Source of the DNA: a virus
Lineage: Duplodnaviria; Caudoviricetes
Direction: 5' to 3' (one strand)
DNA length: 64,000 bases
Virus record (IMG/VR): IMGVR_UViG_3300032301_000632
Location: 14,136 to 78,135 of that record
Part shown: piece after piece, positions 1-64,000 of the stretch
How the letters are laid out: each line of letters starts with the position of its first letter
Numbering within the stretch: position 1 is the stretch's first letter
Position numbers and translations under genes: made by a program
Notes under the pieces: model-generated
Databases searched by the model: none
What the model was told of the DNA's origin: nothing
What the model saw: the letters and a program-made list of their open reading frames with translations, nothing else

Positions 1-771
1 AAAGAATTCAAAGCATTTGAGGTGTATACATTACAGACTTGGAGAGAGCAAGCTAAGAAGACTATTACAGATTATTGTGCTAAACATAATCTAAAAGTAC
101 CAAACAGATACACTTGCGTTAAGCCTAGTGGTACACAGTCTTTATTAACTAATGCTAGTCCAGGTTGGCATCCACCAAAAGCCACTCGATTTATAAGACG
201 AGTAGGATTTGCTGCTTATCATCCAGTAGCACTTGCATGTTTAGATTATGGCTATAGTTGTATACCAAATGTTAACTGTACTGATGATGAAGGGAGATTG
301 CTGGATGATATCTACGACCCTAGAAGCACAGAATGGTTAGTAGAAATACCTGTAGAAATGCCCTGGGCATCTGTTGCTGAAGGTATAGACCCTAATCAAT
401 TCTCTGTGAAAGCACAATTTGATTTCTTCATGACAGTACAAAATAACTGGACTACTCATCAAACAAGTAGTACTATTGAATTACGAGAACATGAAGTAGA
501 AACATTGGGGACTCTAATATATGAAGCAATTCAGTTCGATCAGGGTTACGTATCAACTGCTATTCTTGGCAGATTTGATAGCAATGCTACTTTCCCTCGC
601 TTACCTTATGAGCCAATTGAGTTAGATGTATACAATCAACTTTTAGCAGAAGTAGAAACCCGCCGTAAAGCTAATTCTTTTAAAGAAGCTTTAGACAAGT
701 ATACAGTTGATTCACAGTCGGTAGATTATGGGCCTAATGCCTGTGATGGTGAAAAGTGTGAACTTCGCTAA
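1..771 (+). CDS. nrdJ: Class II (adenosylcobalamin-dependent) ribonucleotide reductase, C-terminal part; 5'-truncated by the window edge
   Basis: The frame is open from base 1. It contains TCVKPSGTQSLL...ASPGWHPP...FIRR and a terminal GPNACDGEKC cysteine pair typical of monomeric RTPR/NrdJ enzymes. Confidence 0.9.
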   Translation, partial: KEFKAFEVYTLQTWREQAKKTITDYCAKHNLKVPNRYTCVKPSGTQSLLTNASPGWHPPKATRFIRRVGFAAYHPVALACLDYGYSCIPNVNCTDDEGRLLDDIYDPRSTEWLVEIPVEMPWASVAEGIDPNQFSVKAQFDFFMTVQNNWTTHQTSSTIELREHEVETLGTLIYEAIQFDQGYVSTAILGRFDSNATFPRLPYEPIELDVYNQLLAEVETRRKANSFKEALDKYTVDSQSVDYGPNACDGEKCELR

Positions 772-795
772 TTATTTAAATTAGCACTATATCCC

Positions 796-826
796 GTGGG
801 AATACTATAGTATTCCCACTTTTTTT
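796..826 (+). terminator. Rho-independent terminator after nrdJ
   Basis: Perfect 10 bp stem GTGGGAATAC-tata-GTATTCCCAC followed by T7. Confidence 0.85.
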
Positions 827-841
827 ATCCAAACAAAAAAG

Positions 842-1834
842 ATGAACCAAAAACTAATAGAAACAATGCAACGTCCTCTTTTACTTATAGATAGTGAAGG
901 AGGTATTATTTCAGTATCAGAAAAAGTAGGTAAACAACTAGGGTCTTTTGTTGGGTACTTTATTTACTATTTCCTTATACCTTTAATGACCGCTTTTATC
1001 TACACTATATATGTAACAATGCAACAAATTAAACAACTACGAAAATCTCATCTACTATCTATAGCAAAAGTATTTAATCTAAAAATTAGCAGTCTAGACA
1101 CCAAAACTACAATCGAGCATAAACTTGTAGAACATTTAGACCAAAAAAAGAATGCATCTAAATATGATGATTTAATGAATTTAAATCAAATAATAGAACG
1201 TAAGCAATCTGAGTTTACTGAAGGTGATAATCTAGCAGCAGTAAATGCTGAGCAAGAAGATGAGGCTATAATAGAACAGCAGTATTTAGCAAACATTAAT
1301 AGCATTGACATATACAATAGCTCATACGGCGGTGACTTCTTTGGGTCTGATAGAGAACTAAAGGATGTATACAGTAGATATTTAACAGATTGGCTTGAGT
1401 TAAATTCTGTTTTTAGCTTAGATGAATTAAAAGTTGCATATAGAAAAGCAGCGGGTAAACATCACCCTGATAAATGGGGAGACTCTGAGTTATTCACATA
1501 TATCACTGAATTTTATAAAGCTATTTTACATACGTGCTTTGAAAGAGAGAAAGCTAAAAGAGTATCATCACTAGGTTTAGTACCAACTTATATTGTGTTA
1601 TCAGAGATTAACCCTATACAAATTGAAATAAATAAAGTCCAAAATTTACTGACAAAAATAGCATCCGAGAAGTTTAATCAAAGTAAAAACAGAATTGAAG
1701 AAGAAGACAAAAAAAGAGAAGCTGAATTTGAGAAAAATCAGCAGGAAATTTTAGAAAGTTTAAACGCAACAAAATTGGCTAGAGCTAAAAATCGTGAGAT
1801 TTTAGAACAGCTAAACAAATTAAAAACTAAATAA
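842..1834 (+). CDS. J-domain (DnaJ-like) protein with N-terminal hydrophobic segment and coiled-coil C-terminus
   Basis: LDELKVAYRKAAGKHHPDKWG matches J-domain helix II and the HPD motif. A hydrophobic run FVGYFIYYFLIPLMTAFIYTIYV lies near the N-terminus. Confidence 0.7.
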   Translation: MNQKLIETMQRPLLLIDSEGGIISVSEKVGKQLGSFVGYFIYYFLIPLMTAFIYTIYVTMQQIKQLRKSHLLSIAKVFNLKISSLDTKTTIEHKLVEHLDQKKNASKYDDLMNLNQIIERKQSEFTEGDNLAAVNAEQEDEAIIEQQYLANINSIDIYNSSYGGDFFGSDRELKDVYSRYLTDWLELNSVFSLDELKVAYRKAAGKHHPDKWGDSELFTYITEFYKAILHTCFEREKAKRVSSLGLVPTYIVLSEINPIQIEINKVQNLLTKIASEKFNQSKNRIEEEDKKREAEFEKNQQEILESLNATKLARAKNREILEQLNKLKTK

Positions 1835-1895
1835 TGTTGATAATTATATACAAATACTTAATCTATAAACTTACGTCTACATAGGTAAAATTAGA

Positions 1896-2396
1896 ATGAA
1901 CTCACAAAATATTATCGCTGACCCATGGTTTGACTTAGACAATAACTCTGACAACTACAACTTAGAATTAGTCGCTGACTATATAGCCCAAGAAGAGCAA
2001 TTATTATCTGAAATAGAAGAGCTAAAACAAAAAGAGCTGTCGTACATTAAGAGAATAAAAATACAAGATGATAAACTCTCAAAAACCCATGTAGTTTGGG
2101 ATTTATTTATTGGTGAGGAGAGTCACACCTCTCTTAAAGAAAGACTAAATAAAATAATTATACACGTGATAAAAGTTAAGGTATCTAAATGTAAACGATG
2201 TGAGCTACTAAAAGAAATAGAATTAATTTGGAAAGCTCACCCTTTAGATAAACCTCTATACAATAATGCCCAACAAAAACTAGTTGTTCTAAATATAATT
2301 AGTCAAATTCTACAAGACTTAAAACACCAGCAACTTGTATTTAATAAAGGTCAACGTTGGTCTTTAGGCTCTAGTTGTATACACGTTTATCATTAG
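1896..2396 (+). CDS. Hypothetical protein, coiled-coil N-terminus
   Basis: 166 aa ORF in the co-directional gene block; no motif recognised. Confidence 0.6.
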   Translation: MNSQNIIADPWFDLDNNSDNYNLELVADYIAQEEQLLSEIEELKQKELSYIKRIKIQDDKLSKTHVVWDLFIGEESHTSLKERLNKIIIHVIKVKVSKCKRCELLKEIELIWKAHPLDKPLYNNAQQKLVVLNIISQILQDLKHQQLVFNKGQRWSLGSSCIHVYH

Positions 2397-2424
2397 AAAT
2401 ATCATAAAAATGATATACTATTCT

Positions 2425-2451
2425 AGGTTTAACAATCGTTAGACCTTTTTT
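2425..2451 (+). terminator. Probable Rho-independent terminator
   Basis: Stem AGGTTTAAC-aatc-GTTAGACCT (one G-U pair) followed by a T run. Confidence 0.6.
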
Positions 2452-2480
2452 GTACCAATACAACTTTACCCATTTTTCTA

Positions 2481-3164
2481 ATGAACGAAATTAAAATTAA
2501 AGTAAAAGACGTTGAGTTTACGCCTAAGCGTGCACATTCTACTGATGCAGCATTTGACCTAAAACTAAATATTGAACAGATTAGTGAGAACTCTAGTTTA
2601 TTACTAACTAGAATTATTCAGTATATGAAACAATGGGGTATCGCTTATCCATATCAAAGCAGCTCAATGCCTAAAGTCTTTATAGACGCTTCTTATTCTT
2701 TTGAGCTAAATAATAAACATGCTCTATCTATATTAGAAGGGCTACATAAAGAAACATATATTGCACTGCCTCCAGGTCAGTATATTAGTCAGCGATCGCA
2801 TGAGCAGCTAACTGAAGGTTTAACTAATGTAGAATTAGTAGGAACAGGGGTCTATCTAGATTTACCTGATGAATACTATGCTCTAGTATTACCTAGGAGT
2901 GGTTTAGGTGTTAAACATCAAATAACTTTAGCTAATACAGTTGGGTTGATTGACTCTAGCTATAAAGGGGAAATTAAGTTAGGGTTACAGAACTTAGGTA
3001 GAAGTATACAGATTTTTACCGAAAGTGGTAAATTAAAAGCTGCTCAATTATTAATCCAACAAAGTGTTAATGAACTACAAAGTATTTTAGCCTTAGACAA
3101 CTTTACAGATTCATTGTCTGATAGTGAACGAGGAGAAAATGGATTTGGTTCTACTGGAGTTTAA
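2481..3164 (+). CDS. dut: Trimeric dUTPase with a large insertion
   Basis: All five motifs are present: AAFDL, PRSGLG, GLIDSSYKGEI, AAQLL, RGENGFGSTG. Confidence 0.93.
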   Translation: MNEIKIKVKDVEFTPKRAHSTDAAFDLKLNIEQISENSSLLLTRIIQYMKQWGIAYPYQSSSMPKVFIDASYSFELNNKHALSILEGLHKETYIALPPGQYISQRSHEQLTEGLTNVELVGTGVYLDLPDEYYALVLPRSGLGVKHQITLANTVGLIDSSYKGEIKLGLQNLGRSIQIFTESGKLKAAQLLIQQSVNELQSILALDNFTDSLSDSERGENGFGSTGV

Positions 3165-3224
3165 TTAGTTTTAATTAATGTCCAGTCTTTCAAAAGTAAA
3201 TTATATACTGCACTTAGAAATTTT

Positions 3225-3695
3225 ATGAGAAGACCTAGAGACTACATGTATATCCCGTACCTAATGATAAGCTTACTAATAATAGCTATTATCATTTATG
3301 ATTTATTAGGTCAGAATAGAACAGAGCGAGGAAATTTTAAAGACTGGGCAGTAATAATTGCTATGGGAACTTGGTTACTCTCAGTTGTGTCTATTCCTTG
3401 GGATATTTTCGGTGATGCTTTAAAGATAAAAGCAGAACACAAAGCTAAACGTATACAATTGACACTTAGACAAGAAAGAACATTAAAGACTATTTCTACC
3501 TGGTCTTTAGTCGTAGCTATTGGTTTACATTTTCTAACCGCCGTAGTATTCTATGTCTTGTATGTATACGGTCTCGTACCAATAGGGGCAATCTTTGCCA
3601 TGGCTGCTTTACTTACAATATTTGTCCGTCCTATGATAGAAATATACTGCTACATAAGCACTGTACTTTCTAACATGCAGAAGACAAAAAAGTAA
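3225..3695 (+). CDS. Multi-pass membrane protein
   Basis: 156 aa with about four hydrophobic segments. The pattern DW..WLL.V.IPW...SL.VAIGLH resembles, from memory, a conserved cyanobacterial hypothetical family. Confidence 0.6.
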   Translation: MRRPRDYMYIPYLMISLLIIAIIIYDLLGQNRTERGNFKDWAVIIAMGTWLLSVVSIPWDIFGDALKIKAEHKAKRIQLTLRQERTLKTISTWSLVVAIGLHFLTAVVFYVLYVYGLVPIGAIFAMAALLTIFVRPMIEIYCYISTVLSNMQKTKK

Positions 3696-3746
3696 ATATA
3701 TTTTTCTGTTGAAGCTAAAGTTCCCAAACACAAACCAGGGTTTCTA

Positions 3747-4055
3747 ATGACAAAACAATCACAAGATATGGCAGAATTTTCAATTTTCAGTATTGAGTTT
3801 TCGTACGAACAAGAAACAGATGATACGCTGATATTAAATACTACTGTAGATTTATCTGTTATTACTCCAGAAGAACTAAAAAAATTAATAATTACTACTC
3901 CAGGATTACTCTCTGTTAAAATCAAAGATCGATACTCAGCTGTAGCAATTAAAGGGGGTCTATTTGATTGGAAACTAAATGGATTAATAAACAAACTAAT
4001 CGATAAATTAACAGAGCTTTTAATAAATCAATATATAGACTCACAAAAGCCGTAA
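3747..4055 (+). CDS. Hypothetical protein
   Basis: 102 aa ORF, co-directional with neighbours. Confidence 0.5.
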   Translation: MTKQSQDMAEFSIFSIEFSYEQETDDTLILNTTVDLSVITPEELKKLIITTPGLLSVKIKDRYSAVAIKGGLFDWKLNGLINKLIDKLTELLINQYIDSQKP

Positions 4056-4121
4056 TTTAGCACGGAGCTTTAAACCATCTAGAAAAATTGTAGTAAAGAC
4101 CAACCAACCATTTTCTATCAT

Positions 4122-4667
4122 ATGAACATATCAACTGAATTGTTTAATGCTGTTAACTTTCTAGCTAATACAGAAGGTACATGGGTATCACAGAGAAGAT
4201 ATTTTGATTTTAAGTCTAAAGTATTAAGAGATTTTCCAGATAATTTCTATGAAATTAAAACTGATATACAGATAGACAAAATGTATAAAGAAGAAAAAAT
4301 ATATCAAAAAATAGTTGATATTCATAAGCTTAATATTGACGATTGCTTATACGGAGTAATAATATACTGGGACAGTTATAATTTAACCACAAAGAAACAA
4401 TCTACACAAGGTACTATGTCAATAGTCATTGATGACAAATATGTCTATAGAGATAGAGAATACAGTACTACCTCTCCTGTCATCTCATCATATACAAGCA
4501 CTACGCCAACATGTATAACAATGATGACTGAATACAACGATACAAACTATACTGAGACAATAAACTTATTCGGAGAGGTTAGAACACGCCAAACAGTAGC
4601 TAAGAAAGATAACGAAATAATTTTAATCGGTCAGTATGTAGAGCAAAGAGTAACTCCTTATATATAA
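4122..4667 (+). CDS. Hypothetical protein
   Basis: 181 aa ORF with a Thr/Tyr-rich, beta-strand-like C-half. Confidence 0.55.
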   Translation: MNISTELFNAVNFLANTEGTWVSQRRYFDFKSKVLRDFPDNFYEIKTDIQIDKMYKEEKIYQKIVDIHKLNIDDCLYGVIIYWDSYNLTTKKQSTQGTMSIVIDDKYVYRDREYSTTSPVISSYTSTTPTCITMMTEYNDTNYTETINLFGEVRTRQTVAKKDNEIILIGQYVEQRVTPYI

Positions 4668-4692
4668 AAGAAATAAGTACGGTATACAAATA

Positions 4693-4720
4693 AAGATAGT
4701 AGCTATAGACACTACTATTT
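4693..4720 (+). terminator. Possible terminator hairpin
   Basis: ATAGTAG...CTACTAT stem flanked by A and T runs, just after the 4667 stop. Confidence 0.4.
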
Positions 4721-4767
4721 TATCTATACATATGTACGGTTATTGAAAATAAAATTAAGGACAAACA

Positions 4768-5748
4768 ATGACACAGTCTGAGAATCAAAAACAAGAATTG
4801 TTCAATCAAGAATTAGCTATGCAACTAATTGAGTCTACTGAAGAGTTTCCTATTGACTTTGATGTAGCATGGCAATGGTTAGATTACAGTCGTAAAGATA
4901 GCGCAAAACGTCACTTTTTGAAAGCTAATTTTCTAAAAGATATAGACTACCGCTCATTCCACACTACTGTGGAGCGAGAAATTGGAGCAACAACTACAGA
5001 AAAAATACTACTTACTGTAGAGTGTTTAAAATTGTGGGCTATGATGGCCAACACAGAGCAAGGATTATTAGTACGAAAATACTTTCTTGAATGTGAGAAA
5101 ATTGCTAAACAGAAAACAACAGCTATAAAACCAATGAGCCAAGCAGAAATGTTTTTCATGGTAGCTGAGACATTGTTAAAACTTGAAAAAGATGCAGCCT
5201 TAACTAATGCGATCGCTATTGAAGCTAACTCTACCGCTAAATTAGCTGACGGCAAAGCAGACCAAGCAAGTGCTGATGCTAAACAAGCTTTACTTGCTAC
5301 AGCCGAGAACTCTCTTGAGGTAGCTAAAAATACTCAAGCTTTAGAAGAACTAAAAGCAGCTATGGTTTCTCTTGAAAACACTGTTAGCAAGTTCTCTAAT
5401 GCTGGTAATCTACAATCTAAACGTAACTTGCTAAATGAATTCATACAGCATTTAGGTATCATACTATCTATCAAATATGGCCTTAGCAAAGATAATGGTA
5501 TGCGTAGAGCATGGAATAGTCTGGGTGTTAAATTGAGAAATTCAATACACAAGTTTGACTTAAACTTGAGAATAGCTAACGAAAAACGTGTGTACAATCA
5601 GCAGCTAGAACAGTGGGAGAAGAATGGTAAACCAAGAGGGCAAAAGCCTAATAAACCAACAAGGTCTGAATTGTTAGAAAACAATCAAAAGTTAGAAGCT
5701 GCACTTGAATGCTGTACATTACTTGCAGCTGAAGTAGTAGTTAACTAA
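4768..5748 (+). CDS. Phage antirepressor-like DNA-binding protein (AntA/AntB-type N-terminus)
   Basis: N-terminal FPIDFDVAWQWLDYSRKDSAKR...VRKYFLECEK; C-terminal ~180 aa paralogous to the next gene. Confidence 0.7.
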   Translation: MTQSENQKQELFNQELAMQLIESTEEFPIDFDVAWQWLDYSRKDSAKRHFLKANFLKDIDYRSFHTTVEREIGATTTEKILLTVECLKLWAMMANTEQGLLVRKYFLECEKIAKQKTTAIKPMSQAEMFFMVAETLLKLEKDAALTNAIAIEANSTAKLADGKADQASADAKQALLATAENSLEVAKNTQALEELKAAMVSLENTVSKFSNAGNLQSKRNLLNEFIQHLGIILSIKYGLSKDNGMRRAWNSLGVKLRNSIHKFDLNLRIANEKRVYNQQLEQWEKNGKPRGQKPNKPTRSELLENNQKLEAALECCTLLAAEVVVN

Positions 5749-5791
5749 GCTTTGTATAAAATTTATTCAACAACACAAAAAAGTACAACTA

Positions 5792-6727
5792 ATGAGCATC
5801 ATATCAAAAACTTTCAATGACCGAGTTATCCGTATTCGCAAAGAAGATAGATACGTATCAGCTACTGACATGGCACAAGCTTGTGGTAAACTATTTGGTC
5901 ACTGGAACACTTTAAAAGCTACAACTGAGTATTTACAAGTTCTTGAACCCGTTATCGGAATTCCGATAACGGAAATAATTGAGATAAATAAAGGAGGTAT
6001 ACCTGAGAATCAAGGTACATGGCTGCATCCCAAAGTTGCATTAAGATTTGCTCAATGGTGTAGTGCCGAATTTGCAGTACAAGTAGATTGTTGGATTGAT
6101 GAGCTTCTGCTTAATGGAACAGTCTCTGTCAAGCCTTTAAGTCCTGGAGAGGCAATGAGAATGTATGCGGATGCTTTAATTGCTTTAGAACAAGAAGCAG
6201 CAGTAACTAAAGCAATTGCTATTGAAGCTAACTCTACCGCTAAATTAGCTGACTCCAAAGCAGACCAAGCTCTACTTGCTACAGCTGAGAATTCTCTTGA
6301 GGTAGCTAAGAATACTCAAGCTTTAGAGGGGCTAAAATTAGCAATGGTTTCTCTTGAAAACACTGTTAGCAAGTTCTCTTCTGCGGATAGTCTTCAATCC
6401 AAGCGAAATTTACTAAACGAGTTTATCCAACACTTTGGTGGTATACTAGCCATTAAACATGGTATTAGTATTGCTGACGGTATTCGTAAAGCATGGAGTA
6501 GTTTAAGTCTTAAGCTGCGTAATTCGGTATACAGGTTTGATTTAAATTCAAGAGTTGCTAATGAGGAACGTGTATACAAGCAACAATTAGAGCAATGGGA
6601 AAAGAATGGAAAGCCAAGAGGTCAAAAGCCTACTAAGAAAACACGACCTGATTTGCTTGAGGATGACCAAAAGTTAGAAGCTGCTTTAGAATGTTGTACA
6701 GTATTAGCTACGGAGGTTATTAATTAA
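5792..6727 (+). CDS. KilA-N domain DNA-binding protein
   Basis: YVSATDMAQACGK...QGTWLHPKVALRFAQWCSAEFAVQVDCWI is a canonical KilA-N pattern. The C-terminus is shared with the previous gene. Confidence 0.88.
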   Translation: MSIISKTFNDRVIRIRKEDRYVSATDMAQACGKLFGHWNTLKATTEYLQVLEPVIGIPITEIIEINKGGIPENQGTWLHPKVALRFAQWCSAEFAVQVDCWIDELLLNGTVSVKPLSPGEAMRMYADALIALEQEAAVTKAIAIEANSTAKLADSKADQALLATAENSLEVAKNTQALEGLKLAMVSLENTVSKFSSADSLQSKRNLLNEFIQHFGGILAIKHGISIADGIRKAWSSLSLKLRNSVYRFDLNSRVANEERVYKQQLEQWEKNGKPRGQKPTKKTRPDLLEDDQKLEAALECCTVLATEVIN

Positions 6728-6767
6728 AGATGGAGAGCCATGTAAAACACTAACCGAAGCTCTAAAC

Positions 6768-7034
6768 ATGCCAGAGGAAGCGTTTGCACATGCGCTACTA
6801 TCATTTACTAATGAGCAGATATTTAGCAATCTAGAAAGCTTAAAGCTAACAACTAGATGGCGTTATGGTTGCTATGGTCCAGAGTTTATACAAGTTCGTA
6901 CAGAAGAAGAAGGACTTATCAGTTATAGATCTATACGTGGTGAGAATAAGCCTGGTATAGGTACCTGTATACAAGAAGCTAAAGATAACTATCTAAGCAT
7001 TATTAATGCATTATCCTCTGAAGTTGTGATTTAA
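6768..7034 (+). CDS. Hypothetical protein
   Basis: 88 aa ORF. Confidence 0.5.
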   Translation: MPEEAFAHALLSFTNEQIFSNLESLKLTTRWRYGCYGPEFIQVRTEEEGLISYRSIRGENKPGIGTCIQEAKDNYLSIINALSSEVVI

Positions 7035-7044
7035 TCTTTATAGT

Positions 7045-7061
7045 CGTGGGGATACCCCACG
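7045..7061 (+). terminator. GC-rich hairpin, possible terminator
   Basis: CGTGGGG-ata-CCCCACG just after the 7034 stop; the following T tract is weak. Confidence 0.45.
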
Positions 7062-7209
7062 CTCTTATTTATGGACAAATATCCGATTTTATATCTAGCC
7101 ATTTTACCGTATGTATACTGTGCATTGTTTTACTTAGCAGCATACTATTTAAGACCTAGAAACATGTGTTCAGTAACTCTTATAATTTTCCAAGTCACCC
7201 TAGGAGTTA

Positions 7210-7476
7210 ATGCTATTATCATGGCCTTTATTACTTACAAGTATGGCTAAACCCCCTGATTACCAAAGGTTAAACAGACGAATAGCTAATCAATACAGAG
7301 ATACTAGAAATAGAGTATTAAACTTACTCACAATGTTCGTAGTAAGTTTTGGAGTTGTTGTGATGATATCACAAGTCCCAATAGTAACCTCGTTTTGTAT
7401 TGTTTTAACATTAGGATGTTTAACCGCATGGCTTGCATTGTTAATAGCCCATATGTATTCACAAGATGATGATTAA
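7210..7476 (+). CDS. Small membrane protein
   Basis: 88 aa with two C-terminal hydrophobic helices. Confidence 0.5.
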   Translation: MLLSWPLLLTSMAKPPDYQRLNRRIANQYRDTRNRVLNLLTMFVVSFGVVVMISQVPIVTSFCIVLTLGCLTAWLALLIAHMYSQDDD

Positions 7477-7529
7477 ATGAGCTATTATTTAAAAAGACTG
7501 TTTTTCTAACCACCAACAAGGAAATAAAG

Positions 7530-7808
7530 ATGAGTAGATTTGAATTTGTTAATGTATACGGTAACGTAGCTAATGATGATAACTGCACAGAAGAGTTAAA
7601 AAGAATAGGTAGAATTATAATCAATACAGATTATGTTATCACCGCCAAACCAATTGCCAACAAAACAGTTGACACAGAAGACCTACTTTATGTAGTAGAG
7701 TTAGATATAAAAGAGACCGAATTTGCTAAAGGTGTTCTAATAACAGACCAAACATCTGTAGAATATATAGTAGAAGAGCCACAGAAAAAGAGTGCAATAA
7801 TCTACTAG
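7530..7808 (+). CDS. Hypothetical protein
   Basis: 92 aa ORF preceded by a purine-rich AAGGAAATAAAG. Confidence 0.55.
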   Translation: MSRFEFVNVYGNVANDDNCTEELKRIGRIIINTDYVITAKPIANKTVDTEDLLYVVELDIKETEFAKGVLITDQTSVEYIVEEPQKKSAIIY

Positions 7809-7851
7809 TTACAATAGAATGGTAGTATTATCTAGAAATTTAATGTAGAAT

Positions 7852-8226
7852 ATGGCTATTAATACATCACTACCATTCAGTCAATCAGTAGGAGGAAGAG
7901 CAGTTAGTATACCAGTAGCTGCTTATCCTGGACAAGTAATTCACCAGTCAATAACCGAAAAAGATTTTATCTGGTTATGGCTTAGCCTACCTAGTTATGT
8001 CCCGTATACAGAATGGGTACACGTTGTTTTAGTGAAAGGAAACCCAGCAGGTGGATACGTTAAAGATAGTTTAATCTATGTACCTGGTGGTCAGAAAATA
8101 TTAGTAGAGAGTGGAACTCTTTTAACCAACAACTGTAATATATATGCTTATATCGACTCAACTAGCTCCTCAGTTACCAATATATCAGTCTCAGCATCAG
8201 GCTATGTACACCGACGGATTGAATAG
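7852..8226 (+). CDS. Hypothetical protein, beta-rich
   Basis: 124 aa ORF with an alternating beta-strand pattern. Confidence 0.55.
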   Translation: MAINTSLPFSQSVGGRAVSIPVAAYPGQVIHQSITEKDFIWLWLSLPSYVPYTEWVHVVLVKGNPAGGYVKDSLIYVPGGQKILVESGTLLTNNCNIYAYIDSTSSSVTNISVSASGYVHRRIE

Positions 8227-8875
8227 TTTAAATAAATATTTAAAGATTGCCGAGTTGGCTAAAGAAGAAGCTGTTTATGCTCATATAGACCTAACAAAAG
8301 AAGGCTATCTAAGTTTTAGATTATTTAACATTGATGATTTAAAGATATATGCAATTGAGGATACAGAGAAATTTATTATTTCTATATCAATGCCAATTAC
8401 TATAGAAAATTTAAGAGTATATTTAGATAGCTCTGAGTATGTCAACATTAATGGGTATACACAATTAAAAAAAATCACAGAAAAAGCAGAAAAAGTTTAT
8501 GACGAGGTAGTCCAACCATTTCTGCATTTGAATCATCAAAAAGAATTTGTGTATACAGGGTTTAGTCTAGGTGGAGCTATATCTAATAGCCTACTTACTG
8601 TAACTCCCCATAATAGCTCAGCTGTTACTATTGGTGCACCACCAATATTTAAAAGTATTAAAACAAAAAAAAGAACTAAATCAGTAAACTATTACCATCC
8701 AAATGATGGAATATCCCAATATAGTATGCCTAGTAGATTACATATCGGTAATCAAGTTCAAATTACTGAGAGTGTTAATCAAAAAATGACATTGTTAGAC
8801 CTACTCTATTTTCATAATTTGAATACCTATAGGGTATCTTCTATTGGGACAAATCCAAACTCACAAACATTTTGA
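8204..8875 (+). CDS. Alpha/beta hydrolase, class 3 lipase-like
   Basis: Nucleophile elbow VYTGFSLGGA, then VTIGAPPI, HPNDGIS (Asp) and FHNLNTY (His). The ORF track starts at 8144; the in-frame ATG at 8204 overlaps the upstream gene less. Confidence 0.8.
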   Translation: MYTDGLNSLNKYLKIAELAKEEAVYAHIDLTKEGYLSFRLFNIDDLKIYAIEDTEKFIISISMPITIENLRVYLDSSEYVNINGYTQLKKITEKAEKVYDEVVQPFLHLNHQKEFVYTGFSLGGAISNSLLTVTPHNSSAVTIGAPPIFKSIKTKKRTKSVNYYHPNDGISQYSMPSRLHIGNQVQITESVNQKMTLLDLLYFHNLNTYRVSSIGTNPNSQTF

Positions 8876-9141
8876 TTTTCTTCATGAGGCTGGAACTTAA
8901 AATAGGCAAAATTAGGGTCAGTTAATAGAGTAGCTATTACATCATGGATTTGTACTCCATTAGCTTTAGCATACATATAAGCTCGACCTATTATATCTTC
9001 TCTAATATGAATAACTACAGGATAGTATACCTCAGTTCTATCTGGTGGTAAAGGTTCATCACTATGTTCTTCATTTTCCATGTATTGTTCTTTTTCTTTT
9101 ATGAAATTTTTATATTTTCTAAATTCTTCATTAATATCCAT
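8827..9141 (-). CDS. Small protein, possibly ribbon-helix-helix DNA-binding
   Basis: VVIHIREDIIGRAYMYAKANGVQIHDVIATLL fits a strand-helix-helix pattern. It is the last gene of the - strand block. Confidence 0.4.
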   Translation of the reverse strand: MDINEEFRKYKNFIKEKEQYMENEEHSDEPLPPDRTEVYYPVVIHIREDIIGRAYMYAKANGVQIHDVIATLLTDPNFAYFKFQPHEENQNVCEFGFVPIEDTL

Positions 9142-9201
9142 AGTTATATACTCGTTAATTATAAAATTTGTTAATTGTTTAACTATACTTTAGCAAATAT
9201 T

Positions 9202-12200
9202 TTAATAAGCATGTGCATCAAATAAAGATTCATCTTCAAAATAAGAAAATCCAGTTACATTAAAATAATTATCTTTTTCATAAGCATCAGGCTCAGCTAC
9301 ATGTACAGTAGTTTTCTGACCTTTTTTAGTAGGTACAACTGTAGGTTTAGGTGCTGGTCTTGGAGTATAATGTTGGTCAACATTAGATAAGTCAGTATCT
9401 GTATCTAAGTCTAGTTTTACAGCTTTACCTGGAGCTTCTTGAGCTTTAACAGACTGAGCATATGTAGCTAATTGTGACAATTCATCTATAGCTAGATTAG
9501 TTTCTTCATATTGTTCAGCAGCATCTACTTTAGCAGCAGTAGTAACAGTTGCTTTAGCACGCTCAGACCCACTGATATCTGTAGGCAGTGGTTTTTTAGA
9601 TTCTTCTTTAGCGGCATTTAAGGCTTCTAATTGGTCATAATATACCTCAGCTTGTTTTCTATAAAATTCTTCTAGTTTAGAATTATCTCCTGTAGCAGCT
9701 GCTTGTCTAATTAAAGCTTCTAAGTTAGCATCCATTGCTGATGTTTCTAAAATAGATACTCCACTTCTTACAGTTGATAGAGTATCACCACTAGCAGTTT
9801 TGTGTTGTTGACTAAATGCACCAAACTTCTCTGCTGCTGCTACATCATATGGGTGTATACTTGAACCATCAGAATTATATCTAGAGCCAGGGATTACACC
9901 GGATGACCCACCATACCAATCTAAGTGTAGTTCAACTGCATATGCTCCTTGTGCTTCTTGTTGAGCTAAGTATTCATGACCTGTACTAATATTTTGTCCA
10001 GCTTTTTGTCTGTATACAGAAGTGTCCCAACCTCTCTCTTTACCTACTTGTGCATAAACATCAGCAGCTACACTAGTTGCATATGACTCCACACTTCTAT
10101 TTAATCCATCTTTTGTTGTTATACCATGACCAGACTTACCAGAAGTACCAGTACCATAGTCAGCTTGGTGACCAGCAGCAAATATAATTCGCTTAGTATA
10201 GTTAGTTTGTTGAGCTGAAGCCCAATCTGCTACTTGTTTAGTATATTTACTTCCTTCAAATCCACCAGATAAATTAACTCCTACTTCAGTTGTACTAGCT
10301 CTTTCTAAAATTCCTGCACTACCTCCACCCCCAGGTTCTGACCCAGCTTGATTAGCACCATGACTAAACATCATCATTGCTGTATTTTTGATATTAGACC
10401 AAGTATGTGATAAAGCTTCTTTAGCTACCACCCATGTACGTTTAACAGTCTCACTAAATGCTTTTATACCAGCTTGAACATACTTCATTAATGACCCTTC
10501 TTTTTTTAGTTTTAGATTTTTTACTTCAGGGTTAAACTCAATAGGTGCAACCTGATTAAAAACTAAATGCTCTACCCCATAATCTTTTTTATCTTTTGTA
10601 TCTTCCTGTTCTTCATTATTTTTATCTTTATTTTTATTAGATTTTTTAATTAACTTGTCTGCTTTATGTAGCTCAATAGTAGTTAATTTAATTTTCCCTG
10701 TTTTAGGTAAAGTAAGTTTAGATAAGTCCGCTGTAGTAAATATTTTACTAGCTTTATCATGTCTTTCTTGAACATCTTTTAGCTCTGCTGTTAGCGTAAT
10801 AAACTGTTCTTCTATTTCTTTCTGTCTAACTATCTGTGTAATTGATACTTGTTTGGATGTTTTGGCTATATCAGAAATTGATTTACCTTGTCTATATAAC
10901 TCGAACGACTCCTCTCCAGATAACCCAGATGCTGTTTTAATACGTTGTGCTTTTTCTCGTTCTCTAGATTTATCTACCCTATGCTGATAAGTATCAGTAT
11001 TCTTTTCTGTATGCATTGCTAACTCAGTAGTTAATAAATGCCCTAAGATAATACCAGCACCTATTAGAGCAATAAGGGGCAATACAGCTAGCCCAATAGT
11101 TAAGCCAACTATACCTGCAAGTAAAGCCCCAATAACTATACCAAGTGTTTGATATGTACTAACTTTTTTAGCCGAGACTTTATTTTCATATGCTCGTTTA
11201 GCATATACTTTACCTACTTGGTCACCTGCATAGTCAGCTACTAAACCTAAACCTAATCCTAAAACTGGATTAATTAGTCCTATCATTTCAGCACCTAATC
11301 CCCAAGTACCAGCAAAAGAGCGTCTCATACCTGACTCGTACATGTCTTTACTACCGTTGTACTCGTCTTCGACTTTATTTAAGCGTTCATGACCACTCAT
11401 CATAATTACAGTGCTTATAGCTACTGAAGCTGGAGTGGCTAACTTATTAACTATGTTGCCTACAGGTTTTAAAGCATGAATTGCTTTTTCTGATACTCTA
11501 CCAATTAAAGACCCTCTACCTACAATAGCTTTAGGTAGTCTATCTAATTGCTTACTAATAAACAACATAGTTTTATTAGATGTATCAATTTGTGTTTCTA
11601 CAGTAACTATCTGTCCTTTAAGAGCCCTTCTTCTAGCTAATAATAATTTTAAATCTCCAGCTTCATTAGGATTAACAGAACCAAAACCTTTAGCACTAGA
11701 TGTTGATGATTCTACTAGCTCACCACCAATACTAGGCATTTTACCAGCTGCTATATTAGGGTCATACAGTACTATAGCCCCACCTTTTTCTAAATTTAGG
11801 TCAATGTGAGTCATCTCACTTAATTCAACAATGTCATCCGCAACATTAGGTATTCTACTTGTTTGTATACTAGGGTCATAAGGGATAATAGCTCCACCTT
11901 TTTCATAGCTAAGGTCTAGTGTTTCATCTAAACTAGTAGCCCAAGTACTATGATATATTCCATCATCTGGAGAGTATTCCCACTTAATTTTAAAATCAGC
12001 TTTAGGTGCAGCATCAATAGTTTCATCTAATGTTGTAACTAGAGTATTTGTTTTAGGTGATGTATACTCTAAAGGCGACTTAGTATTAGTCTCTCCAACA
12101 AGTTGAATTGCTAGTTTTTCCCCTGCTGTTTTAGTAGCTGCACTAACAATAGGAGTTTTTCCATGTGGCATATAATCAATAGCAGTACTTATTTTACTTT

Positions 12201-15200
12201 TACCACTAAAATTAATTTCTGGTTTTGGTAATTTAGAACCTTTTTTTGGTTTAGGAGTATTCGACCCTAAATCTTGAGATAATTTACTTACAGATGTCTT
12301 TGGTTTTGTACTAGGTTTAACTGCTTTCGGACTACTAGCTAATCTACCTTTACCTGGTTTACCAGCTTGTTTAAGTTTAGTAGCCATACTAGTTCTTTTT
12401 ATCCCTCTTATAGCCTCTTCTACTTCATCTAATTCACTAGTTAAAGTAGCTAGCTGTTTTTGATGACCAACTAAAGCTTCAGATAAACCTTCAGCTTGTT
12501 TATTTAAACTGGTAATAGACTCCTCTAAAGCATGAACATTTAATAGTTCAGGATTTTTAGCAACTGATGCTAATACCTTATCTCCTATATCATCAGCAAT
12601 AGCATCAAAGCCTATACTTTTTAGATATCTAAATCTATCTAACATATTAGTACCACCAGGCACTGCATTAACTAAACTTAAAAATCCTTCATTTCTACTA
12701 TGAGAAATAAATCTAAAAGCTTTTGCTAATAAAATCTTTCCACCTTTACTAGTCTGACCAGCATGTTCAGTTAAATATTTAGTAGACCATTTAACCGCTT
12801 TAGTAGCTAACTTATCAATTACTTTAGTGCGTAAAAAATCTCCAGCTGCATTAGCGATCGCTGATTTCTGTATTGTACGTTTAATGCCATATTGTAAATA
12901 AGCTACTTCATCATTATCATTTAATCGCTGTCTTTCATCTATCCAACTATCAGATGGTTTAGATAAAGCAGATAAACCACCCGCTGTAAAAATATCTAAG
13001 AATGGTCCAAATGCTCGATAACCAAATAATCCGCCTATAAAATAGTTAGTAGTTGTTAATAAATTAGTAAATGCAAAGCTAGTCTCTAATTTAGACATAC
13101 CATCTTTTTGCATTTTAAAGTAGTCAACACTATAGTATGCAATAGAACCTATATCAACTATAGGACCCATGCCATCTAGTAAACTTTCTTTAACTCCTCG
13201 TACACCAAACTTGGTTACCATTCGGGCTGCACTTCTATTACCAGACAGTGCTACTTGAGTAAGCTTTCTTAGTATTAATCTTTCTCCAGCTTGTATACCT
13301 TTACCAATCGCTTTCTTATTATCAAAGAATAAATTTGCTGCAATCAGACCGCCAGCAATTAAATCATGTTTATCTCTATCTCCATCAGTAAAAGAATTAA
13401 TAGCATATGCGCCTAAAATAGAATACCTTACAAATCTAAAAGCTGTTGTGGATTGTAACTTTGTAAATTTATTAGGGCTCTTTAAATAATCTACCGCTGA
13501 TGCACCTAGCATATATCCAGCAGTACCCATAATAGCGTCACGCTGTGCACGTTCATCGTCAGTACTAATACCTGCTATTAGCCCCATAACCCCAACGGCT
13601 AATCCTAATCCATATTTTTGAAATAACTTACTTCTCCAAGCTTTAGTAGTAGCTAATTTAACATCTATCTTTGTTAGTTTTACTTCTCTAGAAGTAAGTT
13701 TGTATCCATTTAAACTTTGAATTCTTTCTCTAAATGAACTAATTTGACCAATTGCTAAACTACGATTTATGTCATAACTTAACATACCACCATAAGTAGC
13801 TCCTGCTAGAAAACTTCCTGTATCTTGGTTTATATAATCCCCACCATATTTAGCTAATCCAGCAGCTCCTACTCGTAACCCAACACTACCATATTGTTTC
13901 AATATAGGTAGGGCTAACTTTTTATTTCTAATTAAGTCATATGCAACTGCTGATACTGCACTACTGCCAGCTAGAGTATAATCTTCTTGGCTTATTTCAC
14001 CATTTCTTAATTTCTGTGCTGCTAAAAATGCAGCTGGGAATAAAGCATATCTAAATAAAGAATATTTAGTTGAAACTAATTTAAAAGAGTCATGAGATAA
14101 GTTAGCACCAATATACGCCCCCATAACAGCGCTCTCTACTTTATTTAGCTCACCTTTTTTATACATCGTGTATGCAAAAATAGGTGCATATCTAGAAGCT
14201 ACAAATAGTGACTTTCTATTTGTATACATAGATTTAACAGTCTTACTAGTTATGTTTAAGGTTTCATTTAAAGCATTAACAGTTGGCATTGGATTTCTAA
14301 TAATGTCATAAGACATTGACCCAACAAACATACCAACAGCAAATGCATAGTCTTCTTTAGTGATTTCTCCTTTACTTATTTGTTGATTTAATAAAACTGT
14401 AGAGGGTAACAATAAATGTCTACCTAACTTCAATACACCTTTGGAGATATTTACAACTGGTACGCTCTCTTCACTAGCAACAACTTTAGAGGCTGTTTGT
14501 ATTGGAGGCTTAGGTGCTGGTATTTTAACGCCCGGTGTTTTAGTTGGTGGTATTAAATTACCTTCTGTATCAATAGTTCCTAAAAATCTAGTACCTGTTG
14601 ATTTAGGTTGTTTCTTATATCTCCGAGCACGATTATAAGGAACAATAGCTCCTCCTACTTCCTCAACACTGCCATCAGGACGTATATAGCCTAAAAATCT
14701 AGAACTAATAGGTTTAACTCTTGGTTTATAACTTCTTTGATGTTTATAAGGAACAATAGCACCACCTGGTTCATCAGTAAAAGGATGATAGCCTCCGGTA
14801 GAATCAAAATATCCTGTAGATGCAGCAGATGATACTCCTAATCTTCCTCTAATAACTGGTCTTTTGTTAGGAGTATACTTAACAATAGCCCCTCCTTGTT
14901 TAGCTTTATAAGGGACAATAGCTCCACCTTTGTCGTATGGTACAATAGCCCCTCCAGGTTCATGGGGTGTAGGTAAATTTAAAACAGGTCTAGATGTGAC
15001 ATCTATGGTCTGAGACATTGCATCATCTAGAATGCTAGTGGGAGTTCTGCCTGTAACTACTCTTCTAGACCTGGTAGGTATAATAGCCCCACCTAACTCT
15101 TCTTGATACTTAACAATAGCACCTGGTCTAGCATTTGGGTCAAATGTAGGATTAGGATTATATTTAACTATTGCTCCTGGTTTTGTATTAGATACTATAG

Positions 15201-18200
15201 TTACACCATCAGGACTTACTACTGCAAAAGGAGGTTGTGTTACTGTAGGTCTTCTTTTATTTAAACGTCCTCTTCTATTTTGTTTTGTTGGGTCATATTT
15301 ATTAACTACATGATAATCACTAGCTTGTTCACCACCAACGCGACTGTATACATTAGCCCGCCTAGTTCCTGTTGGTCTATTTGATAGCTTACTGTTATCA
15401 CTACTGTATGTAAAGGGTTGAAATGCAAGAGTACTAGCAATCGAAGGTACTTTAAGATTATATGTATCATGGGCGAAATTAGCCCCTAAATACGCACCAA
15501 ATAAAAACGACTCAGGAGCATTAAAATCATCTTGACTAGTATAATAAGCTCCGGCCACTCCATATCGAAGAACTTTTGATATGGTAGGGTTATTATTTTT
15601 TAACCATTGTTGTGCTGCTTTGGGGTCTCTAATAGTATCGTACAATAGTGCACCCCCAACGTAACCACCTGCTAAAGCTAAATCTTCTTTATTAATTTCG
15701 CCTGTTGCTACACCTTTTCCAGCTAAATACAATAGTGGTAACCCACCTACTCTAGCTATTTTATTAAATACTCTATCTTCACCAACTGTTTTAGCAAACA
15801 TTGAGTAGCTATCATGTGCTACGTTAGCACCTAAATATGCTCCCATTAATAGGCTCTCAGTTTTATTCAGGTCACCTTTCTTATAAGCTGTATACAGACC
15901 AGCTGCCCCATATCTAGCTGCTCCAAATAAAACCTGTTTATTTCTATTTGACCATTCAGCGGCTAATTTTAATCCTTTACCAGCTATATCACCTGTTACT
16001 TTTAAAACATTACTAACATTTTTAATAGCAGCTTTAGGGTCTCTAACAGCTTCGTAGCCTAATGAACCAGCTAAATAACCTCCAGCAAAAGAGTAATCTT
16101 CTTTTGTTATTTCTCCTTTGCTTATTTCCTGATTTAATAAAAATATAGCTGGGAATAATAGGTGTCTAGTAGTCTGCCCAATAAGTTTATTAAAGTTTAT
16201 TTTAGTTGCTGACAATTCATCAGGTATGAGGTCAGGGTTTATATACTTAGAATTATATTTTAGGTTTCCTACAGACTTAGTTATTTTCTTATTTTGATAT
16301 CTAACTTCAGATTTGTATACGGATTCAGTACTTCTTGTTAATTTATTTTTAAATTGACGATGTTCTTTTACTTGAGGTTGATATTTTTGTATGGCTCCAC
16401 CAGGCACATCACTAACTTGTTCTGTACTAGTAGCAAATTCTTTAGCCATGTTTTTATCCAAAATATCTAAGGGTGTTGGGCTAACACTTCTTCGTCTAGA
16501 CTTTAAGGGTATTATTGCTCCTCCAGGTTCTTGTGGAGATTTATAAAGAACAATAGACCCACCACTAACATTAGTGGGTCTTACTCTAGGAGTACTAATA
16601 TCTTCTGTTAAATTATAAGTTAGTTTATTTACATGTGTTGGCTCTATACTTTTTAGTCTAGACCTTGTTGGAACTATAGCCCCACCTTTCTCGTAAGGAA
16701 CAATAGCACCTGGTCTAACAGTGGAGTCAAAGGTAGGATTAGGATTATACTTAACTATTGCTCCTGGTTTTGTATTAGATACTATAGTTACACCATCAGG
16801 ACTTACTACTGCAAATGGTGAAGTAGGTCTTCTTTTATTTAAACGTCCTCTTCTATTAGCCGTTACTGGTTTATTTGGGTCATACTCTTTAACCACATGT
16901 ACGTCACTAGCCTGACTACCTCCAACATAGGAGTATACACTAGAGGGTTTAGACGCTACTCTACTATTATCACTACTGTATGTAAAGGGTTGAAATGTAG
17001 CTATTTTTGGTCTAGGAGTACGAGAACTAGTAGCACGAGTAGGTCTAACTCGTCTAGTAAAATCCGTATCATAAGCTATGTTAGCCCCTAAGTAAGCCCC
17101 ATATAAAAATGACTCTTTAGTATCTTTGTCTTCATCAAACAAAGAGTATGCAGCTGCTGCGCCATATCTTAATAATCTAGAAGATAAATTTACATGCTTT
17201 TTAATCCATCCAACAGTAGCTTTATGGTCTCGAACAGTATCATATAGTAGCGCCCCACCAACATAACCTCCTGCTAGAGCTGCATCTTCTCTACTAATTT
17301 CACCTGTCATGATTCCTTTTCCAGCTAAATAGAGTACAGGTAATGCACCCAACCTAGCTACTTTCATAAATACTTTATTCTCACTAGCTGCTTTAGCAAA
17401 CATAGAATAACTATCGTGTGCTACGTTAGCACCAACATAAGCACCAGCTACTAAACTCTCTGTTTTATTTAAATCACCTTTTTTATGAGCTGCATACAGA
17501 CCAACTGCTCCATATCTAGCTGCCATAGCTAATGATGTTTTATGTTGTATAGACCAAGTAAATCCTGCTTTTAATCCTTTAGCAGTTAAATCACCGGCTA
17601 CTTTTAACACACTCATTGTAGCTTTTAAAGCTGCTTTAGGATGTTTATAAAATTCATAACCTAAAGAGCCAGCAAGCATACCCCCTGCAAGTGCATAATC
17701 TTCTTTGGTTATTTCTCCTTTAATTAATTGTTGACTTAATAAAATTAAAGCAGGAGACAATAAATGTCTAGCTAATTGCCCAACTTTTAAATTAAATCTT
17801 TTAGGAGTAGATGCAACCTCAGATTCAGTAACTAACTGAACTTGTCTAGTTTTTGGTATATCAACATCATCTAGTATTAACTCAGCATTCATTTGTACAG
17901 TTTTATACTGTCTTTTAACTTGTGGCTGAAACTTCTGTATTGCTCCACCAGTTGTAGAAGATGGACTGCTAATATTAACAGTTGTAGGTTTAGTAGATGA
18001 TACTCTATATCTACTAGACATTTCTGTATCTAAACTATCTAATGAAGTTGGACTAACACTTCTTCGTCTAGACTTTAGAGGTATAATAGCAGACCCAGCA
18101 TCTTTATTTACTGGATATGCAATATGTCTAAATTTAACATTTGGGTCATATTTAACAATAGCGCCTGGTCTAGCATTAGGTTGGAACGTTGGATTAGGGT

Positions 18201-21200
18201 CATACTTTACAATAGCTCCTGGTTTTGTTTGAGAAACTATCGTTACCCCATTAGGATTTACTACAGCAAAAGGAGTTTGTGCTACTGGAGGTCTTCTTTT
18301 ATTTAAACGACCTCTTCTATTTTGTTTTGTAGAGTCATATTTTTTTACTACGTGAACATCACTAGCCTGTTCACCCCCAACATAACTGTATACTTTACTA
18401 GTACGAGTAGCTGTAGGAGTAGCTGTAGGAGTAAACGTCTCTTCTATATTGTTATATCTCTGTCTAGTAAAATCTGTATCATAAGCAATGTTAGCTCCTA
18501 AATAAGCACCATATAAGAATGACTCTCTACTATCCTGGTCTTTATTAAACAAAGAGTATGCAGCTGCTGCACCATATCTTAATGCTCTAGAAGATAAATT
18601 TACATGCTTTTTAACCCAACCTACAGCTGCTTTTGGGTCTCTAGCAACATCATATAATAGTGCTCCTCCTACATATCCACTTGCTAACAGTAAGTCTTGT
18701 TTATTAATCTCACCTGTCATAATACCTTTACCTACTAAGTATAAAACAGGCAATCCACCTACTCTAGCTATTTTAGTAAATACTTTATCCTCACCAGCTG
18801 TTTTAGCAAACATAGAATAGCTGTCATGTGCTACGTTAGCTCCTATATAAGCACCAGTTAATAAACTTTCAGTTTTATTTAAATCACCTTTTTTATGAGC
18901 TGCATACAAACCAGCTGCCCCATATCTTGCAGCCATAAATATAGATTGTCTATGTTGTACAGCTTTTTCAATAGACCAATTAGCTAATGATTTACTAAGC
19001 TTACCAACTGATTTACTAAACTTACCTAATGATTTACTAGTTGCTAAAGGGTTTCTAACTACATCATGCAAAATAGATCCAGCTAACATACCACCAGCAA
19101 AATTATAATCTTCTTTAGTTATCTCCCCTTTAGCTAATTGTTGAGCGGCTAAAAAAGATACAGGCATTATAAGATGTCTAATGTTACGTTTTAGAAAACC
19201 GCCTATAGAAGATAATATTTTAGGTCTAGCTTTTGTTACTCTCTGTTGGTTATATAGTACAATAGCTCCACCTGGTTCTTCCATTAGCTCTGCTCTCATA
19301 CGAATAACCGGCTCATCAGGAATTAATTCAGCTTTCATAAATACATAGTTAGGGTCATAAGCACTATGTTTAATAATTGCTCCACCTTTTATACGTGGTG
19401 CATTCATCCCTTCTACTTTAGAAACTTTAGTAGTATCTACTAGACCTTCAGAGACTTTATTACCAAGTATGTTTCTATGTACAGGGTCTACCTCTATTAC
19501 AGGTTTAACTTTAACCGAACTAACTTCAGTCCCTTTAGCTAAATCATTACCTGCTGCTAATAATAGTTGAGGTTTAGCACTAGGTAATAACTTTCTAGGT
19601 TCAGCTCCTGTTAATAATAACTGAGGTCTAGGCTCAATATCTACTGTAGAAGCAACTGATTTTGCTTGAGTAGATAGAACAATTTCCCCACTTTTATAAG
19701 AAGGCATGGGTGTTTCAATACGAACAGCAGTAGAAGCACTAAGCTGTAATTGTGGTTTACTTCCTGGTGAATAAAATATCTCATTATTAACCACATTTAC
19801 TGTTCTAGAAGGACTCTTAGAAACATGTACAATTTCAGTTTTAGGTTTAACTCTGTTTATCTCAATAACAGGTAGTGTACCATACTGAATTCCAGGTTTA
19901 GCTACTTTATGTCTAGGATAAGTAATTAAAGCAAAGTTTGCTCCTATATAAGCTCCTAATAAAAAGGCTTCTTTACTTTCGAGTTCTTCGTTGTTAAGTT
20001 TTTTATGAGTATAATAACCTAATCCAGCAACATACCCAATTGCTGCTGTAGCAAGTAATATATTTTTAGAGTATCTTCTGCCAAACTCTACTGATTTTCT
20101 AACAATAGTTTTAGACTGGCTAATAATTGCTTTATGATTTTTAGATAAATCATATGCAGTAGCACCTAATAAATATCCACCTGAGTTAGCTAAATCCTCT
20201 TTAGTTATTTTTCCTTCATTAACCAATCTATTAGTTAAGTACATTATAGGAAGTAGACTATACTTTAGAGTCATACTAACTCCATGTACCCCAATAGCTG
20301 GTTTAATACCAAAAGTCTTAAAGTTCTTTGTATGCGCTTTATATGAGTGTGATAAAAGAGCGTTACTTAAGTTAGTGGTATCGTGAGCAACAACTGCTCC
20401 TATATAAGTAGATGCTAAAAAGTCTGTAGTAGCATTAGTTTTGTCAGGGTAATACATTTTTGCTGCTAAGTAAGCTGCAAATACACCACTTCTGGCAGCA
20501 GCCATAGTAGCTCCTTTTAACTCTCTTACCAGTTTACTTTTTAAGAAAGATACTATATTAGCTTTAGTAAATATTAATCCAGCTCTTTGTGCAACCATTC
20601 CAACTGCCTGACCAGCTGCTATGCCTGATGCTGCGTAGATATCTTCTTTAGTTATTTTACGATCTTCTTCATCTCTATTTAATAACTTAGTTGCTAAAAG
20701 TAAAAATGGCATAGCTAAATTAAAAATAAGATTTGCTCTTTGTATACCATCTCTAGCCTTTTTGAGCTGAGCTGGAGTATTTTGAGCATCATATTTTGCT
20801 ACAGCGGTATTATACCTATTTCTTGCAGCTTTATAATTCCCGACTTCTATATCTTTTTCCCCCGGTAAATAAAATCTAGTATTAGCAGATAGATTTCTTT
20901 TAGCTGTATTTAATTCAGTGGTAAATATTTCTAAAGATACAGCTCGTAACCTAGCATCACCTTTCCAAGACCTTAAATTGTGAGCTATGTTGCTAGAATC
21001 AAAGCCTAAGTTAAGCCCTAGATAAGCTGAAGATACAAATGACTGCTGATCTTCTGACAATTTAGATTGTGTAATATTCTCAATAATATTAGGAGCTATT
21101 GCATATCTTAGAAATCCTCCTATAGCTCTTCTATTAAACTTAGTTACTCTAGAACCAAACGTAGGGTGATTTTTAGTTATCATACGTTTAATAATAGGAA

Positions 21201-24200
21201 CATTCAGAGCCATTAATGTTACAGCTGCATTTGCAGTAGTTTTTACTAAACCTGAAAGAACTGGCATTTTCTCTCTAAGATATTTTTTACTTTCTTCTGA
21301 TACAGGTAACATATCAATTACATTAGGGAGATTATTAATAACATAGTATGCCCCTAATAATGCCATAGAGGTTAATCCTATTGCGGTAGCTCTTTTATGT
21401 TTGCTTATAAAATTAAGAGTAGGATTAACAATTCCTTTCTCTACAGTCTTAATAACTTTTGGACCAAGTTGTGCTATTCTCTCCCCTGCATATATAGCAT
21501 ACCCAGCAGCAAGTTCAGCAGCTTGTGCAACAACAGTAGCTGCTGTCATTGTTAAATCAATAGTTTTAAGTGGGGCATATAATAAACTAGTAACATAAGT
21601 TGCACCTAAAGCTTCAGTTGTATACATAACTTTCTCTTTAGTAGTTTCAGCATCTTTTAGTTTAATTAAACTATCAACAGCTAGAGCTGCGGTTAACGTT
21701 CCCGCTCCATATCTTATGGCTCTACTATGTTGTTTAATTTTCTGTGCAATAGGACTTAAAATATGTTTAACAATTTTTCCAAAAACATATGCTGCTCCTT
21801 GACCTATTACTCTACCTGAAGCACCTACTATATCTTGTGATACCTTAGCAGCAACTTTATAATCTCTGTGCATTTTTAGATAGTATGACACAGGAGGCTG
21901 TAAGTTAGTAGGCGCATACCCATCTTGTATACGTTTTAAATCTTTCTGAGCTATCTTGTTAGCTAACCCAAAATAGTATGTTCCTATCTCAGTAGGTAGT
22001 AGCCCCCATAGGTCAGTTTTTGTACCCGCAAATGTAGCCGATATACCTCCCACTAAAGACAAAGGTAAGTTTCCTGTTAAGAAAGTAATAGTAGAACCTA
22101 GAGTTGTTCCTGCAAATGAACCTAATTCAGTTGCCCTAGCAGCAGTCATTGTTCTTAAATATTCTTCAGAATCAAAAGTCCCTGAGTCATAATGAGTTAT
22201 ATATTTTTTTATTTCAGTATTTAAAGCAGCTGTTGAATAAATAGCTAACCCAACATCAAAAATACTAAACGTAGTATCCAAATGAACAGGTAGTTTAGCA
22301 AAGTCATACCCTGTTACTGTGTTGACTGCTGTTGCAGCTTTATGTAGAACATTTCTAACAGGGTGACCTACAGCTACATCTAGTTTATGTAAGACTTTGT
22401 GAAAAGCAAATCTTGCTACTTCTTTTGCCACAGGTAGAGCATGTTTACCTACTGCTTCAAAAACCTCTCCTAAAGACTCAACTCTTAAAGTCTTTACTAC
22501 TTGATTTAGATTTAAAGTTAAGCCTTGACTATAGAGCTTGTATACTAATTTCTGTTGAGCAACTAGTAAATCTTTTTTACTCTGTGTTGACCTAACTAAA
22601 GTATTTACTACATCCTGTACATCGTCTATTGTCTGTCCAGGCTTTAAAGTACTTAAGATTTTATTATACTCACGGCTAAACTCTACATCAGCCATGAACA
22701 TATTATTACTAATCATCTTGCGATAGTAGTCAAATCTAGTTTTATCTAGTTTTACGTCTATACCTTTATTTAAAAATGATAGTCTTTTATTTATCCCAGT
22801 TATTTTATTATCTATAAACTTAGATGTCTTTGATATTTCTTGGTCTACACTATCTAAAGTTACCTGTTTTTGAGTGAATCCTAATTCTCTAGACAGTTTT
22901 GCACTAGCATCTAAATCATGCTCTTGTACAGCATTTTTTAAAGTTTCTAATTTTGCTAATTTTATTTGTGCTTTTTCAACTGATTTGTATCTTAACTCTT
23001 TTATTTTTCTCTGTACTAATGAATCTTGTATTCTACTATTTTTTCCTAGTAGGTATCGCTGTCTAGTGATTACTTGTTGAGGTTTTTCTAGGTAAAATGA
23101 TATATCAAACGGAGTATGGCTATCTATACCACTAGCAGGCCCGTGAATACCAAAATTATGTTTCGTATCAGTAATTGTGTTTAAAGTTTTTTTAATAGCA
23201 GACACATCTAAGTCATCAATATTGTCACTTATGTGCAATAATTGGGACATTTCTTTGTTAGCTCTAACTATTTCTCCATATCTTGATTTTATACCTCTTG
23301 CTGTTTTAATATCTCCACTAGCAATAAACTCATCATATTTAGACCTAAAATCTAATACCAGATGTGGTAAACTTTTCTTAGTTGTTTGGTCTATTTTAAA
23401 GTTGGGGTCAACAAATGTATCTATAGGAGCTAGTTTACTTGTATACGCAGCTGTAATTAGTTTTCTATCAGAGCTATTCAATGAGTTTCTAAGTACATAC
23501 TCTCGGCTATATACATCTTTGCCTATAGTTCGAGTATTTAATTTAGAGAGTTTATTAACTTTTTTTATTTCACTTTTAGTTATACCTAAAAATGTTTCGT
23601 CATCTAATTTATAGTTATTATTCCACTCAGCAGCTCCATTTCTAATCCTGATTAGATCATAATCAGAAACTACTGCACCACTCTTGTTATACGTCTTTCC
23701 AGTTACAGAGTCCTGAGTATACTCTACTAAGTCAGGCTGTTTAGCAGCTGTTTTAGAATCTATATTAAATCCATCATGCGTATAAAATCTAAGCTTTTTA
23801 ACTGTAGCTTTTTCATTTCCTAAAACTTTTTCACTAAGAATCTGCTCATTGGGGTCAAATAAACCTAACATAATAGCTATATTATGCTTATCAGCAGATT
23901 CAAAACTTCTAACTAACTTTAGCTCGTTTGCACTCCTTACTGAGTCCACAGCAACTGTTGGTGAGGCAGTAACACTATTTAATAAAGTATGTACAACAAA
24001 CCTTTCTTTGACTTGTGTATGAAAATCAACTAAAGTAATATCCCCTTTATAGTTTTGTAGCGTATGCTTTAATCGCACCTGCATTTCATAAAAGTTTTCG
24101 AGTATTCCAGTAGCAGATTTTTTCTTATCAATTTCAGTAACGCCGTTGTTAAACATCATTGGATTAGGTTCACTTCTAATTACTAAAACTTCATCTAATG

Positions 24201-27200
24201 TATCTAAAAACTCTACGTTTGATTTATTGCTACTAATTGTAAATACGCCATACTTTACTGTATTTGCTGCGCCTTCTTTGTTTATACCATAATCTATATT
24301 TACAAAGTCTGGAGTTACACCAGTAGGTGTTTTATAATCATAGGGCATTTTTCCTACTCTAGATTCTGTCGTGTAATCACTTATGCCAGTATTAATTGTT
24401 ACTCCATATGGGTCTGTAAACCAGTTATTTGTGCCTGGAGCTAGGTTACTAAAAGGATTATAATAATTTATTTTAAATAAAAACCCTTTTCTAGTGGGTA
24501 TTTCAGTAACACTTTTATAACCTGCAAAGCTATCTACAACATCTTTAGGTAAATTCCAAACAAACTTTTTGTACACAGGTGCTGGTAAATCAGCAGTATT
24601 CCTATACACATCAACAATTGAAGAAACATTTTTAGGTAAATCTCTAACTCCCTTAGCAATAGATTTTACAGCACTGCTTACTTCTCTAGAGAAATCTGTA
24701 GACACTTTACCGTAAAAAGAAGTCCGTAATTTTATATTGTGTAATAGCTCATCTTTATTTTTAATAATAGAAAATATAGAATCAGTATTAGAAGTATACA
24801 GTACATTTCTAATATTGACACCGTGTGCTGTAGCTGCTGTTGACTGTTTAACTAAATCATCATATTTAGAAGCTTGCTGGTTTATAAAGTCAGAATCAAT
24901 AGCTGCACCACCCATTTGCTGTGCTCTAATGTTTGCACTTAATTCTTCTTGGTATACAAGTGCTAACTCTTCTACACTAGGTGCAGCACCATTAATTTTA
25001 GAAATATTCTCAGCATATGATACAGTGCTCGCTTGAGCTTGCTTCATTAATAGTTCTCTATTCTCAGTTATATCTGTTATAGGAAGTCTTTCTAAATCTC
25101 CACTAACTTGATAATGGTGTGAGTATTCATGATAAAAAGCAAACTTGGCTTGTTTAGCTTCAGGAGTATTCTCTAAAGATAAAGCAAGATAGTCTTCTTT
25201 AGACATTACAATTGTTTTAGTTTGCACATTATAATGTGTCGATACTCCAACTTCTCCCATGACTATTTTAGGCTTCTGTGCTCCTTTAGGAACGTTCATC
25301 TGCTTGTCATAAGAATCCATTAAAGTATCAATTGTTACTTTCTGTGTTTTCATCTGTAGACGTTCTTGTCTAGCAGCTAACATCTCAGCTTCTTTCTGTA
25401 TACCTTTAGCTTTACCTTTCTCCCATGCTTTCCTTAAACCTTGTAGTCTAGGTTTCATACTCTCAGGAATATGAGGACTAATCTTTTCTCCTAAATAACT
25501 TAAAGCTTTAGTACCAAAATGCTTAATAGCTAATCCAGCACCTATACCCAACCCAACATCGATTACTAAAGGTATATAGAAATCCTGAATAATCATCATA
25601 GTGGTCATTCTGCCACCATGTTTTTCTAAATATTCTTTACGCTTTTTAGCTTTCTTTTTAGCGCTCTCTGCTCTAACAGTTGCTCCAAATATACTAGAGA
25701 CAAAACCTCCTAAATTACCCATACCTATCAAACCCATTAGGTAACCACCTAATGAACCTCTAGCAGCTCCAGCTCTACTATAAGCAGCTTCAAATTCAGC
25801 TAAAGAAGAATGCTCATTTAATTGTTTAGCATCCTTAACAGAACCTTGAAATTGCATTATGTCTAGAATTGGAGAGATAAAGTTTATAGCAACATTTTTC
25901 CAACCTTGTTTGATTACCACCTTTCCAAACTTATCTAGAACTTTAGGTAGTGGTCCATTACTAATCTGGGTAGATATCTTCTCTAACGTTTCTGAGAATA
26001 ACTTTTTACTAGCAGTTTTAATAGAGGCTTTTAATCTACCAATTTGATTAGCAATTACCCCTGTTTTAATACCTACTTTCTCTAATAGCTTAGACGTATT
26101 ACTAGTAACCAAACCTATTATACGCCCTGTTTGTCTAACTGCTTTATCTGCTGTCTCTCCTAAAACTCTCTTAGCAACTTCTAAATTTTGTTTTAGATAG
26201 TTTATCCCTGAACCTACCATAGATTTTAAAGCTTGCAACTGTTGTACAACCCAAGCTAAAGGACTGTTACTATTAGGGGCTAATGCTAATAATTCTGTTA
26301 TCTTACTCTTGGCAGCATTGTATACACTAGTTATTGCTTCTGGTAATTTGCTCATTGAAGATTTTACTGTAGCAATGGGCTCTTTAATGAACGCTTTTGC
26401 ACCAGCTACAGTTGCTGTAACTACTTCATCTGCTATTGCTTTAGCTTTTATGTATACCTCTCTAGTAGTTATATAGTTAAAAACTTCTATGACTTTATTC
26501 TTTACTGGCTCAATAAAAGGTCTAACATGCGGTCTAATAAGAGAGATTACATCATCAGCAAAAATCTTTACATCATTAAAAACATTACCTACTTTAGTGG
26601 CTGCTTCTATTACTTTTCCTTTTACAGCAGTGTATCCTCTAGAGACTAATGTTCTAATAGATGGTAACCCAAAGTTATAACTAGCAGCGCTATAAGTACG
26701 ATAAGCACCATCTGCTACTGTAGAGATTATTGCACTTTTATTAGCTAATCTAACTAAATTATTTTGATTTCTAATTTTATATTCTTCAAAACTTCCATAT
26801 CTACTCTGTAACTCAGCAGATAAATTATCCCACTCTCGCTTTAACTTATAATTATCATACATTACCATCAAGGATGTTACACCTAACACTCCTAGAGATG
26901 CCTTAGTAAAATTTGTATGGGTAAAAGCAAAAGCTTTACTAGATAGAACTTTACGTAACCCTTTCTTCAAAGTAATTCTCAAAGGCTGTAAAAGCTTCTT
27001 AGTTACTTCTGTAGATATACTAGATGCTCTAGTATAATTTCCATAAGTACGCAAATACGCACTAGATGTTAAAACTAATGGGTCAACATATTCACCTTGA
27101 GATAATTTCTCTTGGTCTTTCTTAGCCATATGTCCAGCTAAACCAAATACGTCAGGAGATAGTATAGCCAAACCTAATCCAAAGGTCATACCTACTATTG

Positions 27201-30200
27201 CTCGTGTAGCCCCTGCTCCTGATAACATTGATGCTGCAAAACTAATAAATGTTGAGCTGGCTTCGATTAATTCATGCGCTCTAGCTTTTTTAAATGTCTG
27301 TTCTACATCTTCTGGATTAGCATAATAAGTTGCATAGGCTTTAGATAAATTATGGAATGTTTGATGTGTACTAGCTCCTCTGTATACATCTAATCCCATT
27401 GTTAGGATTTCTAACTGTCCAAATATTTCTTGAAAGCCTCGTCCTATTCTTGAAGCTACATGTTTAGCTTTAGGTAAAACAACGTTTCTTAAACTAAACA
27501 TTTTATCTTTAGCTACAGCTTTTGCATAGGCTGGGATATTCTCAAAGTTATTTATAATATCTCCTACAGTGTGAGTCATAGATGGTCTAACTTTAGTTGT
27601 GGGTATAAACTCATCTACATCATTGAAGGCTTCCATAAACCTTCTAGGCATAGACTTTAACTGTTTACCCATGTCTTTAATATCATCTAAGACTAGCTGA
27701 GCTCTAGGACTCATAGATTTGTATACACGATGACTAGCCATATCAACTTCTTCTCTAGCCCACGATTTTAAAGTAGGTTCAGATGAAGTTACTTTTGGTG
27801 CTTCTTCTGTAGGAGCTTCAGTACCTGTATGCAATCTACCGTGTAAAGCTTGGTTCTCAATAGCTTTAGCTGTTTTCAATCTTTGAGACATCTCTCGTCT
27901 CAATTTAGACGCATTATCTGCTACGTTACTTCTATTATTTTTAACTAAATTATCTATATAATCAGTATCGCCAGTTTTAATAGCTTGCCCAACTTCCTGG
28001 TGAACAGCTAATGTCTCTTCTAAAGAGATTAATCTTATCTCAGCTTGAGTTAACTGTGTTGTAGAACTATTTATTCTACTCATGGTACGGTCTAAAGCTA
28101 AGTTGTTTATACTTCTTTGTAAGACTAAACGTCTAGATTGAATGTTAGTTAATTCTCTACCACCAAATTTTCCATGATAGCTACTTTGATATCTAGAGGT
28201 TATTCTAGAGACAGGCATTGTATCGCTTTGTGCCCATCTATAACCTGCATCAGGGGTATCCGCTTTTATAGTTGTACGTAGTAAATCATCTACATCATCA
28301 GCTGAACTTGTTCCAAAGCCCTTGCCCATACCGTAATTGGGAGATAGTTTACTAGACCCTAAATTAACTTTAGAAGTTTTAAACTCAGCTCTACCAGTTT
28401 CTAATTTAGCGATCGCTGCTCTAGTTTGTTTATTTATTGAGGGGGCTGCTTTTAGTTTTTCGTTATACTCGTTTGTTAATTCTATATATTGTTCTGCTCC
28501 ATCATCAAAATTAGCAAATCTATTGTGACTAAAAGTTTCATGAAAAGCTTGAGATGCTTTAGTATTAGCATCCAGCTCAGTACGATAAACAGTCTTTACG
28601 TATTCTTGTGTAATAGTCTCTCCAGCATCTTTTAGTTCTTTAATATGTTTTAAAGTACTCTCTAATGATATTCTCTCAATATATTTTACAAATTTAATTC
28701 TATCTGCTTTTCCAATCCCTGTACTTAAAGTACTTAGTAGCTTTTTCTGTATTCCTTTGGTCATTAAAGTATCCTGACTAGTTACTGTTAAATGGTGACT
28801 ATACTCATGAAATACTTTAAATGCTGAAGAGTTGTATACACTCTCACTTAGTTCTTTAGATGAGCCCGCTACTACCATTCCTCTATTTCTATTAGCTAAT
28901 GATTTAGTAGCTTTATGACTTAATTCAATTTGTTGTTCATCTATTAAATAAGCAGTAGACTTTCTGCTTAATCCAACTGTAGGCCTATTAGGATTATTTA
29001 ATGGGTTATCTGGATTAAGTTTATTATGAGCTTTATCGTATAAATCAAACAGGGAAGACAACTCACGTTTAGCAGCAGGTTTATAGCCAAACCATTTAGT
29101 TGCTAATTTTTTATCAGTTTCAGATAATCCTATTTCAAAGTTATCTCCAAATCTAGTTCTACTCTCAAGACTAGAGAAATGAGCAAATGCTTTAGAGGCT
29201 GCTAATGCACCTACTGCTACTACTGCACTTCCCCAATAATTAGGTTTAACAGGTTTTAGTCTATTAACTGCACTACCAACTACAGCTTGATTATATAAGC
29301 CTTGTCTACGTTTTAATTCATTAGCTAATAAATTAGATATACGGTAATTAGAAGGACCAAAGCTATCTGATATTCTTCCCCCTACTGAGTTAGATGAGAA
29401 GTATCTTTCATATAAAGCTTGTTCTCTATCTCCTGATACTTGTCCTAATAATAGAGGGTCAACTACTCCTTGAAGATTAGGCGCAGCCATAGCCATTTTG
29501 ATATTATCTAGTATATATCTAGCATCATCTTTTTTCTTGTATAGTTCCGCTGAATAAGCTGTAAACATTGGTAAAAACATAGAAGCTACCATTGATTTAC
29601 CGAACCATTCATTTTGCATACCATCCCACATCTCTGCTATAACTGGACCGATATACTGGGAACTAATATAGTTTATAGGTTTAGCTAGTAAATTTAATGT
29701 TTCTCCAATAGGGGTAGTAACAATTTTAGCTAAAAGAGATACAGGTTTTTGCAGTATATTTCCCTCTAAAGACTTAGATAAACTTCCACTAGGGTCAATC
29801 ATAAAGTCTGTTAATTTACCTAACGCTACCTCTTCTTCTTGATACGCATTAGGGTTTTTAGAGTATCTTAATATCTGTGCACCTGCTACTAAACCAAACC
29901 CTAATACTAAAGCAATAGGACCAGATAAACCAGCCATAGCTATTAAAGTAGATGAGCCTACAGATAAGCCTAAACTGATAATAGATCTCATCGCAGCTAC
30001 ACCGCCCGCTCGTCTCATATACGGGTCTTGATTTTTATCTACCATTAAAGCTGCACCTTCTAAAACTTCATAAGAAGGTACTATAGAAGACATCCACACC
30101 CTACTAGCTTCTGCTAAGCCCATTCCTGCATCTAAAGTAGAATTAATAAAACCTGTTGACCATTGCTTATTACTACTAGACGTTACTCTAGGTTCAGACA

Positions 30201-33200
30201 CATTTACAGTTTGTTGAGCTCTCTGAAATGTGTTAGCTCTTCTTGTATACAATGTACTGTTACTTCTCGATAAATCGTATCCTGTACCTGCTATTGGGTC
30301 TTCTACATATTGAACTAGTTTAGATACTGCTTTAGTTTTACCTATAATATTCTGTAATCTAGCATTTCTCTTTTGTATAGATTCACTAACAAAGTTAGTG
30401 TCAAACTCGTCTACCTCAGAGGCTAATAGTTTAGCAAACCCACCTTCTCCATCAAATAGATCATCTAAAAACCCTTCTATTGATTCAGCAGGTCTTGAGT
30501 ATAATACTTCAAATAATGAAATCTGAGACCCTTTGACTGCCGGGCGCATTAATGCTTTCTTTAGACTTTCTCTAGCTCTTGCTGAGCTATTAACTAAATT
30601 CTCTAATGCTTGTGGTCTACCTATACTAGGGTCAACTGATTGTTTGACAAATATATCAATATTCTTAACTGTCTCTTTATTAATAATATAGTTAGTAGTA
30701 TCTATTAAACCACCATGTCTATGTTTTAGATTAGCTAATAAATTATTAGTACTTGTACCTTCAGGACTAGCTTGCTGTAAATCGGCAAAGCTTCCTAAAA
30801 TAGAACCAGTATTACCGGGACGTTTTTTATTTAACAAAACAATCCGCTCATCACCATCTACCATTGTTGTACTAAATGAATAGTTCTTTTTATTTAGTGC
30901 ATATTTAGTTTGATTTAAAGTAGCTTGCTCTATCAACTCTAACTCAGATTTCTCTTTAGCTAGATTATTAATTGCGGATAGAGTAGTAATACCAGCTAAA
31001 GCATAAGTCCCGTATATAGCAGCAGTCAATAAAGGAGATAACCAAGAAAATCCACTACGGTCACCCAAAGTAGTAATTAACTCATGACCTGTAATAATTT
31101 CTTTTATAGCACGGGCATTAAATGCACTTTCATTTAGAAATGTTTCTAAATCACTAGCTCCTGCTCCTGAGATTTGATGTTGTCCAGAAGCTAGTTCAAT
31201 CTTAATTTTTGCTTCAGATGGATTTGATATAGGGACCATCCACTTAGCTTTTCCTATAGATTGTAGTGGATTATATGAACGTTTAAACTTCTCACCAGGT
31301 ATAGTTGAATCTCTTAAATCACCAGACAAAATAAGACTCATTGTTATATCCCGATACAACTCATCAGACCTTTGCCAGGTCATCCAACTCATTCTATTTT
31401 GTCTTAAACTTAATTCTCTACTTACTAATGAGCTAGCTTGAGATGCTTCAGAGGCAGATATACTAGTATCTACCACCATTGGTGTAGCTCTAGCAGTGCG
31501 TGACCTAATCCATAATTCCAATCTAGGGTCATATCTATGATCAGAGGCTATTTTAGCATGTTCAGAAAAGTCATGTCGCTCTCTAGCCATAAAGTAACTA
31601 CTAGTTGATAAGTCAGAGAACTCAGATGCTAATTGAGCATATCTAGCTGTATGGTCAGGTTTAAAGCTAGTACCAAATGGACCTAATGGGTCAGCAAAGA
31701 ATGGATCAGACCTATCAGAGTAGGCATTCATATCTAAGATATTAAATGTTAATTTTTTAAAGATATTACCGAAAAACTTCTTAGCTCTACCATGTTTTTC
31801 TCTAGGTTCTAATCCCCACTGTCTTTCTATAGTATTTTCTCCACCACCTAGAACTTTTAGAGTGGGTCCAATAATAGGTAGACTCTCAAATGCCCTAGAA
31901 ACATTCTCTGGCAAGAGATTAGTAATAGCACTTGCAACTACAGTTGTTAGAACATAAGCTGTAGCTGCTGCTTTTACTCTACCTCTCATAGAAACAAATT
32001 CTAGGTTAGCTGGTCTTCTAATAGTTGGGTGACTAATAATAGCGTCCTCAACTATTTTAGGTGCAGCTATTTCTTTAGCCATATTTGTATACAGAGGATT
32101 TATTGTTCTTTTAACAGGTGTCGCCCCTTCTTTTATTCTGTATACATCTTCACTAATTAGCTGTTGTATATTCTTCTCTGCTACTGTAGTGTCTAATGTT
32201 TTTAATCCATTATCTTTTACTAAATCATAAGCAAATGCTCTTCTAGTAAATTTTACTTTATCAACAGCTGGTATATCCCTAGCTATATGTCTCTGCTCAT
32301 TATATAAAATTTGTTGTAATTCATACTTAGATGCAAATGCACCTGAGCTATCCAATGCATAACCTAAACCTAAACCAATCCCTAATGTAGCTTGAAACTG
32401 TTCAACACCTGTAGTTAACTCATGGTCATTATATCCTGAACCAGGTTCAGATATCATTCTACCAAAGGCTAATGCTAAATAATATGGTGCTGCTTTTCTA
32501 GTAGCTCTAGTTATTTTAGTTAACTGTTGTGGTTTTAAATCTTTAGCTGCATAACCTGCATACGCTAATCCAACTGCTGAACTTACTTTTAATCCTAATT
32601 TTGCTACATCAACTGCTTTATTGTATACATCATTATCTGTATCTGAAGGTATTAAATCAATAGACGAACTTATAGCAGAATATAGTGCTGCCGCTACTGG
32701 TAGAGCGATCGCTTTATTTCCGAATGTAGCTCTTAATGCTTTAGCAGAACCATAAGCATAGTGTGCTGGTACTGTCATTAAGTTAGCTACGGTATCTTTT
32801 AAGATATACTTAGTTGCTTTAAATGGTATACTATTTACTACTCTAGCAATACCACTGCTTTCTCTACTAATTATTTTTTTAGCAATATCTAATTTTAAAA
32901 GAGGCTTAGTAGCAAAACCTAATAATGCTACCATACCTATATCATTTAAACCACTCTCAAAAGACGAGTCTTGCTCATAAGCTAAACTACTCCCCCCTGT
33001 AAATAAACTACTCGACACATTAGCTAAAACCTGAAATGTATCTCGTGCAGATAATTGGTCGGCAATATATTTATTTTGTTCAGTCTTTTCTTCATGTGTA
33101 GGTTTACGGTCAGTTAATCTAACAGAGAAAGGTAACGTTGGGCTCATACCTAAACCTAGTACAGGAGATAACTGAAATGCAATACCAAAGGTTATTTTTC

Positions 33201-36200
33201 TAGTATTAGTATTTTCTGTATGCTCAACTCTAGCTAGAGCAGCTATTTGGAAGAATGGTAAAGTGGCTTGAGTAGCTACATTATAAATGCGATCGCCTAT
33301 CTTCTGAGTACGTAGTGAATTCTCAGCCATTAACTTAGCCATAGTTAAATGGGCTATATCTCCTTTTGTTCTAGCATAAGGTAGATTCTCCGAAACATTT
33401 CTTTCTAAAATAGAGGACAATAAAGCACCTGTCTCTTCATACTCTATATCTTCTCTAGGGTCATTCCCATAAAATTTATTTAGCATAGAAGCAAACATCT
33501 TTGCCCCTTGCTTTGCTGCTAATACTCCTAACAACCCTACCCCAATAGCTAGGTTAGTATTAAATTTAAGCTTCTGATGTACAGGTTGAGTATACCTAGA
33601 TAGATTCTTATTGTACTCTTTTAGATTAGTTAACACTCTACTATCTGCCTCAAAAGCATCAACAGAGCTAACTTTATTTTCTAAAAACTCATATCTAATT
33701 TTATGTACATCTAGTGGGTCTAAAGATACTCTAGGTTTTTCTAAAGTACCTATATCTTCTATTCTAGGAAATAATACCCCTGCACTTACCCCAGCTACTA
33801 AACCAGTTCCTAAAGCTAAAACTGTTCCTGGCTCACCTTGAAATTTAAATTTAGCAATTGGGTCACCACTAGTGTCATCCATCTCCATGCGTGCTCGTAA
33901 TTGAGTGAAGATATCTACACCACTTTGCAGTGTAGTCCAACCTAGTGCAGCATCAACCATTAAAGCTAAGCCAACACCTTTAGCTATAGTCTTTGTTCTA
34001 GCTATCTGTTTGTATATATCAGAATTTGGATTTTTGATTAGATGTGGAGCTTTTAATATAGCATTTGATGCTTTTGTATTTTTATCAAATGGAGAAACTT
34101 TTTCTGTATGTGTAGAATAGCCTCTACTAGATGCATAATCTCTAAAAGTGTTCTGTAGATTATCATTAGCTCTTATAAACTCTGCAAATTCAGTAGAGTC
34201 TACTATAGATTTTAATGACTTATCAGCATCAATAATTCTTCTAGACTCATTGTCTAATGCACTGATATAACCAGCTTCTGTTTGAGCATAGGGAGGGAAA
34301 GACATCTTATCTGCAAATGCTCCCCAGTTAGATTCTCCCACTTTAGCTTTTAATGTGTTATACGCTCGTTGGTAATCAGCATCGGCCTGCCAAGTTTTTC
34401 TAACTTGTTTTAAACTATCTTTTATTTGAGAAGGTATACTCTTAACTGTATCTATAAATTGTCCAACTCTACTTTTAGCCGAGCTTTTCCATTTAGGTAC
34501 AAAAGTAGAGTATATAGAGTTTACAGTATCACTAACCCAGTTTACTGATTCTTCTAATGAGAATACATCCCCCCAGACGATATTCTTTCTTGGGTCAAAG
34601 TCAGGTAATTTTAAAGCTTCTTTAAATCCTGGCATCCAGTACGCCATATTTAAAGGTAATAATAGACCTACTCTATCTAAAGTCTTTGCAATAGAAGCTA
34701 CCCTTTGATATCCTACCGCTCCAAATTGAACTTTATTTAAACTTAGTCCGCCAGCTGAATTTTTAAACTGTAGATAAGGCATCTCTTTAACTGTTAAAGA
34801 AATCTCATCAATTGAGGCTTTGTATACAGAACTCAAATATTTATCATTTGTATACGGATTTATTGATTCCAGTAAAGGCTTTAATACTGTGTCAAACCTA
34901 CTCTCATCAAAAGTTCGTATATGTTTCTGAATAGAGAATAAACTTAGTTCATCACCTAATTCTATTTTTCCACTACTCCCCGCTGCTACAACTTTATCTT
35001 TAGCTCCAGTAACTTCAAATGACTGTCTTAAACCTAATAAATCATTTATTATAGCTTCTGAATAATTATTTGCTTTTGAAAGAAATTTAATCTCATCTGG
35101 GGTTTTATTCATCATAGCTGTAAAGTTAGATATATTAGCAGCTACTGCCCCAGGAGTATCTGCATATTTTGTTGCTACATTTATTAATCTTCCATAAGTA
35201 GAACCAAATACAAAGTTTCTTGTACTGTCTATAATTCGACTGTATCCAGATCTACCATTATTATGTTCTAACAATTTAGATAATGCTTCAGTTTCTAACT
35301 TTCCTTTAAAGTGTTGGAAAGGTAATGAAATACCAATATATGTACCAATAGCTAAAGATATACTAGATGTACTATCGTAAACTGTACTTAGTAGACTCTC
35401 AAAAAACCCCTCATCTATTTTTTTAGGTTCGTTCTCAACTATATTAAATAACTTTTTAATTGAGCCAATACCACCTCTAGACTGTTCGGCTTTAAATTCT
35501 TTATACTCATAATGCCCAAAAACAGTATCTATAATTCTACCTGTAGTCTTTAATGCACTACCAATAACATTATAATCATCGTGATATACTTCAGCGTTAA
35601 ATAGACGATTTATACGCTGACCTAAATTAGGTTTAGATATTTCCCTATCTAATTTTTTTATAGCTTCAGGAGTTTTTGCTTTATCCGTTCTAGCTAGATA
35701 TAGATTACTAAAAGTACTAACTAAAGGAGTTTGTTCATTATATGCGTATTGCTGAAAGAACTCATCTGGCATAGATAGTGGATAATACCCCATAGTATCA
35801 GTCTGTATAGATGGGTCTACACTATCACGTATAGGCACTCGATATAATTCTAATGTACCTTTACGATTCATAATCATTTCTGTATGAGATACTTTCCTGG
35901 CGTTCTTATTTTTATTCTTAACTTCGTTAAAACCATAATCTGAAATTAAAGAGTCAGTTTGAGCAACTACCTGGTCAGCTTCTGCTCCATCTAGTCTCAA
36001 CATTAATTCTTGAACTCTGTTAGTAAAAGATTCTCTAGTAAAGTTATTAGCCCCAACTAAAGCTATACTTTTACTACCTGTAATTGAAAATCCTTTAGCA
36101 TGTAAAAAGGTAGGGTCATCTTCATCTTGAGATACAACTTTAACACCTGAAGCTTGCAATCTATCCATATCAGATGTGTTACGATTAGTTTTATCTACTA

Positions 36201-37794
36201 ATACTGTAACCTTAGCTCCTCTTTGTCTAGCCTCTGCTAGTGATACTAAAATTCTAGGGTCAACTGAACCAAAGGGTAAATATATTTTGACATCATCCTT
36301 TTCAGTTGCATTAAGTAATAATTCATTTACTAAAGCTTCGCTATCAATTTTATTTAAAGCTGACCCCTCACTTTCAACTACTTTATTTTCTTTAATCTGT
36401 GTAGAAAATCGTTCTAAGTCTGATACTAACCTAGGGTTTGTAACTGTATACCCATAATCTAAAGCTATTGTATCTCTAGGTTCTTGAAATGGTATATCCC
36501 AACCAGACTTAGCATGGTCTTCAACAGCTTTAGCATTTAATCTTTTAACTTGTTTAATTCTTTCTGCTTTAGTTTTAGCTACATTAGCTCTATCAATATC
36601 TCCAATATTCCCTGTTGTTATAAAAAAACTTTTCTCTCCATCTATAACACGGCCATATAACTTAACGTGGTTAATATAAGAAATTTCAGGGTCAGAGTAA
36701 GTAGTAGTGTGTATACCTAATCTATTAGCATTTTCTAATACTGATACTGCTCTAGTTAACTGGCTAACATAACTATCTTTACCATGCATATCCCCAACAT
36801 CAATATTAGCTGTTTTTATTTTTCCTATATTTCTAGTAACAGGAGTATTTATTTCTAGCGGGTCAGTATTGTATGAAATTATGCTAACAGTTTTATCCTC
36901 TGCTTCTTGAATAAATTTTTCTAAACTAGTCCCTAAATTATCAGGATTAACTAGTTCTAATCTAGTTTCTGAAAATCTATTCTTTGTGTTATCAACAATA
37001 TTCGTAATAGGGCTAACTATACCTTTAATAGTTTCCCCTATTGTACGCATAGAGGCTTCTTCTATTGCACGAGAAAATTGTTTGTAGCTAGTTTGAGGAG
37101 TTGTCTCATATTTTGTAAATGGTTTAAAAGTTCTAACTTTAAAAGGCTGTATACTAGCTAACTGTTTATTATACTCTTCAGCACCCTTTTCATCTTTATT
37201 TTTTTCTGCAATGTCTAACTGTATCTGTATACGTCTTAATGTACTGTCTAACTGTCTGTTGGTGTTATTAATACCAAATTCTTGGTCTACTGCAGTAACT
37301 GCAAAAGATTGTGTGTTATGTTCTAATAACTTATGCTGTACTCTTCTTTTATTCTCAGCTAAGATTTTTCCAGAATCTAGTCTATTTAGACTATTGTCTG
37401 GGATATACGCTTCAACTTCTTCTACTGTACTAGGTGCAAAAGTTGATACAGCAACCTTTAATGGCTTTTGTTGTACTTGATTTTTATCTGAAGTATTTCT
37501 AGACTTTTGCTTGTTTAGACTATCATTTATATCCCCAACATCAGCATCAGCTTTTTCTTCTTCAACCGTACTATGTGCAGAATTCGATATATTAAATTTT
37601 AAAGGACTTTGATGTACAGGTATTTTAGACGAAATCTTTTTGGGGTCTATATCCTCAATATTAAATACATCTGAAGAACTCTCTTCAGATTTATTATTTG
37701 CATAATATTGTAGATACTCTTGAAGCAAAAACTCATGTTGTTCATGCTCCTGGTCATTCTCCCAAGTAAATAAGCTGTCTAAATTTTCTGCCAT
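9202..37794 (-). CDS. Giant (9,530 aa) multidomain virion protein, tape-measure/ejection-like polyvalent protein
   Basis: Uninterrupted 28.6 kb ORF at the distal end of the virion block. It has many Gly/Ala-rich hydrophobic helices, internal repeats and recognisable enzyme motifs (listed as sub-features). Confidence 0.85.
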   Translation of the reverse strand: MAENLDSLFTWENDQEHEQHEFLLQEYLQYYANNKSEESSSDVFNIEDIDPKKISSKIPVHQSPLKFNISNSAHSTVEEEKADADVGDINDSLNKQKSRNTSDKNQVQQKPLKVAVSTFAPSTVEEVEAYIPDNSLNRLDSGKILAENKRRVQHKLLEHNTQSFAVTAVDQEFGINNTNRQLDSTLRRIQIQLDIAEKNKDEKGAEEYNKQLASIQPFKVRTFKPFTKYETTPQTSYKQFSRAIEEASMRTIGETIKGIVSPITNIVDNTKNRFSETRLELVNPDNLGTSLEKFIQEAEDKTVSIISYNTDPLEINTPVTRNIGKIKTANIDVGDMHGKDSYVSQLTRAVSVLENANRLGIHTTTYSDPEISYINHVKLYGRVIDGEKSFFITTGNIGDIDRANVAKTKAERIKQVKRLNAKAVEDHAKSGWDIPFQEPRDTIALDYGYTVTNPRLVSDLERFSTQIKENKVVESEGSALNKIDSEALVNELLLNATEKDDVKIYLPFGSVDPRILVSLAEARQRGAKVTVLVDKTNRNTSDMDRLQASGVKVVSQDEDDPTFLHAKGFSITGSKSIALVGANNFTRESFTNRVQELMLRLDGAEADQVVAQTDSLISDYGFNEVKNKNKNARKVSHTEMIMNRKGTLELYRVPIRDSVDPSIQTDTMGYYPLSMPDEFFQQYAYNEQTPLVSTFSNLYLARTDKAKTPEAIKKLDREISKPNLGQRINRLFNAEVYHDDYNVIGSALKTTGRIIDTVFGHYEYKEFKAEQSRGGIGSIKKLFNIVENEPKKIDEGFFESLLSTVYDSTSSISLAIGTYIGISLPFQHFKGKLETEALSKLLEHNNGRSGYSRIIDSTRNFVFGSTYGRLINVATKYADTPGAVAANISNFTAMMNKTPDEIKFLSKANNYSEAIINDLLGLRQSFEVTGAKDKVVAAGSSGKIELGDELSLFSIQKHIRTFDESRFDTVLKPLLESINPYTNDKYLSSVYKASIDEISLTVKEMPYLQFKNSAGGLSLNKVQFGAVGYQRVASIAKTLDRVGLLLPLNMAYWMPGFKEALKLPDFDPRKNIVWGDVFSLEESVNWVSDTVNSIYSTFVPKWKSSAKSRVGQFIDTVKSIPSQIKDSLKQVRKTWQADADYQRAYNTLKAKVGESNWGAFADKMSFPPYAQTEAGYISALDNESRRIIDADKSLKSIVDSTEFAEFIRANDNLQNTFRDYASSRGYSTHTEKVSPFDKNTKASNAILKAPHLIKNPNSDIYKQIARTKTIAKGVGLALMVDAALGWTTLQSGVDIFTQLRARMEMDDTSGDPIAKFKFQGEPGTVLALGTGLVAGVSAGVLFPRIEDIGTLEKPRVSLDPLDVHKIRYEFLENKVSSVDAFEADSRVLTNLKEYNKNLSRYTQPVHQKLKFNTNLAIGVGLLGVLAAKQGAKMFASMLNKFYGNDPREDIEYEETGALLSSILERNVSENLPYARTKGDIAHLTMAKLMAENSLRTQKIGDRIYNVATQATLPFFQIAALARVEHTENTNTRKITFGIAFQLSPVLGLGMSPTLPFSVRLTDRKPTHEEKTEQNKYIADQLSARDTFQVLANVSSSLFTGGSSLAYEQDSSFESGLNDIGMVALLGFATKPLLKLDIAKKIISRESSGIARVVNSIPFKATKYILKDTVANLMTVPAHYAYGSAKALRATFGNKAIALPVAAALYSAISSSIDLIPSDTDNDVYNKAVDVAKLGLKVSSAVGLAYAGYAAKDLKPQQLTKITRATRKAAPYYLALAFGRMISEPGSGYNDHELTTGVEQFQATLGIGLGLGYALDSSGAFASKYELQQILYNEQRHIARDIPAVDKVKFTRRAFAYDLVKDNGLKTLDTTVAEKNIQQLISEDVYRIKEGATPVKRTINPLYTNMAKEIAAPKIVEDAIISHPTIRRPANLEFVSMRGRVKAAATAYVLTTVVASAITNLLPENVSRAFESLPIIGPTLKVLGGGENTIERQWGLEPREKHGRAKKFFGNIFKKLTFNILDMNAYSDRSDPFFADPLGPFGTSFKPDHTARYAQLASEFSDLSTSSYFMARERHDFSEHAKIASDHRYDPRLELWIRSRTARATPMVVDTSISASEASQASSLVSRELSLRQNRMSWMTWQRSDELYRDITMSLILSGDLRDSTIPGEKFKRSYNPLQSIGKAKWMVPISNPSEAKIKIELASGQHQISGAGASDLETFLNESAFNARAIKEIITGHELITTLGDRSGFSWLSPLLTAAIYGTYALAGITTLSAINNLAKEKSELELIEQATLNQTKYALNKKNYSFSTTMVDGDERIVLLNKKRPGNTGSILGSFADLQQASPEGTSTNNLLANLKHRHGGLIDTTNYIINKETVKNIDIFVKQSVDPSIGRPQALENLVNSSARARESLKKALMRPAVKGSQISLFEVLYSRPAESIEGFLDDLFDGEGGFAKLLASEVDEFDTNFVSESIQKRNARLQNIIGKTKAVSKLVQYVEDPIAGTGYDLSRSNSTLYTRRANTFQRAQQTVNVSEPRVTSSSNKQWSTGFINSTLDAGMGLAEASRVWMSSIVPSYEVLEGAALMVDKNQDPYMRRAGGVAAMRSIISLGLSVGSSTLIAMAGLSGPIALVLGFGLVAGAQILRYSKNPNAYQEEEVALGKLTDFMIDPSGSLSKSLEGNILQKPVSLLAKIVTTPIGETLNLLAKPINYISSQYIGPVIAEMWDGMQNEWFGKSMVASMFLPMFTAYSAELYKKKDDARYILDNIKMAMAAPNLQGVVDPLLLGQVSGDREQALYERYFSSNSVGGRISDSFGPSNYRISNLLANELKRRQGLYNQAVVGSAVNRLKPVKPNYWGSAVVAVGALAASKAFAHFSSLESRTRFGDNFEIGLSETDKKLATKWFGYKPAAKRELSSLFDLYDKAHNKLNPDNPLNNPNRPTVGLSRKSTAYLIDEQQIELSHKATKSLANRNRGMVVAGSSKELSESVYNSSAFKVFHEYSHHLTVTSQDTLMTKGIQKKLLSTLSTGIGKADRIKFVKYIERISLESTLKHIKELKDAGETITQEYVKTVYRTELDANTKASQAFHETFSHNRFANFDDGAEQYIELTNEYNEKLKAAPSINKQTRAAIAKLETGRAEFKTSKVNLGSSKLSPNYGMGKGFGTSSADDVDDLLRTTIKADTPDAGYRWAQSDTMPVSRITSRYQSSYHGKFGGRELTNIQSRRLVLQRSINNLALDRTMSRINSSTTQLTQAEIRLISLEETLAVHQEVGQAIKTGDTDYIDNLVKNNRSNVADNASKLRREMSQRLKTAKAIENQALHGRLHTGTEAPTEEAPKVTSSEPTLKSWAREEVDMASHRVYKSMSPRAQLVLDDIKDMGKQLKSMPRRFMEAFNDVDEFIPTTKVRPSMTHTVGDIINNFENIPAYAKAVAKDKMFSLRNVVLPKAKHVASRIGRGFQEIFGQLEILTMGLDVYRGASTHQTFHNLSKAYATYYANPEDVEQTFKKARAHELIEASSTFISFAASMLSGAGATRAIVGMTFGLGLAILSPDVFGLAGHMAKKDQEKLSQGEYVDPLVLTSSAYLRTYGNYTRASSISTEVTKKLLQPLRITLKKGLRKVLSSKAFAFTHTNFTKASLGVLGVTSLMVMYDNYKLKREWDNLSAELQSRYGSFEEYKIRNQNNLVRLANKSAIISTVADGAYRTYSAASYNFGLPSIRTLVSRGYTAVKGKVIEAATKVGNVFNDVKIFADDVISLIRPHVRPFIEPVKNKVIEVFNYITTREVYIKAKAIADEVVTATVAGAKAFIKEPIATVKSSMSKLPEAITSVYNAAKSKITELLALAPNSNSPLAWVVQQLQALKSMVGSGINYLKQNLEVAKRVLGETADKAVRQTGRIIGLVTSNTSKLLEKVGIKTGVIANQIGRLKASIKTASKKLFSETLEKISTQISNGPLPKVLDKFGKVVIKQGWKNVAINFISPILDIMQFQGSVKDAKQLNEHSSLAEFEAAYSRAGAARGSLGGYLMGLIGMGNLGGFVSSIFGATVRAESAKKKAKKRKEYLEKHGGRMTTMMIIQDFYIPLVIDVGLGIGAGLAIKHFGTKALSYLGEKISPHIPESMKPRLQGLRKAWEKGKAKGIQKEAEMLAARQERLQMKTQKVTIDTLMDSYDKQMNVPKGAQKPKIVMGEVGVSTHYNVQTKTIVMSKEDYLALSLENTPEAKQAKFAFYHEYSHHYQVSGDLERLPITDITENRELLMKQAQASTVSYAENISKINGAAPSVEELALVYQEELSANIRAQQMGGAAIDSDFINQQASKYDDLVKQSTAATAHGVNIRNVLYTSNTDSIFSIIKNKDELLHNIKLRTSFYGKVSTDFSREVSSAVKSIAKGVRDLPKNVSSIVDVYRNTADLPAPVYKKFVWNLPKDVVDSFAGYKSVTEIPTRKGFLFKINYYNPFSNLAPGTNNWFTDPYGVTINTGISDYTTESRVGKMPYDYKTPTGVTPDFVNIDYGINKEGAANTVKYGVFTISSNKSNVEFLDTLDEVLVIRSEPNPMMFNNGVTEIDKKKSATGILENFYEMQVRLKHTLQNYKGDITLVDFHTQVKERFVVHTLLNSVTASPTVAVDSVRSANELKLVRSFESADKHNIAIMLGLFDPNEQILSEKVLGNEKATVKKLRFYTHDGFNIDSKTAAKQPDLVEYTQDSVTGKTYNKSGAVVSDYDLIRIRNGAAEWNNNYKLDDETFLGITKSEIKKVNKLSKLNTRTIGKDVYSREYVLRNSLNSSDRKLITAAYTSKLAPIDTFVDPNFKIDQTTKKSLPHLVLDFRSKYDEFIASGDIKTARGIKSRYGEIVRANKEMSQLLHISDNIDDLDVSAIKKTLNTITDTKHNFGIHGPASGIDSHTPFDISFYLEKPQQVITRQRYLLGKNSRIQDSLVQRKIKELRYKSVEKAQIKLAKLETLKNAVQEHDLDASAKLSRELGFTQKQVTLDSVDQEISKTSKFIDNKITGINKRLSFLNKGIDVKLDKTRFDYYRKMISNNMFMADVEFSREYNKILSTLKPGQTIDDVQDVVNTLVRSTQSKKDLLVAQQKLVYKLYSQGLTLNLNQVVKTLRVESLGEVFEAVGKHALPVAKEVARFAFHKVLHKLDVAVGHPVRNVLHKAATAVNTVTGYDFAKLPVHLDTTFSIFDVGLAIYSTAALNTEIKKYITHYDSGTFDSEEYLRTMTAARATELGSFAGTTLGSTITFLTGNLPLSLVGGISATFAGTKTDLWGLLPTEIGTYYFGLANKIAQKDLKRIQDGYAPTNLQPPVSYYLKMHRDYKVAAKVSQDIVGASGRVIGQGAAYVFGKIVKHILSPIAQKIKQHSRAIRYGAGTLTAALAVDSLIKLKDAETTKEKVMYTTEALGATYVTSLLYAPLKTIDLTMTAATVVAQAAELAAGYAIYAGERIAQLGPKVIKTVEKGIVNPTLNFISKHKRATAIGLTSMALLGAYYVINNLPNVIDMLPVSEESKKYLREKMPVLSGLVKTTANAAVTLMALNVPIIKRMITKNHPTFGSRVTKFNRRAIGGFLRYAIAPNIIENITQSKLSEDQQSFVSSAYLGLNLGFDSSNIAHNLRSWKGDARLRAVSLEIFTTELNTAKRNLSANTRFYLPGEKDIEVGNYKAARNRYNTAVAKYDAQNTPAQLKKARDGIQRANLIFNLAMPFLLLATKLLNRDEEDRKITKEDIYAASGIAAGQAVGMVAQRAGLIFTKANIVSFLKSKLVRELKGATMAAARSGVFAAYLAAKMYYPDKTNATTDFLASTYIGAVVAHDTTNLSNALLSHSYKAHTKNFKTFGIKPAIGVHGVSMTLKYSLLPIMYLTNRLVNEGKITKEDLANSGGYLLGATAYDLSKNHKAIISQSKTIVRKSVEFGRRYSKNILLATAAIGYVAGLGYYTHKKLNNEELESKEAFLLGAYIGANFALITYPRHKVAKPGIQYGTLPVIEINRVKPKTEIVHVSKSPSRTVNVVNNEIFYSPGSKPQLQLSASTAVRIETPMPSYKSGEIVLSTQAKSVASTVDIEPRPQLLLTGAEPRKLLPSAKPQLLLAAGNDLAKGTEVSSVKVKPVIEVDPVHRNILGNKVSEGLVDTTKVSKVEGMNAPRIKGGAIIKHSAYDPNYVFMKAELIPDEPVIRMRAELMEEPGGAIVLYNQQRVTKARPKILSSIGGFLKRNIRHLIMPVSFLAAQQLAKGEITKEDYNFAGGMLAGSILHDVVRNPLATSKSLGKFSKSVGKLSKSLANWSIEKAVQHRQSIFMAARYGAAGLYAAHKKGDLNKTESLLTGAYIGANVAHDSYSMFAKTAGEDKVFTKIARVGGLPVLYLVGKGIMTGEINKQDLLLASGYVGGALLYDVARDPKAAVGWVKKHVNLSSRALRYGAAAAYSLFNKDQDSRESFLYGAYLGANIAYDTDFTRQRYNNIEETFTPTATPTATRTSKVYSYVGGEQASDVHVVKKYDSTKQNRRGRLNKRRPPVAQTPFAVVNPNGVTIVSQTKPGAIVKYDPNPTFQPNARPGAIVKYDPNVKFRHIAYPVNKDAGSAIIPLKSRRRSVSPTSLDSLDTEMSSRYRVSSTKPTTVNISSPSSTTGGAIQKFQPQVKRQYKTVQMNAELILDDVDIPKTRQVQLVTESEVASTPKRFNLKVGQLARHLLSPALILLSQQLIKGEITKEDYALAGGMLAGSLGYEFYKHPKAALKATMSVLKVAGDLTAKGLKAGFTWSIQHKTSLAMAARYGAVGLYAAHKKGDLNKTESLVAGAYVGANVAHDSYSMFAKAASENKVFMKVARLGALPVLYLAGKGIMTGEISREDAALAGGYVGGALLYDTVRDHKATVGWIKKHVNLSSRLLRYGAAAAYSLFDEDKDTKESFLYGAYLGANIAYDTDFTRRVRPTRATSSRTPRPKIATFQPFTYSSDNSRVASKPSSVYSYVGGSQASDVHVVKEYDPNKPVTANRRGRLNKRRPTSPFAVVSPDGVTIVSNTKPGAIVKYNPNPTFDSTVRPGAIVPYEKGGAIVPTRSRLKSIEPTHVNKLTYNLTEDISTPRVRPTNVSGGSIVLYKSPQEPGGAIIPLKSRRRSVSPTPLDILDKNMAKEFATSTEQVSDVPGGAIQKYQPQVKEHRQFKNKLTRSTESVYKSEVRYQNKKITKSVGNLKYNSKYINPDLIPDELSATKINFNKLIGQTTRHLLFPAIFLLNQEISKGEITKEDYSFAGGYLAGSLGYEAVRDPKAAIKNVSNVLKVTGDIAGKGLKLAAEWSNRNKQVLFGAARYGAAGLYTAYKKGDLNKTESLLMGAYLGANVAHDSYSMFAKTVGEDRVFNKIARVGGLPLLYLAGKGVATGEINKEDLALAGGYVGGALLYDTIRDPKAAQQWLKNNNPTISKVLRYGVAGAYYTSQDDFNAPESFLFGAYLGANFAHDTYNLKVPSIASTLAFQPFTYSSDNSKLSNRPTGTRRANVYSRVGGEQASDYHVVNKYDPTKQNRRGRLNKRRPTVTQPPFAVVSPDGVTIVSNTKPGAIVKYNPNPTFDPNARPGAIVKYQEELGGAIIPTRSRRVVTGRTPTSILDDAMSQTIDVTSRPVLNLPTPHEPGGAIVPYDKGGAIVPYKAKQGGAIVKYTPNKRPVIRGRLGVSSAASTGYFDSTGGYHPFTDEPGGAIVPYKHQRSYKPRVKPISSRFLGYIRPDGSVEEVGGAIVPYNRARRYKKQPKSTGTRFLGTIDTEGNLIPPTKTPGVKIPAPKPPIQTASKVVASEESVPVVNISKGVLKLGRHLLLPSTVLLNQQISKGEITKEDYAFAVGMFVGSMSYDIIRNPMPTVNALNETLNITSKTVKSMYTNRKSLFVASRYAPIFAYTMYKKGELNKVESAVMGAYIGANLSHDSFKLVSTKYSLFRYALFPAAFLAAQKLRNGEISQEDYTLAGSSAVSAVAYDLIRNKKLALPILKQYGSVGLRVGAAGLAKYGGDYINQDTGSFLAGATYGGMLSYDINRSLAIGQISSFRERIQSLNGYKLTSREVKLTKIDVKLATTKAWRSKLFQKYGLGLAVGVMGLIAGISTDDERAQRDAIMGTAGYMLGASAVDYLKSPNKFTKLQSTTAFRFVRYSILGAYAINSFTDGDRDKHDLIAGGLIAANLFFDNKKAIGKGIQAGERLILRKLTQVALSGNRSAARMVTKFGVRGVKESLLDGMGPIVDIGSIAYYSVDYFKMQKDGMSKLETSFAFTNLLTTTNYFIGGLFGYRAFGPFLDIFTAGGLSALSKPSDSWIDERQRLNDNDEVAYLQYGIKRTIQKSAIANAAGDFLRTKVIDKLATKAVKWSTKYLTEHAGQTSKGGKILLAKAFRFISHSRNEGFLSLVNAVPGGTNMLDRFRYLKSIGFDAIADDIGDKVLASVAKNPELLNVHALEESITSLNKQAEGLSEALVGHQKQLATLTSELDEVEEAIRGIKRTSMATKLKQAGKPGKGRLASSPKAVKPSTKPKTSVSKLSQDLGSNTPKPKKGSKLPKPEINFSGKSKISTAIDYMPHGKTPIVSAATKTAGEKLAIQLVGETNTKSPLEYTSPKTNTLVTTLDETIDAAPKADFKIKWEYSPDDGIYHSTWATSLDETLDLSYEKGGAIIPYDPSIQTSRIPNVADDIVELSEMTHIDLNLEKGGAIVLYDPNIAAGKMPSIGGELVESSTSSAKGFGSVNPNEAGDLKLLLARRRALKGQIVTVETQIDTSNKTMLFISKQLDRLPKAIVGRGSLIGRVSEKAIHALKPVGNIVNKLATPASVAISTVIMMSGHERLNKVEDEYNGSKDMYESGMRRSFAGTWGLGAEMIGLINPVLGLGLGLVADYAGDQVGKVYAKRAYENKVSAKKVSTYQTLGIVIGALLAGIVGLTIGLAVLPLIALIGAGIILGHLLTTELAMHTEKNTDTYQHRVDKSREREKAQRIKTASGLSGEESFELYRQGKSISDIAKTSKQVSITQIVRQKEIEEQFITLTAELKDVQERHDKASKIFTTADLSKLTLPKTGKIKLTTIELHKADKLIKKSNKNKDKNNEEQEDTKDKKDYGVEHLVFNQVAPIEFNPEVKNLKLKKEGSLMKYVQAGIKAFSETVKRTWVVAKEALSHTWSNIKNTAMMMFSHGANQAGSEPGGGGSAGILERASTTEVGVNLSGGFEGSKYTKQVADWASAQQTNYTKRIIFAAGHQADYGTGTSGKSGHGITTKDGLNRSVESYATSVAADVYAQVGKERGWDTSVYRQKAGQNISTGHEYLAQQEAQGAYAVELHLDWYGGSSGVIPGSRYNSDGSSIHPYDVAAAEKFGAFSQQHKTASGDTLSTVRSGVSILETSAMDANLEALIRQAAATGDNSKLEEFYRKQAEVYYDQLEALNAAKEESKKPLPTDISGSERAKATVTTAAKVDAAEQYEETNLAIDELSQLATYAQSVKAQEAPGKAVKLDLDTDTDLSNVDQHYTPRPAPKPTVVPTKKGQKTTVHVAEPDAYEKDNYFNVTGFSYFEDESLFDAHAY
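9700..10200 (-). other. N-acetylmuramoyl-L-alanine amidase (Amidase_3)-like domain at the C-terminus of the giant protein
   Basis: RIIFAAGH (H9209), VESYA (E9236), AVELHLD (H9290) and SILETS (E9350) reproduce the order and spacing of the H-E-H zinc ligands plus catalytic Glu. Confidence 0.72.
13760..20670 (-). repeat. Internal tandem duplications in the giant gene (period ~1.4-1.7 kb)
   Basis: The hydrophobic module KGEITKEDY...KKGDLNKTES..GAYIGANVAHDS recurs at ~19170-18460, 17770-17055, 16170-15460 and 14420-13760, with degenerate copies at ~20.0-20.7 kb. Spacers with NRRGRLNKRRP...PGAIVKY.PNP occur at ~18.3, 16.85 and 15.27 kb and are recognisable at DNA level. Confidence 0.92.
24900..25260 (-). 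other. Zincin-like metallopeptidase motif 2 within the giant protein
   Basis: HEYSHH at aa 4222 (nt ~25114-25131) with downstream EELSAN (E4283/E4284). It is preceded by the strand pattern THYNVQTKTIVM. Confidence 0.65.
28540..28900 (-). other. Zincin-like metallopeptidase motif 1 within the giant protein
   Basis: HEYSHH at aa 2996 (nt ~28792-28809) with downstream ELDAN (E3073). Confidence 0.6.
35960..36920 (-). other. Phospholipase D-like (PLD/nuclease) double domain within the giant protein, aa ~290-610
   Basis: Motif 1 NHVKLYGRVID...TTGNI (H376, K378). Motif 2 FLHAKGFSIT...VGANNFT...QELMLRL (H565, K567). Motif 2 is preceded by LAEARQRGAKVTVLVD and LQASGVKV, both typical PLD-fold elements. 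Confidence 0.8.
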
Positions 37795-37841
37795 TAGTAC
37801 ATAGATACTTAACTAACTAACACTAATACCAGCATAGCACG

Positions 37842-38486
37842 TTATGCTTTTCTCGGGTGGTAGATTGCCGGGGTATTTATATCTGTTGGTGTTGCCTGAT
37901 ATAAAGCTGATATTTCACTATGGTCGTATACACTTTCATTAAGGTTGTTTAGTATATCAGTAAAAATTCTATCCTGGAAAGTAACCATCTCACCGTTCCA
38001 ATTCATTGTATACTTAGGGTTATTTATATATTTTTGTTTTAAGAATAAATTGTTTGCTACTAACTTTTCAGCAAAACTCCATCTAAATAAAGTAACCCCT
38101 CCATATAACTTACATTTTTCTTGACTTTTAAATAGTGTTTTAGGAACAGATGAGGCTAAATTATACTCATCAGGATAAATAGATAGAGGTCTATTAAATA
38201 CTGTATCTGGGTCAAATCTCATTAGCCAGTCAGTAGGTTTAAATAACTTTAAAGCTGAATCTAAATAACGGTGTGTCCATAACCCACCAAATTCAGTTAT
38301 TTTACATCTACTGTATACTAAAAGTTTTAAATTGTATCTCTTGGCGATCGCATGATAATCAATAGTGCAACCATCCACAATTAATAACGCTTGGTTATTT
38401 GGATAAGCTTTTCTAAAGTCAGCTAGGCACATGTCTAACTGACTATATTGTCTATACACATTAACAACAAAAGAAATAGTATTCAT
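37842..38486 (-). CDS. Glycosyltransferase, GT-A fold (GT2-like)
   Basis: N-terminal FVVNVYRQ...LLIVDG and a DxD motif in WLMRFDPDTVF. The ATG at 38486 (MNTISF) avoids the overlap with the upstream gene seen in the ORF track (38546). Confidence 0.75.
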   Translation of the reverse strand: MNTISFVVNVYRQYSQLDMCLADFRKAYPNNQALLIVDGCTIDYHAIAKRYNLKLLVYSRCKITEFGGLWTHRYLDSALKLFKPTDWLMRFDPDTVFNRPLSIYPDEYNLASSVPKTLFKSQEKCKLYGGVTLFRWSFAEKLVANNLFLKQKYINNPKYTMNWNGEMVTFQDRIFTDILNNLNESVYDHSEISALYQATPTDINTPAIYHPRKA

Positions 38487-38499
38487 TAAACACAGAATT

Positions 38500-39975
38500 T
38501 TATGTAGACCAAGGGATGGACCTAATTTCAACAGTAGAGTTAGCACCTACAACAACTGGTATTGAGTTGTAAGCTACACCAAAACAACATGGGAACTCAA
38601 CTACCTTTCCAGCTGAACCAGAAACACCCATAATAGTAGCTGTTCCTTCAGTGATTGCTATATACACCCACCTAGCACCTGAAGGAGAAGAAACATTCAT
38701 AGTAGTTTCACCTGTATTCTCATAAGCTATATACGTGGGTAAAATTCCTACTATTCCACCATATTGGTCTTGAGCAGGAGCTATATAAGCTAGTATATCT
38801 TCTACTGTAGCTGATATTGTATCTAGTCGAATCTCTATTCCAGTTACATCAGTTGTTCCACCACCTACACAGCAGTCTTGAAGCTGAGTAAGTATATCAG
38901 TAACTTTAGTAATAAGTGTTTCTAAAGAAGTTTCTATAGCCGTTGTACTAATAGTCCCACCTGTTTGCAACTCGGTTAAAACACTTTGTACAGTATTTTT
39001 AATTGTGGTGTCGGTGGTACTAATAGTATTTAGTACAGTCACAATAGGAGTAATATCTATAGTTCCACCACCGCCACCGCCAGGTACAGTATCGTCATCA
39101 CCACAGGGCACATAAGCAACTCTTGAGCAAGTACAATCTTTAATAGCTTGGAGTAAACAGATAATATTATCTAGCTTTTGTATCTCTATTTGTATATCTT
39201 GAATATTATCTAAAAAAGTATTAGTAATAGGGTCAGCGTCATTTAAATCAACTTTAGAGTTAATAGCTGGACCAGTTAACCTATTACTAATTGTAGTTAA
39301 TTGAGCTGATAGCCCAGACCCTACACTAGTATTTAGATTATCAATTTTTCCAGAGATTAATGTAACAGCATCATTTAAACTATCTGTTAAATCACCTATA
39401 TCAGAAGTGTCTACTTTAATACTATTTAAAGTACTTTCTAGTGTATCAATTAAAGGATTAATAGAATTTATGCGTGTGATAATAGTATCTTGTTTGGCTT
39501 CAGTAGCTTGACCCTCAGAAACAACTGTAATTGAGTCATTAAGAGAGGTAGTGTTGTCACGCACATCTTCTACTAAACCATTTAAAGTTGTAATTAGCCC
39601 ACTAATTGTTGTTAATAAAGTTGTGTGTGATAACTGAGTAGCTTCTTTAGTATTAGCTCCTAATCCAACTAAAGCAGATATATTAGCTGTATTTAACTGT
39701 ATTGTACTTAAATAGGTTTTTAAAGACTCTATAGTTGAATTTACAGCATCTATATCAGCAGTATTTTGGGTTGTACTATTTTGTTGTATAACCTGAAGAG
39801 CTATAATCTCATCTAATAAAGACTGTAAAGTAGTCTCTGAAGCAGGGTCACCTATTGGGCTGGTATTTAATAAAGTGGAGATTTTGTGTAGCAAAACAGC
39901 TAAATCTGTTTCAACAGGAGCACCAACACTCCCTCTATATTGTTTAAATTCACTTAAATCTGTATTGTATGTCAT
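38500..39975 (-). CDS. Coiled-coil fibre/whisker-like virion protein
   Basis: Long heptad-like Thr/Ile/Leu/Asp stretches, Gly hinges (PGGGGGG, VGGG), Cys clusters and a short beta-rich C-terminal domain; lies inside the virion block. Confidence 0.55.
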   Translation of the reverse strand: MTYNTDLSEFKQYRGSVGAPVETDLAVLLHKISTLLNTSPIGDPASETTLQSLLDEIIALQVIQQNSTTQNTADIDAVNSTIESLKTYLSTIQLNTANISALVGLGANTKEATQLSHTTLLTTISGLITTLNGLVEDVRDNTTSLNDSITVVSEGQATEAKQDTIITRINSINPLIDTLESTLNSIKVDTSDIGDLTDSLNDAVTLISGKIDNLNTSVGSGLSAQLTTISNRLTGPAINSKVDLNDADPITNTFLDNIQDIQIEIQKLDNIICLLQAIKDCTCSRVAYVPCGDDDTVPGGGGGGTIDITPIVTVLNTISTTDTTIKNTVQSVLTELQTGGTISTTAIETSLETLITKVTDILTQLQDCCVGGGTTDVTGIEIRLDTISATVEDILAYIAPAQDQYGGIVGILPTYIAYENTGETTMNVSSPSGARWVYIAITEGTATIMGVSGSAGKVVEFPCCFGVAYNSIPVVVGANSTVEIRSIPWST

Positions 39976-39976
39976 A

Positions 39977-40468
39977 TTAATTTTCTAAGATATCAATTAG
40001 TGTATACGAGAGACTAACAGTTATAGTATGATTTAGTATACCATCTATGAAAGTTATAACTTCTTGGTCATTCACTGTTTTAATTGTATACTCTGAATTT
40101 TCTGGTAAAACAGAAACTACATCATAGGTATTCTTTGGTAAGTTACATACCTCTTCACTAGTACTAAATGTATAATTTTCAATAGGTTTAGGAATAATCC
40201 ACTGTTGGGTTAATAAAGATACTTTACTCTTTCCAGTATAATATTCAACTGTATACCGTAATTTAGGGTCACCTGAAGAAGGTAATAATTTTAATTTTAC
40301 TAATCCGGTACTAGGGATAATAACTTTCACTTTTGTAGGAAAACTATACGGAATAATAGAACTGTTAGTATCTCTTATATGAACAACTAGATATTTAGAT
40401 TCTACAGGTTGGTCTTGACCTTCTACAATAATAGCTGGTGTAAATTTTAATTTTAAATTGGTATACAT
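39977..40468 (-). CDS. Hypothetical beta-rich virion-associated protein
   Basis: 163 aa; its stop lies 1 nt before the start of the next gene. Confidence 0.55.
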   Translation of the reverse strand: MYTNLKLKFTPAIIVEGQDQPVESKYLVVHIRDTNSSIIPYSFPTKVKVIIPSTGLVKLKLLPSSGDPKLRYTVEYYTGKSKVSLLTQQWIIPKPIENYTFSTSEEVCNLPKNTYDVVSVLPENSEYTIKTVNDQEVITFIDGILNHTITVSLSYTLIDILEN

Positions 40469-40505
40469 CTTTCTTTATAATTGACACATATCCTTATTGT
40501 AAACC

Positions 40506-42263
40506 TTAATTTAGCTCGTTTCGTATCCAAGCTTTTCTATAATTTCGTATAGATGATAAAACTCGTTTCTTACTTGTATGCTTATATTCAATAGGGGAAT
40601 AAGTATTAGTTGGTATACTAGCTCCACTAACACTAGGCTCAACTCTAAATCTATTACTACAGTTTATATTTATATAATTAGATAATGAGAAAGCAACACT
40701 AGCTACACAGTCAGCTAAATCTTTTGAAGAATTAACAGGGTGGTCAATTTTAGTGTGGTTAATTAGCTGTACAGATTTTAATTCTCTAATAATTAATGGA
40801 GTCCAAGGTGAGTTTTTAGGTAAAATCAATCTATCCTCATGAAGTAATCTACGTAGATAATCATAAATTTTTAGTTGATGTTGATTACTAAAATGAACAA
40901 CTGCTGAGTTTATACCTGAGCGTCGTAATCTTTGAATAGTTTCAGTAGAGTTATAGTGGTCAGCAGTTACTTTAGTTAGATTTCTATACTTATGTATTTT
41001 AGTAATTGCATCGGATACATCAGAGAATGATACTTCTGAGTTAATAGACGGCTGCCATACTAACATTCCATCTATGACAATCATTTGTTTACCAGATACA
41101 CTTTCAGCATGTCCAAAGGCTAAAGCGTAACCATCCTTTTTAATAGCTGGGTCTAAGTGTAAACAATTTAACTCATTAGGCTGCCCATAGGTTATATCGT
41201 CTATTGAAATGCATGCTAAATCATTCTCAATATAAGATGTAGATTGTATACAACTTTCTCCTCTAACAGCTCTATCTACTTCAATAGCTGATAGAAAAGC
41301 ATTGTGAGTAGTTGGTCGAATACCTTCAAACTCACAAGCTGCTGCTATTGGGTCAGATATATATTCGCTAGCCACTAGCAGATTATCTCTACTTGCATGT
41401 ACAGGATTTAAATCCCAACTTTTACACGTTAAAGTTAACGCATTTTTATCGAGTTTTAATCTATTAACAAGTTGATAAATAGCATCCTCTTCTTCCCAAG
41501 CAGATGAGATAGCTATTCTTTTATGGTCATTTTTAAATGGAGCGCAGGCGATACCTAAGTTAGACCATAACACTAAAGCATTATTCAAACCATCGGCTGA
41601 TTTAAATCGGGCCACCTCATCCATAACTAAACATTTTATAGTTAATCCTACTTGTCCTCCTGACTTTGAGTTACCTGAAATTATGTTTATTTGCTTTTCA
41701 TCATAAACTATTTCTTTTTTCCCTATAAATAATAGATTTTTAGATTCTAAATATGCAAAGTACTTACAGTTTTTTAAGATACCTACAATACTCTTAAACA
41801 CTGTAGACTTAGCTTGTTGTGCTGTTGTTGCTACAATTAAAATACTTATTGGAGTTGAATTTGAGATATTATAATATTCTTGAGGATTTTTTAGTTTACA
41901 TAAACGATAAAATTCATAAGCACAAATTATACTAGCTAAAGTAGTCTTACCAGAACGACGACCTGCTTCAATAGCAATCATCACTGGCTCTGTCAGTGTA
42001 TCTAAACTTTTAGGACAAACGTTTATTTTATCTGATATATGCCAATATTCTAATATACTTATATCATTAGTATCCAATTCTAATCCATAAGTTAGCTTTA
42101 AAACTAATCGCTGTTGTTGTGTTAATTTTATCCCTAAGTCTATTTCCTTATCAATAAACGTAATGATGTTGCAAATCTCATCATCTGTTTGTTCTTGTAA
42201 AGAAGACTCTAAATCATCCGCAAAATTTAATAGTAAATTTTGAAAATCGTCCTTGACTGACAT
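40506..42263 (-). CDS. terL: Terminase large subunit
   Basis: Walker A EAGRRSGKT, Walker B LVMDEVARF, RNase H-like LHLDPAIKKD and C-terminal DHP...KDLADCVA. The probable start is the ATG at 42263, which overlaps the upstream stop as TAATG. Confidence 0.92.
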   Translation of the reverse strand: MSVKDDFQNLLLNFADDLESSLQEQTDDEICNIITFIDKEIDLGIKLTQQQRLVLKLTYGLELDTNDISILEYWHISDKINVCPKSLDTLTEPVMIAIEAGRRSGKTTLASIICAYEFYRLCKLKNPQEYYNISNSTPISILIVATTAQQAKSTVFKSIVGILKNCKYFAYLESKNLLFIGKKEIVYDEKQINIISGNSKSGGQVGLTIKCLVMDEVARFKSADGLNNALVLWSNLGIACAPFKNDHKRIAISSAWEEEDAIYQLVNRLKLDKNALTLTCKSWDLNPVHASRDNLLVASEYISDPIAAACEFEGIRPTTHNAFLSAIEVDRAVRGESCIQSTSYIENDLACISIDDITYGQPNELNCLHLDPAIKKDGYALAFGHAESVSGKQMIVIDGMLVWQPSINSEVSFSDVSDAITKIHKYRNLTKVTADHYNSTETIQRLRRSGINSAVVHFSNQHQLKIYDYLRRLLHEDRLILPKNSPWTPLIIRELKSVQLINHTKIDHPVNSSKDLADCVASVAFSLSNYININCSNRFRVEPSVSGASIPTNTYSPIEYKHTSKKRVLSSIRNYRKAWIRNELN

Positions 42264-43027
42264 TAGGCTATACTTGTTAATGGTGTTACGTATACACCTT
42301 TTATTGTATAGGATACACAAGTATTTGTAGCTAATACTGATACAGCCAAGTTTAAAATCTGATTAGTTTTTAATAAAAAATTATCAGTTTGGGTATTATA
42401 TGAATGAATAATTTGTTGGAGATTATTATTTACAGCATAGGTGTTCTTACGATAAACCACATTAAATTGGTTATTTAAGATGTTAGGTTGAATTGTACAC
42501 GAACCAACAGGACAGTATAAAATAACATCAGTTATATTCAAATTACTATGTGGGTTAATAATTATAGGATAATTACCTGTGACTGTGGGGTTAAAGATTC
42601 CTGAAAAGGTAGTCTTAAAAGAAGAGTTAACCTGCTCAGGGGTTATTAATCCATGACAACTAGTTGTTCTAACTACAACACTATTGGCTGTTACATTACA
42701 CTTTTGGACATAAACCTCAGAATTATCAGGATTAATAAATTTTATAGTAATGTTAGTTTTTGTTACTAAAGCAGGATATGATAATAAAATATCATTTTCT
42801 GATATGGCACTAACTTTAGTGTTACTGACTAAAAGAGTTTCAAGACAATCATTTAAGCATACAACTTTAGCCAAAGGGTGTATACCAAAAGATAACCAAT
42901 TACCATTAGAAACTCGTTGATGGTCATGGTCATTATATTTAAGGTATACAGCTCTAACCTGGTCAGAGCCTGCACCAGTTGTTGTGTCACCTATATAAGC
43001 AATAGGTGTAACTCCAGATCTACTCAT
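42263..43027 (-). CDS. Hypothetical beta-rich protein
   Basis: 254 aa, translationally coupled to terL by the TAATG overlap. Confidence 0.6.
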   Translation of the reverse strand: MSRSGVTPIAYIGDTTTGAGSDQVRAVYLKYNDHDHQRVSNGNWLSFGIHPLAKVVCLNDCLETLLVSNTKVSAISENDILLSYPALVTKTNITIKFINPDNSEVYVQKCNVTANSVVVRTTSCHGLITPEQVNSSFKTTFSGIFNPTVTGNYPIIINPHSNLNITDVILYCPVGSCTIQPNILNNQFNVVYRKNTYAVNNNLQQIIHSYNTQTDNFLLKTNQILNLAVSVLATNTCVSYTIKGVYVTPLTSIA

Positions 43028-43248
43028 AGTAATAATTCAAATAATTTATTTAAGTCTATAGCTGTATACACTGCGGTTAATATTAGTAAGTCATACATTC
43101 TATGTTTGGTGAAGATACAAGTAAACAGTATACTAGCAGTTAGTTTTAGAGCTAACCCAATAATAAGATTATCGTTTAGCATTATATAATAACCAACAAG
43201 AGCTAAGATTGTAGCCACAGACCTACATACACTCACTTCACTGCTCAC
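43024..43248 (-). CDS. Small membrane protein (holin-like size)
   Basis: 74 aa with two to three hydrophobic segments; overlaps both neighbours. Function is not established. Confidence 0.45.
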   Translation of the reverse strand: MSSEVSVCRSVATILALVGYYIMLNDNLIIGLALKLTASILFTCIFTKHRMYDLLILTAVYTAIDLNKLFELLL

Positions 43249-43696
43249 TAATTACAAGGTTTCCCGACTGTATACTCAAAATTTGCAACTCATTTAAAAC
43301 AATTAAACTAGCAAAACTTCCTGTAAGAAGCGGGTATAGTAAATCTGTACCTGAGTTATCTATCATACACCAAATTATATAATGTGATATATTCCAAGTT
43401 TCTCCAGTAGGCACATAATCAAAACTAATCTCATCTGTATTTTGCACCCCTGATGTAAAGTTATTGCTAACAGCTGTCCAATCAAAAATGGTTATAGCAC
43501 TTTTTCTTTTTGCTGTACTTGTCCACCATGTGGTATCAACGCTAGAAGTGTTAGGATTATTAGCATTTTCGTGAATTGTCATTCCCCACTTGTATGGTCT
43601 TTTACCTAGTAGCGTTGTACTGCCAGTATCTCCATACAAATATTTATGTATATCCAATTTAAATGTACTAGTCTTTTTTACCATCTTAAATTCCAA
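43238..43696 (-). CDS. Phage tail-associated beta-sandwich protein (tail fibre adaptor-like)
   Basis: NTDEISF...WNISHYIIW...L..GNLVISE resembles the common N...ITFP...WG.ITHFGI...GSL.I small tail-protein family. Confidence 0.5.
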   Translation of the reverse strand: MEFKMVKKTSTFKLDIHKYLYGDTGSTTLLGKRPYKWGMTIHENANNPNTSSVDTTWWTSTAKRKSAITIFDWTAVSNNFTSGVQNTDEISFDYVPTGETWNISHYIIWCMIDNSGTDLLYPLLTGSFASLIVLNELQILSIQSGNLVISEQ

Positions 43697-43708
43697 ATTA
43701 TAATTTTA

Positions 43709-44986
43709 TTATACTACCTTTGTGATTGTCACTAAGCTTAAATTAGTCTCAGGTACAACACTATTTAAACTAGTATACACTTTAACAGCTCCATTAGGAG
43801 CTCCTCTACTTAACAATGATAAACTACTAGTTGTCTCGTTTAATAAACAATTCAATGTTATGTAATTATATAGTCTAACTTTATTAACAGTTTGTATATT
43901 AATAGTTGTTTCAGGAACTGTAATACTTAAACTATTATTAAGATATGTTGAGTCAATAATATTAGTAATTAAAGAGATAGTTGTTTGCTCTACTACTTCA
44001 TCAGCTAAAACTGCTCTATATAGTATAGTTGGAGTTTTAATTAAATAATTTATGTTTACATTAGTATAAGCGTATACGTAATGTTTATTAGCCGGACCTC
44101 CTCCTCCTCTACTAAAAAAAGTAGATAAATTGCATATAACATTTAGTTTAGAAACTGACATATTACTACTATAGCTAGATATTGGTCTAATATCTAAATC
44201 AGTTGTGGTGCGTAAGGCTGTACTAATTGGACGATAACCCGCATCTACGAATATAGTTCCATTAGCTTGTGTTATTCGTTGTGCTTCTGAGCCTGTAATA
44301 GCAGATAATTTTAGAGGTATATTTGGGTCTTCTAGTGTATTAATAACAAACCAAGTACTAGTAGTAGGGAATAAGGTTATTACTGTTTCAGTATTATCAT
44401 ATTCTAATATTTTAGTAGATGGGTTATCTACAATATCTTTATAGGACACAGTCTCATACCACTGTCCAGGAAGATAGTGAATGAATAATTTAGAATATTC
44501 TCCTATATCTCTAACATTAATTAAAATCTGCATACTGTTATAGCGACTCTTTAAAGTCTCTATATATGCAGCCCAACCTTTAACAAACAGGTTAGTTGTT
44601 CTTACCGGAGCTGTTTTACATACCCATATTAAATGTAAAGTCTGCTCAGGTAGTGAGTCCGCTACTAAAAAAAAGTAATCAGCATGGGAGGTTTTAACAA
44701 CCTTTGCTAAATCTTTTTTGTCTGTACCAAACTTATAGTTAACAACTTTAGCAGTATAGTCAAATGAATAATCTTTATTTAAAATAGTATACTGACCACT
44801 TTCTGATAGACCATAAGATTCTAGATGTAACCCTAAACTCCAAGGACTTAAAATATGAACAGGACCAGGAAAGCTCAGTATAAAATTTAAGGTTTCTAAA
44901 TTAATATACTCTAATACATTTTCTAAAGAGCCAAATGTATTTACCAGTAAACTATTTAAACTTTTTAATATTTTAGGATTAGTCAC
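43709..44986 (-). CDS. Hypothetical protein in the tail/baseplate block
   Basis: 425 aa ORF; no motif recognised. Confidence 0.6.
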   Translation of the reverse strand: MTNPKILKSLNSLLVNTFGSLENVLEYINLETLNFILSFPGPVHILSPWSLGLHLESYGLSESGQYTILNKDYSFDYTAKVVNYKFGTDKKDLAKVVKTSHADYFFLVADSLPEQTLHLIWVCKTAPVRTTNLFVKGWAAYIETLKSRYNSMQILINVRDIGEYSKLFIHYLPGQWYETVSYKDIVDNPSTKILEYDNTETVITLFPTTSTWFVINTLEDPNIPLKLSAITGSEAQRITQANGTIFVDAGYRPISTALRTTTDLDIRPISSYSSNMSVSKLNVICNLSTFFSRGGGGPANKHYVYAYTNVNINYLIKTPTILYRAVLADEVVEQTTISLITNIIDSTYLNNSLSITVPETTINIQTVNKVRLYNYITLNCLLNETTSSLSLLSRGAPNGAVKVYTSLNSVVPETNLSLVTITKVV

Positions 44987-45015
44987 TCTATCATATCTCC
45001 ATTAGTTGTTATTAT

Positions 45016-46215
45016 TTAATTGTCCCAAGGAAAAGGGGATACAGTTAAATCAGATATAAACCCTGCTCTTAAACCATAAATAGATAATCCATATTTATCT
45101 AACCAATTTCTATTACCCGCTTCACTATAGGCTGGTAATTTAACTTCTGGTAGTCCTACAATTTCTACTGGCTGAAGAGAAGCTTGATTGACTGTCCTAC
45201 CCGGGAGTATACTTTCTTCTTCTATTAACGCACTAACATCTGCATTAGTATGATGTTTAGAGTCTAACACTAGTAACTCTAGTGCATAGTAGACTCTATC
45301 AGACCTAGTAATAAAATATCTAAAAGACTGTATAAGACAATTGTATTTAATAGTTATAGCATTATCGATTGTACCTGGAGAAGAGTATACAACAAACCTA
45401 ATTTGCTTAGCCAGCTGAACTATTTCTCTTTCAAAAAACAGAGCTTTAGAATAAGCATCAAGTGGCATACTATTACTGTAAGCCTGTAAATCAGCACCTA
45501 ATGCAGCTGTCCCTATAACTGGATTAAGGTCTTTTCCTACCCCTGAAGTAGCTGCTTTAATTAATTGCTCTGACCCTATAAATAAACCAACAACTTGCAA
45601 TAAAGTACTTTGAACACCTAGTACCTGATAAATAGGAGGAGCACCTGGTACTGTAAAAGGTTTAATATCTACTGATGTTCGTTGTAGAATACCTGGCTTA
45701 ACTTCAGGAGTTTGACCAGCAGAAGATAAATTACTCTGCATACTAGGTAATAACGAGAAATAGAATCTATGACTCACTGAATCAGCATTATTCCACTCAA
45801 CATAAAATTTATCTACTGGAGAGTTATTTAAATTATCCTCTGAAGAAAGATTACTTCCGTTTGTGTTAGAGTCAACTGTTATTAAATCTTTATTAGCAGT
45901 ATTATAAAATGAATTAGGGTCATTCCATAAAGTAGTAATATCATATTCTGAGTTTGCAAACTCTCCAGTAAAAGACCCAACATTGTCTATAAAAGAATTG
46001 GAGTTATCTGTATCCTCCTCTTTCTGAGAAGCAACATTAGTTTGAGATTGAGAATTTATTACATCACCAACTCTAACATCGGCTAAGTTAGAATCAATTG
46101 CTAAACCTAATAAATCACCTAATGTTGTATTCTCATCTTTCTCAAAAGCTGCGGTTATAATGAGCTGATTATCCTCTCCAGGATTAGATAATGTTTGGAC
46201 TATATCAGTAGGCAT
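45016..46215 (-). CDS. Possible tail tube-initiator/baseplate protein
   Basis: Acidic N-terminus, then IKPFTVPGAPPIYQVLGVQSTLLQVVGLF and a terminal YALEL strand, similar to gpU/tube-initiator-like proteins. Confidence 0.4.
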   Translation of the reverse strand: MPTDIVQTLSNPGEDNQLIITAAFEKDENTTLGDLLGLAIDSNLADVRVGDVINSQSQTNVASQKEEDTDNSNSFIDNVGSFTGEFANSEYDITTLWNDPNSFYNTANKDLITVDSNTNGSNLSSEDNLNNSPVDKFYVEWNNADSVSHRFYFSLLPSMQSNLSSAGQTPEVKPGILQRTSVDIKPFTVPGAPPIYQVLGVQSTLLQVVGLFIGSEQLIKAATSGVGKDLNPVIGTAALGADLQAYSNSMPLDAYSKALFFEREIVQLAKQIRFVVYSSPGTIDNAITIKYNCLIQSFRYFITRSDRVYYALELLVLDSKHHTNADVSALIEEESILPGRTVNQASLQPVEIVGLPEVKLPAYSEAGNRNWLDKYGLSIYGLRAGFISDLTVSPFPWDN

Positions 46216-46217
46216 AT

Positions 46218-46751
46218 TTAAAACCTCCTCATAATCTCAAGACTATGTTCTTGGTATATTTGAGGTTCAATTTTTTTAAAACAAGCTACCCACTCTAAGT
46301 CATAACTCAACACATTAGATGCTTCAATAATTGTACCTTCTGTTAGGTCAATAGATTCTACTGAACTCTTAAATTTAACATTAGTCGCTAATCCTAATGA
46401 CCTATAAGAAAATTCTGAGGGAAAATTATAATTACGTAAGGTAGCTTTATTTAATAAATATACCGCTCCTAACTTTGTTAGAATTGAAGGCTTAGTTGAG
46501 TTATCAATATAACTAAATTTTCCTTTCTTTGTATACACCTCCCCATTTAGATTAGGGTAAACTAATTTATTTAAATGAGAATATACAAAGTGAGTAGCTT
46601 CTGGTAAGTATAAAAAATTAGCAGAGGGGATAGGCGGAAATTCTTCATTAGCCCACGCTGTTGGTTTTGCTAAAATAAACCAATATGTACTTGTAGCTGA
46701 CTCTGCAAGTAGTTTTTTTATAGATGATAAGACTGTATTAACACTAGACAT
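46218..46751 (-). CDS. Baseplate wedge subunit, T4 gp8-like
   Basis: YWFILAKPTAWANEEFPPIP resembles the gp8-type N-terminal Y..IG(R/K)..PW..E..PP.P motif; it sits next to other wedge genes. Confidence 0.5.
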   Translation of the reverse strand: MSSVNTVLSSIKKLLAESATSTYWFILAKPTAWANEEFPPIPSANFLYLPEATHFVYSHLNKLVYPNLNGEVYTKKGKFSYIDNSTKPSILTKLGAVYLLNKATLRNYNFPSEFSYRSLGLATNVKFKSSVESIDLTEGTIIEASNVLSYDLEWVACFKKIEPQIYQEHSLEIMRRF

Positions 46752-49119
46752 AAGTAATAATATTGTTATTGTATGTGACTACATTAAATATATACACCGT
46801 TTTAAACTTTACTCCTACAGCTAGTATATCAGTAATATCTTTAACTAATTGAGGGTTATGTGAAAATAGATATAATTCAATTATACCTCCTATTGAATTA
46901 ACATCAATAAACTCTACTCCAGATAGAGTTCGAGTGTACACCCCTAAGTTAGGACTAGCTAATAGATATTGTGCTAAATCTTCAAAAGTATTAATATTTA
47001 AAGATAAGTCAGTAAAAAGATTAGGATAATTTTCATAAATCTCATAGTCTGTATACACAGCATTTAGATATTTTATTAATTTAGAGAATTGATTACTATA
47101 TAGACCTACTCTACTTTCTAGTAAAATTTTATATACTTTATCATTTTGGAGGAACTTTCTACTTAATCCTTTTGAAGAGCCCCAGTTATCTAAGTATTTT
47201 CCTTGTGCTTTACTTAAAGCTAGTGAATTTTTTAATAAAGCATAACTCAAATACCAAGAGTAAGTATACTCAACAATCCCTCTCCAGATACTATCAATAA
47301 CCGATTCTTCATTTTTATCATTGTCTAAAAATATTGGTGCTAGTTTTTGCAGTCTAGCTAGCTCCATATCTCTAAAGTGTATACTCTCTCTAGAGTAAGT
47401 ATAAAATTTAGAAACTAAATTAGGTAAATTGTACCCGTCTAAAGATAATAAATAAGAGGTAGTTACTAACAAACTAGGTGAGCCATCAATGGTATATAAT
47501 CCATCTCCTATCACAGAACACTTATCTTGTATATCCCATTCTTTACTACTCAAATCTGCAATAGGATTTTCTACTAGTGAGTAAACATAACTAGATAAAG
47601 CTATCTCGTATTCTAATAAATTAACATTATATGCTTTAGCTAATTGAGTTTGCCAAAATAGTGTAGATGTCTGCTTATGCATAGTATACATTAACATTGA
47701 GCATACATAGGTTATATTATTTTCTGATGGTCGAATAACCTTATTAGCATTTAAAGTTGTCTCTAATGCAGCTAATAGTAGATGTATCCGTTCGCTATAT
47801 CTAACACATATGTAGTCTGAGAAAAAGAAATAAGTCATAACTGAGCAGCTATAACTATATGTGTTTGTTGTAAACCCTGAATCAAGAACAGTAGTAACGC
47901 TTAAACCTAAATCTATATTTGTTGTAAAGAGTAGTAAATTAGCTATAGAATTTATTAAATCTTCTACACCTTCTGGTGGATTTATATTATTTGGTATTTT
48001 CCTATTACAGAAATACTCACATGCTCTCAGTACTGCTAACCCTAACCAAGCATTATCATAAACGCTTCGTTCCCCATCAAGTAAACAGTTTATCGATAAC
48101 TCTGGCTCTCTAGGTAATAAACTAGGCAACCCATAAGTAGCAGTACTAATATTATTGAAATAAACTAACTCGGTTAAACATGAGTATAATAGCTCATCTT
48201 GATTAGTAGCTATTAAGCCTAAAATCCCCCATGCTACTTCAATGAGTTTAGTATTTGACATATTTATCCCAATGTTGCTACATGGTAAGTAACCGCGATT
48301 TGGTAAAGGTAAATATGATTGACTTATTATCTTGTCTAATACAGTACTCTTATCATTTTTATATGTCATGTATACAACCCCCTGTGGAATGTAGTTTACT
48401 ACTGCAACATAGTTCTCAGGATTGTAATAGTCTTGATGGACTACACTGTCAGTATACACTGTAGTTGCTAGTGGGCTATCATCTAAAAATCTAGTAGGGT
48501 CAATACTAAGTGGTTCCCAAACTGTTAACTCCTTGGGTTTAGGTAAGAAAAACTTCTGTAAACTTATCTCCTTATCTTCTTCTGTATGAAGTGTTTCACT
48601 ATTGTCATAGTAAAATGTTCTAGTGCATGAGCCAATCTCTAAAGGGATTCGTATACTAGCATTGAATTGGTTTACTACTATATTGCTATCTAGTTTGTAA
48701 TTTTCAACTATATTGTGAGAAGTACTACTATTATAGTAATAAACGCCACTATTAACTTTTAATTCTATGATACAGCTAGTATCGTAGTCTATAGTAAAAT
48801 ACTCATCAATAATGGTGTTTAAAAGAAACCCATCTTCTTTAGTTATAGTACGAATTTCTAGAGGGTCAGACTCACTAGCAGAGTTATCTTTAGTTGTTCT
48901 AAAGTATAAATCATTATCTTCATAATCTGGTAAATATGTATAATCTAAATTGTTATAGTATTTGTACGAGAAGTTTAATAAAGTTGGAGAGAATTGTATA
49001 TATATTGCATTAGGAGTATCTACAGGATGTGAGAAAACTGTAGATGTTAGAAGAGGACGTAGCCACTCATCTATATATGTTATATCCTGAATTAGTTGTG
49101 TAAAAAATAAACTATACAT
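46744..49119 (-). CDS. Large baseplate wedge protein (gpI/gp7-like C-terminus) with a central helical domain
   Basis: C-terminal AQGKYLDNWGSSKGLSRK...YKILL matches the G..LD..G...R wedge motif. It directly follows the baseplate J-like gene. Confidence 0.55.
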   Translation of the reverse strand: MYSLFFTQLIQDITYIDEWLRPLLTSTVFSHPVDTPNAIYIQFSPTLLNFSYKYYNNLDYTYLPDYEDNDLYFRTTKDNSASESDPLEIRTITKEDGFLLNTIIDEYFTIDYDTSCIIELKVNSGVYYYNSSTSHNIVENYKLDSNIVVNQFNASIRIPLEIGSCTRTFYYDNSETLHTEEDKEISLQKFFLPKPKELTVWEPLSIDPTRFLDDSPLATTVYTDSVVHQDYYNPENYVAVVNYIPQGVVYMTYKNDKSTVLDKIISQSYLPLPNRGYLPCSNIGINMSNTKLIEVAWGILGLIATNQDELLYSCLTELVYFNNISTATYGLPSLLPREPELSINCLLDGERSVYDNAWLGLAVLRACEYFCNRKIPNNINPPEGVEDLINSIANLLLFTTNIDLGLSVTTVLDSGFTTNTYSYSCSVMTYFFFSDYICVRYSERIHLLLAALETTLNANKVIRPSENNITYVCSMLMYTMHKQTSTLFWQTQLAKAYNVNLLEYEIALSSYVYSLVENPIADLSSKEWDIQDKCSVIGDGLYTIDGSPSLLVTTSYLLSLDGYNLPNLVSKFYTYSRESIHFRDMELARLQKLAPIFLDNDKNEESVIDSIWRGIVEYTYSWYLSYALLKNSLALSKAQGKYLDNWGSSKGLSRKFLQNDKVYKILLESRVGLYSNQFSKLIKYLNAVYTDYEIYENYPNLFTDLSLNINTFEDLAQYLLASPNLGVYTRTLSGVEFIDVNSIGGIIELYLFSHNPQLVKDITDILAVGVKFKTVYIFNVVTYNNNIITYV

Positions 49120-50152
49120 TTAGTGCTACAGTTATATTATCTGCTCTTATAATCTCTCCATAATCAGGGAATATATTCTCTGATGGTTCTATTATTTTTA
49201 AGTATACCGCTTCTGTATTATTTTTAATATAGGCCTCTAAAGATGCTATAGACAAAGGGGCTTCGACTTCTAGTGTATTTAAATAATCAGAGAGTAGAGT
49301 ACTGATTATTTGAGCAGTGGTATTCTCTGCTTTTATAGTAAAATCAACTTTTTTTATACTAGCTTGTACAACTGTAGTCAATATCCCTGCTGCTCGATGT
49401 TCTTCAACTACTTTAGATAAAATTTCAATATGTGCATTTTGTAGAGGTATGTCAGCTTCAACCCATACTGTTAAAAATCCAGGTATAGGAACTTGAAATC
49501 CAATCCACTTAATATAATCAAATTTATATAACTCTTGGCTTAAGGCTCTAGAATTTGTAGACTTACTAAATAATAAAAAATTCCTTAATCTATATCTAAA
49601 TTCAGTATCTGTTTCTGTATCCGTTCCACTAGATAAGTCTCCTCCAATATTAGAGTTTAAATCTCTATAACTACCTACTCTGTAAGAAACCTCATCATTT
49701 TTAGTAGACACTAACATAGTTCCAGCTTTCAAATTATACTTCTTACCTTTACTAGTTGCTTTGATCGGTACTTTAGTTTCAACTATACTGTTAACCACAG
49801 TTGAACTAGTAACTATATATTGATAACCATTATCTGGATTAGTTAAAACTGTATTAGCTTGAATAGTTTTTTTAGCTCCATAGTTATTTGCTAAAACGTA
49901 TCCCTGTGTAAAGCTCCCAACTTTTCTTGATAAAAGATAAGAGCTGGCTAAGTCATCTAAATATTGTCCTTTAGCACTATCTAATGATGAGTTATTTTTA
50001 AACTCATCTAGTAAATTTGTTTGAGTATTAGCGACAACCGCAGCAGCTCTGGCAATAGTGTATACTGCTGACCCTTGTCTAAAGTCAGTTAATGGACTAT
50101 TATACTTTAATAGTGCCCCAAAGAATAAATTTTGTAGTTCATCTATGTCCAT
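49112..50152 (-). CDS. Baseplate J-like (gp6/gp47-type) wedge protein
   Basis: TDFRQGSAVYTI, LDSAKGQYLDDLA...LSRK and SGTDTETDTEFRYRL are hallmark baseplate J motifs. Confidence 0.85.
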   Translation of the reverse strand: MDIDELQNLFFGALLKYNSPLTDFRQGSAVYTIARAAAVVANTQTNLLDEFKNNSSLDSAKGQYLDDLASSYLLSRKVGSFTQGYVLANNYGAKKTIQANTVLTNPDNGYQYIVTSSTVVNSIVETKVPIKATSKGKKYNLKAGTMLVSTKNDEVSYRVGSYRDLNSNIGGDLSSGTDTETDTEFRYRLRNFLLFSKSTNSRALSQELYKFDYIKWIGFQVPIPGFLTVWVEADIPLQNAHIEILSKVVEEHRAAGILTTVVQASIKKVDFTIKAENTTAQIISTLLSDYLNTLEVEAPLSIASLEAYIKNNTEAVYLKIIEPSENIFPDYGEIIRADNITVALNV

Positions 50153-50552
50153 GTTGAATTGTAGATATATACGTTTCTGTATTATCTGGTAAAGAGTACT
50201 CTATATTAATATTATACTCTCCTAGTCGATTACCACTAGTTAAGCTAACATTTTTTAATTTGATTCTATCTTCTAATTTTAGTAATTCGTATAAATTACT
50301 TATCGCACTTTGTGCTAAATCTCCTGATAGATAATAATATAATTTATTACCATATTCAGAATCCAATACTTCTAAAGTGTTAGTTTTATATACCCATATT
50401 ATTCGCTTATACCCTTCAGGGGGAGTCATAATACGATTATATAAAGCTTGATTTATTAGAGCTTGGTCTTTAACAAGTTTTAGGTCTCCTGATTGAGACA
50501 CTGACAAATCAAAATTAGATATTTCTATATCTACACCAGTTAGAGTTGACAT
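50139..50552 (-). CDS. Baseplate wedge/sheath-initiator, gp25/GPW-like
   Basis: GDLKLVKDQALINQALYNRIMTP.G...EYG...EDRIKLKNV; 137 aa, immediately upstream of baseplate J. Confidence 0.72.
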   Translation of the reverse strand: MSTLTGVDIEISNFDLSVSQSGDLKLVKDQALINQALYNRIMTPPEGYKRIIWVYKTNTLEVLDSEYGNKLYYYLSGDLAQSAISNLYELLKLEDRIKLKNVSLTSGNRLGEYNINIEYSLPDNTETYISTIQHGHR

Positions 50553-51406
50553 TTTAGTTCGGCTACTATAAATTTAGGGTTCCACACATGCTCTACATTT
50601 CTTATTGTAGTGTTATTAATATACTCTAAGACTCTTAGTTTATATGTACCTATATTAAATAGTTTATTTGTAAAGTCTAAATTTACTAGTATATTATTTT
50701 TTAAACCAACTCCTGTTAGCGATCGCTCTCCATTATAGGATAACTCCCAACTATAGTTATATAAATCATTTCTTGTACCAATATAGACAGATAGCGAGCT
50801 AGTCAATTTAGGAGCGTCAATAAATAGAGATGAGTTTAATAATGTATACTCGGGGTTTCTTAGTTGTATACTAATTAAAGATTTATCTTCAACTTCGAGT
50901 TTAGCTTTAACTACTAAACTTTCTTTAGATATAAAACTGATAAAGCCTTTTTTTAAAATATCTGGGTATACTAGAATATTTACTACATCCCCAACTTTGT
51001 GTTTGTGTCCTATGTATGTCGGAAAGTATAATAGATTTTTACTAACCTCATAATTAGTACATGCTAGTGACTCTGGTATATTGCTTACTTGTTTTAAAGT
51101 TTGGCTATTAGAAGGATAAAAATTAAATAGTTTATCTTTTTGTTTTATGTCGTATGCTAAACCTACTAGTTTAACAGCTAACTTATCATCAGCCCCAGCA
51201 TTGATAAAGTCTGCATAAGTTAGTTTAGACGGATGAATAGTAGGGTCAATAGTAATAAATATTGACTCTAGTAATTCTGGACTATACTCATTAACCAATA
51301 ATTGGATAGTCTCAACAGTTTTAAAGTTATACCCTGTTGGTAATGTTGCTCCACCTAATGTGCGAGATTTTAAAATATCAATATAAGCATCCCGTAATAG
51401 TGTCAT
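50540..51406 (-). CDS. Hypothetical protein in the baseplate block
   Basis: 288 aa, coupled to both neighbours. Confidence 0.6.
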   Translation of the reverse strand: MTLLRDAYIDILKSRTLGGATLPTGYNFKTVETIQLLVNEYSPELLESIFITIDPTIHPSKLTYADFINAGADDKLAVKLVGLAYDIKQKDKLFNFYPSNSQTLKQVSNIPESLACTNYEVSKNLLYFPTYIGHKHKVGDVVNILVYPDILKKGFISFISKESLVVKAKLEVEDKSLISIQLRNPEYTLLNSSLFIDAPKLTSSLSVYIGTRNDLYNYSWELSYNGERSLTGVGLKNNILVNLDFTNKLFNIGTYKLRVLEYINNTTIRNVEHVWNPKFIVAELKCQL

Positions 51407-51407
51407 T

Positions 51408-53093
51408 TTATACTCTCCCTTTTATGTATACCCCAGCTAAACTAGCTAAAGTAGAATAATCAGAACTTTCAAAATTAGCTGGAGGACTTTGTGGTGGAAT
51501 AGGAGTAGTCTCACTTACCTGTTTAACACCTGTAGGCTCTCCTTTAGCTTTTTTCTCTAATGCTACTGGAGCTTTTAATTGGGCTTGTGGTTTAAACATT
51601 AAACTAGCAGCCAATCTAGCTGCACCACAATTTATCATTACAAATCTAGCGTCTATAGCAGCTAATTTACCACCCTCCATAGCTAAAACTCCCTGTTTAG
51701 CTAAAATCACATAATTCTCTAAAGCAATATTAATCGAAGTTCCATATGTAGACCCCTCTCCTAAAAACTCATCCTGTAATGATGTTCTATTATCTTTAGT
51801 TATTTTTGTTTTAGATGGTTGTCCTGCTTGGGTCATTATTGTATCTCCATAAATATACATATTACCAGCAACATGTTCAGCTTCAGCAGAAGTTTCTCTT
51901 AAAGCTACTGAGTTATATCTATTAGTGACTTTAGCTATAACCTGATTTAAATCTTCTATACGAACCCAAGAATTTAGATGGGTTCCTTGATATAAGTCAG
52001 TTAAATTTTGAAATGTAGGAGCTTGAAATACCATATGCTGTGATAAGTAGCTGACTAGTGGAGAATCAACATACATAGCTGCACTAGTAATAATTCTAAA
52101 ATCATGAGAAGTAAATTGTCTACGACCATGGTCAGTAATAATAGCATTACCTTCAGCATAATCAGCAGCTAAGTCAGACGTAGCTAAAGTAAAATTTCTA
52201 CCTGCTTCTTTAACAAAGGTACTCGCTCTAGAAATTGAATTAGTTACTCTACTTTGTACAGTACTATTCAGCATAAAACTACGAGTACCTCCCCCTAAGA
52301 TACCCCCTAACACACTTAATCCAATGCCAACTCCCATTGAAATTCCAGGATTAACCCCTCCTGTAATCCCTTGACCTGTTTGTCCCCCTAAATTACCTCC
52401 TAAAGCTGAACCTGGTAGTTGACTAGGTGATGCTGCTGGTGATAATAATCCTGGGATATTAGTTCCAACTTCCCCAAAACTTCCACCTAATAAAGCATCA
52501 TAACGAACTCCACTAAAAGTACCCCCTAATACACTGTCATACATAGCAGCATTAGAGTTTACTAAAGTACCTGTAATACTATCAGCACCTAATTTAACTG
52601 GAGTAGATAAAAGTCTATCTATGCCTTTTTGGATAAATGGCATAGCTGCATTAGCAATAATATCAGCACCTGGTACTGGTAATGATCCTATTGCTGTTGT
52701 TGATAGATTAGTTAGACCAGGCACTAATAGCTGTGAACCTGGTATTGGAGTGCGAATATCAGTGATACTAAAACTATCTAAATTATTAATATCAAATGTG
52801 GGTGGAGTAAATTCAGGAGTTATAGGCTGTAAAGGACCTGTACCACCTCCACCTATAGGACCAGCATTAGGATTAATTGGTATAGTTATATCGTTTATAT
52901 CTAGTCCACCTATACCCCCAGTAAGTTGTTGGGTATCCGTAAGACTATTACTAAAAACTCGGTCAAACCCTGCTTGGTCAATTGGATTTATACTATTTGT
53001 ATTAGTAATGCCCTCTTGTTGTATAGTTTGAATCTCATTCTCTAAATTAGTTCCAGTATTCTGGTCAGCATTATCAAACAAATTAATTGGCAT
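51408..53093 (-). CDS. Possible central spike C-terminal (beta-helix) protein
   Basis: Gly-rich N-half, then repeated short beta-strands ending in ...AAIDARFVMINCG, similar to the tips of gp5/gpV spikes. Confidence 0.4.
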   Translation of the reverse strand: MPINLFDNADQNTGTNLENEIQTIQQEGITNTNSINPIDQAGFDRVFSNSLTDTQQLTGGIGGLDINDITIPINPNAGPIGGGGTGPLQPITPEFTPPTFDINNLDSFSITDIRTPIPGSQLLVPGLTNLSTTAIGSLPVPGADIIANAAMPFIQKGIDRLLSTPVKLGADSITGTLVNSNAAMYDSVLGGTFSGVRYDALLGGSFGEVGTNIPGLLSPAASPSQLPGSALGGNLGGQTGQGITGGVNPGISMGVGIGLSVLGGILGGGTRSFMLNSTVQSRVTNSISRASTFVKEAGRNFTLATSDLAADYAEGNAIITDHGRRQFTSHDFRIITSAAMYVDSPLVSYLSQHMVFQAPTFQNLTDLYQGTHLNSWVRIEDLNQVIAKVTNRYNSVALRETSAEAEHVAGNMYIYGDTIMTQAGQPSKTKITKDNRTSLQDEFLGEGSTYGTSINIALENYVILAKQGVLAMEGGKLAAIDARFVMINCGAARLAASLMFKPQAQLKAPVALEKKAKGEPTGVKQVSETTPIPPQSPPANFESSDYSTLASLAGVYIKGRV

Positions 53094-53098
53094 TATAT

Positions 53099-53788
53099 TT
53101 ACCTTTGACTTAAAACTTTTTGTGAATATAATCCATATGATATATCATCTTCAGGGGCTACTCTTACAAAAGCATTCTGACCAAACTCACTAGTTGACAA
53201 CAATTCATTAGAGTCACGTCTAATAGCTCTGTCTACCAAAGCGTCATCAATATTATCTAATATCGCATCCCCAAATACATCTAACCCAATATTAAATACA
53301 CTCGATATAATCCCAGGAAAGATAGAGGATATTAGGGAAGTAATTAATTGAACTGTAGCCAAAGTAGCTGTTCTCTCTTCTTCTAAAGAGCCTCCTAAAA
53401 CATTTTCTGATATAGTCGTTAAATTATTAGCAATTTTTTGATTAAAGCCTAGTAAAGAAGATATACCAATAGATACAATTTCTCCAGGTCTAATTTTTAT
53501 AGGGTCGTCTATACTCTTTTCTGATATTACTGCATCATTTAAGTCTACTTCTGATAGACTTAGAGATTGATTTACACTTAGAGTTGCACTATTCTGTGCT
53601 GCCTGTAAAAAAGGTGTATTGATGTTAGAATTCTCTAGTTCATCTACTGCTATATCTTCAGGTATCTCATTGTTACCAATTCGTTGACCAGTGCCTACTG
53701 TATAATTACCTATACTGTCCCAGTAAGTTTCTTGTCTTTCAACAGTATCTGTATACGGCTTTATATCTTTAATTATATCTAGTGGCAT
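53099..53788 (-). CDS. Hypothetical acidic protein in the baseplate block
   Basis: 229 aa, abuts both neighbours. Confidence 0.6.
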   Translation of the reverse strand: MPLDIIKDIKPYTDTVERQETYWDSIGNYTVGTGQRIGNNEIPEDIAVDELENSNINTPFLQAAQNSATLSVNQSLSLSEVDLNDAVISEKSIDDPIKIRPGEIVSIGISSLLGFNQKIANNLTTISENVLGGSLEEERTATLATVQLITSLISSIFPGIISSVFNIGLDVFGDAILDNIDDALVDRAIRRDSNELLSTSEFGQNAFVRVAPEDDISYGLYSQKVLSQR

Positions 53789-54835
53789 TTAAACTATATC
53801 CTCTATAACATTTAGTCTATATTTATTTTCTGGTTTTATACTATTTTGCTGATATAGTAAATTTCTAATTTCCATCTCTAGTCTAAATTCAAAGTCTTTA
53901 AATTCTAATAAGTTATTATACACATTTAACATTCTAGCAGCATCTAATCCTAAGCTTAGTCTTTGGGCTAACTCATATTTAAGTCTATATTCTTTTGAAT
54001 CTACAAAAGTACTGTAGCTATTAAAGGTTAATTCAGATGGTAGAGAATTTAAAAATAATATTGCATAAAATAAAGACTCCACAACTAAAGCTAGATAAAC
54101 TAATGTAGGTCCACAAGGAGCTGCTAATTTTAAATAATTGTCTATGTCTAGTTTTATTATTTCTTTCAGAGAACATAGTACAGCAGGACGTACGTTGCCA
54201 GTAGCATACCTAACTCCTAAATTTTCCCAGTCTACTGGACTAACATTGTTAGCTTTAAAATAATCTCTATATCTAGATTCACGAGTATTAAACTCTCTAA
54301 ATAGTATCTCTTCTACATCTTTCCAGTTAGTACCTAGTACACTAATTTGAGTATAATATACTCTTAGTCTACTATTAGCGCTATCAAATGGATTTAAACC
54401 TAATTTTAACCAAAAGCTCATCAGTGAGTTTTCTACTATATCTACTGCTGTAACTTTTCTGTACTCTTTAATATTAGAATAGAAAAAACTAATACTACCT
54501 ACATTACCAGCACCTACTAGTTTATTACTATCAGGGTTTAATCCAACACAGCTTTTAGTAAATAAACTCAAGTTTTTTCGTTCAGTATCACTAGTCTGAC
54601 AGCATCTACTAATTAAACCAATACAAACTGAAATCATTAAATCTCGATACTGTATAGTAGTTAAATTTTCTGTACTAGTTTGACCAGACTGTAAATATTG
54701 AAGTTGTATTTTGTTTAAATAATAAGAAAAAGAAGCAGCTTTCTTGGTTAGTAAAGAGTTAGCTAATGTTTGCAGAGGGCTATCTGTTTTTCTTTCCCGA
54801 GATAAAATATCATATTTATAATCTAGATTTACCAT
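53789..54835 (-). CDS. Hypothetical protein in the baseplate block
   Basis: 348 aa ORF. Confidence 0.6.
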   Translation of the reverse strand: MVNLDYKYDILSRERKTDSPLQTLANSLLTKKAASFSYYLNKIQLQYLQSGQTSTENLTTIQYRDLMISVCIGLISRCCQTSDTERKNLSLFTKSCVGLNPDSNKLVGAGNVGSISFFYSNIKEYRKVTAVDIVENSLMSFWLKLGLNPFDSANSRLRVYYTQISVLGTNWKDVEEILFREFNTRESRYRDYFKANNVSPVDWENLGVRYATGNVRPAVLCSLKEIIKLDIDNYLKLAAPCGPTLVYLALVVESLFYAILFLNSLPSELTFNSYSTFVDSKEYRLKYELAQRLSLGLDAARMLNVYNNLLEFKDFEFRLEMEIRNLLYQQNSIKPENKYRLNVIEDIV

Positions 54836-54840
54836 ATTTT

Positions 54841-56895
54841 CTAAAACAAACTATTTACTAAACTAGTTAAGATATTACTATCATATCGTCTATTACCCTG
54901 TATTCTTAATAATTCAGTTATAGCCGCTTCTATATTATTATTACTTAACTCTTGAGCATATGTTTTAATACTAAATCCAGCTAGAGCTACATTTGGGTTA
55001 CTGAGAATATCATCTAGTGAGACTATATTAACAGAAAAGTTATCTGTGACATACTCAATGACTTCTGTTGGATTATAATTTATAATCTCCTGTAATGTTG
55101 GTGTAGGATTATCAATAACACTATCTATATTTAAACTATAGCCATCTGCTCTTAAAGCAGTAAGTAAAGAAATCTGTTCAAGTGGAGTAGCTGCGTTTAT
55201 TAGTAAAGTTACAATAGACAATAAGTTAACAGAGTTATTTATTAGAATTAAATTTTCAACTACCACTTCAGCTTTTCTAATTCCTTGACGTAATAAGAAA
55301 GACTGCATATTAACTTTAGGGTCTTCCGAGTTAACAGGATTATTTATTACCAACGGTAATGATTGTAAGTCTGACTCATTAATTAAAAAATTATTTGGTG
55401 CTGAATTTTGTATCACAAAAGGGTCATCTTCAAGACCACCACCACTACCCCCACCGCCTATAGGTCCAGCATTCGGATTAAGTGGAATAACATAATCATT
55501 TATATCTAGCCCACCACCACCACTACCACCCCCAGAACCATATGTGCCTCCTATATTAGACCGAGCTTCACTAATTAGACTACTCAATCTACTTCTGAAA
55601 CTAGAGCGTAAACTAGTAGAACCTCTAGCTAAATTTACACCAGGTGGCATTAACCTAGTTATAAAGTTTGCTTCTGTTTGTATTGTTCTGGCTAAAGCTG
55701 AAGTTAACATAGTATGCTGAGGCATAGGATAATTAGTTTCAAACATACTTAAATCTAATCCAGTAATATCTTGAAGATTAAAAGTTAGATATTTACTAAA
55801 CTCACTAACTACTAATTCATTCAAATAATCATCAATTAAAGGATACCCAGTAGCAAAGTCAAACCAGATATTACTATCTCCAGTTAAACTAAAATCTAAC
55901 CCTACTCTACCAAAACCAAAATCTAAATCAAATGACCCCCATCTTTCAATTAAATATTGAAAGTAGTCTAAGTATTCATAGAATAACCACTCCATCATTT
56001 TTAGAGAAGTATCTAGAGAAGCTTCTAACTCTGAAACTATATCTGTAGATAGCTCATTAATCTTATTATTTATCCAATCAAAAGTGTCTCCAATACCTAC
56101 TTCATTTTGAGCTATATAAAATGAACTTAATGGCACTACTTTTCCATCTGCAAATACCACACTAGTGTCAGATGAATAGCAGTCCTGTAGCCTACGTTGT
56201 GCATTTTTTAAAGATTCAAAGTATGGCTTTTCTGATAGAGAATACTTAACACCTCTATTTTGTTCAAAGTAGTTAGCATTTGAATTTATATGAGCCCCCG
56301 CTGTGTGTTTTAACTCTAACCCACTAAATGCACTAAGATTAAAACTACCAGGCTGCTCTAATCCGGCGGGGGAGTAAGACGGGTTTAAAGGAGAAACCGA
56401 CCTATCAAAATAAGGTTTTGAATCTAACTCACATCTATGGTTAGTAGAAAATGATGCTGCATTGAATGGTAGATAATAAGGTGAGTGCTTTCTATTTTCA
56501 GGGGGTAAGTCTGGTTGTGGTACTTTATCATTAGCAATTAAATCTTCAACTTGCCCTGAAAACCAAGCTCCACCTGTAATATACGGTTTAGCATTATTAG
56601 CTCCTATAAACTCTACCATTACTACTTGACCAACAACAAATGGTCTTTCCTTTTTACCTACTCCGTTGGCTAAAGCGTCAGCAGCATTAGTCTTTACGGC
56701 TACATCATGCAGTATCTGTCCTTGCTCAGGGATGTATACATTATATTTATTTCTCTGAATATTATAGGAAGATAACGGAGATGTGATATATCCTATTACT
56801 GTGTTCTTATAATCGTATACACTATTTAGATATGAATTTTGAACTTTACTAAGTTGATTAAAAAATCTAGAGCGGTCTATTATATCTCTTGCCAT
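54841..56895 (-). CDS. Baseplate spike N-terminal (gp5/gpV OB-fold-like) protein
   Basis: YNVYIP...RPFVVGQVVMVEFIGANNAKPYITG fits the gp5/gpV OB-fold signature P..G..V.V.F..G....P.I.G. It follows the hub gene. Confidence 0.62.
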   Translation of the reverse strand: MARDIIDRSRFFNQLSKVQNSYLNSVYDYKNTVIGYITSPLSSYNIQRNKYNVYIPEQGQILHDVAVKTNAADALANGVGKKERPFVVGQVVMVEFIGANNAKPYITGGAWFSGQVEDLIANDKVPQPDLPPENRKHSPYYLPFNAASFSTNHRCELDSKPYFDRSVSPLNPSYSPAGLEQPGSFNLSAFSGLELKHTAGAHINSNANYFEQNRGVKYSLSEKPYFESLKNAQRRLQDCYSSDTSVVFADGKVVPLSSFYIAQNEVGIGDTFDWINNKINELSTDIVSELEASLDTSLKMMEWLFYEYLDYFQYLIERWGSFDLDFGFGRVGLDFSLTGDSNIWFDFATGYPLIDDYLNELVVSEFSKYLTFNLQDITGLDLSMFETNYPMPQHTMLTSALARTIQTEANFITRLMPPGVNLARGSTSLRSSFRSRLSSLISEARSNIGGTYGSGGGSGGGGLDINDYVIPLNPNAGPIGGGGSGGGLEDDPFVIQNSAPNNFLINESDLQSLPLVINNPVNSEDPKVNMQSFLLRQGIRKAEVVVENLILINNSVNLLSIVTLLINAATPLEQISLLTALRADGYSLNIDSVIDNPTPTLQEIINYNPTEVIEYVTDNFSVNIVSLDDILSNPNVALAGFSIKTYAQELSNNNIEAAITELLRIQGNRRYDSNILTSLVNSLF

Positions 56896-56899
56896 AGTA

Positions 56900-58798
56900 T
56901 TAAAAGGGTTGACATAGTTGTAGTTCAGTAGTAAAACCTTTACTACCTAATTGAAATTTATGGGCTACAGCCTCTATTCTAAATATAGTAGCTGGTGCTT
57001 CATTAAAGCCTACTGCATCATCATCATTTAGTTCATCATCTTGATTCTGAACAATTCGACTACGCTGAAAACATAATAAAGAATTCATTAAATCTTTTAA
57101 AGCTTCGGTTTGCTCTTTAACAGTTATATTAGTTTTAGGAGCAAACTTAGCATACGATTTATCTGGTAATTCTAAACCTGTATTAGTTAACACATCTTCT
57201 TGTGCTTCTTCATCTTCTATAGTAGGCAACTTAGCATATACTTTTAAGGCTTCATTCCAACTAATATCAAATTCTTTAAACTTTTCTAAATCATCTTTAG
57301 CTCTTGCTGCTCCACCTTGTTCTAATAAAGGTGAGCCTAAAACTTGAATAATTTCTCCTGGAGTTAGAGATGGGTCGCCTAATGTTCTAGTCATAGCTAC
57401 ACGCACTTCTCTACCATAAATACGAGCAGCTGAAGTAGCTACTATGGCAGCTTCACTTCTATTCTTAATAGTGGGGTCATGTATACGTTTAAACTTACAC
57501 GCATAATCTGTATCTTTTAATATGTGAGGTTTAGTTTGTAAATGAATCATAAAGTCTTTATAAGGTTCACTATCAGCTGTAGGAGCTGACTTTGCTACTA
57601 GAAAGTTAGTTTTAAGTCCAATAGATGATACTTCTTCTCTTAAAACTAATAGTCTTTGATTTACATTAGTAGACTCTGGGGCTATTCTATAATAATAAGT
57701 ACGATAAAATCTTTTAGGGTCATCTAATCCAGTTATATCATTACTTCTAGGTGCGTAATAAAAGTTACCATCTATATGTTGAAATAATTCAGTAGGGTAA
57801 ACTTCTTGAAATGATAGTACCTTAAATATATCTAATGGACTGCCCGCATTAACGATAAAGTTTATAATCTCTCCTACTTCTGACCCATTATCCTGTCCAA
57901 CAGTCAATCCTCGTCTTGTGGTGTGGATTCTAAACTCGGGTAAATCTTCTAACTCTTTAACTTCTGTTCTAGTTTTCCCTACTAAAGGAGCACCAGTTGT
58001 ATACCACTTATTAGCAGGGGTATCTACAGCACTATTTATTGCATCATCATCTGGGTTAGAGCCCGCTCCAGCTATAGTAGTGCTAGTCATATCTATAATA
58101 AACTCAGTATTAGCTATGACATTTTTACCACAACCCGCACAAATTTCAATGTTTGTATTCTCTTTTCTTGTCTGTCTATTTGTACCATTAGAGTTTTGAG
58201 TTGTTTTATCTACTAATACTGCTTTTATTTCTCTAGTTGTACCTAACGCCCGAGCTGCTATGTCCAATATTAAATCTGACCTAGAAATATAATTCATACG
58301 CTTTAAAGAGGATGGATTATAATAGACTTCTGAATCCATAAACCACTTCATTCTATCTCTAGCTTGCAATTGTATTGTATACCCGCCAGAAGCAGAAGCT
58401 GTAGATTTTAAATTTTCTATTACCCCCACGTATACTCTAATCAGATTACCATTATCTAAATCTGCTGGAGTAACTGGTCTAGCACAATCTATATACCCCA
58501 TCCATATACAAAATTCTTTTTCTATATTTATCTCAGGTGGTAAAACTTCAGGTAAAGCTTGCTGAGATGGTAGATGACAAGACAAAACAACACTAGCAGA
58601 AGCTGTTGCCCAAAATCTAGTTAAGAGAATTCTACAACCTGTCACTAACCATATACCTGGTCTGTATACTTGCTGACTATCAGTAACCCCAGTACTGTAT
58701 ACATTATTAGATAAAATTATTCTACCCTTAAGGTCAGTTAAAACAATAGCTGGGGTTGCTCTATTTGTTTGGTCAAAATGACAATTATCACCTAACAT
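56900..58798 (-). CDS. Baseplate hub protein (gp27/gpD/gp44-like)
   Basis: VYVGVIENL...TIQLQARD, central LFQHIDGNFYYAPR and C-terminal FRIEAVAHKFQLGSKGFTTEL; directly downstream of the tubes. Confidence 0.65.
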   Translation of the reverse strand: MLGDNCHFDQTNRATPAIVLTDLKGRIILSNNVYSTGVTDSQQVYRPGIWLVTGCRILLTRFWATASASVVLSCHLPSQQALPEVLPPEINIEKEFCIWMGYIDCARPVTPADLDNGNLIRVYVGVIENLKSTASASGGYTIQLQARDRMKWFMDSEVYYNPSSLKRMNYISRSDLILDIAARALGTTREIKAVLVDKTTQNSNGTNRQTRKENTNIEICAGCGKNVIANTEFIIDMTSTTIAGAGSNPDDDAINSAVDTPANKWYTTGAPLVGKTRTEVKELEDLPEFRIHTTRRGLTVGQDNGSEVGEIINFIVNAGSPLDIFKVLSFQEVYPTELFQHIDGNFYYAPRSNDITGLDDPKRFYRTYYYRIAPESTNVNQRLLVLREEVSSIGLKTNFLVAKSAPTADSEPYKDFMIHLQTKPHILKDTDYACKFKRIHDPTIKNRSEAAIVATSAARIYGREVRVAMTRTLGDPSLTPGEIIQVLGSPLLEQGGAARAKDDLEKFKEFDISWNEALKVYAKLPTIEDEEAQEDVLTNTGLELPDKSYAKFAPKTNITVKEQTEALKDLMNSLLCFQRSRIVQNQDDELNDDDAVGFNEAPATIFRIEAVAHKFQLGSKGFTTELQLCQPF

Positions 58799-58840
58799 AT
58801 TTATTCTTTAGTACTAACGCTGTGTTTCTATATTAACAAT

Positions 58841-58873
58841 AAAAGAGCTACACTATCCAAATAGTGTAGCTCT
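58841..58873 (-). terminator. Rho-independent terminator after the second tube gene
   Basis: Perfect 13 bp stem AGAGCTACACTAT-ccaa-ATAGTGTAGCTCT with a T run on the - strand. Confidence 0.85.
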
Positions 58874-58892
58874 CTAAATTAAATTAGTCTAA

Positions 58893-59681
58893 TTATTCAA
58901 AAAAGTCATCGCCATTATTACCTTGAGCAGCAATGTTAACTGTAGCATTACCAGCTGTATTTTGTACTTCTGTAACTCCAGCTAAGTCCCAAGGGAATGG
59001 GTTAATAGTCTTGTCACTATTAGCACCTGCTGTTAGAGCAGCTAGTCCACCTACTGACTCTAAATACGTACCTGCACCTAAAACATTAGAATTAATTTCT
59101 TCAATACCTTCAGCTACACCTTCCCAACGGTTAGCAATAACACTACGTCCTGCTGTACTTCCTAATGTATAGCTATCTACTTTACAGAATGTAAGTCTTA
59201 GTTTACCTTTAGTTTTTCTAGCAGTATTTTCAGGTATTTTATCAGCAGCTAATCCAAAAGTTCTAGCTGATGGAGCTATATTATCCGGAGTTTTAGTAGC
59301 ACTGTCAGAAGCTTCTTGTAATTCCTCAGCATTTAATGAAAAAGTAATTTGGAATCTTGTTCCTCTATTTAGTCTTGCTGAACGTGATATAGTAGCTAAT
59401 CCAAATGTGTGCTCTAATGCACGGTAGTCTAACATACCTCGTTCTAGTACCCAACCAATTTGGAATTCACCGTCTAAATAACGTGGTACACGCTGGTTAA
59501 ATTCTAAATAAGGTTCAGTTGAATTTCTAATAGTAATTTGAATAGAGACAAATCGACCAATCATTGTATACGAGCCAGTAGCTTGGTCTAACACGTATAC
59601 ATCAGCATCAAACCCCTGCATAGGGTCAAGTACTGCATTGTTAATTGGAGCTTTAAATAGGTTGTTTGAAACTAGTGCCAT
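58893..59681 (-). CDS. Tail tube protein, copy 2
   Basis: 262 aa, follows the sheath. Tube-like pattern IGRFVSIQITIRNSTEPY...LERGMLD...LTFCKVDSYTL...RWEGVAE. Confidence 0.75.
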   Translation of the reverse strand: MALVSNNLFKAPINNAVLDPMQGFDADVYVLDQATGSYTMIGRFVSIQITIRNSTEPYLEFNQRVPRYLDGEFQIGWVLERGMLDYRALEHTFGLATISRSARLNRGTRFQITFSLNAEELQEASDSATKTPDNIAPSARTFGLAADKIPENTARKTKGKLRLTFCKVDSYTLGSTAGRSVIANRWEGVAEGIEEINSNVLGAGTYLESVGGLAALTAGANSDKTINPFPWDLAGVTEVQNTAGNATVNIAAQGNNGDDFFE

Positions 59682-59717
59682 TGTTTTAAATTTTAAAGTT
59701 TATTATGTTATATTTTC

Positions 59718-59746
59718 ATTATACTATTTTATTAATTTAATGACAA
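59718..59746 (-). promoter_or_regulatory. Near-consensus sigma70-type promoter for tube copy 2
   Basis: On the - strand TTGTCA-N17-TATAAT; the -10 box lies ~36 nt upstream of the ATG. Confidence 0.75.
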
Positions 59747-59776
59747 AAAAAAGAGGTCAATATTAGCCTCTTTTTT
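59745..59776 (-). terminator. Terminator between the two tube genes
   Basis: A8-GAGGTCAATATTAGCCTC-T6; a copy of the 60644-60675 hairpin with two substitutions. Confidence 0.7.
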
Positions 59777-59791
59777 ATAGATTAATTAATT

Positions 59792-60580
59792 TTAATTAAT
59801 AAAATCAGTTCCGTCATTACCTAGGTTAGTCCCAGCAGTATCAGAAGATACTAAGTTACCAGTAACTACACTACTACCAACTAAATCCCAAGGGAAAGGA
59901 ACAACCGCAGCATCAGAGGTAGCACCTGCTTTTAGAGCAGCTAATCCACCTACTGACTCTAAGTACGTACCTGCTCCTATCTGTGTACCGTTAATTTCTT
60001 CGATACCTTCAGCTACACCTTCCCAACGATTAGCGATAACACTACGTCCTGCTGTACTTCCTAATGTGTAACTATCTACTTTACAGAATGTAAGTCTTAG
60101 TTTACCAACAGTTTTTCTTTCAGCTGATGCTCCTGTAGGAGATTTCACATAATCAGTTCCAGTATTTTCAAAAGTACTTTCTGATACTGTCTTACCGTCA
60201 GGCAAAGTAGAATTCTGTAATTCCGCAGCATTTAATGAGAAAGTAATTTGAAATCTTGTTCCTCTATTCAATCTTGCTGAACGTGATATAGTAGCTAATC
60301 CAAATGTGTGCTCTAATGCACGGTAATCTAACATACCTCTCTCAAGTACCCAACCAATTTGGAATTCGCCATCTAAATAACGAGGTACACGTTGGTTAAA
60401 TTCCAAGTAAGGTTCAGTTGAATTTCTAATAGTAATTTGAATAGAGACAAACCGACCAATCATTGTATACGAGCCAGTAGCTTGGTCTAACACGTATACA
60501 TCAGCATCAAACCCCTGCATAGGGTCAAGTACTGCGTTATTAATTGGAGCTTTAAATAGGTCGTTTGAAATTTTTGCCAT
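59792..60580 (-). CDS. Tail tube protein, copy 1
   Basis: 262 aa paralogue of the 58893-59681 gene, immediately downstream of the sheath. Confidence 0.75.
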   Translation of the reverse strand: MAKISNDLFKAPINNAVLDPMQGFDADVYVLDQATGSYTMIGRFVSIQITIRNSTEPYLEFNQRVPRYLDGEFQIGWVLERGMLDYRALEHTFGLATISRSARLNRGTRFQITFSLNAAELQNSTLPDGKTVSESTFENTGTDYVKSPTGASAERKTVGKLRLTFCKVDSYTLGSTAGRSVIANRWEGVAEGIEEINGTQIGAGTYLESVGGLAALKAGATSDAAVVPFPWDLVGSSVVTGNLVSSDTAGTNLGNDGTDFIN

Positions 60581-60616
60581 TGTTTTAAATTTTAAAGTTT
60601 ATTATGTTATATTTTC

Positions 60617-60645
60617 ATTATACTATTTTATTAATTTAATGACAA
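60617..60645 (-). promoter_or_regulatory. Near-consensus sigma70-type promoter for tube copy 1
   Basis: TTGTCA-N17-TATAAT on the - strand, identical to the 59718-59746 copy. Confidence 0.75.
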
Positions 60646-60675
60646 AAAAAAGAGGTCAATATTGACCTCTTTTTT
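60644..60675 (-). terminator. Bidirectional-looking terminator after the sheath gene
   Basis: Perfect palindrome AAAAAAGAGGTCAAT|ATTGACCTCTTTTTT. Confidence 0.85.
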
Positions 60676-60688
60676 CTTACAGTTTAAC

Positions 60689-63607
60689 TTAAACAGCTAA
60701 ATCAATGACAAAGCTACTACTTACAGTTTGTACAACAGTAACGTTAATATAGTCAGCAGGGAATATAGGTACATAAACCACAGTGATATTTAATTTACCT
60801 TGAGAAATACTAATTGCAGTATTATTAGTCTCATTACAAACAGTAGGATTATAACTAACAATAACCCCTTTGCGAACAATAGATTCTAAGAAAGCATCAC
60901 AAGAATCTGAGACACGAGTTCTTAATTCAGCATCATTGGAAGCAGAGCGAGCCCATTGTAAGTTATAGAACAGATTAGTAAGGATATAGTGATTTGTTCT
61001 TACTAAAGAAATCCATTTACGGTTAGTATCTAAAGAACTACACAGACCATTAAGGAATTTATACCCACCAGCAGAAGTATCATAAGATAAAACTTCTACA
61101 CGTGCACGAGTAATTGCATCTAAAACATTTAGTTTATTAGATGTATCTACAGAAACAACACCATTTAAAGTACGACCTAAATTAGAAGCAGCAGGGCTAA
61201 CTTGAGGTGCTGAAGTAGCCAAAACACCAGCATAGAATCCTTCAGGACTAGTACTATTCAAACCTAAATGTTCTGCACCAGCAGTAGTTACCCATCCAGA
61301 TACAATAACAACATTGGGAGAATTATAAGCTGAACCAACAGATTGTGCACGAGTACTGCTTAGATTCTTAGGAGCAGCTAAAATAGCAATTCTTAATCCA
61401 TTATAAGGAGTAGATTGATTAGCTTGAATAACTAACTCAGAAGTTACAGCAGAATAACGTACAGACCCAACAGAAATACCAGGAGCAGAGATAAATGCCA
61501 CATCTTGATTTTCTAAACGACGAATAGCATCTAGATAATCAACTTCAGGAATTTGACCTGTATAGTACTCAGCAGGCTCAGCTCCACCAGTTAGAGGAAT
61601 ATTACGTAGATAGAAAGGACCACGGTTAGATGGGTGATAAGGAAGCTTTTCAATATCAGTCTCAGCAACTAATTCAGGTAAAGGAGGTGCTGTTCTTACA
61701 GGTACTGTATTGAATAACTCTTTATTAATTGGAGCACCAGAAGAATTTAATAGAGGGACAAAGTATGCACGAACTAAGAAACTATCTGCTAACTCTAGAA
61801 TTCTTGCAGAAGTTAAATCTACATTATTTAAGTCAATTTGATAAGATTCAGGAGGGATAGGTGCACTGTATACACTGCTGTTTTCTAGAAATACATCTAG
61901 AGAGAAACGTCCATAATCTTGAGGAGTAACATTTAAACGAATGTTATTTCCAATTAACCCAGGAGAAATAGCTTCTACATAAACAACAGCTCGACCATTT
62001 TTATCATATAAAAATACTCCAGCAGGTTTAAATGGTTTTCTTTCACCTAAAGTAGTTTGTTTTACACCATATAAAGTATTAACACCATCAGAATATTTTA
62101 AATCTAGAGCAGCGTTTGTACCTATAGTTTGAGCTGTATCATCAGCTAGTACTGATTTAATAGTATAGTTTAGATTTCTAACTAATAGACGACCAGTAAC
62201 TGTCTCAAATATTAATGAGTAAGGTAAATAACGGTCATTAATATAAACATCTTGTAAAATACCATCAAAAGAATTATCAGCAAGAATTGCATTTTTTAAC
62301 TGGGTTAAAATAGATAAACTACTTGTCTTAGGAGGAAAAGCTAAAGGAGAATTACCTAAAGGTTGACCAAGATACTCAGTAGCACCAACTGTAACAGTTT
62401 TCTTAAATGCACTAATTGAGAAGTAAGAGTTTTTATCTCCACTTAGATTTAATTCTTTATTAGTTTCAATATTACCATACCAGAATTTAATACCAGTATC
62501 TAGATACTCATATACACCAGCAGCACTAGTTTCAACTAAGATTTTTAAACTAATTTTCTGATTAGCTTTCTGAATAATAGTTGTTGCTGTCTCAGTGATA
62601 GCATCATTTGTTTTTTGAATTGCTATAAATCCTAGTGCACCTGCCCCTAACCGATAAGACTTAGATTCAATAGTACCAGTAGGTAATGCAGAACCTTCAA
62701 AACCTGTAAATGCATACGCGAATACAGAATAATCTTGACTATCAGCAGTAACTACTAAAGTAAAGTCATCGCCAGCAACAGTTGTAGAAGTGGTTACACC
62801 ACGTACTAGTACTGCATACTTAGTGGAAGATTTTTTATAAGGATAGCTGACTACTTCTAATTTACCAGCAACACCACCTAATAAAATCATACCAGGATGA
62901 ATTGCACGGAAATAATCAGTTGAGTTTGCCGCAGCAATTTCAAATTCTAACTCTACGACTTTTGTAGCAGCTGCATTTGGAGCAACTGCTTTCATCTGAA
63001 TTAATGCAGCAGGAAGACCACTTTTAGCAACAATATCATCTTGAGAGACTTTGTTTACAGATTTAAATTTGAAAGTACCGTAACCTTCTAGTAAAAAATC
63101 AGAGCCTAACTTCTCTCCACTATTAGAAAATACTTCTAAAGGTGCAAACGTATTGTCAACTTTTTTAACTGTACCTAAACTTGCACCAGGGTAAGATTGA
63201 GCTTCAGTAATAGCCTCAAAGTTAGAAATAAGACCTACAGTTCTTTTTGCGGTCTCATCAGTCTCAGACTCTAGTGTATCAGGAGCAGCTGAATTAACAA
63301 AGTTAATACTACCTGAAGATGGATGAATATTAGGCAATACACGACTAACAATAAAGTTAGTAGCACCCTGCATCATAGCTTGTCTAACAAAGATACTTCC
63401 AGGACTATCATCTTCTCCGTATAGTCTGATAAAATCTTCACGACTTCTAATCGTAGCTAATTCTGGTCCTTGTTTGAATACACCAACTACCCCAATAGTA
63501 TTTCTCCATTGAGCTGTGAATGGGGCAGGTCCTACAAATTTTGTGTCAAATGAAATATGTGGGAATGCGTATGAACTCCCAAGTTGTGTACCTGAAGTGT
63601 TTACCAT
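60689..63607 (-). CDS. Contractile tail sheath protein (972 aa)
   Basis: N-terminal TIGVVGVFKQGP...SREDFIRLYG...GATNFIVSRV. C-terminal WISLVRT...DAFLESIVRKGVI...VCNETNNT...QGKLNITVVYVPIFPADYINV. Confidence 0.92.
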   Translation of the reverse strand: MVNTSGTQLGSSYAFPHISFDTKFVGPAPFTAQWRNTIGVVGVFKQGPELATIRSREDFIRLYGEDDSPGSIFVRQAMMQGATNFIVSRVLPNIHPSSGSINFVNSAAPDTLESETDETAKRTVGLISNFEAITEAQSYPGASLGTVKKVDNTFAPLEVFSNSGEKLGSDFLLEGYGTFKFKSVNKVSQDDIVAKSGLPAALIQMKAVAPNAAATKVVELEFEIAAANSTDYFRAIHPGMILLGGVAGKLEVVSYPYKKSSTKYAVLVRGVTTSTTVAGDDFTLVVTADSQDYSVFAYAFTGFEGSALPTGTIESKSYRLGAGALGFIAIQKTNDAITETATTIIQKANQKISLKILVETSAAGVYEYLDTGIKFWYGNIETNKELNLSGDKNSYFSISAFKKTVTVGATEYLGQPLGNSPLAFPPKTSSLSILTQLKNAILADNSFDGILQDVYINDRYLPYSLIFETVTGRLLVRNLNYTIKSVLADDTAQTIGTNAALDLKYSDGVNTLYGVKQTTLGERKPFKPAGVFLYDKNGRAVVYVEAISPGLIGNNIRLNVTPQDYGRFSLDVFLENSSVYSAPIPPESYQIDLNNVDLTSARILELADSFLVRAYFVPLLNSSGAPINKELFNTVPVRTAPPLPELVAETDIEKLPYHPSNRGPFYLRNIPLTGGAEPAEYYTGQIPEVDYLDAIRRLENQDVAFISAPGISVGSVRYSAVTSELVIQANQSTPYNGLRIAILAAPKNLSSTRAQSVGSAYNSPNVVIVSGWVTTAGAEHLGLNSTSPEGFYAGVLATSAPQVSPAASNLGRTLNGVVSVDTSNKLNVLDAITRARVEVLSYDTSAGGYKFLNGLCSSLDTNRKWISLVRTNHYILTNLFYNLQWARSASNDAELRTRVSDSCDAFLESIVRKGVIVSYNPTVCNETNNTAISISQGKLNITVVYVPIFPADYINVTVVQTVSSSFVIDLAV

Positions 63608-63710
63608 TTACTTTTCTTGTTTTATATTATTTAACATATACTTTATTATTACACGATTAATCTAAAATATTTCAGTCATAAATTAGTCAGTATTCAGCTC
63701 CCTGTTATAC

Positions 63711-63741
63711 AAAAAAGCCCATCTAACTATTAGACAGGCTT
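63711..63741 (-). terminator. Probable terminator upstream of the sheath gene
   Basis: On the - strand AAGCCTGTCTAA-tag-TTAGATGGGCTT-TTTT, with G-U pairs. Confidence 0.65.
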
Positions 63742-63768
63742 ACATGTACTGTATACAATCTATTGAGT

Positions 63769-63996
63769 TTACATTAAAAGAGAAATGTCAGGGGGAGTAA
63801 ACCCAAATTTCTTTAATGCCTTCTTTAAAGCACTAATAGGGTCTAACCCTTTTTCCTGTACTAACATAGTTGCTTTTTCTTCTATCTTAGCTATAATATT
63901 TAATTGTTCAATAGTCATCCCATCTTGCACATCTTCCACACCCCACTCTTCTTTTAATTGAGCTTCAGTTCTATCAAATACCGCTAGGTACTCCAT
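63769..63996 (-). CDS. Hypothetical protein, possibly 5'-truncated
   Basis: 75 aa from the ATG at 63996, but the frame stays open to the window edge (the preceding codon is GAC). Confidence 0.5.
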   Translation of the reverse strand: MEYLAVFDRTEAQLKEEWGVEDVQDGMTIEQLNIIAKIEEKATMLVQEKGLDPISALKKALKKFGFTPPDISLLM

Positions 63997-64000
63997 GTCA

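Follow-up and report, generated by a model that had tools for sequence, protein, structure and literature searches.

Proteins of the T7 gp15/gp16 and T5 Pb2 types leave the particle via the phage tail, build a conduit across the host envelope, and bring a wall hydrolase with them. A second kind of giant phage protein, the polyvalent proteins of phages and conjugative elements (P1 DarB type), are reportedly multi-enzyme polypeptides, often with a zincin peptidase, and are proposed to enter the recipient cell together with the DNA. The closest described relatives of the protein considered here belong to the Ma-LMM01-type phages, which infect bloom-forming and toxic cyanobacteria (Microcystis, Microcoleus). 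Among them is Ma-LMM01 gp120, a protein of 2,898 aa that corresponds to phrog_29513 and is annotated as a 'hypothetical protein'. The gp120 gene is transcribed in cluster B5 together with the terminase, hub, and spike genes (PMC5780444 supplement).

The window analyzed in this work (64,000 nt) belongs to a 78-kb IMG/VR myovirus contig that carries the cyanophage marks HIP1 and a CpeS lyase. It contains an ORF at positions 9202..37794 of the minus strand, which starts with ATG, has no internal stop, and encodes a protein of 9,530 aa (P0001). The gene closes a sheath-tube-baseplate-terminase operon, in which the sheath, two tube paralogs, the hub, the spike, the baseplate wedge, and the large terminase (40506..42320, minus strand), the conserved upstream neighbor of the gp120 family, are encoded upstream on the same strand. 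The immediate upstream neighbor of the P0001 gene (38500-39975) encodes a Thr/Ser/Asn-rich, fiber-like protein, whereas the genes downstream are convergent and lie on the plus strand. The 28.6-kb frame and its operon-like tail, terminase, and fiber setting had been described in an earlier note on this DNA; the start, the stop-free frame, the coordinates, and the setting were all found again.

Relationship to the Ma-LMM01 gp120 family

Residues ~270-2,850 of P0001 are colinear with a family of proteins whose genes, in Ma-LMM01-type cyanomyoviruses, lie shortly after the large terminase. In addition to gp120, this family includes WOL31340 of the Microcoleus phage My-WqHQDG (4,151 aa), a protein of a Calothrix-associated provirus (2,882-2,918 aa; 'phospholipase D family protein [Calothrix sp. 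FACHB-1219]' in nr), and a 3,923-aa protein from an ENA metagenome contig. BLAST aligned residues 1-863 of the 2,918-aa Calothrix-associated relative with residues 267-1149 of P0001 (E 1e-21), and P0003 matched P0001 at E 6e-5 and 2e-4. Three short members yielded profile blocks that fall in the same order along P0001 (aa 494-609, 699-837, 967-1088, 1498-1565, and 2798-2843) and score 6.5-19 bits there, vs 5.9 bits or less for shuffled sequences. In a search with PHROG models, phrog_29513 did not match P0001 at E up to 0.01.

The conserved blocks that follow the PLD region (34531..35700, minus strand; aa 699-837 and 967-1088) contain the motifs GFFESLLS, LKPxLLESINPY, and GDVFSLEE. Further downstream are block B (33100..33303, minus strand; aa 1498-1565) and block D (29266..29403, minus strand; aa 2798-2843; 6.5 bits vs 1.8 bits or less for shuffles), the latter corresponding to the block found C-terminally in the shorter relatives and marking where the gp120-like core ends. 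Block C, located between them (31570..31737, minus strand; aa ~2020-2075), was delineated by eye in a guided alignment; its motif, YxQLxSxxxD(L/I)ST(S/A)xY, is visible by eye alone, since the four-member profile score (-0.3) is under that of the best shuffles.

The genomic context of the family is also conserved. In five phage lineages, between one and six small ORFs separate the family gene from the large terminase upstream of it. Convergent genes come next in four of these lineages; the exception is the Calothrix-associated provirus, where the following ORFs keep the strand of the family gene. A homolog of P0001 aa 1-3000 is absent from a related 109-kb contig found via the terminase. All five proteins have many hydrophobic Gly/Ala-rich helices and colinear conserved blocks, and none has a cysteine. 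A DxDxD motif, as would suit an RNA-polymerase acidic loop, is not conserved across the five. Judged by the homology of its core, P0001 belongs to the Ma-LMM01 gp120/phrog_29513 family as a greatly enlarged form, 2.3 to 3.3 times longer than its relatives. Its novelty lies in its overall size and in the extension of ~6,600 aa, whereas the core is of a kind already known. The earlier note named no precedent for the combination at this size and did not relate the first ~2,900 residues to the gp120 family.

Domains of the core and of the lineage-specific extension

The two-lobed PLD-like region (35965..36927, minus strand; aa ~290-610) is colinear with the PLD of the relatives. Pfam PLDc_2 matches aa 499-609 with E 5e-11 and 43 bits against a cut-off of 27 (E 1.4e-12 when a fragment was searched; range 43-48 bits), and an HxK pair is present, in agreement with the PLD-like domain proposed earlier for aa ~290-610. 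The half-site H565/K567 lies inside the Pfam-covered lobe, while H376/K378, upstream of it, is recognized at the motif level only. Both HKD motifs are non-canonical, the Asp being displaced in the first and replaced in the second, and given this the domain could be inactive; as far as its sequence goes, lipid and nucleic acid substrates are indistinguishable. The best PDB sequence match for the PLD was the vaccinia virion nicking-joining enzyme (E 0.4, not significant). A Pfam-detectable PLD occurs in all family members but gp120, in which it is degenerate and has no Pfam match.

The rest of the protein (aa ~2,900-9,530) is a lineage-specific extension with almost no detectable relatives, the exception being the C-terminal amidase-like domain. 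The four gp120-family relatives have no counterpart to anything beyond aa ~2,900 of P0001: they lack the two HEYSHH modules and any other HExxH, and they equally lack the TM hairpin, the amidase, the repeats, and the polar region. No giant homologs (5,241-16,678 aa) of aa 1-5000 were found in an index of 5.8 billion proteins, and no matches were obtained by tblastn of aa 1-3000, 3001-6000, and 6001-8000 against 50,697 phage records, by megablast of the window against phages, by a word-index search with the C-terminal 431 aa, by scans of IMG/VR for the PLD region, the C-terminus, or the aligned repeats, or by scans of JGI metagenomes and GTDB genomes. PDB sequence searches with both halves of P0001 gave nothing significant.

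Both HExxH motifs of the extension (aa 2996 and 4222) read HEYSHH. Module 1 (28435..28977, minus strand; aa 2940-3120) contains H2996, E2997, and H3000, with E3073 in ELDAN as the candidate third ligand, and module 2 (24760..25302, minus strand; aa 4165-4345) contains H4222, E4223, and H4226, with E4284 in ELSAN as the corresponding candidate. The modules are paralogs (pairwise E 2e-5) in which ELDAN and ELSAN align, a correspondence of sequence pattern alone. By chance, 0.135 HExxH motifs are expected in P0001, and at least two occurred in 46 of 5,000 shuffles. The matches of the modules to Pfam families Peptidase_M91 (E 0.038) and M60 (E 0.046) are below the cut-off, and a PDB sequence search with the zincin profile gave nothing significant. 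An AF2 model of module 2, with module 1 as the sole other alignment row, reached a pLDDT of 42.8, and the Foldseek matches of this low-confidence model were not significant and included no zincin. Accordingly, of the two zincin motifs reported earlier, the motifs themselves stood, whereas the zincin fold was not recovered.

Module 2 is followed by a polar region (22045..24597, minus strand; aa 4400-5250) with no detectable relative; a HMMER search with aa 4101-5300 against 1.84 billion representatives returned zero matches. No profile match speaks for an EF/ExoY-like cyclase at aa ~4540-4884. The repeat region (13645..20697, minus strand; aa ~5700-8050) consists of four large tandem units that are 38-68% identical, each of ~500 aa and composed of two helical KGEITKEDY sub-repeats and a Pro-rich linker. 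The majority of the (P/G)GAI(V/I)xY-type (GGAIVxY-type) motifs of P0001 (20/22) fall inside this region. We read the extension as built partly by internal duplication. Next come a coiled-coil-like segment (12379..12534, minus strand; aa ~8421-8472) and a hydrophobic segment with a TM hairpin (11020..11292, minus strand; aa 8835-8925; peak Kyte-Doolittle 2.57). The protein's strongest hydrophobic hairpin spans aa 8886-8925, just before the amidase, and is preceded by a third segment (aa 8835-8853). The repeat region and the TM hairpin listed in the earlier note were thus confirmed; the coiled coil was found as a segment, but its SlyX match is weak and under the cut-off (E 0.002-0.01).

The Amidase_3-like domain proposed earlier for aa ~9200-9360 corresponds to aa 9169-9375 (9670..10290, minus strand), a segment whose homolog is the amidase-like C-terminal part of Ma-LMM01 gp094 (pairwise E 4e-13, with 28% identity across ~210 aa). 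When P0001 is aligned with the gp094 domain, the candidate Zn-binding or catalytic residues H9209, E9236, H9290, and E9350 are all unchanged; they were assigned to Amidase_3 positions by pattern. The gp094 protein has an OB-fold baseplate-spike signature and a weak Amidase_3 match (E 0.043, below the cut-off), and the C-terminal domain of P0001 had no match in Pfam. The ESM Atlas clusters nearest to the latter are N-acetylmuramoyl-L-alanine amidases (0.94 and 0.92). A single-sequence AF2 model of the domain had a pLDDT of 42.7; in a Foldseek search with this poor model, AmiA, Rv3717, Ami1, CD27L, and AmiB recurred near the top at non-significant E values (0.03-0.2), and a PDB sequence search with the amidase profile gave nothing significant. 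In IMG/VR, relatives of the domain were detected only on the baseplate spike of Ma-LMM01 and near-identical phages; since all these homologs are near-identical to gp094, the alignment could not be deepened. The domain is probably an Amidase_3-like amidase. In Ma-LMM01 it sits on a 521-aa OB-fold spike protein, whereas here it ends the giant protein, and the positional counterpart of gp094 in this genome (54841-56895, 684 aa), unlike gp094, is without it. Such sharing of a putative amidase with the Ma-LMM01 baseplate spike agrees with a cell-entry role.

Cysteine absence and candidate roles

Not a single cysteine is present in P0001 (0/9,530), vs 0.98% in 29 neighboring ORFs (P ~1e-41). All five gp120-family proteins are cysteine-free (0 in 23,420 aa together); pairwise identity across the five lineages is only ~20-30%, yet cysteine is strictly absent. 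The same holds for lambda gpH (tape measure), T7 gp15, T7 gp16, and P23-45 gp96. The cysteine content of the lambda and T7 terminases is 0.85-1.4%, and that of the terminase encoded in the window is 2.6%. The zero cysteine content shared by the family and these four proteins is consistent with passage through the tail. Cysteine avoidance occurs in other secreted and extracellular proteins too, and therefore cysteine absence is no proof of ejection.

We tentatively favor the reading of P0001 as a virion-carried ejection or cargo protein, which assumes that it is not the tail-length ruler. The protein would be produced along with the products of the morphogenesis genes, ride inside the particle, and leave it in unfolded form via the tail tube after contraction. 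Its hydrophobic Gly-rich helices would then enter the host envelope and lengthen the conduit, the C-terminal amidase-like domain would open the peptidoglycan, and the N-terminal PLD and the two HExxH modules may act on envelope or host targets. The Pfam-significant PLD and the strong TM hairpin just before the amidase count for this role, as does the co-transcription of gp120 with terminase, hub, and spike. Against it count the size of 9,530 aa (~1 MDa per copy), very large to pack and thread, the potentially inactive PLD, the low pLDDT of the HExxH and amidase models, and the absence of a recognizable tape measure from the complete relatives. In the accessible literature, a virion proteome or structure for any gp120-family member was not found. 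The single multi-enzyme polypeptide of the earlier note is retained here as a PLD, two HExxH modules, hydrophobic helices, and a probable amidase at the operon end, the HExxH modules being putative zincins. Virion presence, channel formation, and self-processing, as put forward in that note, are inferences.

It is rather unlikely that P0001 is the tail tape measure itself, a protein that would occupy the tube, determine how long it is, and leave it ahead of everything else, the hairpin and the amidase lying at the tip end as in T5 Pb2. The Pfam tape-measure models PF10145 and PF20155 match nothing in the contig, Ma-LMM01, the complete 168-kb provirus, or My-WqHQDG, and the genes after the tube resemble hub and spike, not a ruler. 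P0001 also shares its lack of cysteine with the rulers gpH and the 5,002-aa gp96, the record of which mentions a metallopeptidase domain, and its hydrophobic helices, its length change by tandem repeats, and its wall hydrolase after a TM hairpin would suit a tape measure as well. However, the gene follows the terminase and is not located between tube and hub, and P0001 has no tape-measure Pfam or PHROG match. A helical ruler would not be expected to begin with a folded, two-lobed PLD (~350 aa) or to contain polar globular stretches and Pro-rich linkers, as P0001 does. At a ruler scaling of ~1.5 Angstrom per residue, 9,530 aa would correspond to a tail of ~1.4 micrometers, and we know of no precedent for a contractile tail of this length. 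The Ma-LMM01 tail, ~200 nm long, is half that predicted from 2,898 aa (~435 nm).

An unlikely variant of this reading extends it to the entire gp120 family, which would supply the tape-measure or tail-lumen protein missing so far in Ma-LMM01-type cyanomyoviruses, at a length that tracks the thickness of the host sheath and wall. Family members measure 2.9 kaa in both the Calothrix-associated provirus and the phage of Microcystis; the Microcoleus phage has one of 4.2 kaa, and P0001 reaches 9.5 kaa. If the length-tracking reading were true, P0001 would specify one of two things, a contractile tail of >1 micrometer or a trans-envelope conduit able to extend and equipped with modules that cleave lipid, peptide, and wall, and would be, to our knowledge, the largest phage-encoded protein on record.

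We also doubt that P0001 stays out of the virion and acts inside the infected cell on host membranes or the wall, with its TM segments as anchors, for instance in membrane or thylakoid remodeling, superinfection exclusion, or lysis. The many hydrophobic segments, the PLD, and an amidase domain of the endolysin kind are in line with such a role, as is the assignment of Ma-LMM01 gp120 to the 'middle' class of genes, to which lysozyme and terminase also belong. A cytoplasmic or inner-membrane protein would, however, hardly be expected to lack cysteine in all five lineages; furthermore, the family gene always ends a structural operon, and the only detected relatives of the amidase-like domain are on the baseplate spike of Ma-LMM01-like phages. 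A role as an external virion fiber or adhesin, e.g., a head or collar fiber with depolymerizing enzymes, appears very improbable: P0001 is giant, repetitive, and cysteine-free, as are many surface fibers, and its upstream neighbor is fiber-like, but strong TM-type hydrophobic helices run throughout the protein, and the searches returned no fiber, Ig-like, collagen, or beta-helix domain matches. Least probable is an assembly artefact, i.e., a chimera, a concern raised in the earlier note, or a repeat count misassembled from short reads: the source is a metagenomic contig, the four repeats share exact stretches of up to ~65 nt (the longest exact DNA repeat inside the ORF), and a second assembly of the gene was not found in IMG/VR and JGI metagenome scans, but the frame is open over 28.6 kb of 34% GC DNA, GC, GC3 (0.12-0.20), skew, and tetranucleotide usage (r 0.78-0.90 vs other structural genes) are uniform along it, the repeats are merely 38-68% identical as protein, cysteine is absent from core and extension alike, and the core is colinear with four independent relatives, so that a chimera is unlikely.

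Comparison with ejection, polyvalent, and tape-measure proteins

The conserved cysteine-free giant protein encoded beside the terminase gene is a strong candidate for an ejected or penetration component of Ma-LMM01-type phages. P0001 illustrates how such a protein may grow: a conserved ~2,900-aa core is joined by HExxH modules present in duplicate, by four ~500-aa repeats that have diverged, and by a putative wall-hydrolase domain otherwise known solely from the baseplate spike. If packaged, it would set a new upper bound for proteins carried and tail-threaded by a phage particle.

The signature domains of the polyvalent family (MPTase-PolyVal, LPD, helicase/methylase modules) have no Pfam match in P0001; in the scanned segments, polyvalent-protein Pfam domains such as MPTase-PolyVal were absent at E up to 10, and the sole polyvalent trace is an ESM Atlas lead to LPD23 (0.88). 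The ejection proteins of the T7 gp15/gp16 and T5 Pb2 types resemble P0001 in their large size and helical make-up and in pairing segments that insert into membranes with a peptidoglycan hydrolase domain. They are, however, much shorter (750-1,320 aa), no homology to P0001 was detected, and we know of no PLD domain or HExxH module in them. The tail tape measure gp96 of Thermus phage P23-45 resembles P0001 in being giant and cysteine-free (0/5,002) and in having hydrophobic segments and an embedded enzyme, the metallopeptidase domain given in its record. The two proteins have no sequence similarity, and they differ in setting: gp96 is part of a siphovirus tail module, whereas P0001 is encoded after a myovirus terminase and carries a PLD and an amidase-like domain.

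Genomic context of the giant gene

The gene for the giant protein P0001 occupies 9202-37794 on the minus strand and remains open over 9,530 codons without interruption, as the earlier note had it. It is the final member of a long minus-strand run in the window, which covers bases 14136-78135 of a linear IMG/VR virus record of 78,135 bp (completeness ~54% according to CheckV). Also encoded on the minus strand are the tail sheath (60689-63607), two tandem tail-tube paralogues (58893-59681 and 59792-60580, both phrog_34837 and ~44% identical to Ma-LMM01 gp092, which is the only tube gene of that phage), a hub-like protein homologous to Ma-LMM01 gp093 (56900-58798), a spike-like protein in the position of Ma-LMM01 gp094 (54841-56895), a gp6/J-type baseplate wedge (49112-50152), and the large terminase (40506-42320). 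The terminase gene is followed by three small ORFs and then by the giant gene. A 491-aa protein encoded in the intervening stretch (38500-39975, minus strand) is rich in Thr, Ser, Asn and Ile, contains Gly runs and looks fibre- or whisker-like; its match to Baculo_PEP_C is sub-threshold (E 1e-5).

The 3' end of the giant gene meets convergent plus-strand genes that encode, among others, a CpeS-type bilin lyase, dUTPase, and KilA-N and DnaJ-domain proteins. The host-like auxiliary gene for the CpeS/CpcS-type phycobilin lyase (4122-4667, plus strand; PF09367, E 1e-20) and the excess of the HIP1 octamer GCGATCGC (8 observed versus 0.02 expected) indicate a cyanobacterial host. Since the closest terminase relatives belong to Microcystis phage Ma-LMM01 (32% identity) and Microcoleus phage My-WqHQDG, the element is, judged from its sequence, a myovirus of cyanobacteria that belongs to the broader Ma-LMM01 lineage.

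The gp120 family and the conserved core

As alignments show, P0001 is not a lone protein and belongs to the family of Ma-LMM01 gp120 (2,898 aa; phrog_29513, 'unknown function'). The other members are WOL31340 of My-WqHQDG (4,151 aa), a 2,918-aa protein of a complete 168-kb IMG/VR provirus, which is also the nr entry 'phospholipase D family protein [Calothrix sp. FACHB-1219]', and a 3,923-aa protein of an ENA contig, encoded behind an 896-aa ORF that bears an intein and occupies the terminase position. Existing labels in the family are limited to 'hypothetical' or 'phospholipase D family'. In every relative reached, the large terminase is followed by one to six small ORFs and then by the giant ORF, and convergent genes come directly after it in four of the five lineages, the provirus having same-strand ORFs there.

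P0001 aa 267-1149 can be aligned with aa 1-863 of the Calothrix-associated protein (E 1e-21), and the 3,923-aa protein matches P0001 aa 711-833 and 1423-1672. Profiles of three shorter members are colinear on P0001 (aa 494-609, 699-837, 967-1088, 1498-1565, and 2798-2843), scoring 6.5-19 bits versus at most 5.9 bits in 200 shuffles. Thus, P0001 aa ~270-2,850, hereafter the core, corresponds to one whole gp120-type protein. Motifs common to the family by eye are GFFES, LKPxILExINPY, GDVFSxEE, and YxQLxSxxxD(I/L)STxxY, although for the last block a four-member profile did not outscore shuffles on P0001. Pfam PLDc_2 was found at the equivalent place in three of the four relatives (by our own scan for My-WqHQDG and from precomputed Pfam tags of the records for the other two), whereas it is degenerate in gp120. 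Cysteine is absent from all five proteins (0/23,420 residues).

Two terminase-position ORFs are unusually long, namely L016:121-3018 in the provirus (965 aa) and L017:6403-9093 in the ENA contig (896 aa). The latter product has an Intein_splicing match; in the former, the terminase-homologous halves lie ~390 aa apart, which suggests interruption by an intein. Given that IMG/VR classifies L016 (IMGVR_UViG_2909739949_000002, 168,414 bp, complete) as a provirus and that its protein carries the Calothrix sp. FACHB-1219 entry, the Ma-LMM01 lineage may include elements in, or co-cultured with, heterocystous cyanobacteria.

The extension and its terminal domain

The extension (aa ~2,900-9,530) is almost without detectable relatives. 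No tblastn match to aa 3001-8000 was obtained among 50,697 phage records, and an exhaustive HMMER search of 1.84 billion representatives returned zero matches to aa 4101-5300. Both HEYSHH motifs reported in the earlier note are present, 1,226 aa apart (0.135 HExxH motifs are expected by chance in P0001), and their modules are paralogous (pairwise E 2e-5, 25% identity over 118 aa), sharing a VYxxELxAN segment 58-73 residues past the second His. Module 2 matches Pfam M91 and M60 below threshold, and PDB profile search, AF2, and Foldseek yielded nothing informative, so that motif and duplication make these modules candidate zincins. An EF/ExoY-like cyclase considered at aa ~4540-4884 gained no support from profile searches, and the five family proteins share no conserved DxDxD motif of the kind found in an RNA-polymerase-type acidic loop.

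A polar region (aa 4400-5250) is followed by a repeat region (aa ~5700-8050) of four units of ~470-590 aa, each composed of a proline-rich linker and a pair of helical sub-repeats (KGEITKEDY...AGG and KKGDLNKTES...GAYxGAN). A (P/G)G(A/S)I(V/I)x(Y/L)-type motif, e.g., PGAIVKYDPNP or GGAIVPY, occurs in 22 copies at aa 6137-8671 (nt ~11780-19385), mostly in the linkers, with 20 copies inside the repeat region and two beyond it; any relative has at most three. Such motifs could serve docking or beta-strand addition. Further on, a coiled-coil-like stretch precedes the strongest TM hairpin of P0001 (aa 8886-8925).

The domain at aa 9169-9375 shares homology with the C-terminal part of Ma-LMM01 gp094, at 28% identity (E 1e-9 against the phage database, 4e-13 pairwise). 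Encoded downstream of the tube and hub genes (L002:14074-15639 of the Ma-LMM01 record) and weakly matching the Phage_base_V OB-fold and Amidase_3, gp094 would be a baseplate spike bearing a wall hydrolase. The two proteins agree at each of the His/Glu/His/Glu positions that an Amidase_3 domain should have, and in the ESM Atlas the closest clusters are those of N-acetylmuramoyl-L-alanine amidases (0.94 and 0.92). Foldseek on a poor AF2 model repeatedly placed AmiA, Rv3717, Ami1, CD27L, and AmiB near the top, all non-significantly. The Amidase_3-like call of the earlier note is therefore upheld as a probable amidase. The spike-like product of 54841-56895 has a weak OB-fold match (E 0.056) and no amidase-like domain, so the putative entry-type hydrolase is carried by the spike in Ma-LMM01 but forms the C-terminal end of P0001 here, which looks like relocation of a domain between two virion genes.

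Candidate roles of the giant protein

We tentatively read P0001 as ejected cargo or a conduit protein, not a length ruler, giving this slightly less than even weight; the protein would be packed inside the particle and would exit via the tail. The large terminase adjoins its gene, P0001 contains hydrophobic helices and the PLD domain, and Ma-LMM01 gp120 is transcribed in cluster B5 together with terminase, hub, and spike (PMC5780444 supplement). Cysteine is likewise absent from lambda gpH (0/853), T7 gp15 (0/747) and gp16 (0/1,318), and P23-45 gp96 (0/5,002), whereas lambda and T7 terminases contain 0.85-1.4% and other virion proteins some; strict avoidance thus marks proteins threaded through the tail channel in model phages.

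The gp120 family may instead be the ruler, since tape-measure families (PF10145, PF20155) were undetectable in four lineage records (Ma-LMM01 NC_008562, the provirus, My-WqHQDG, and this contig), two of them complete genomes, and the genes after the tube encode hub and spike. Giant, cysteine-free tape measures with enzyme domains exist, e.g., P23-45 gp96 (5,002 aa), and a wall hydrolase at the terminus with a TM hairpin before it is reminiscent of T5 Pb2. We nevertheless consider this unlikely, given the gene position after the terminase, the folded N-terminal PLD domain, the polar and proline-rich portions, and an implied tail of ~1.4 micrometres; the Ma-LMM01 tail, presumably ~200 nm, is half the length predicted from gp120. 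Somewhat less likely again is a non-virion, membrane-acting protein, and an external fibre is very improbable. An assembly artefact is scarcely credible: composition is even over all 28.6 kb (GC 0.32-0.37, GC skew, GC3 0.12-0.20; tetranucleotide correlation with other structural genes 0.78-0.90), the internal repeats have drifted apart to 38-68% protein identity (longest exact DNA repeat ~65 nt), and cysteine is missing throughout (0/9,530 versus 103/10,463 across the window's other 29 ORFs, P about 1e-41), all favouring one native gene, although IMG/VR and JGI metagenome scans found no second assembly of it.

The observation of the earlier note is thus confirmed, and its proposal of an envelope-breaching multi-enzyme virion protein finds partial support, being right on architecture and operon context and putative as to virion location and enzymatic activities; it missed the gp120 family and the four relatives of the core. 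A 5.8-billion-protein index contained no protein of 5,241-16,678 aa resembling the first 5,000 residues of P0001. Large enzyme-bearing proteins ejected by phages for envelope crossing are a known kind. Among them, P0001 is a distinct gp120-family variant, 2.3-3.3 times longer than any relative found, and is set apart by an extension of ~6,600 aa in which the terminal amidase-like domain alone has relatives.
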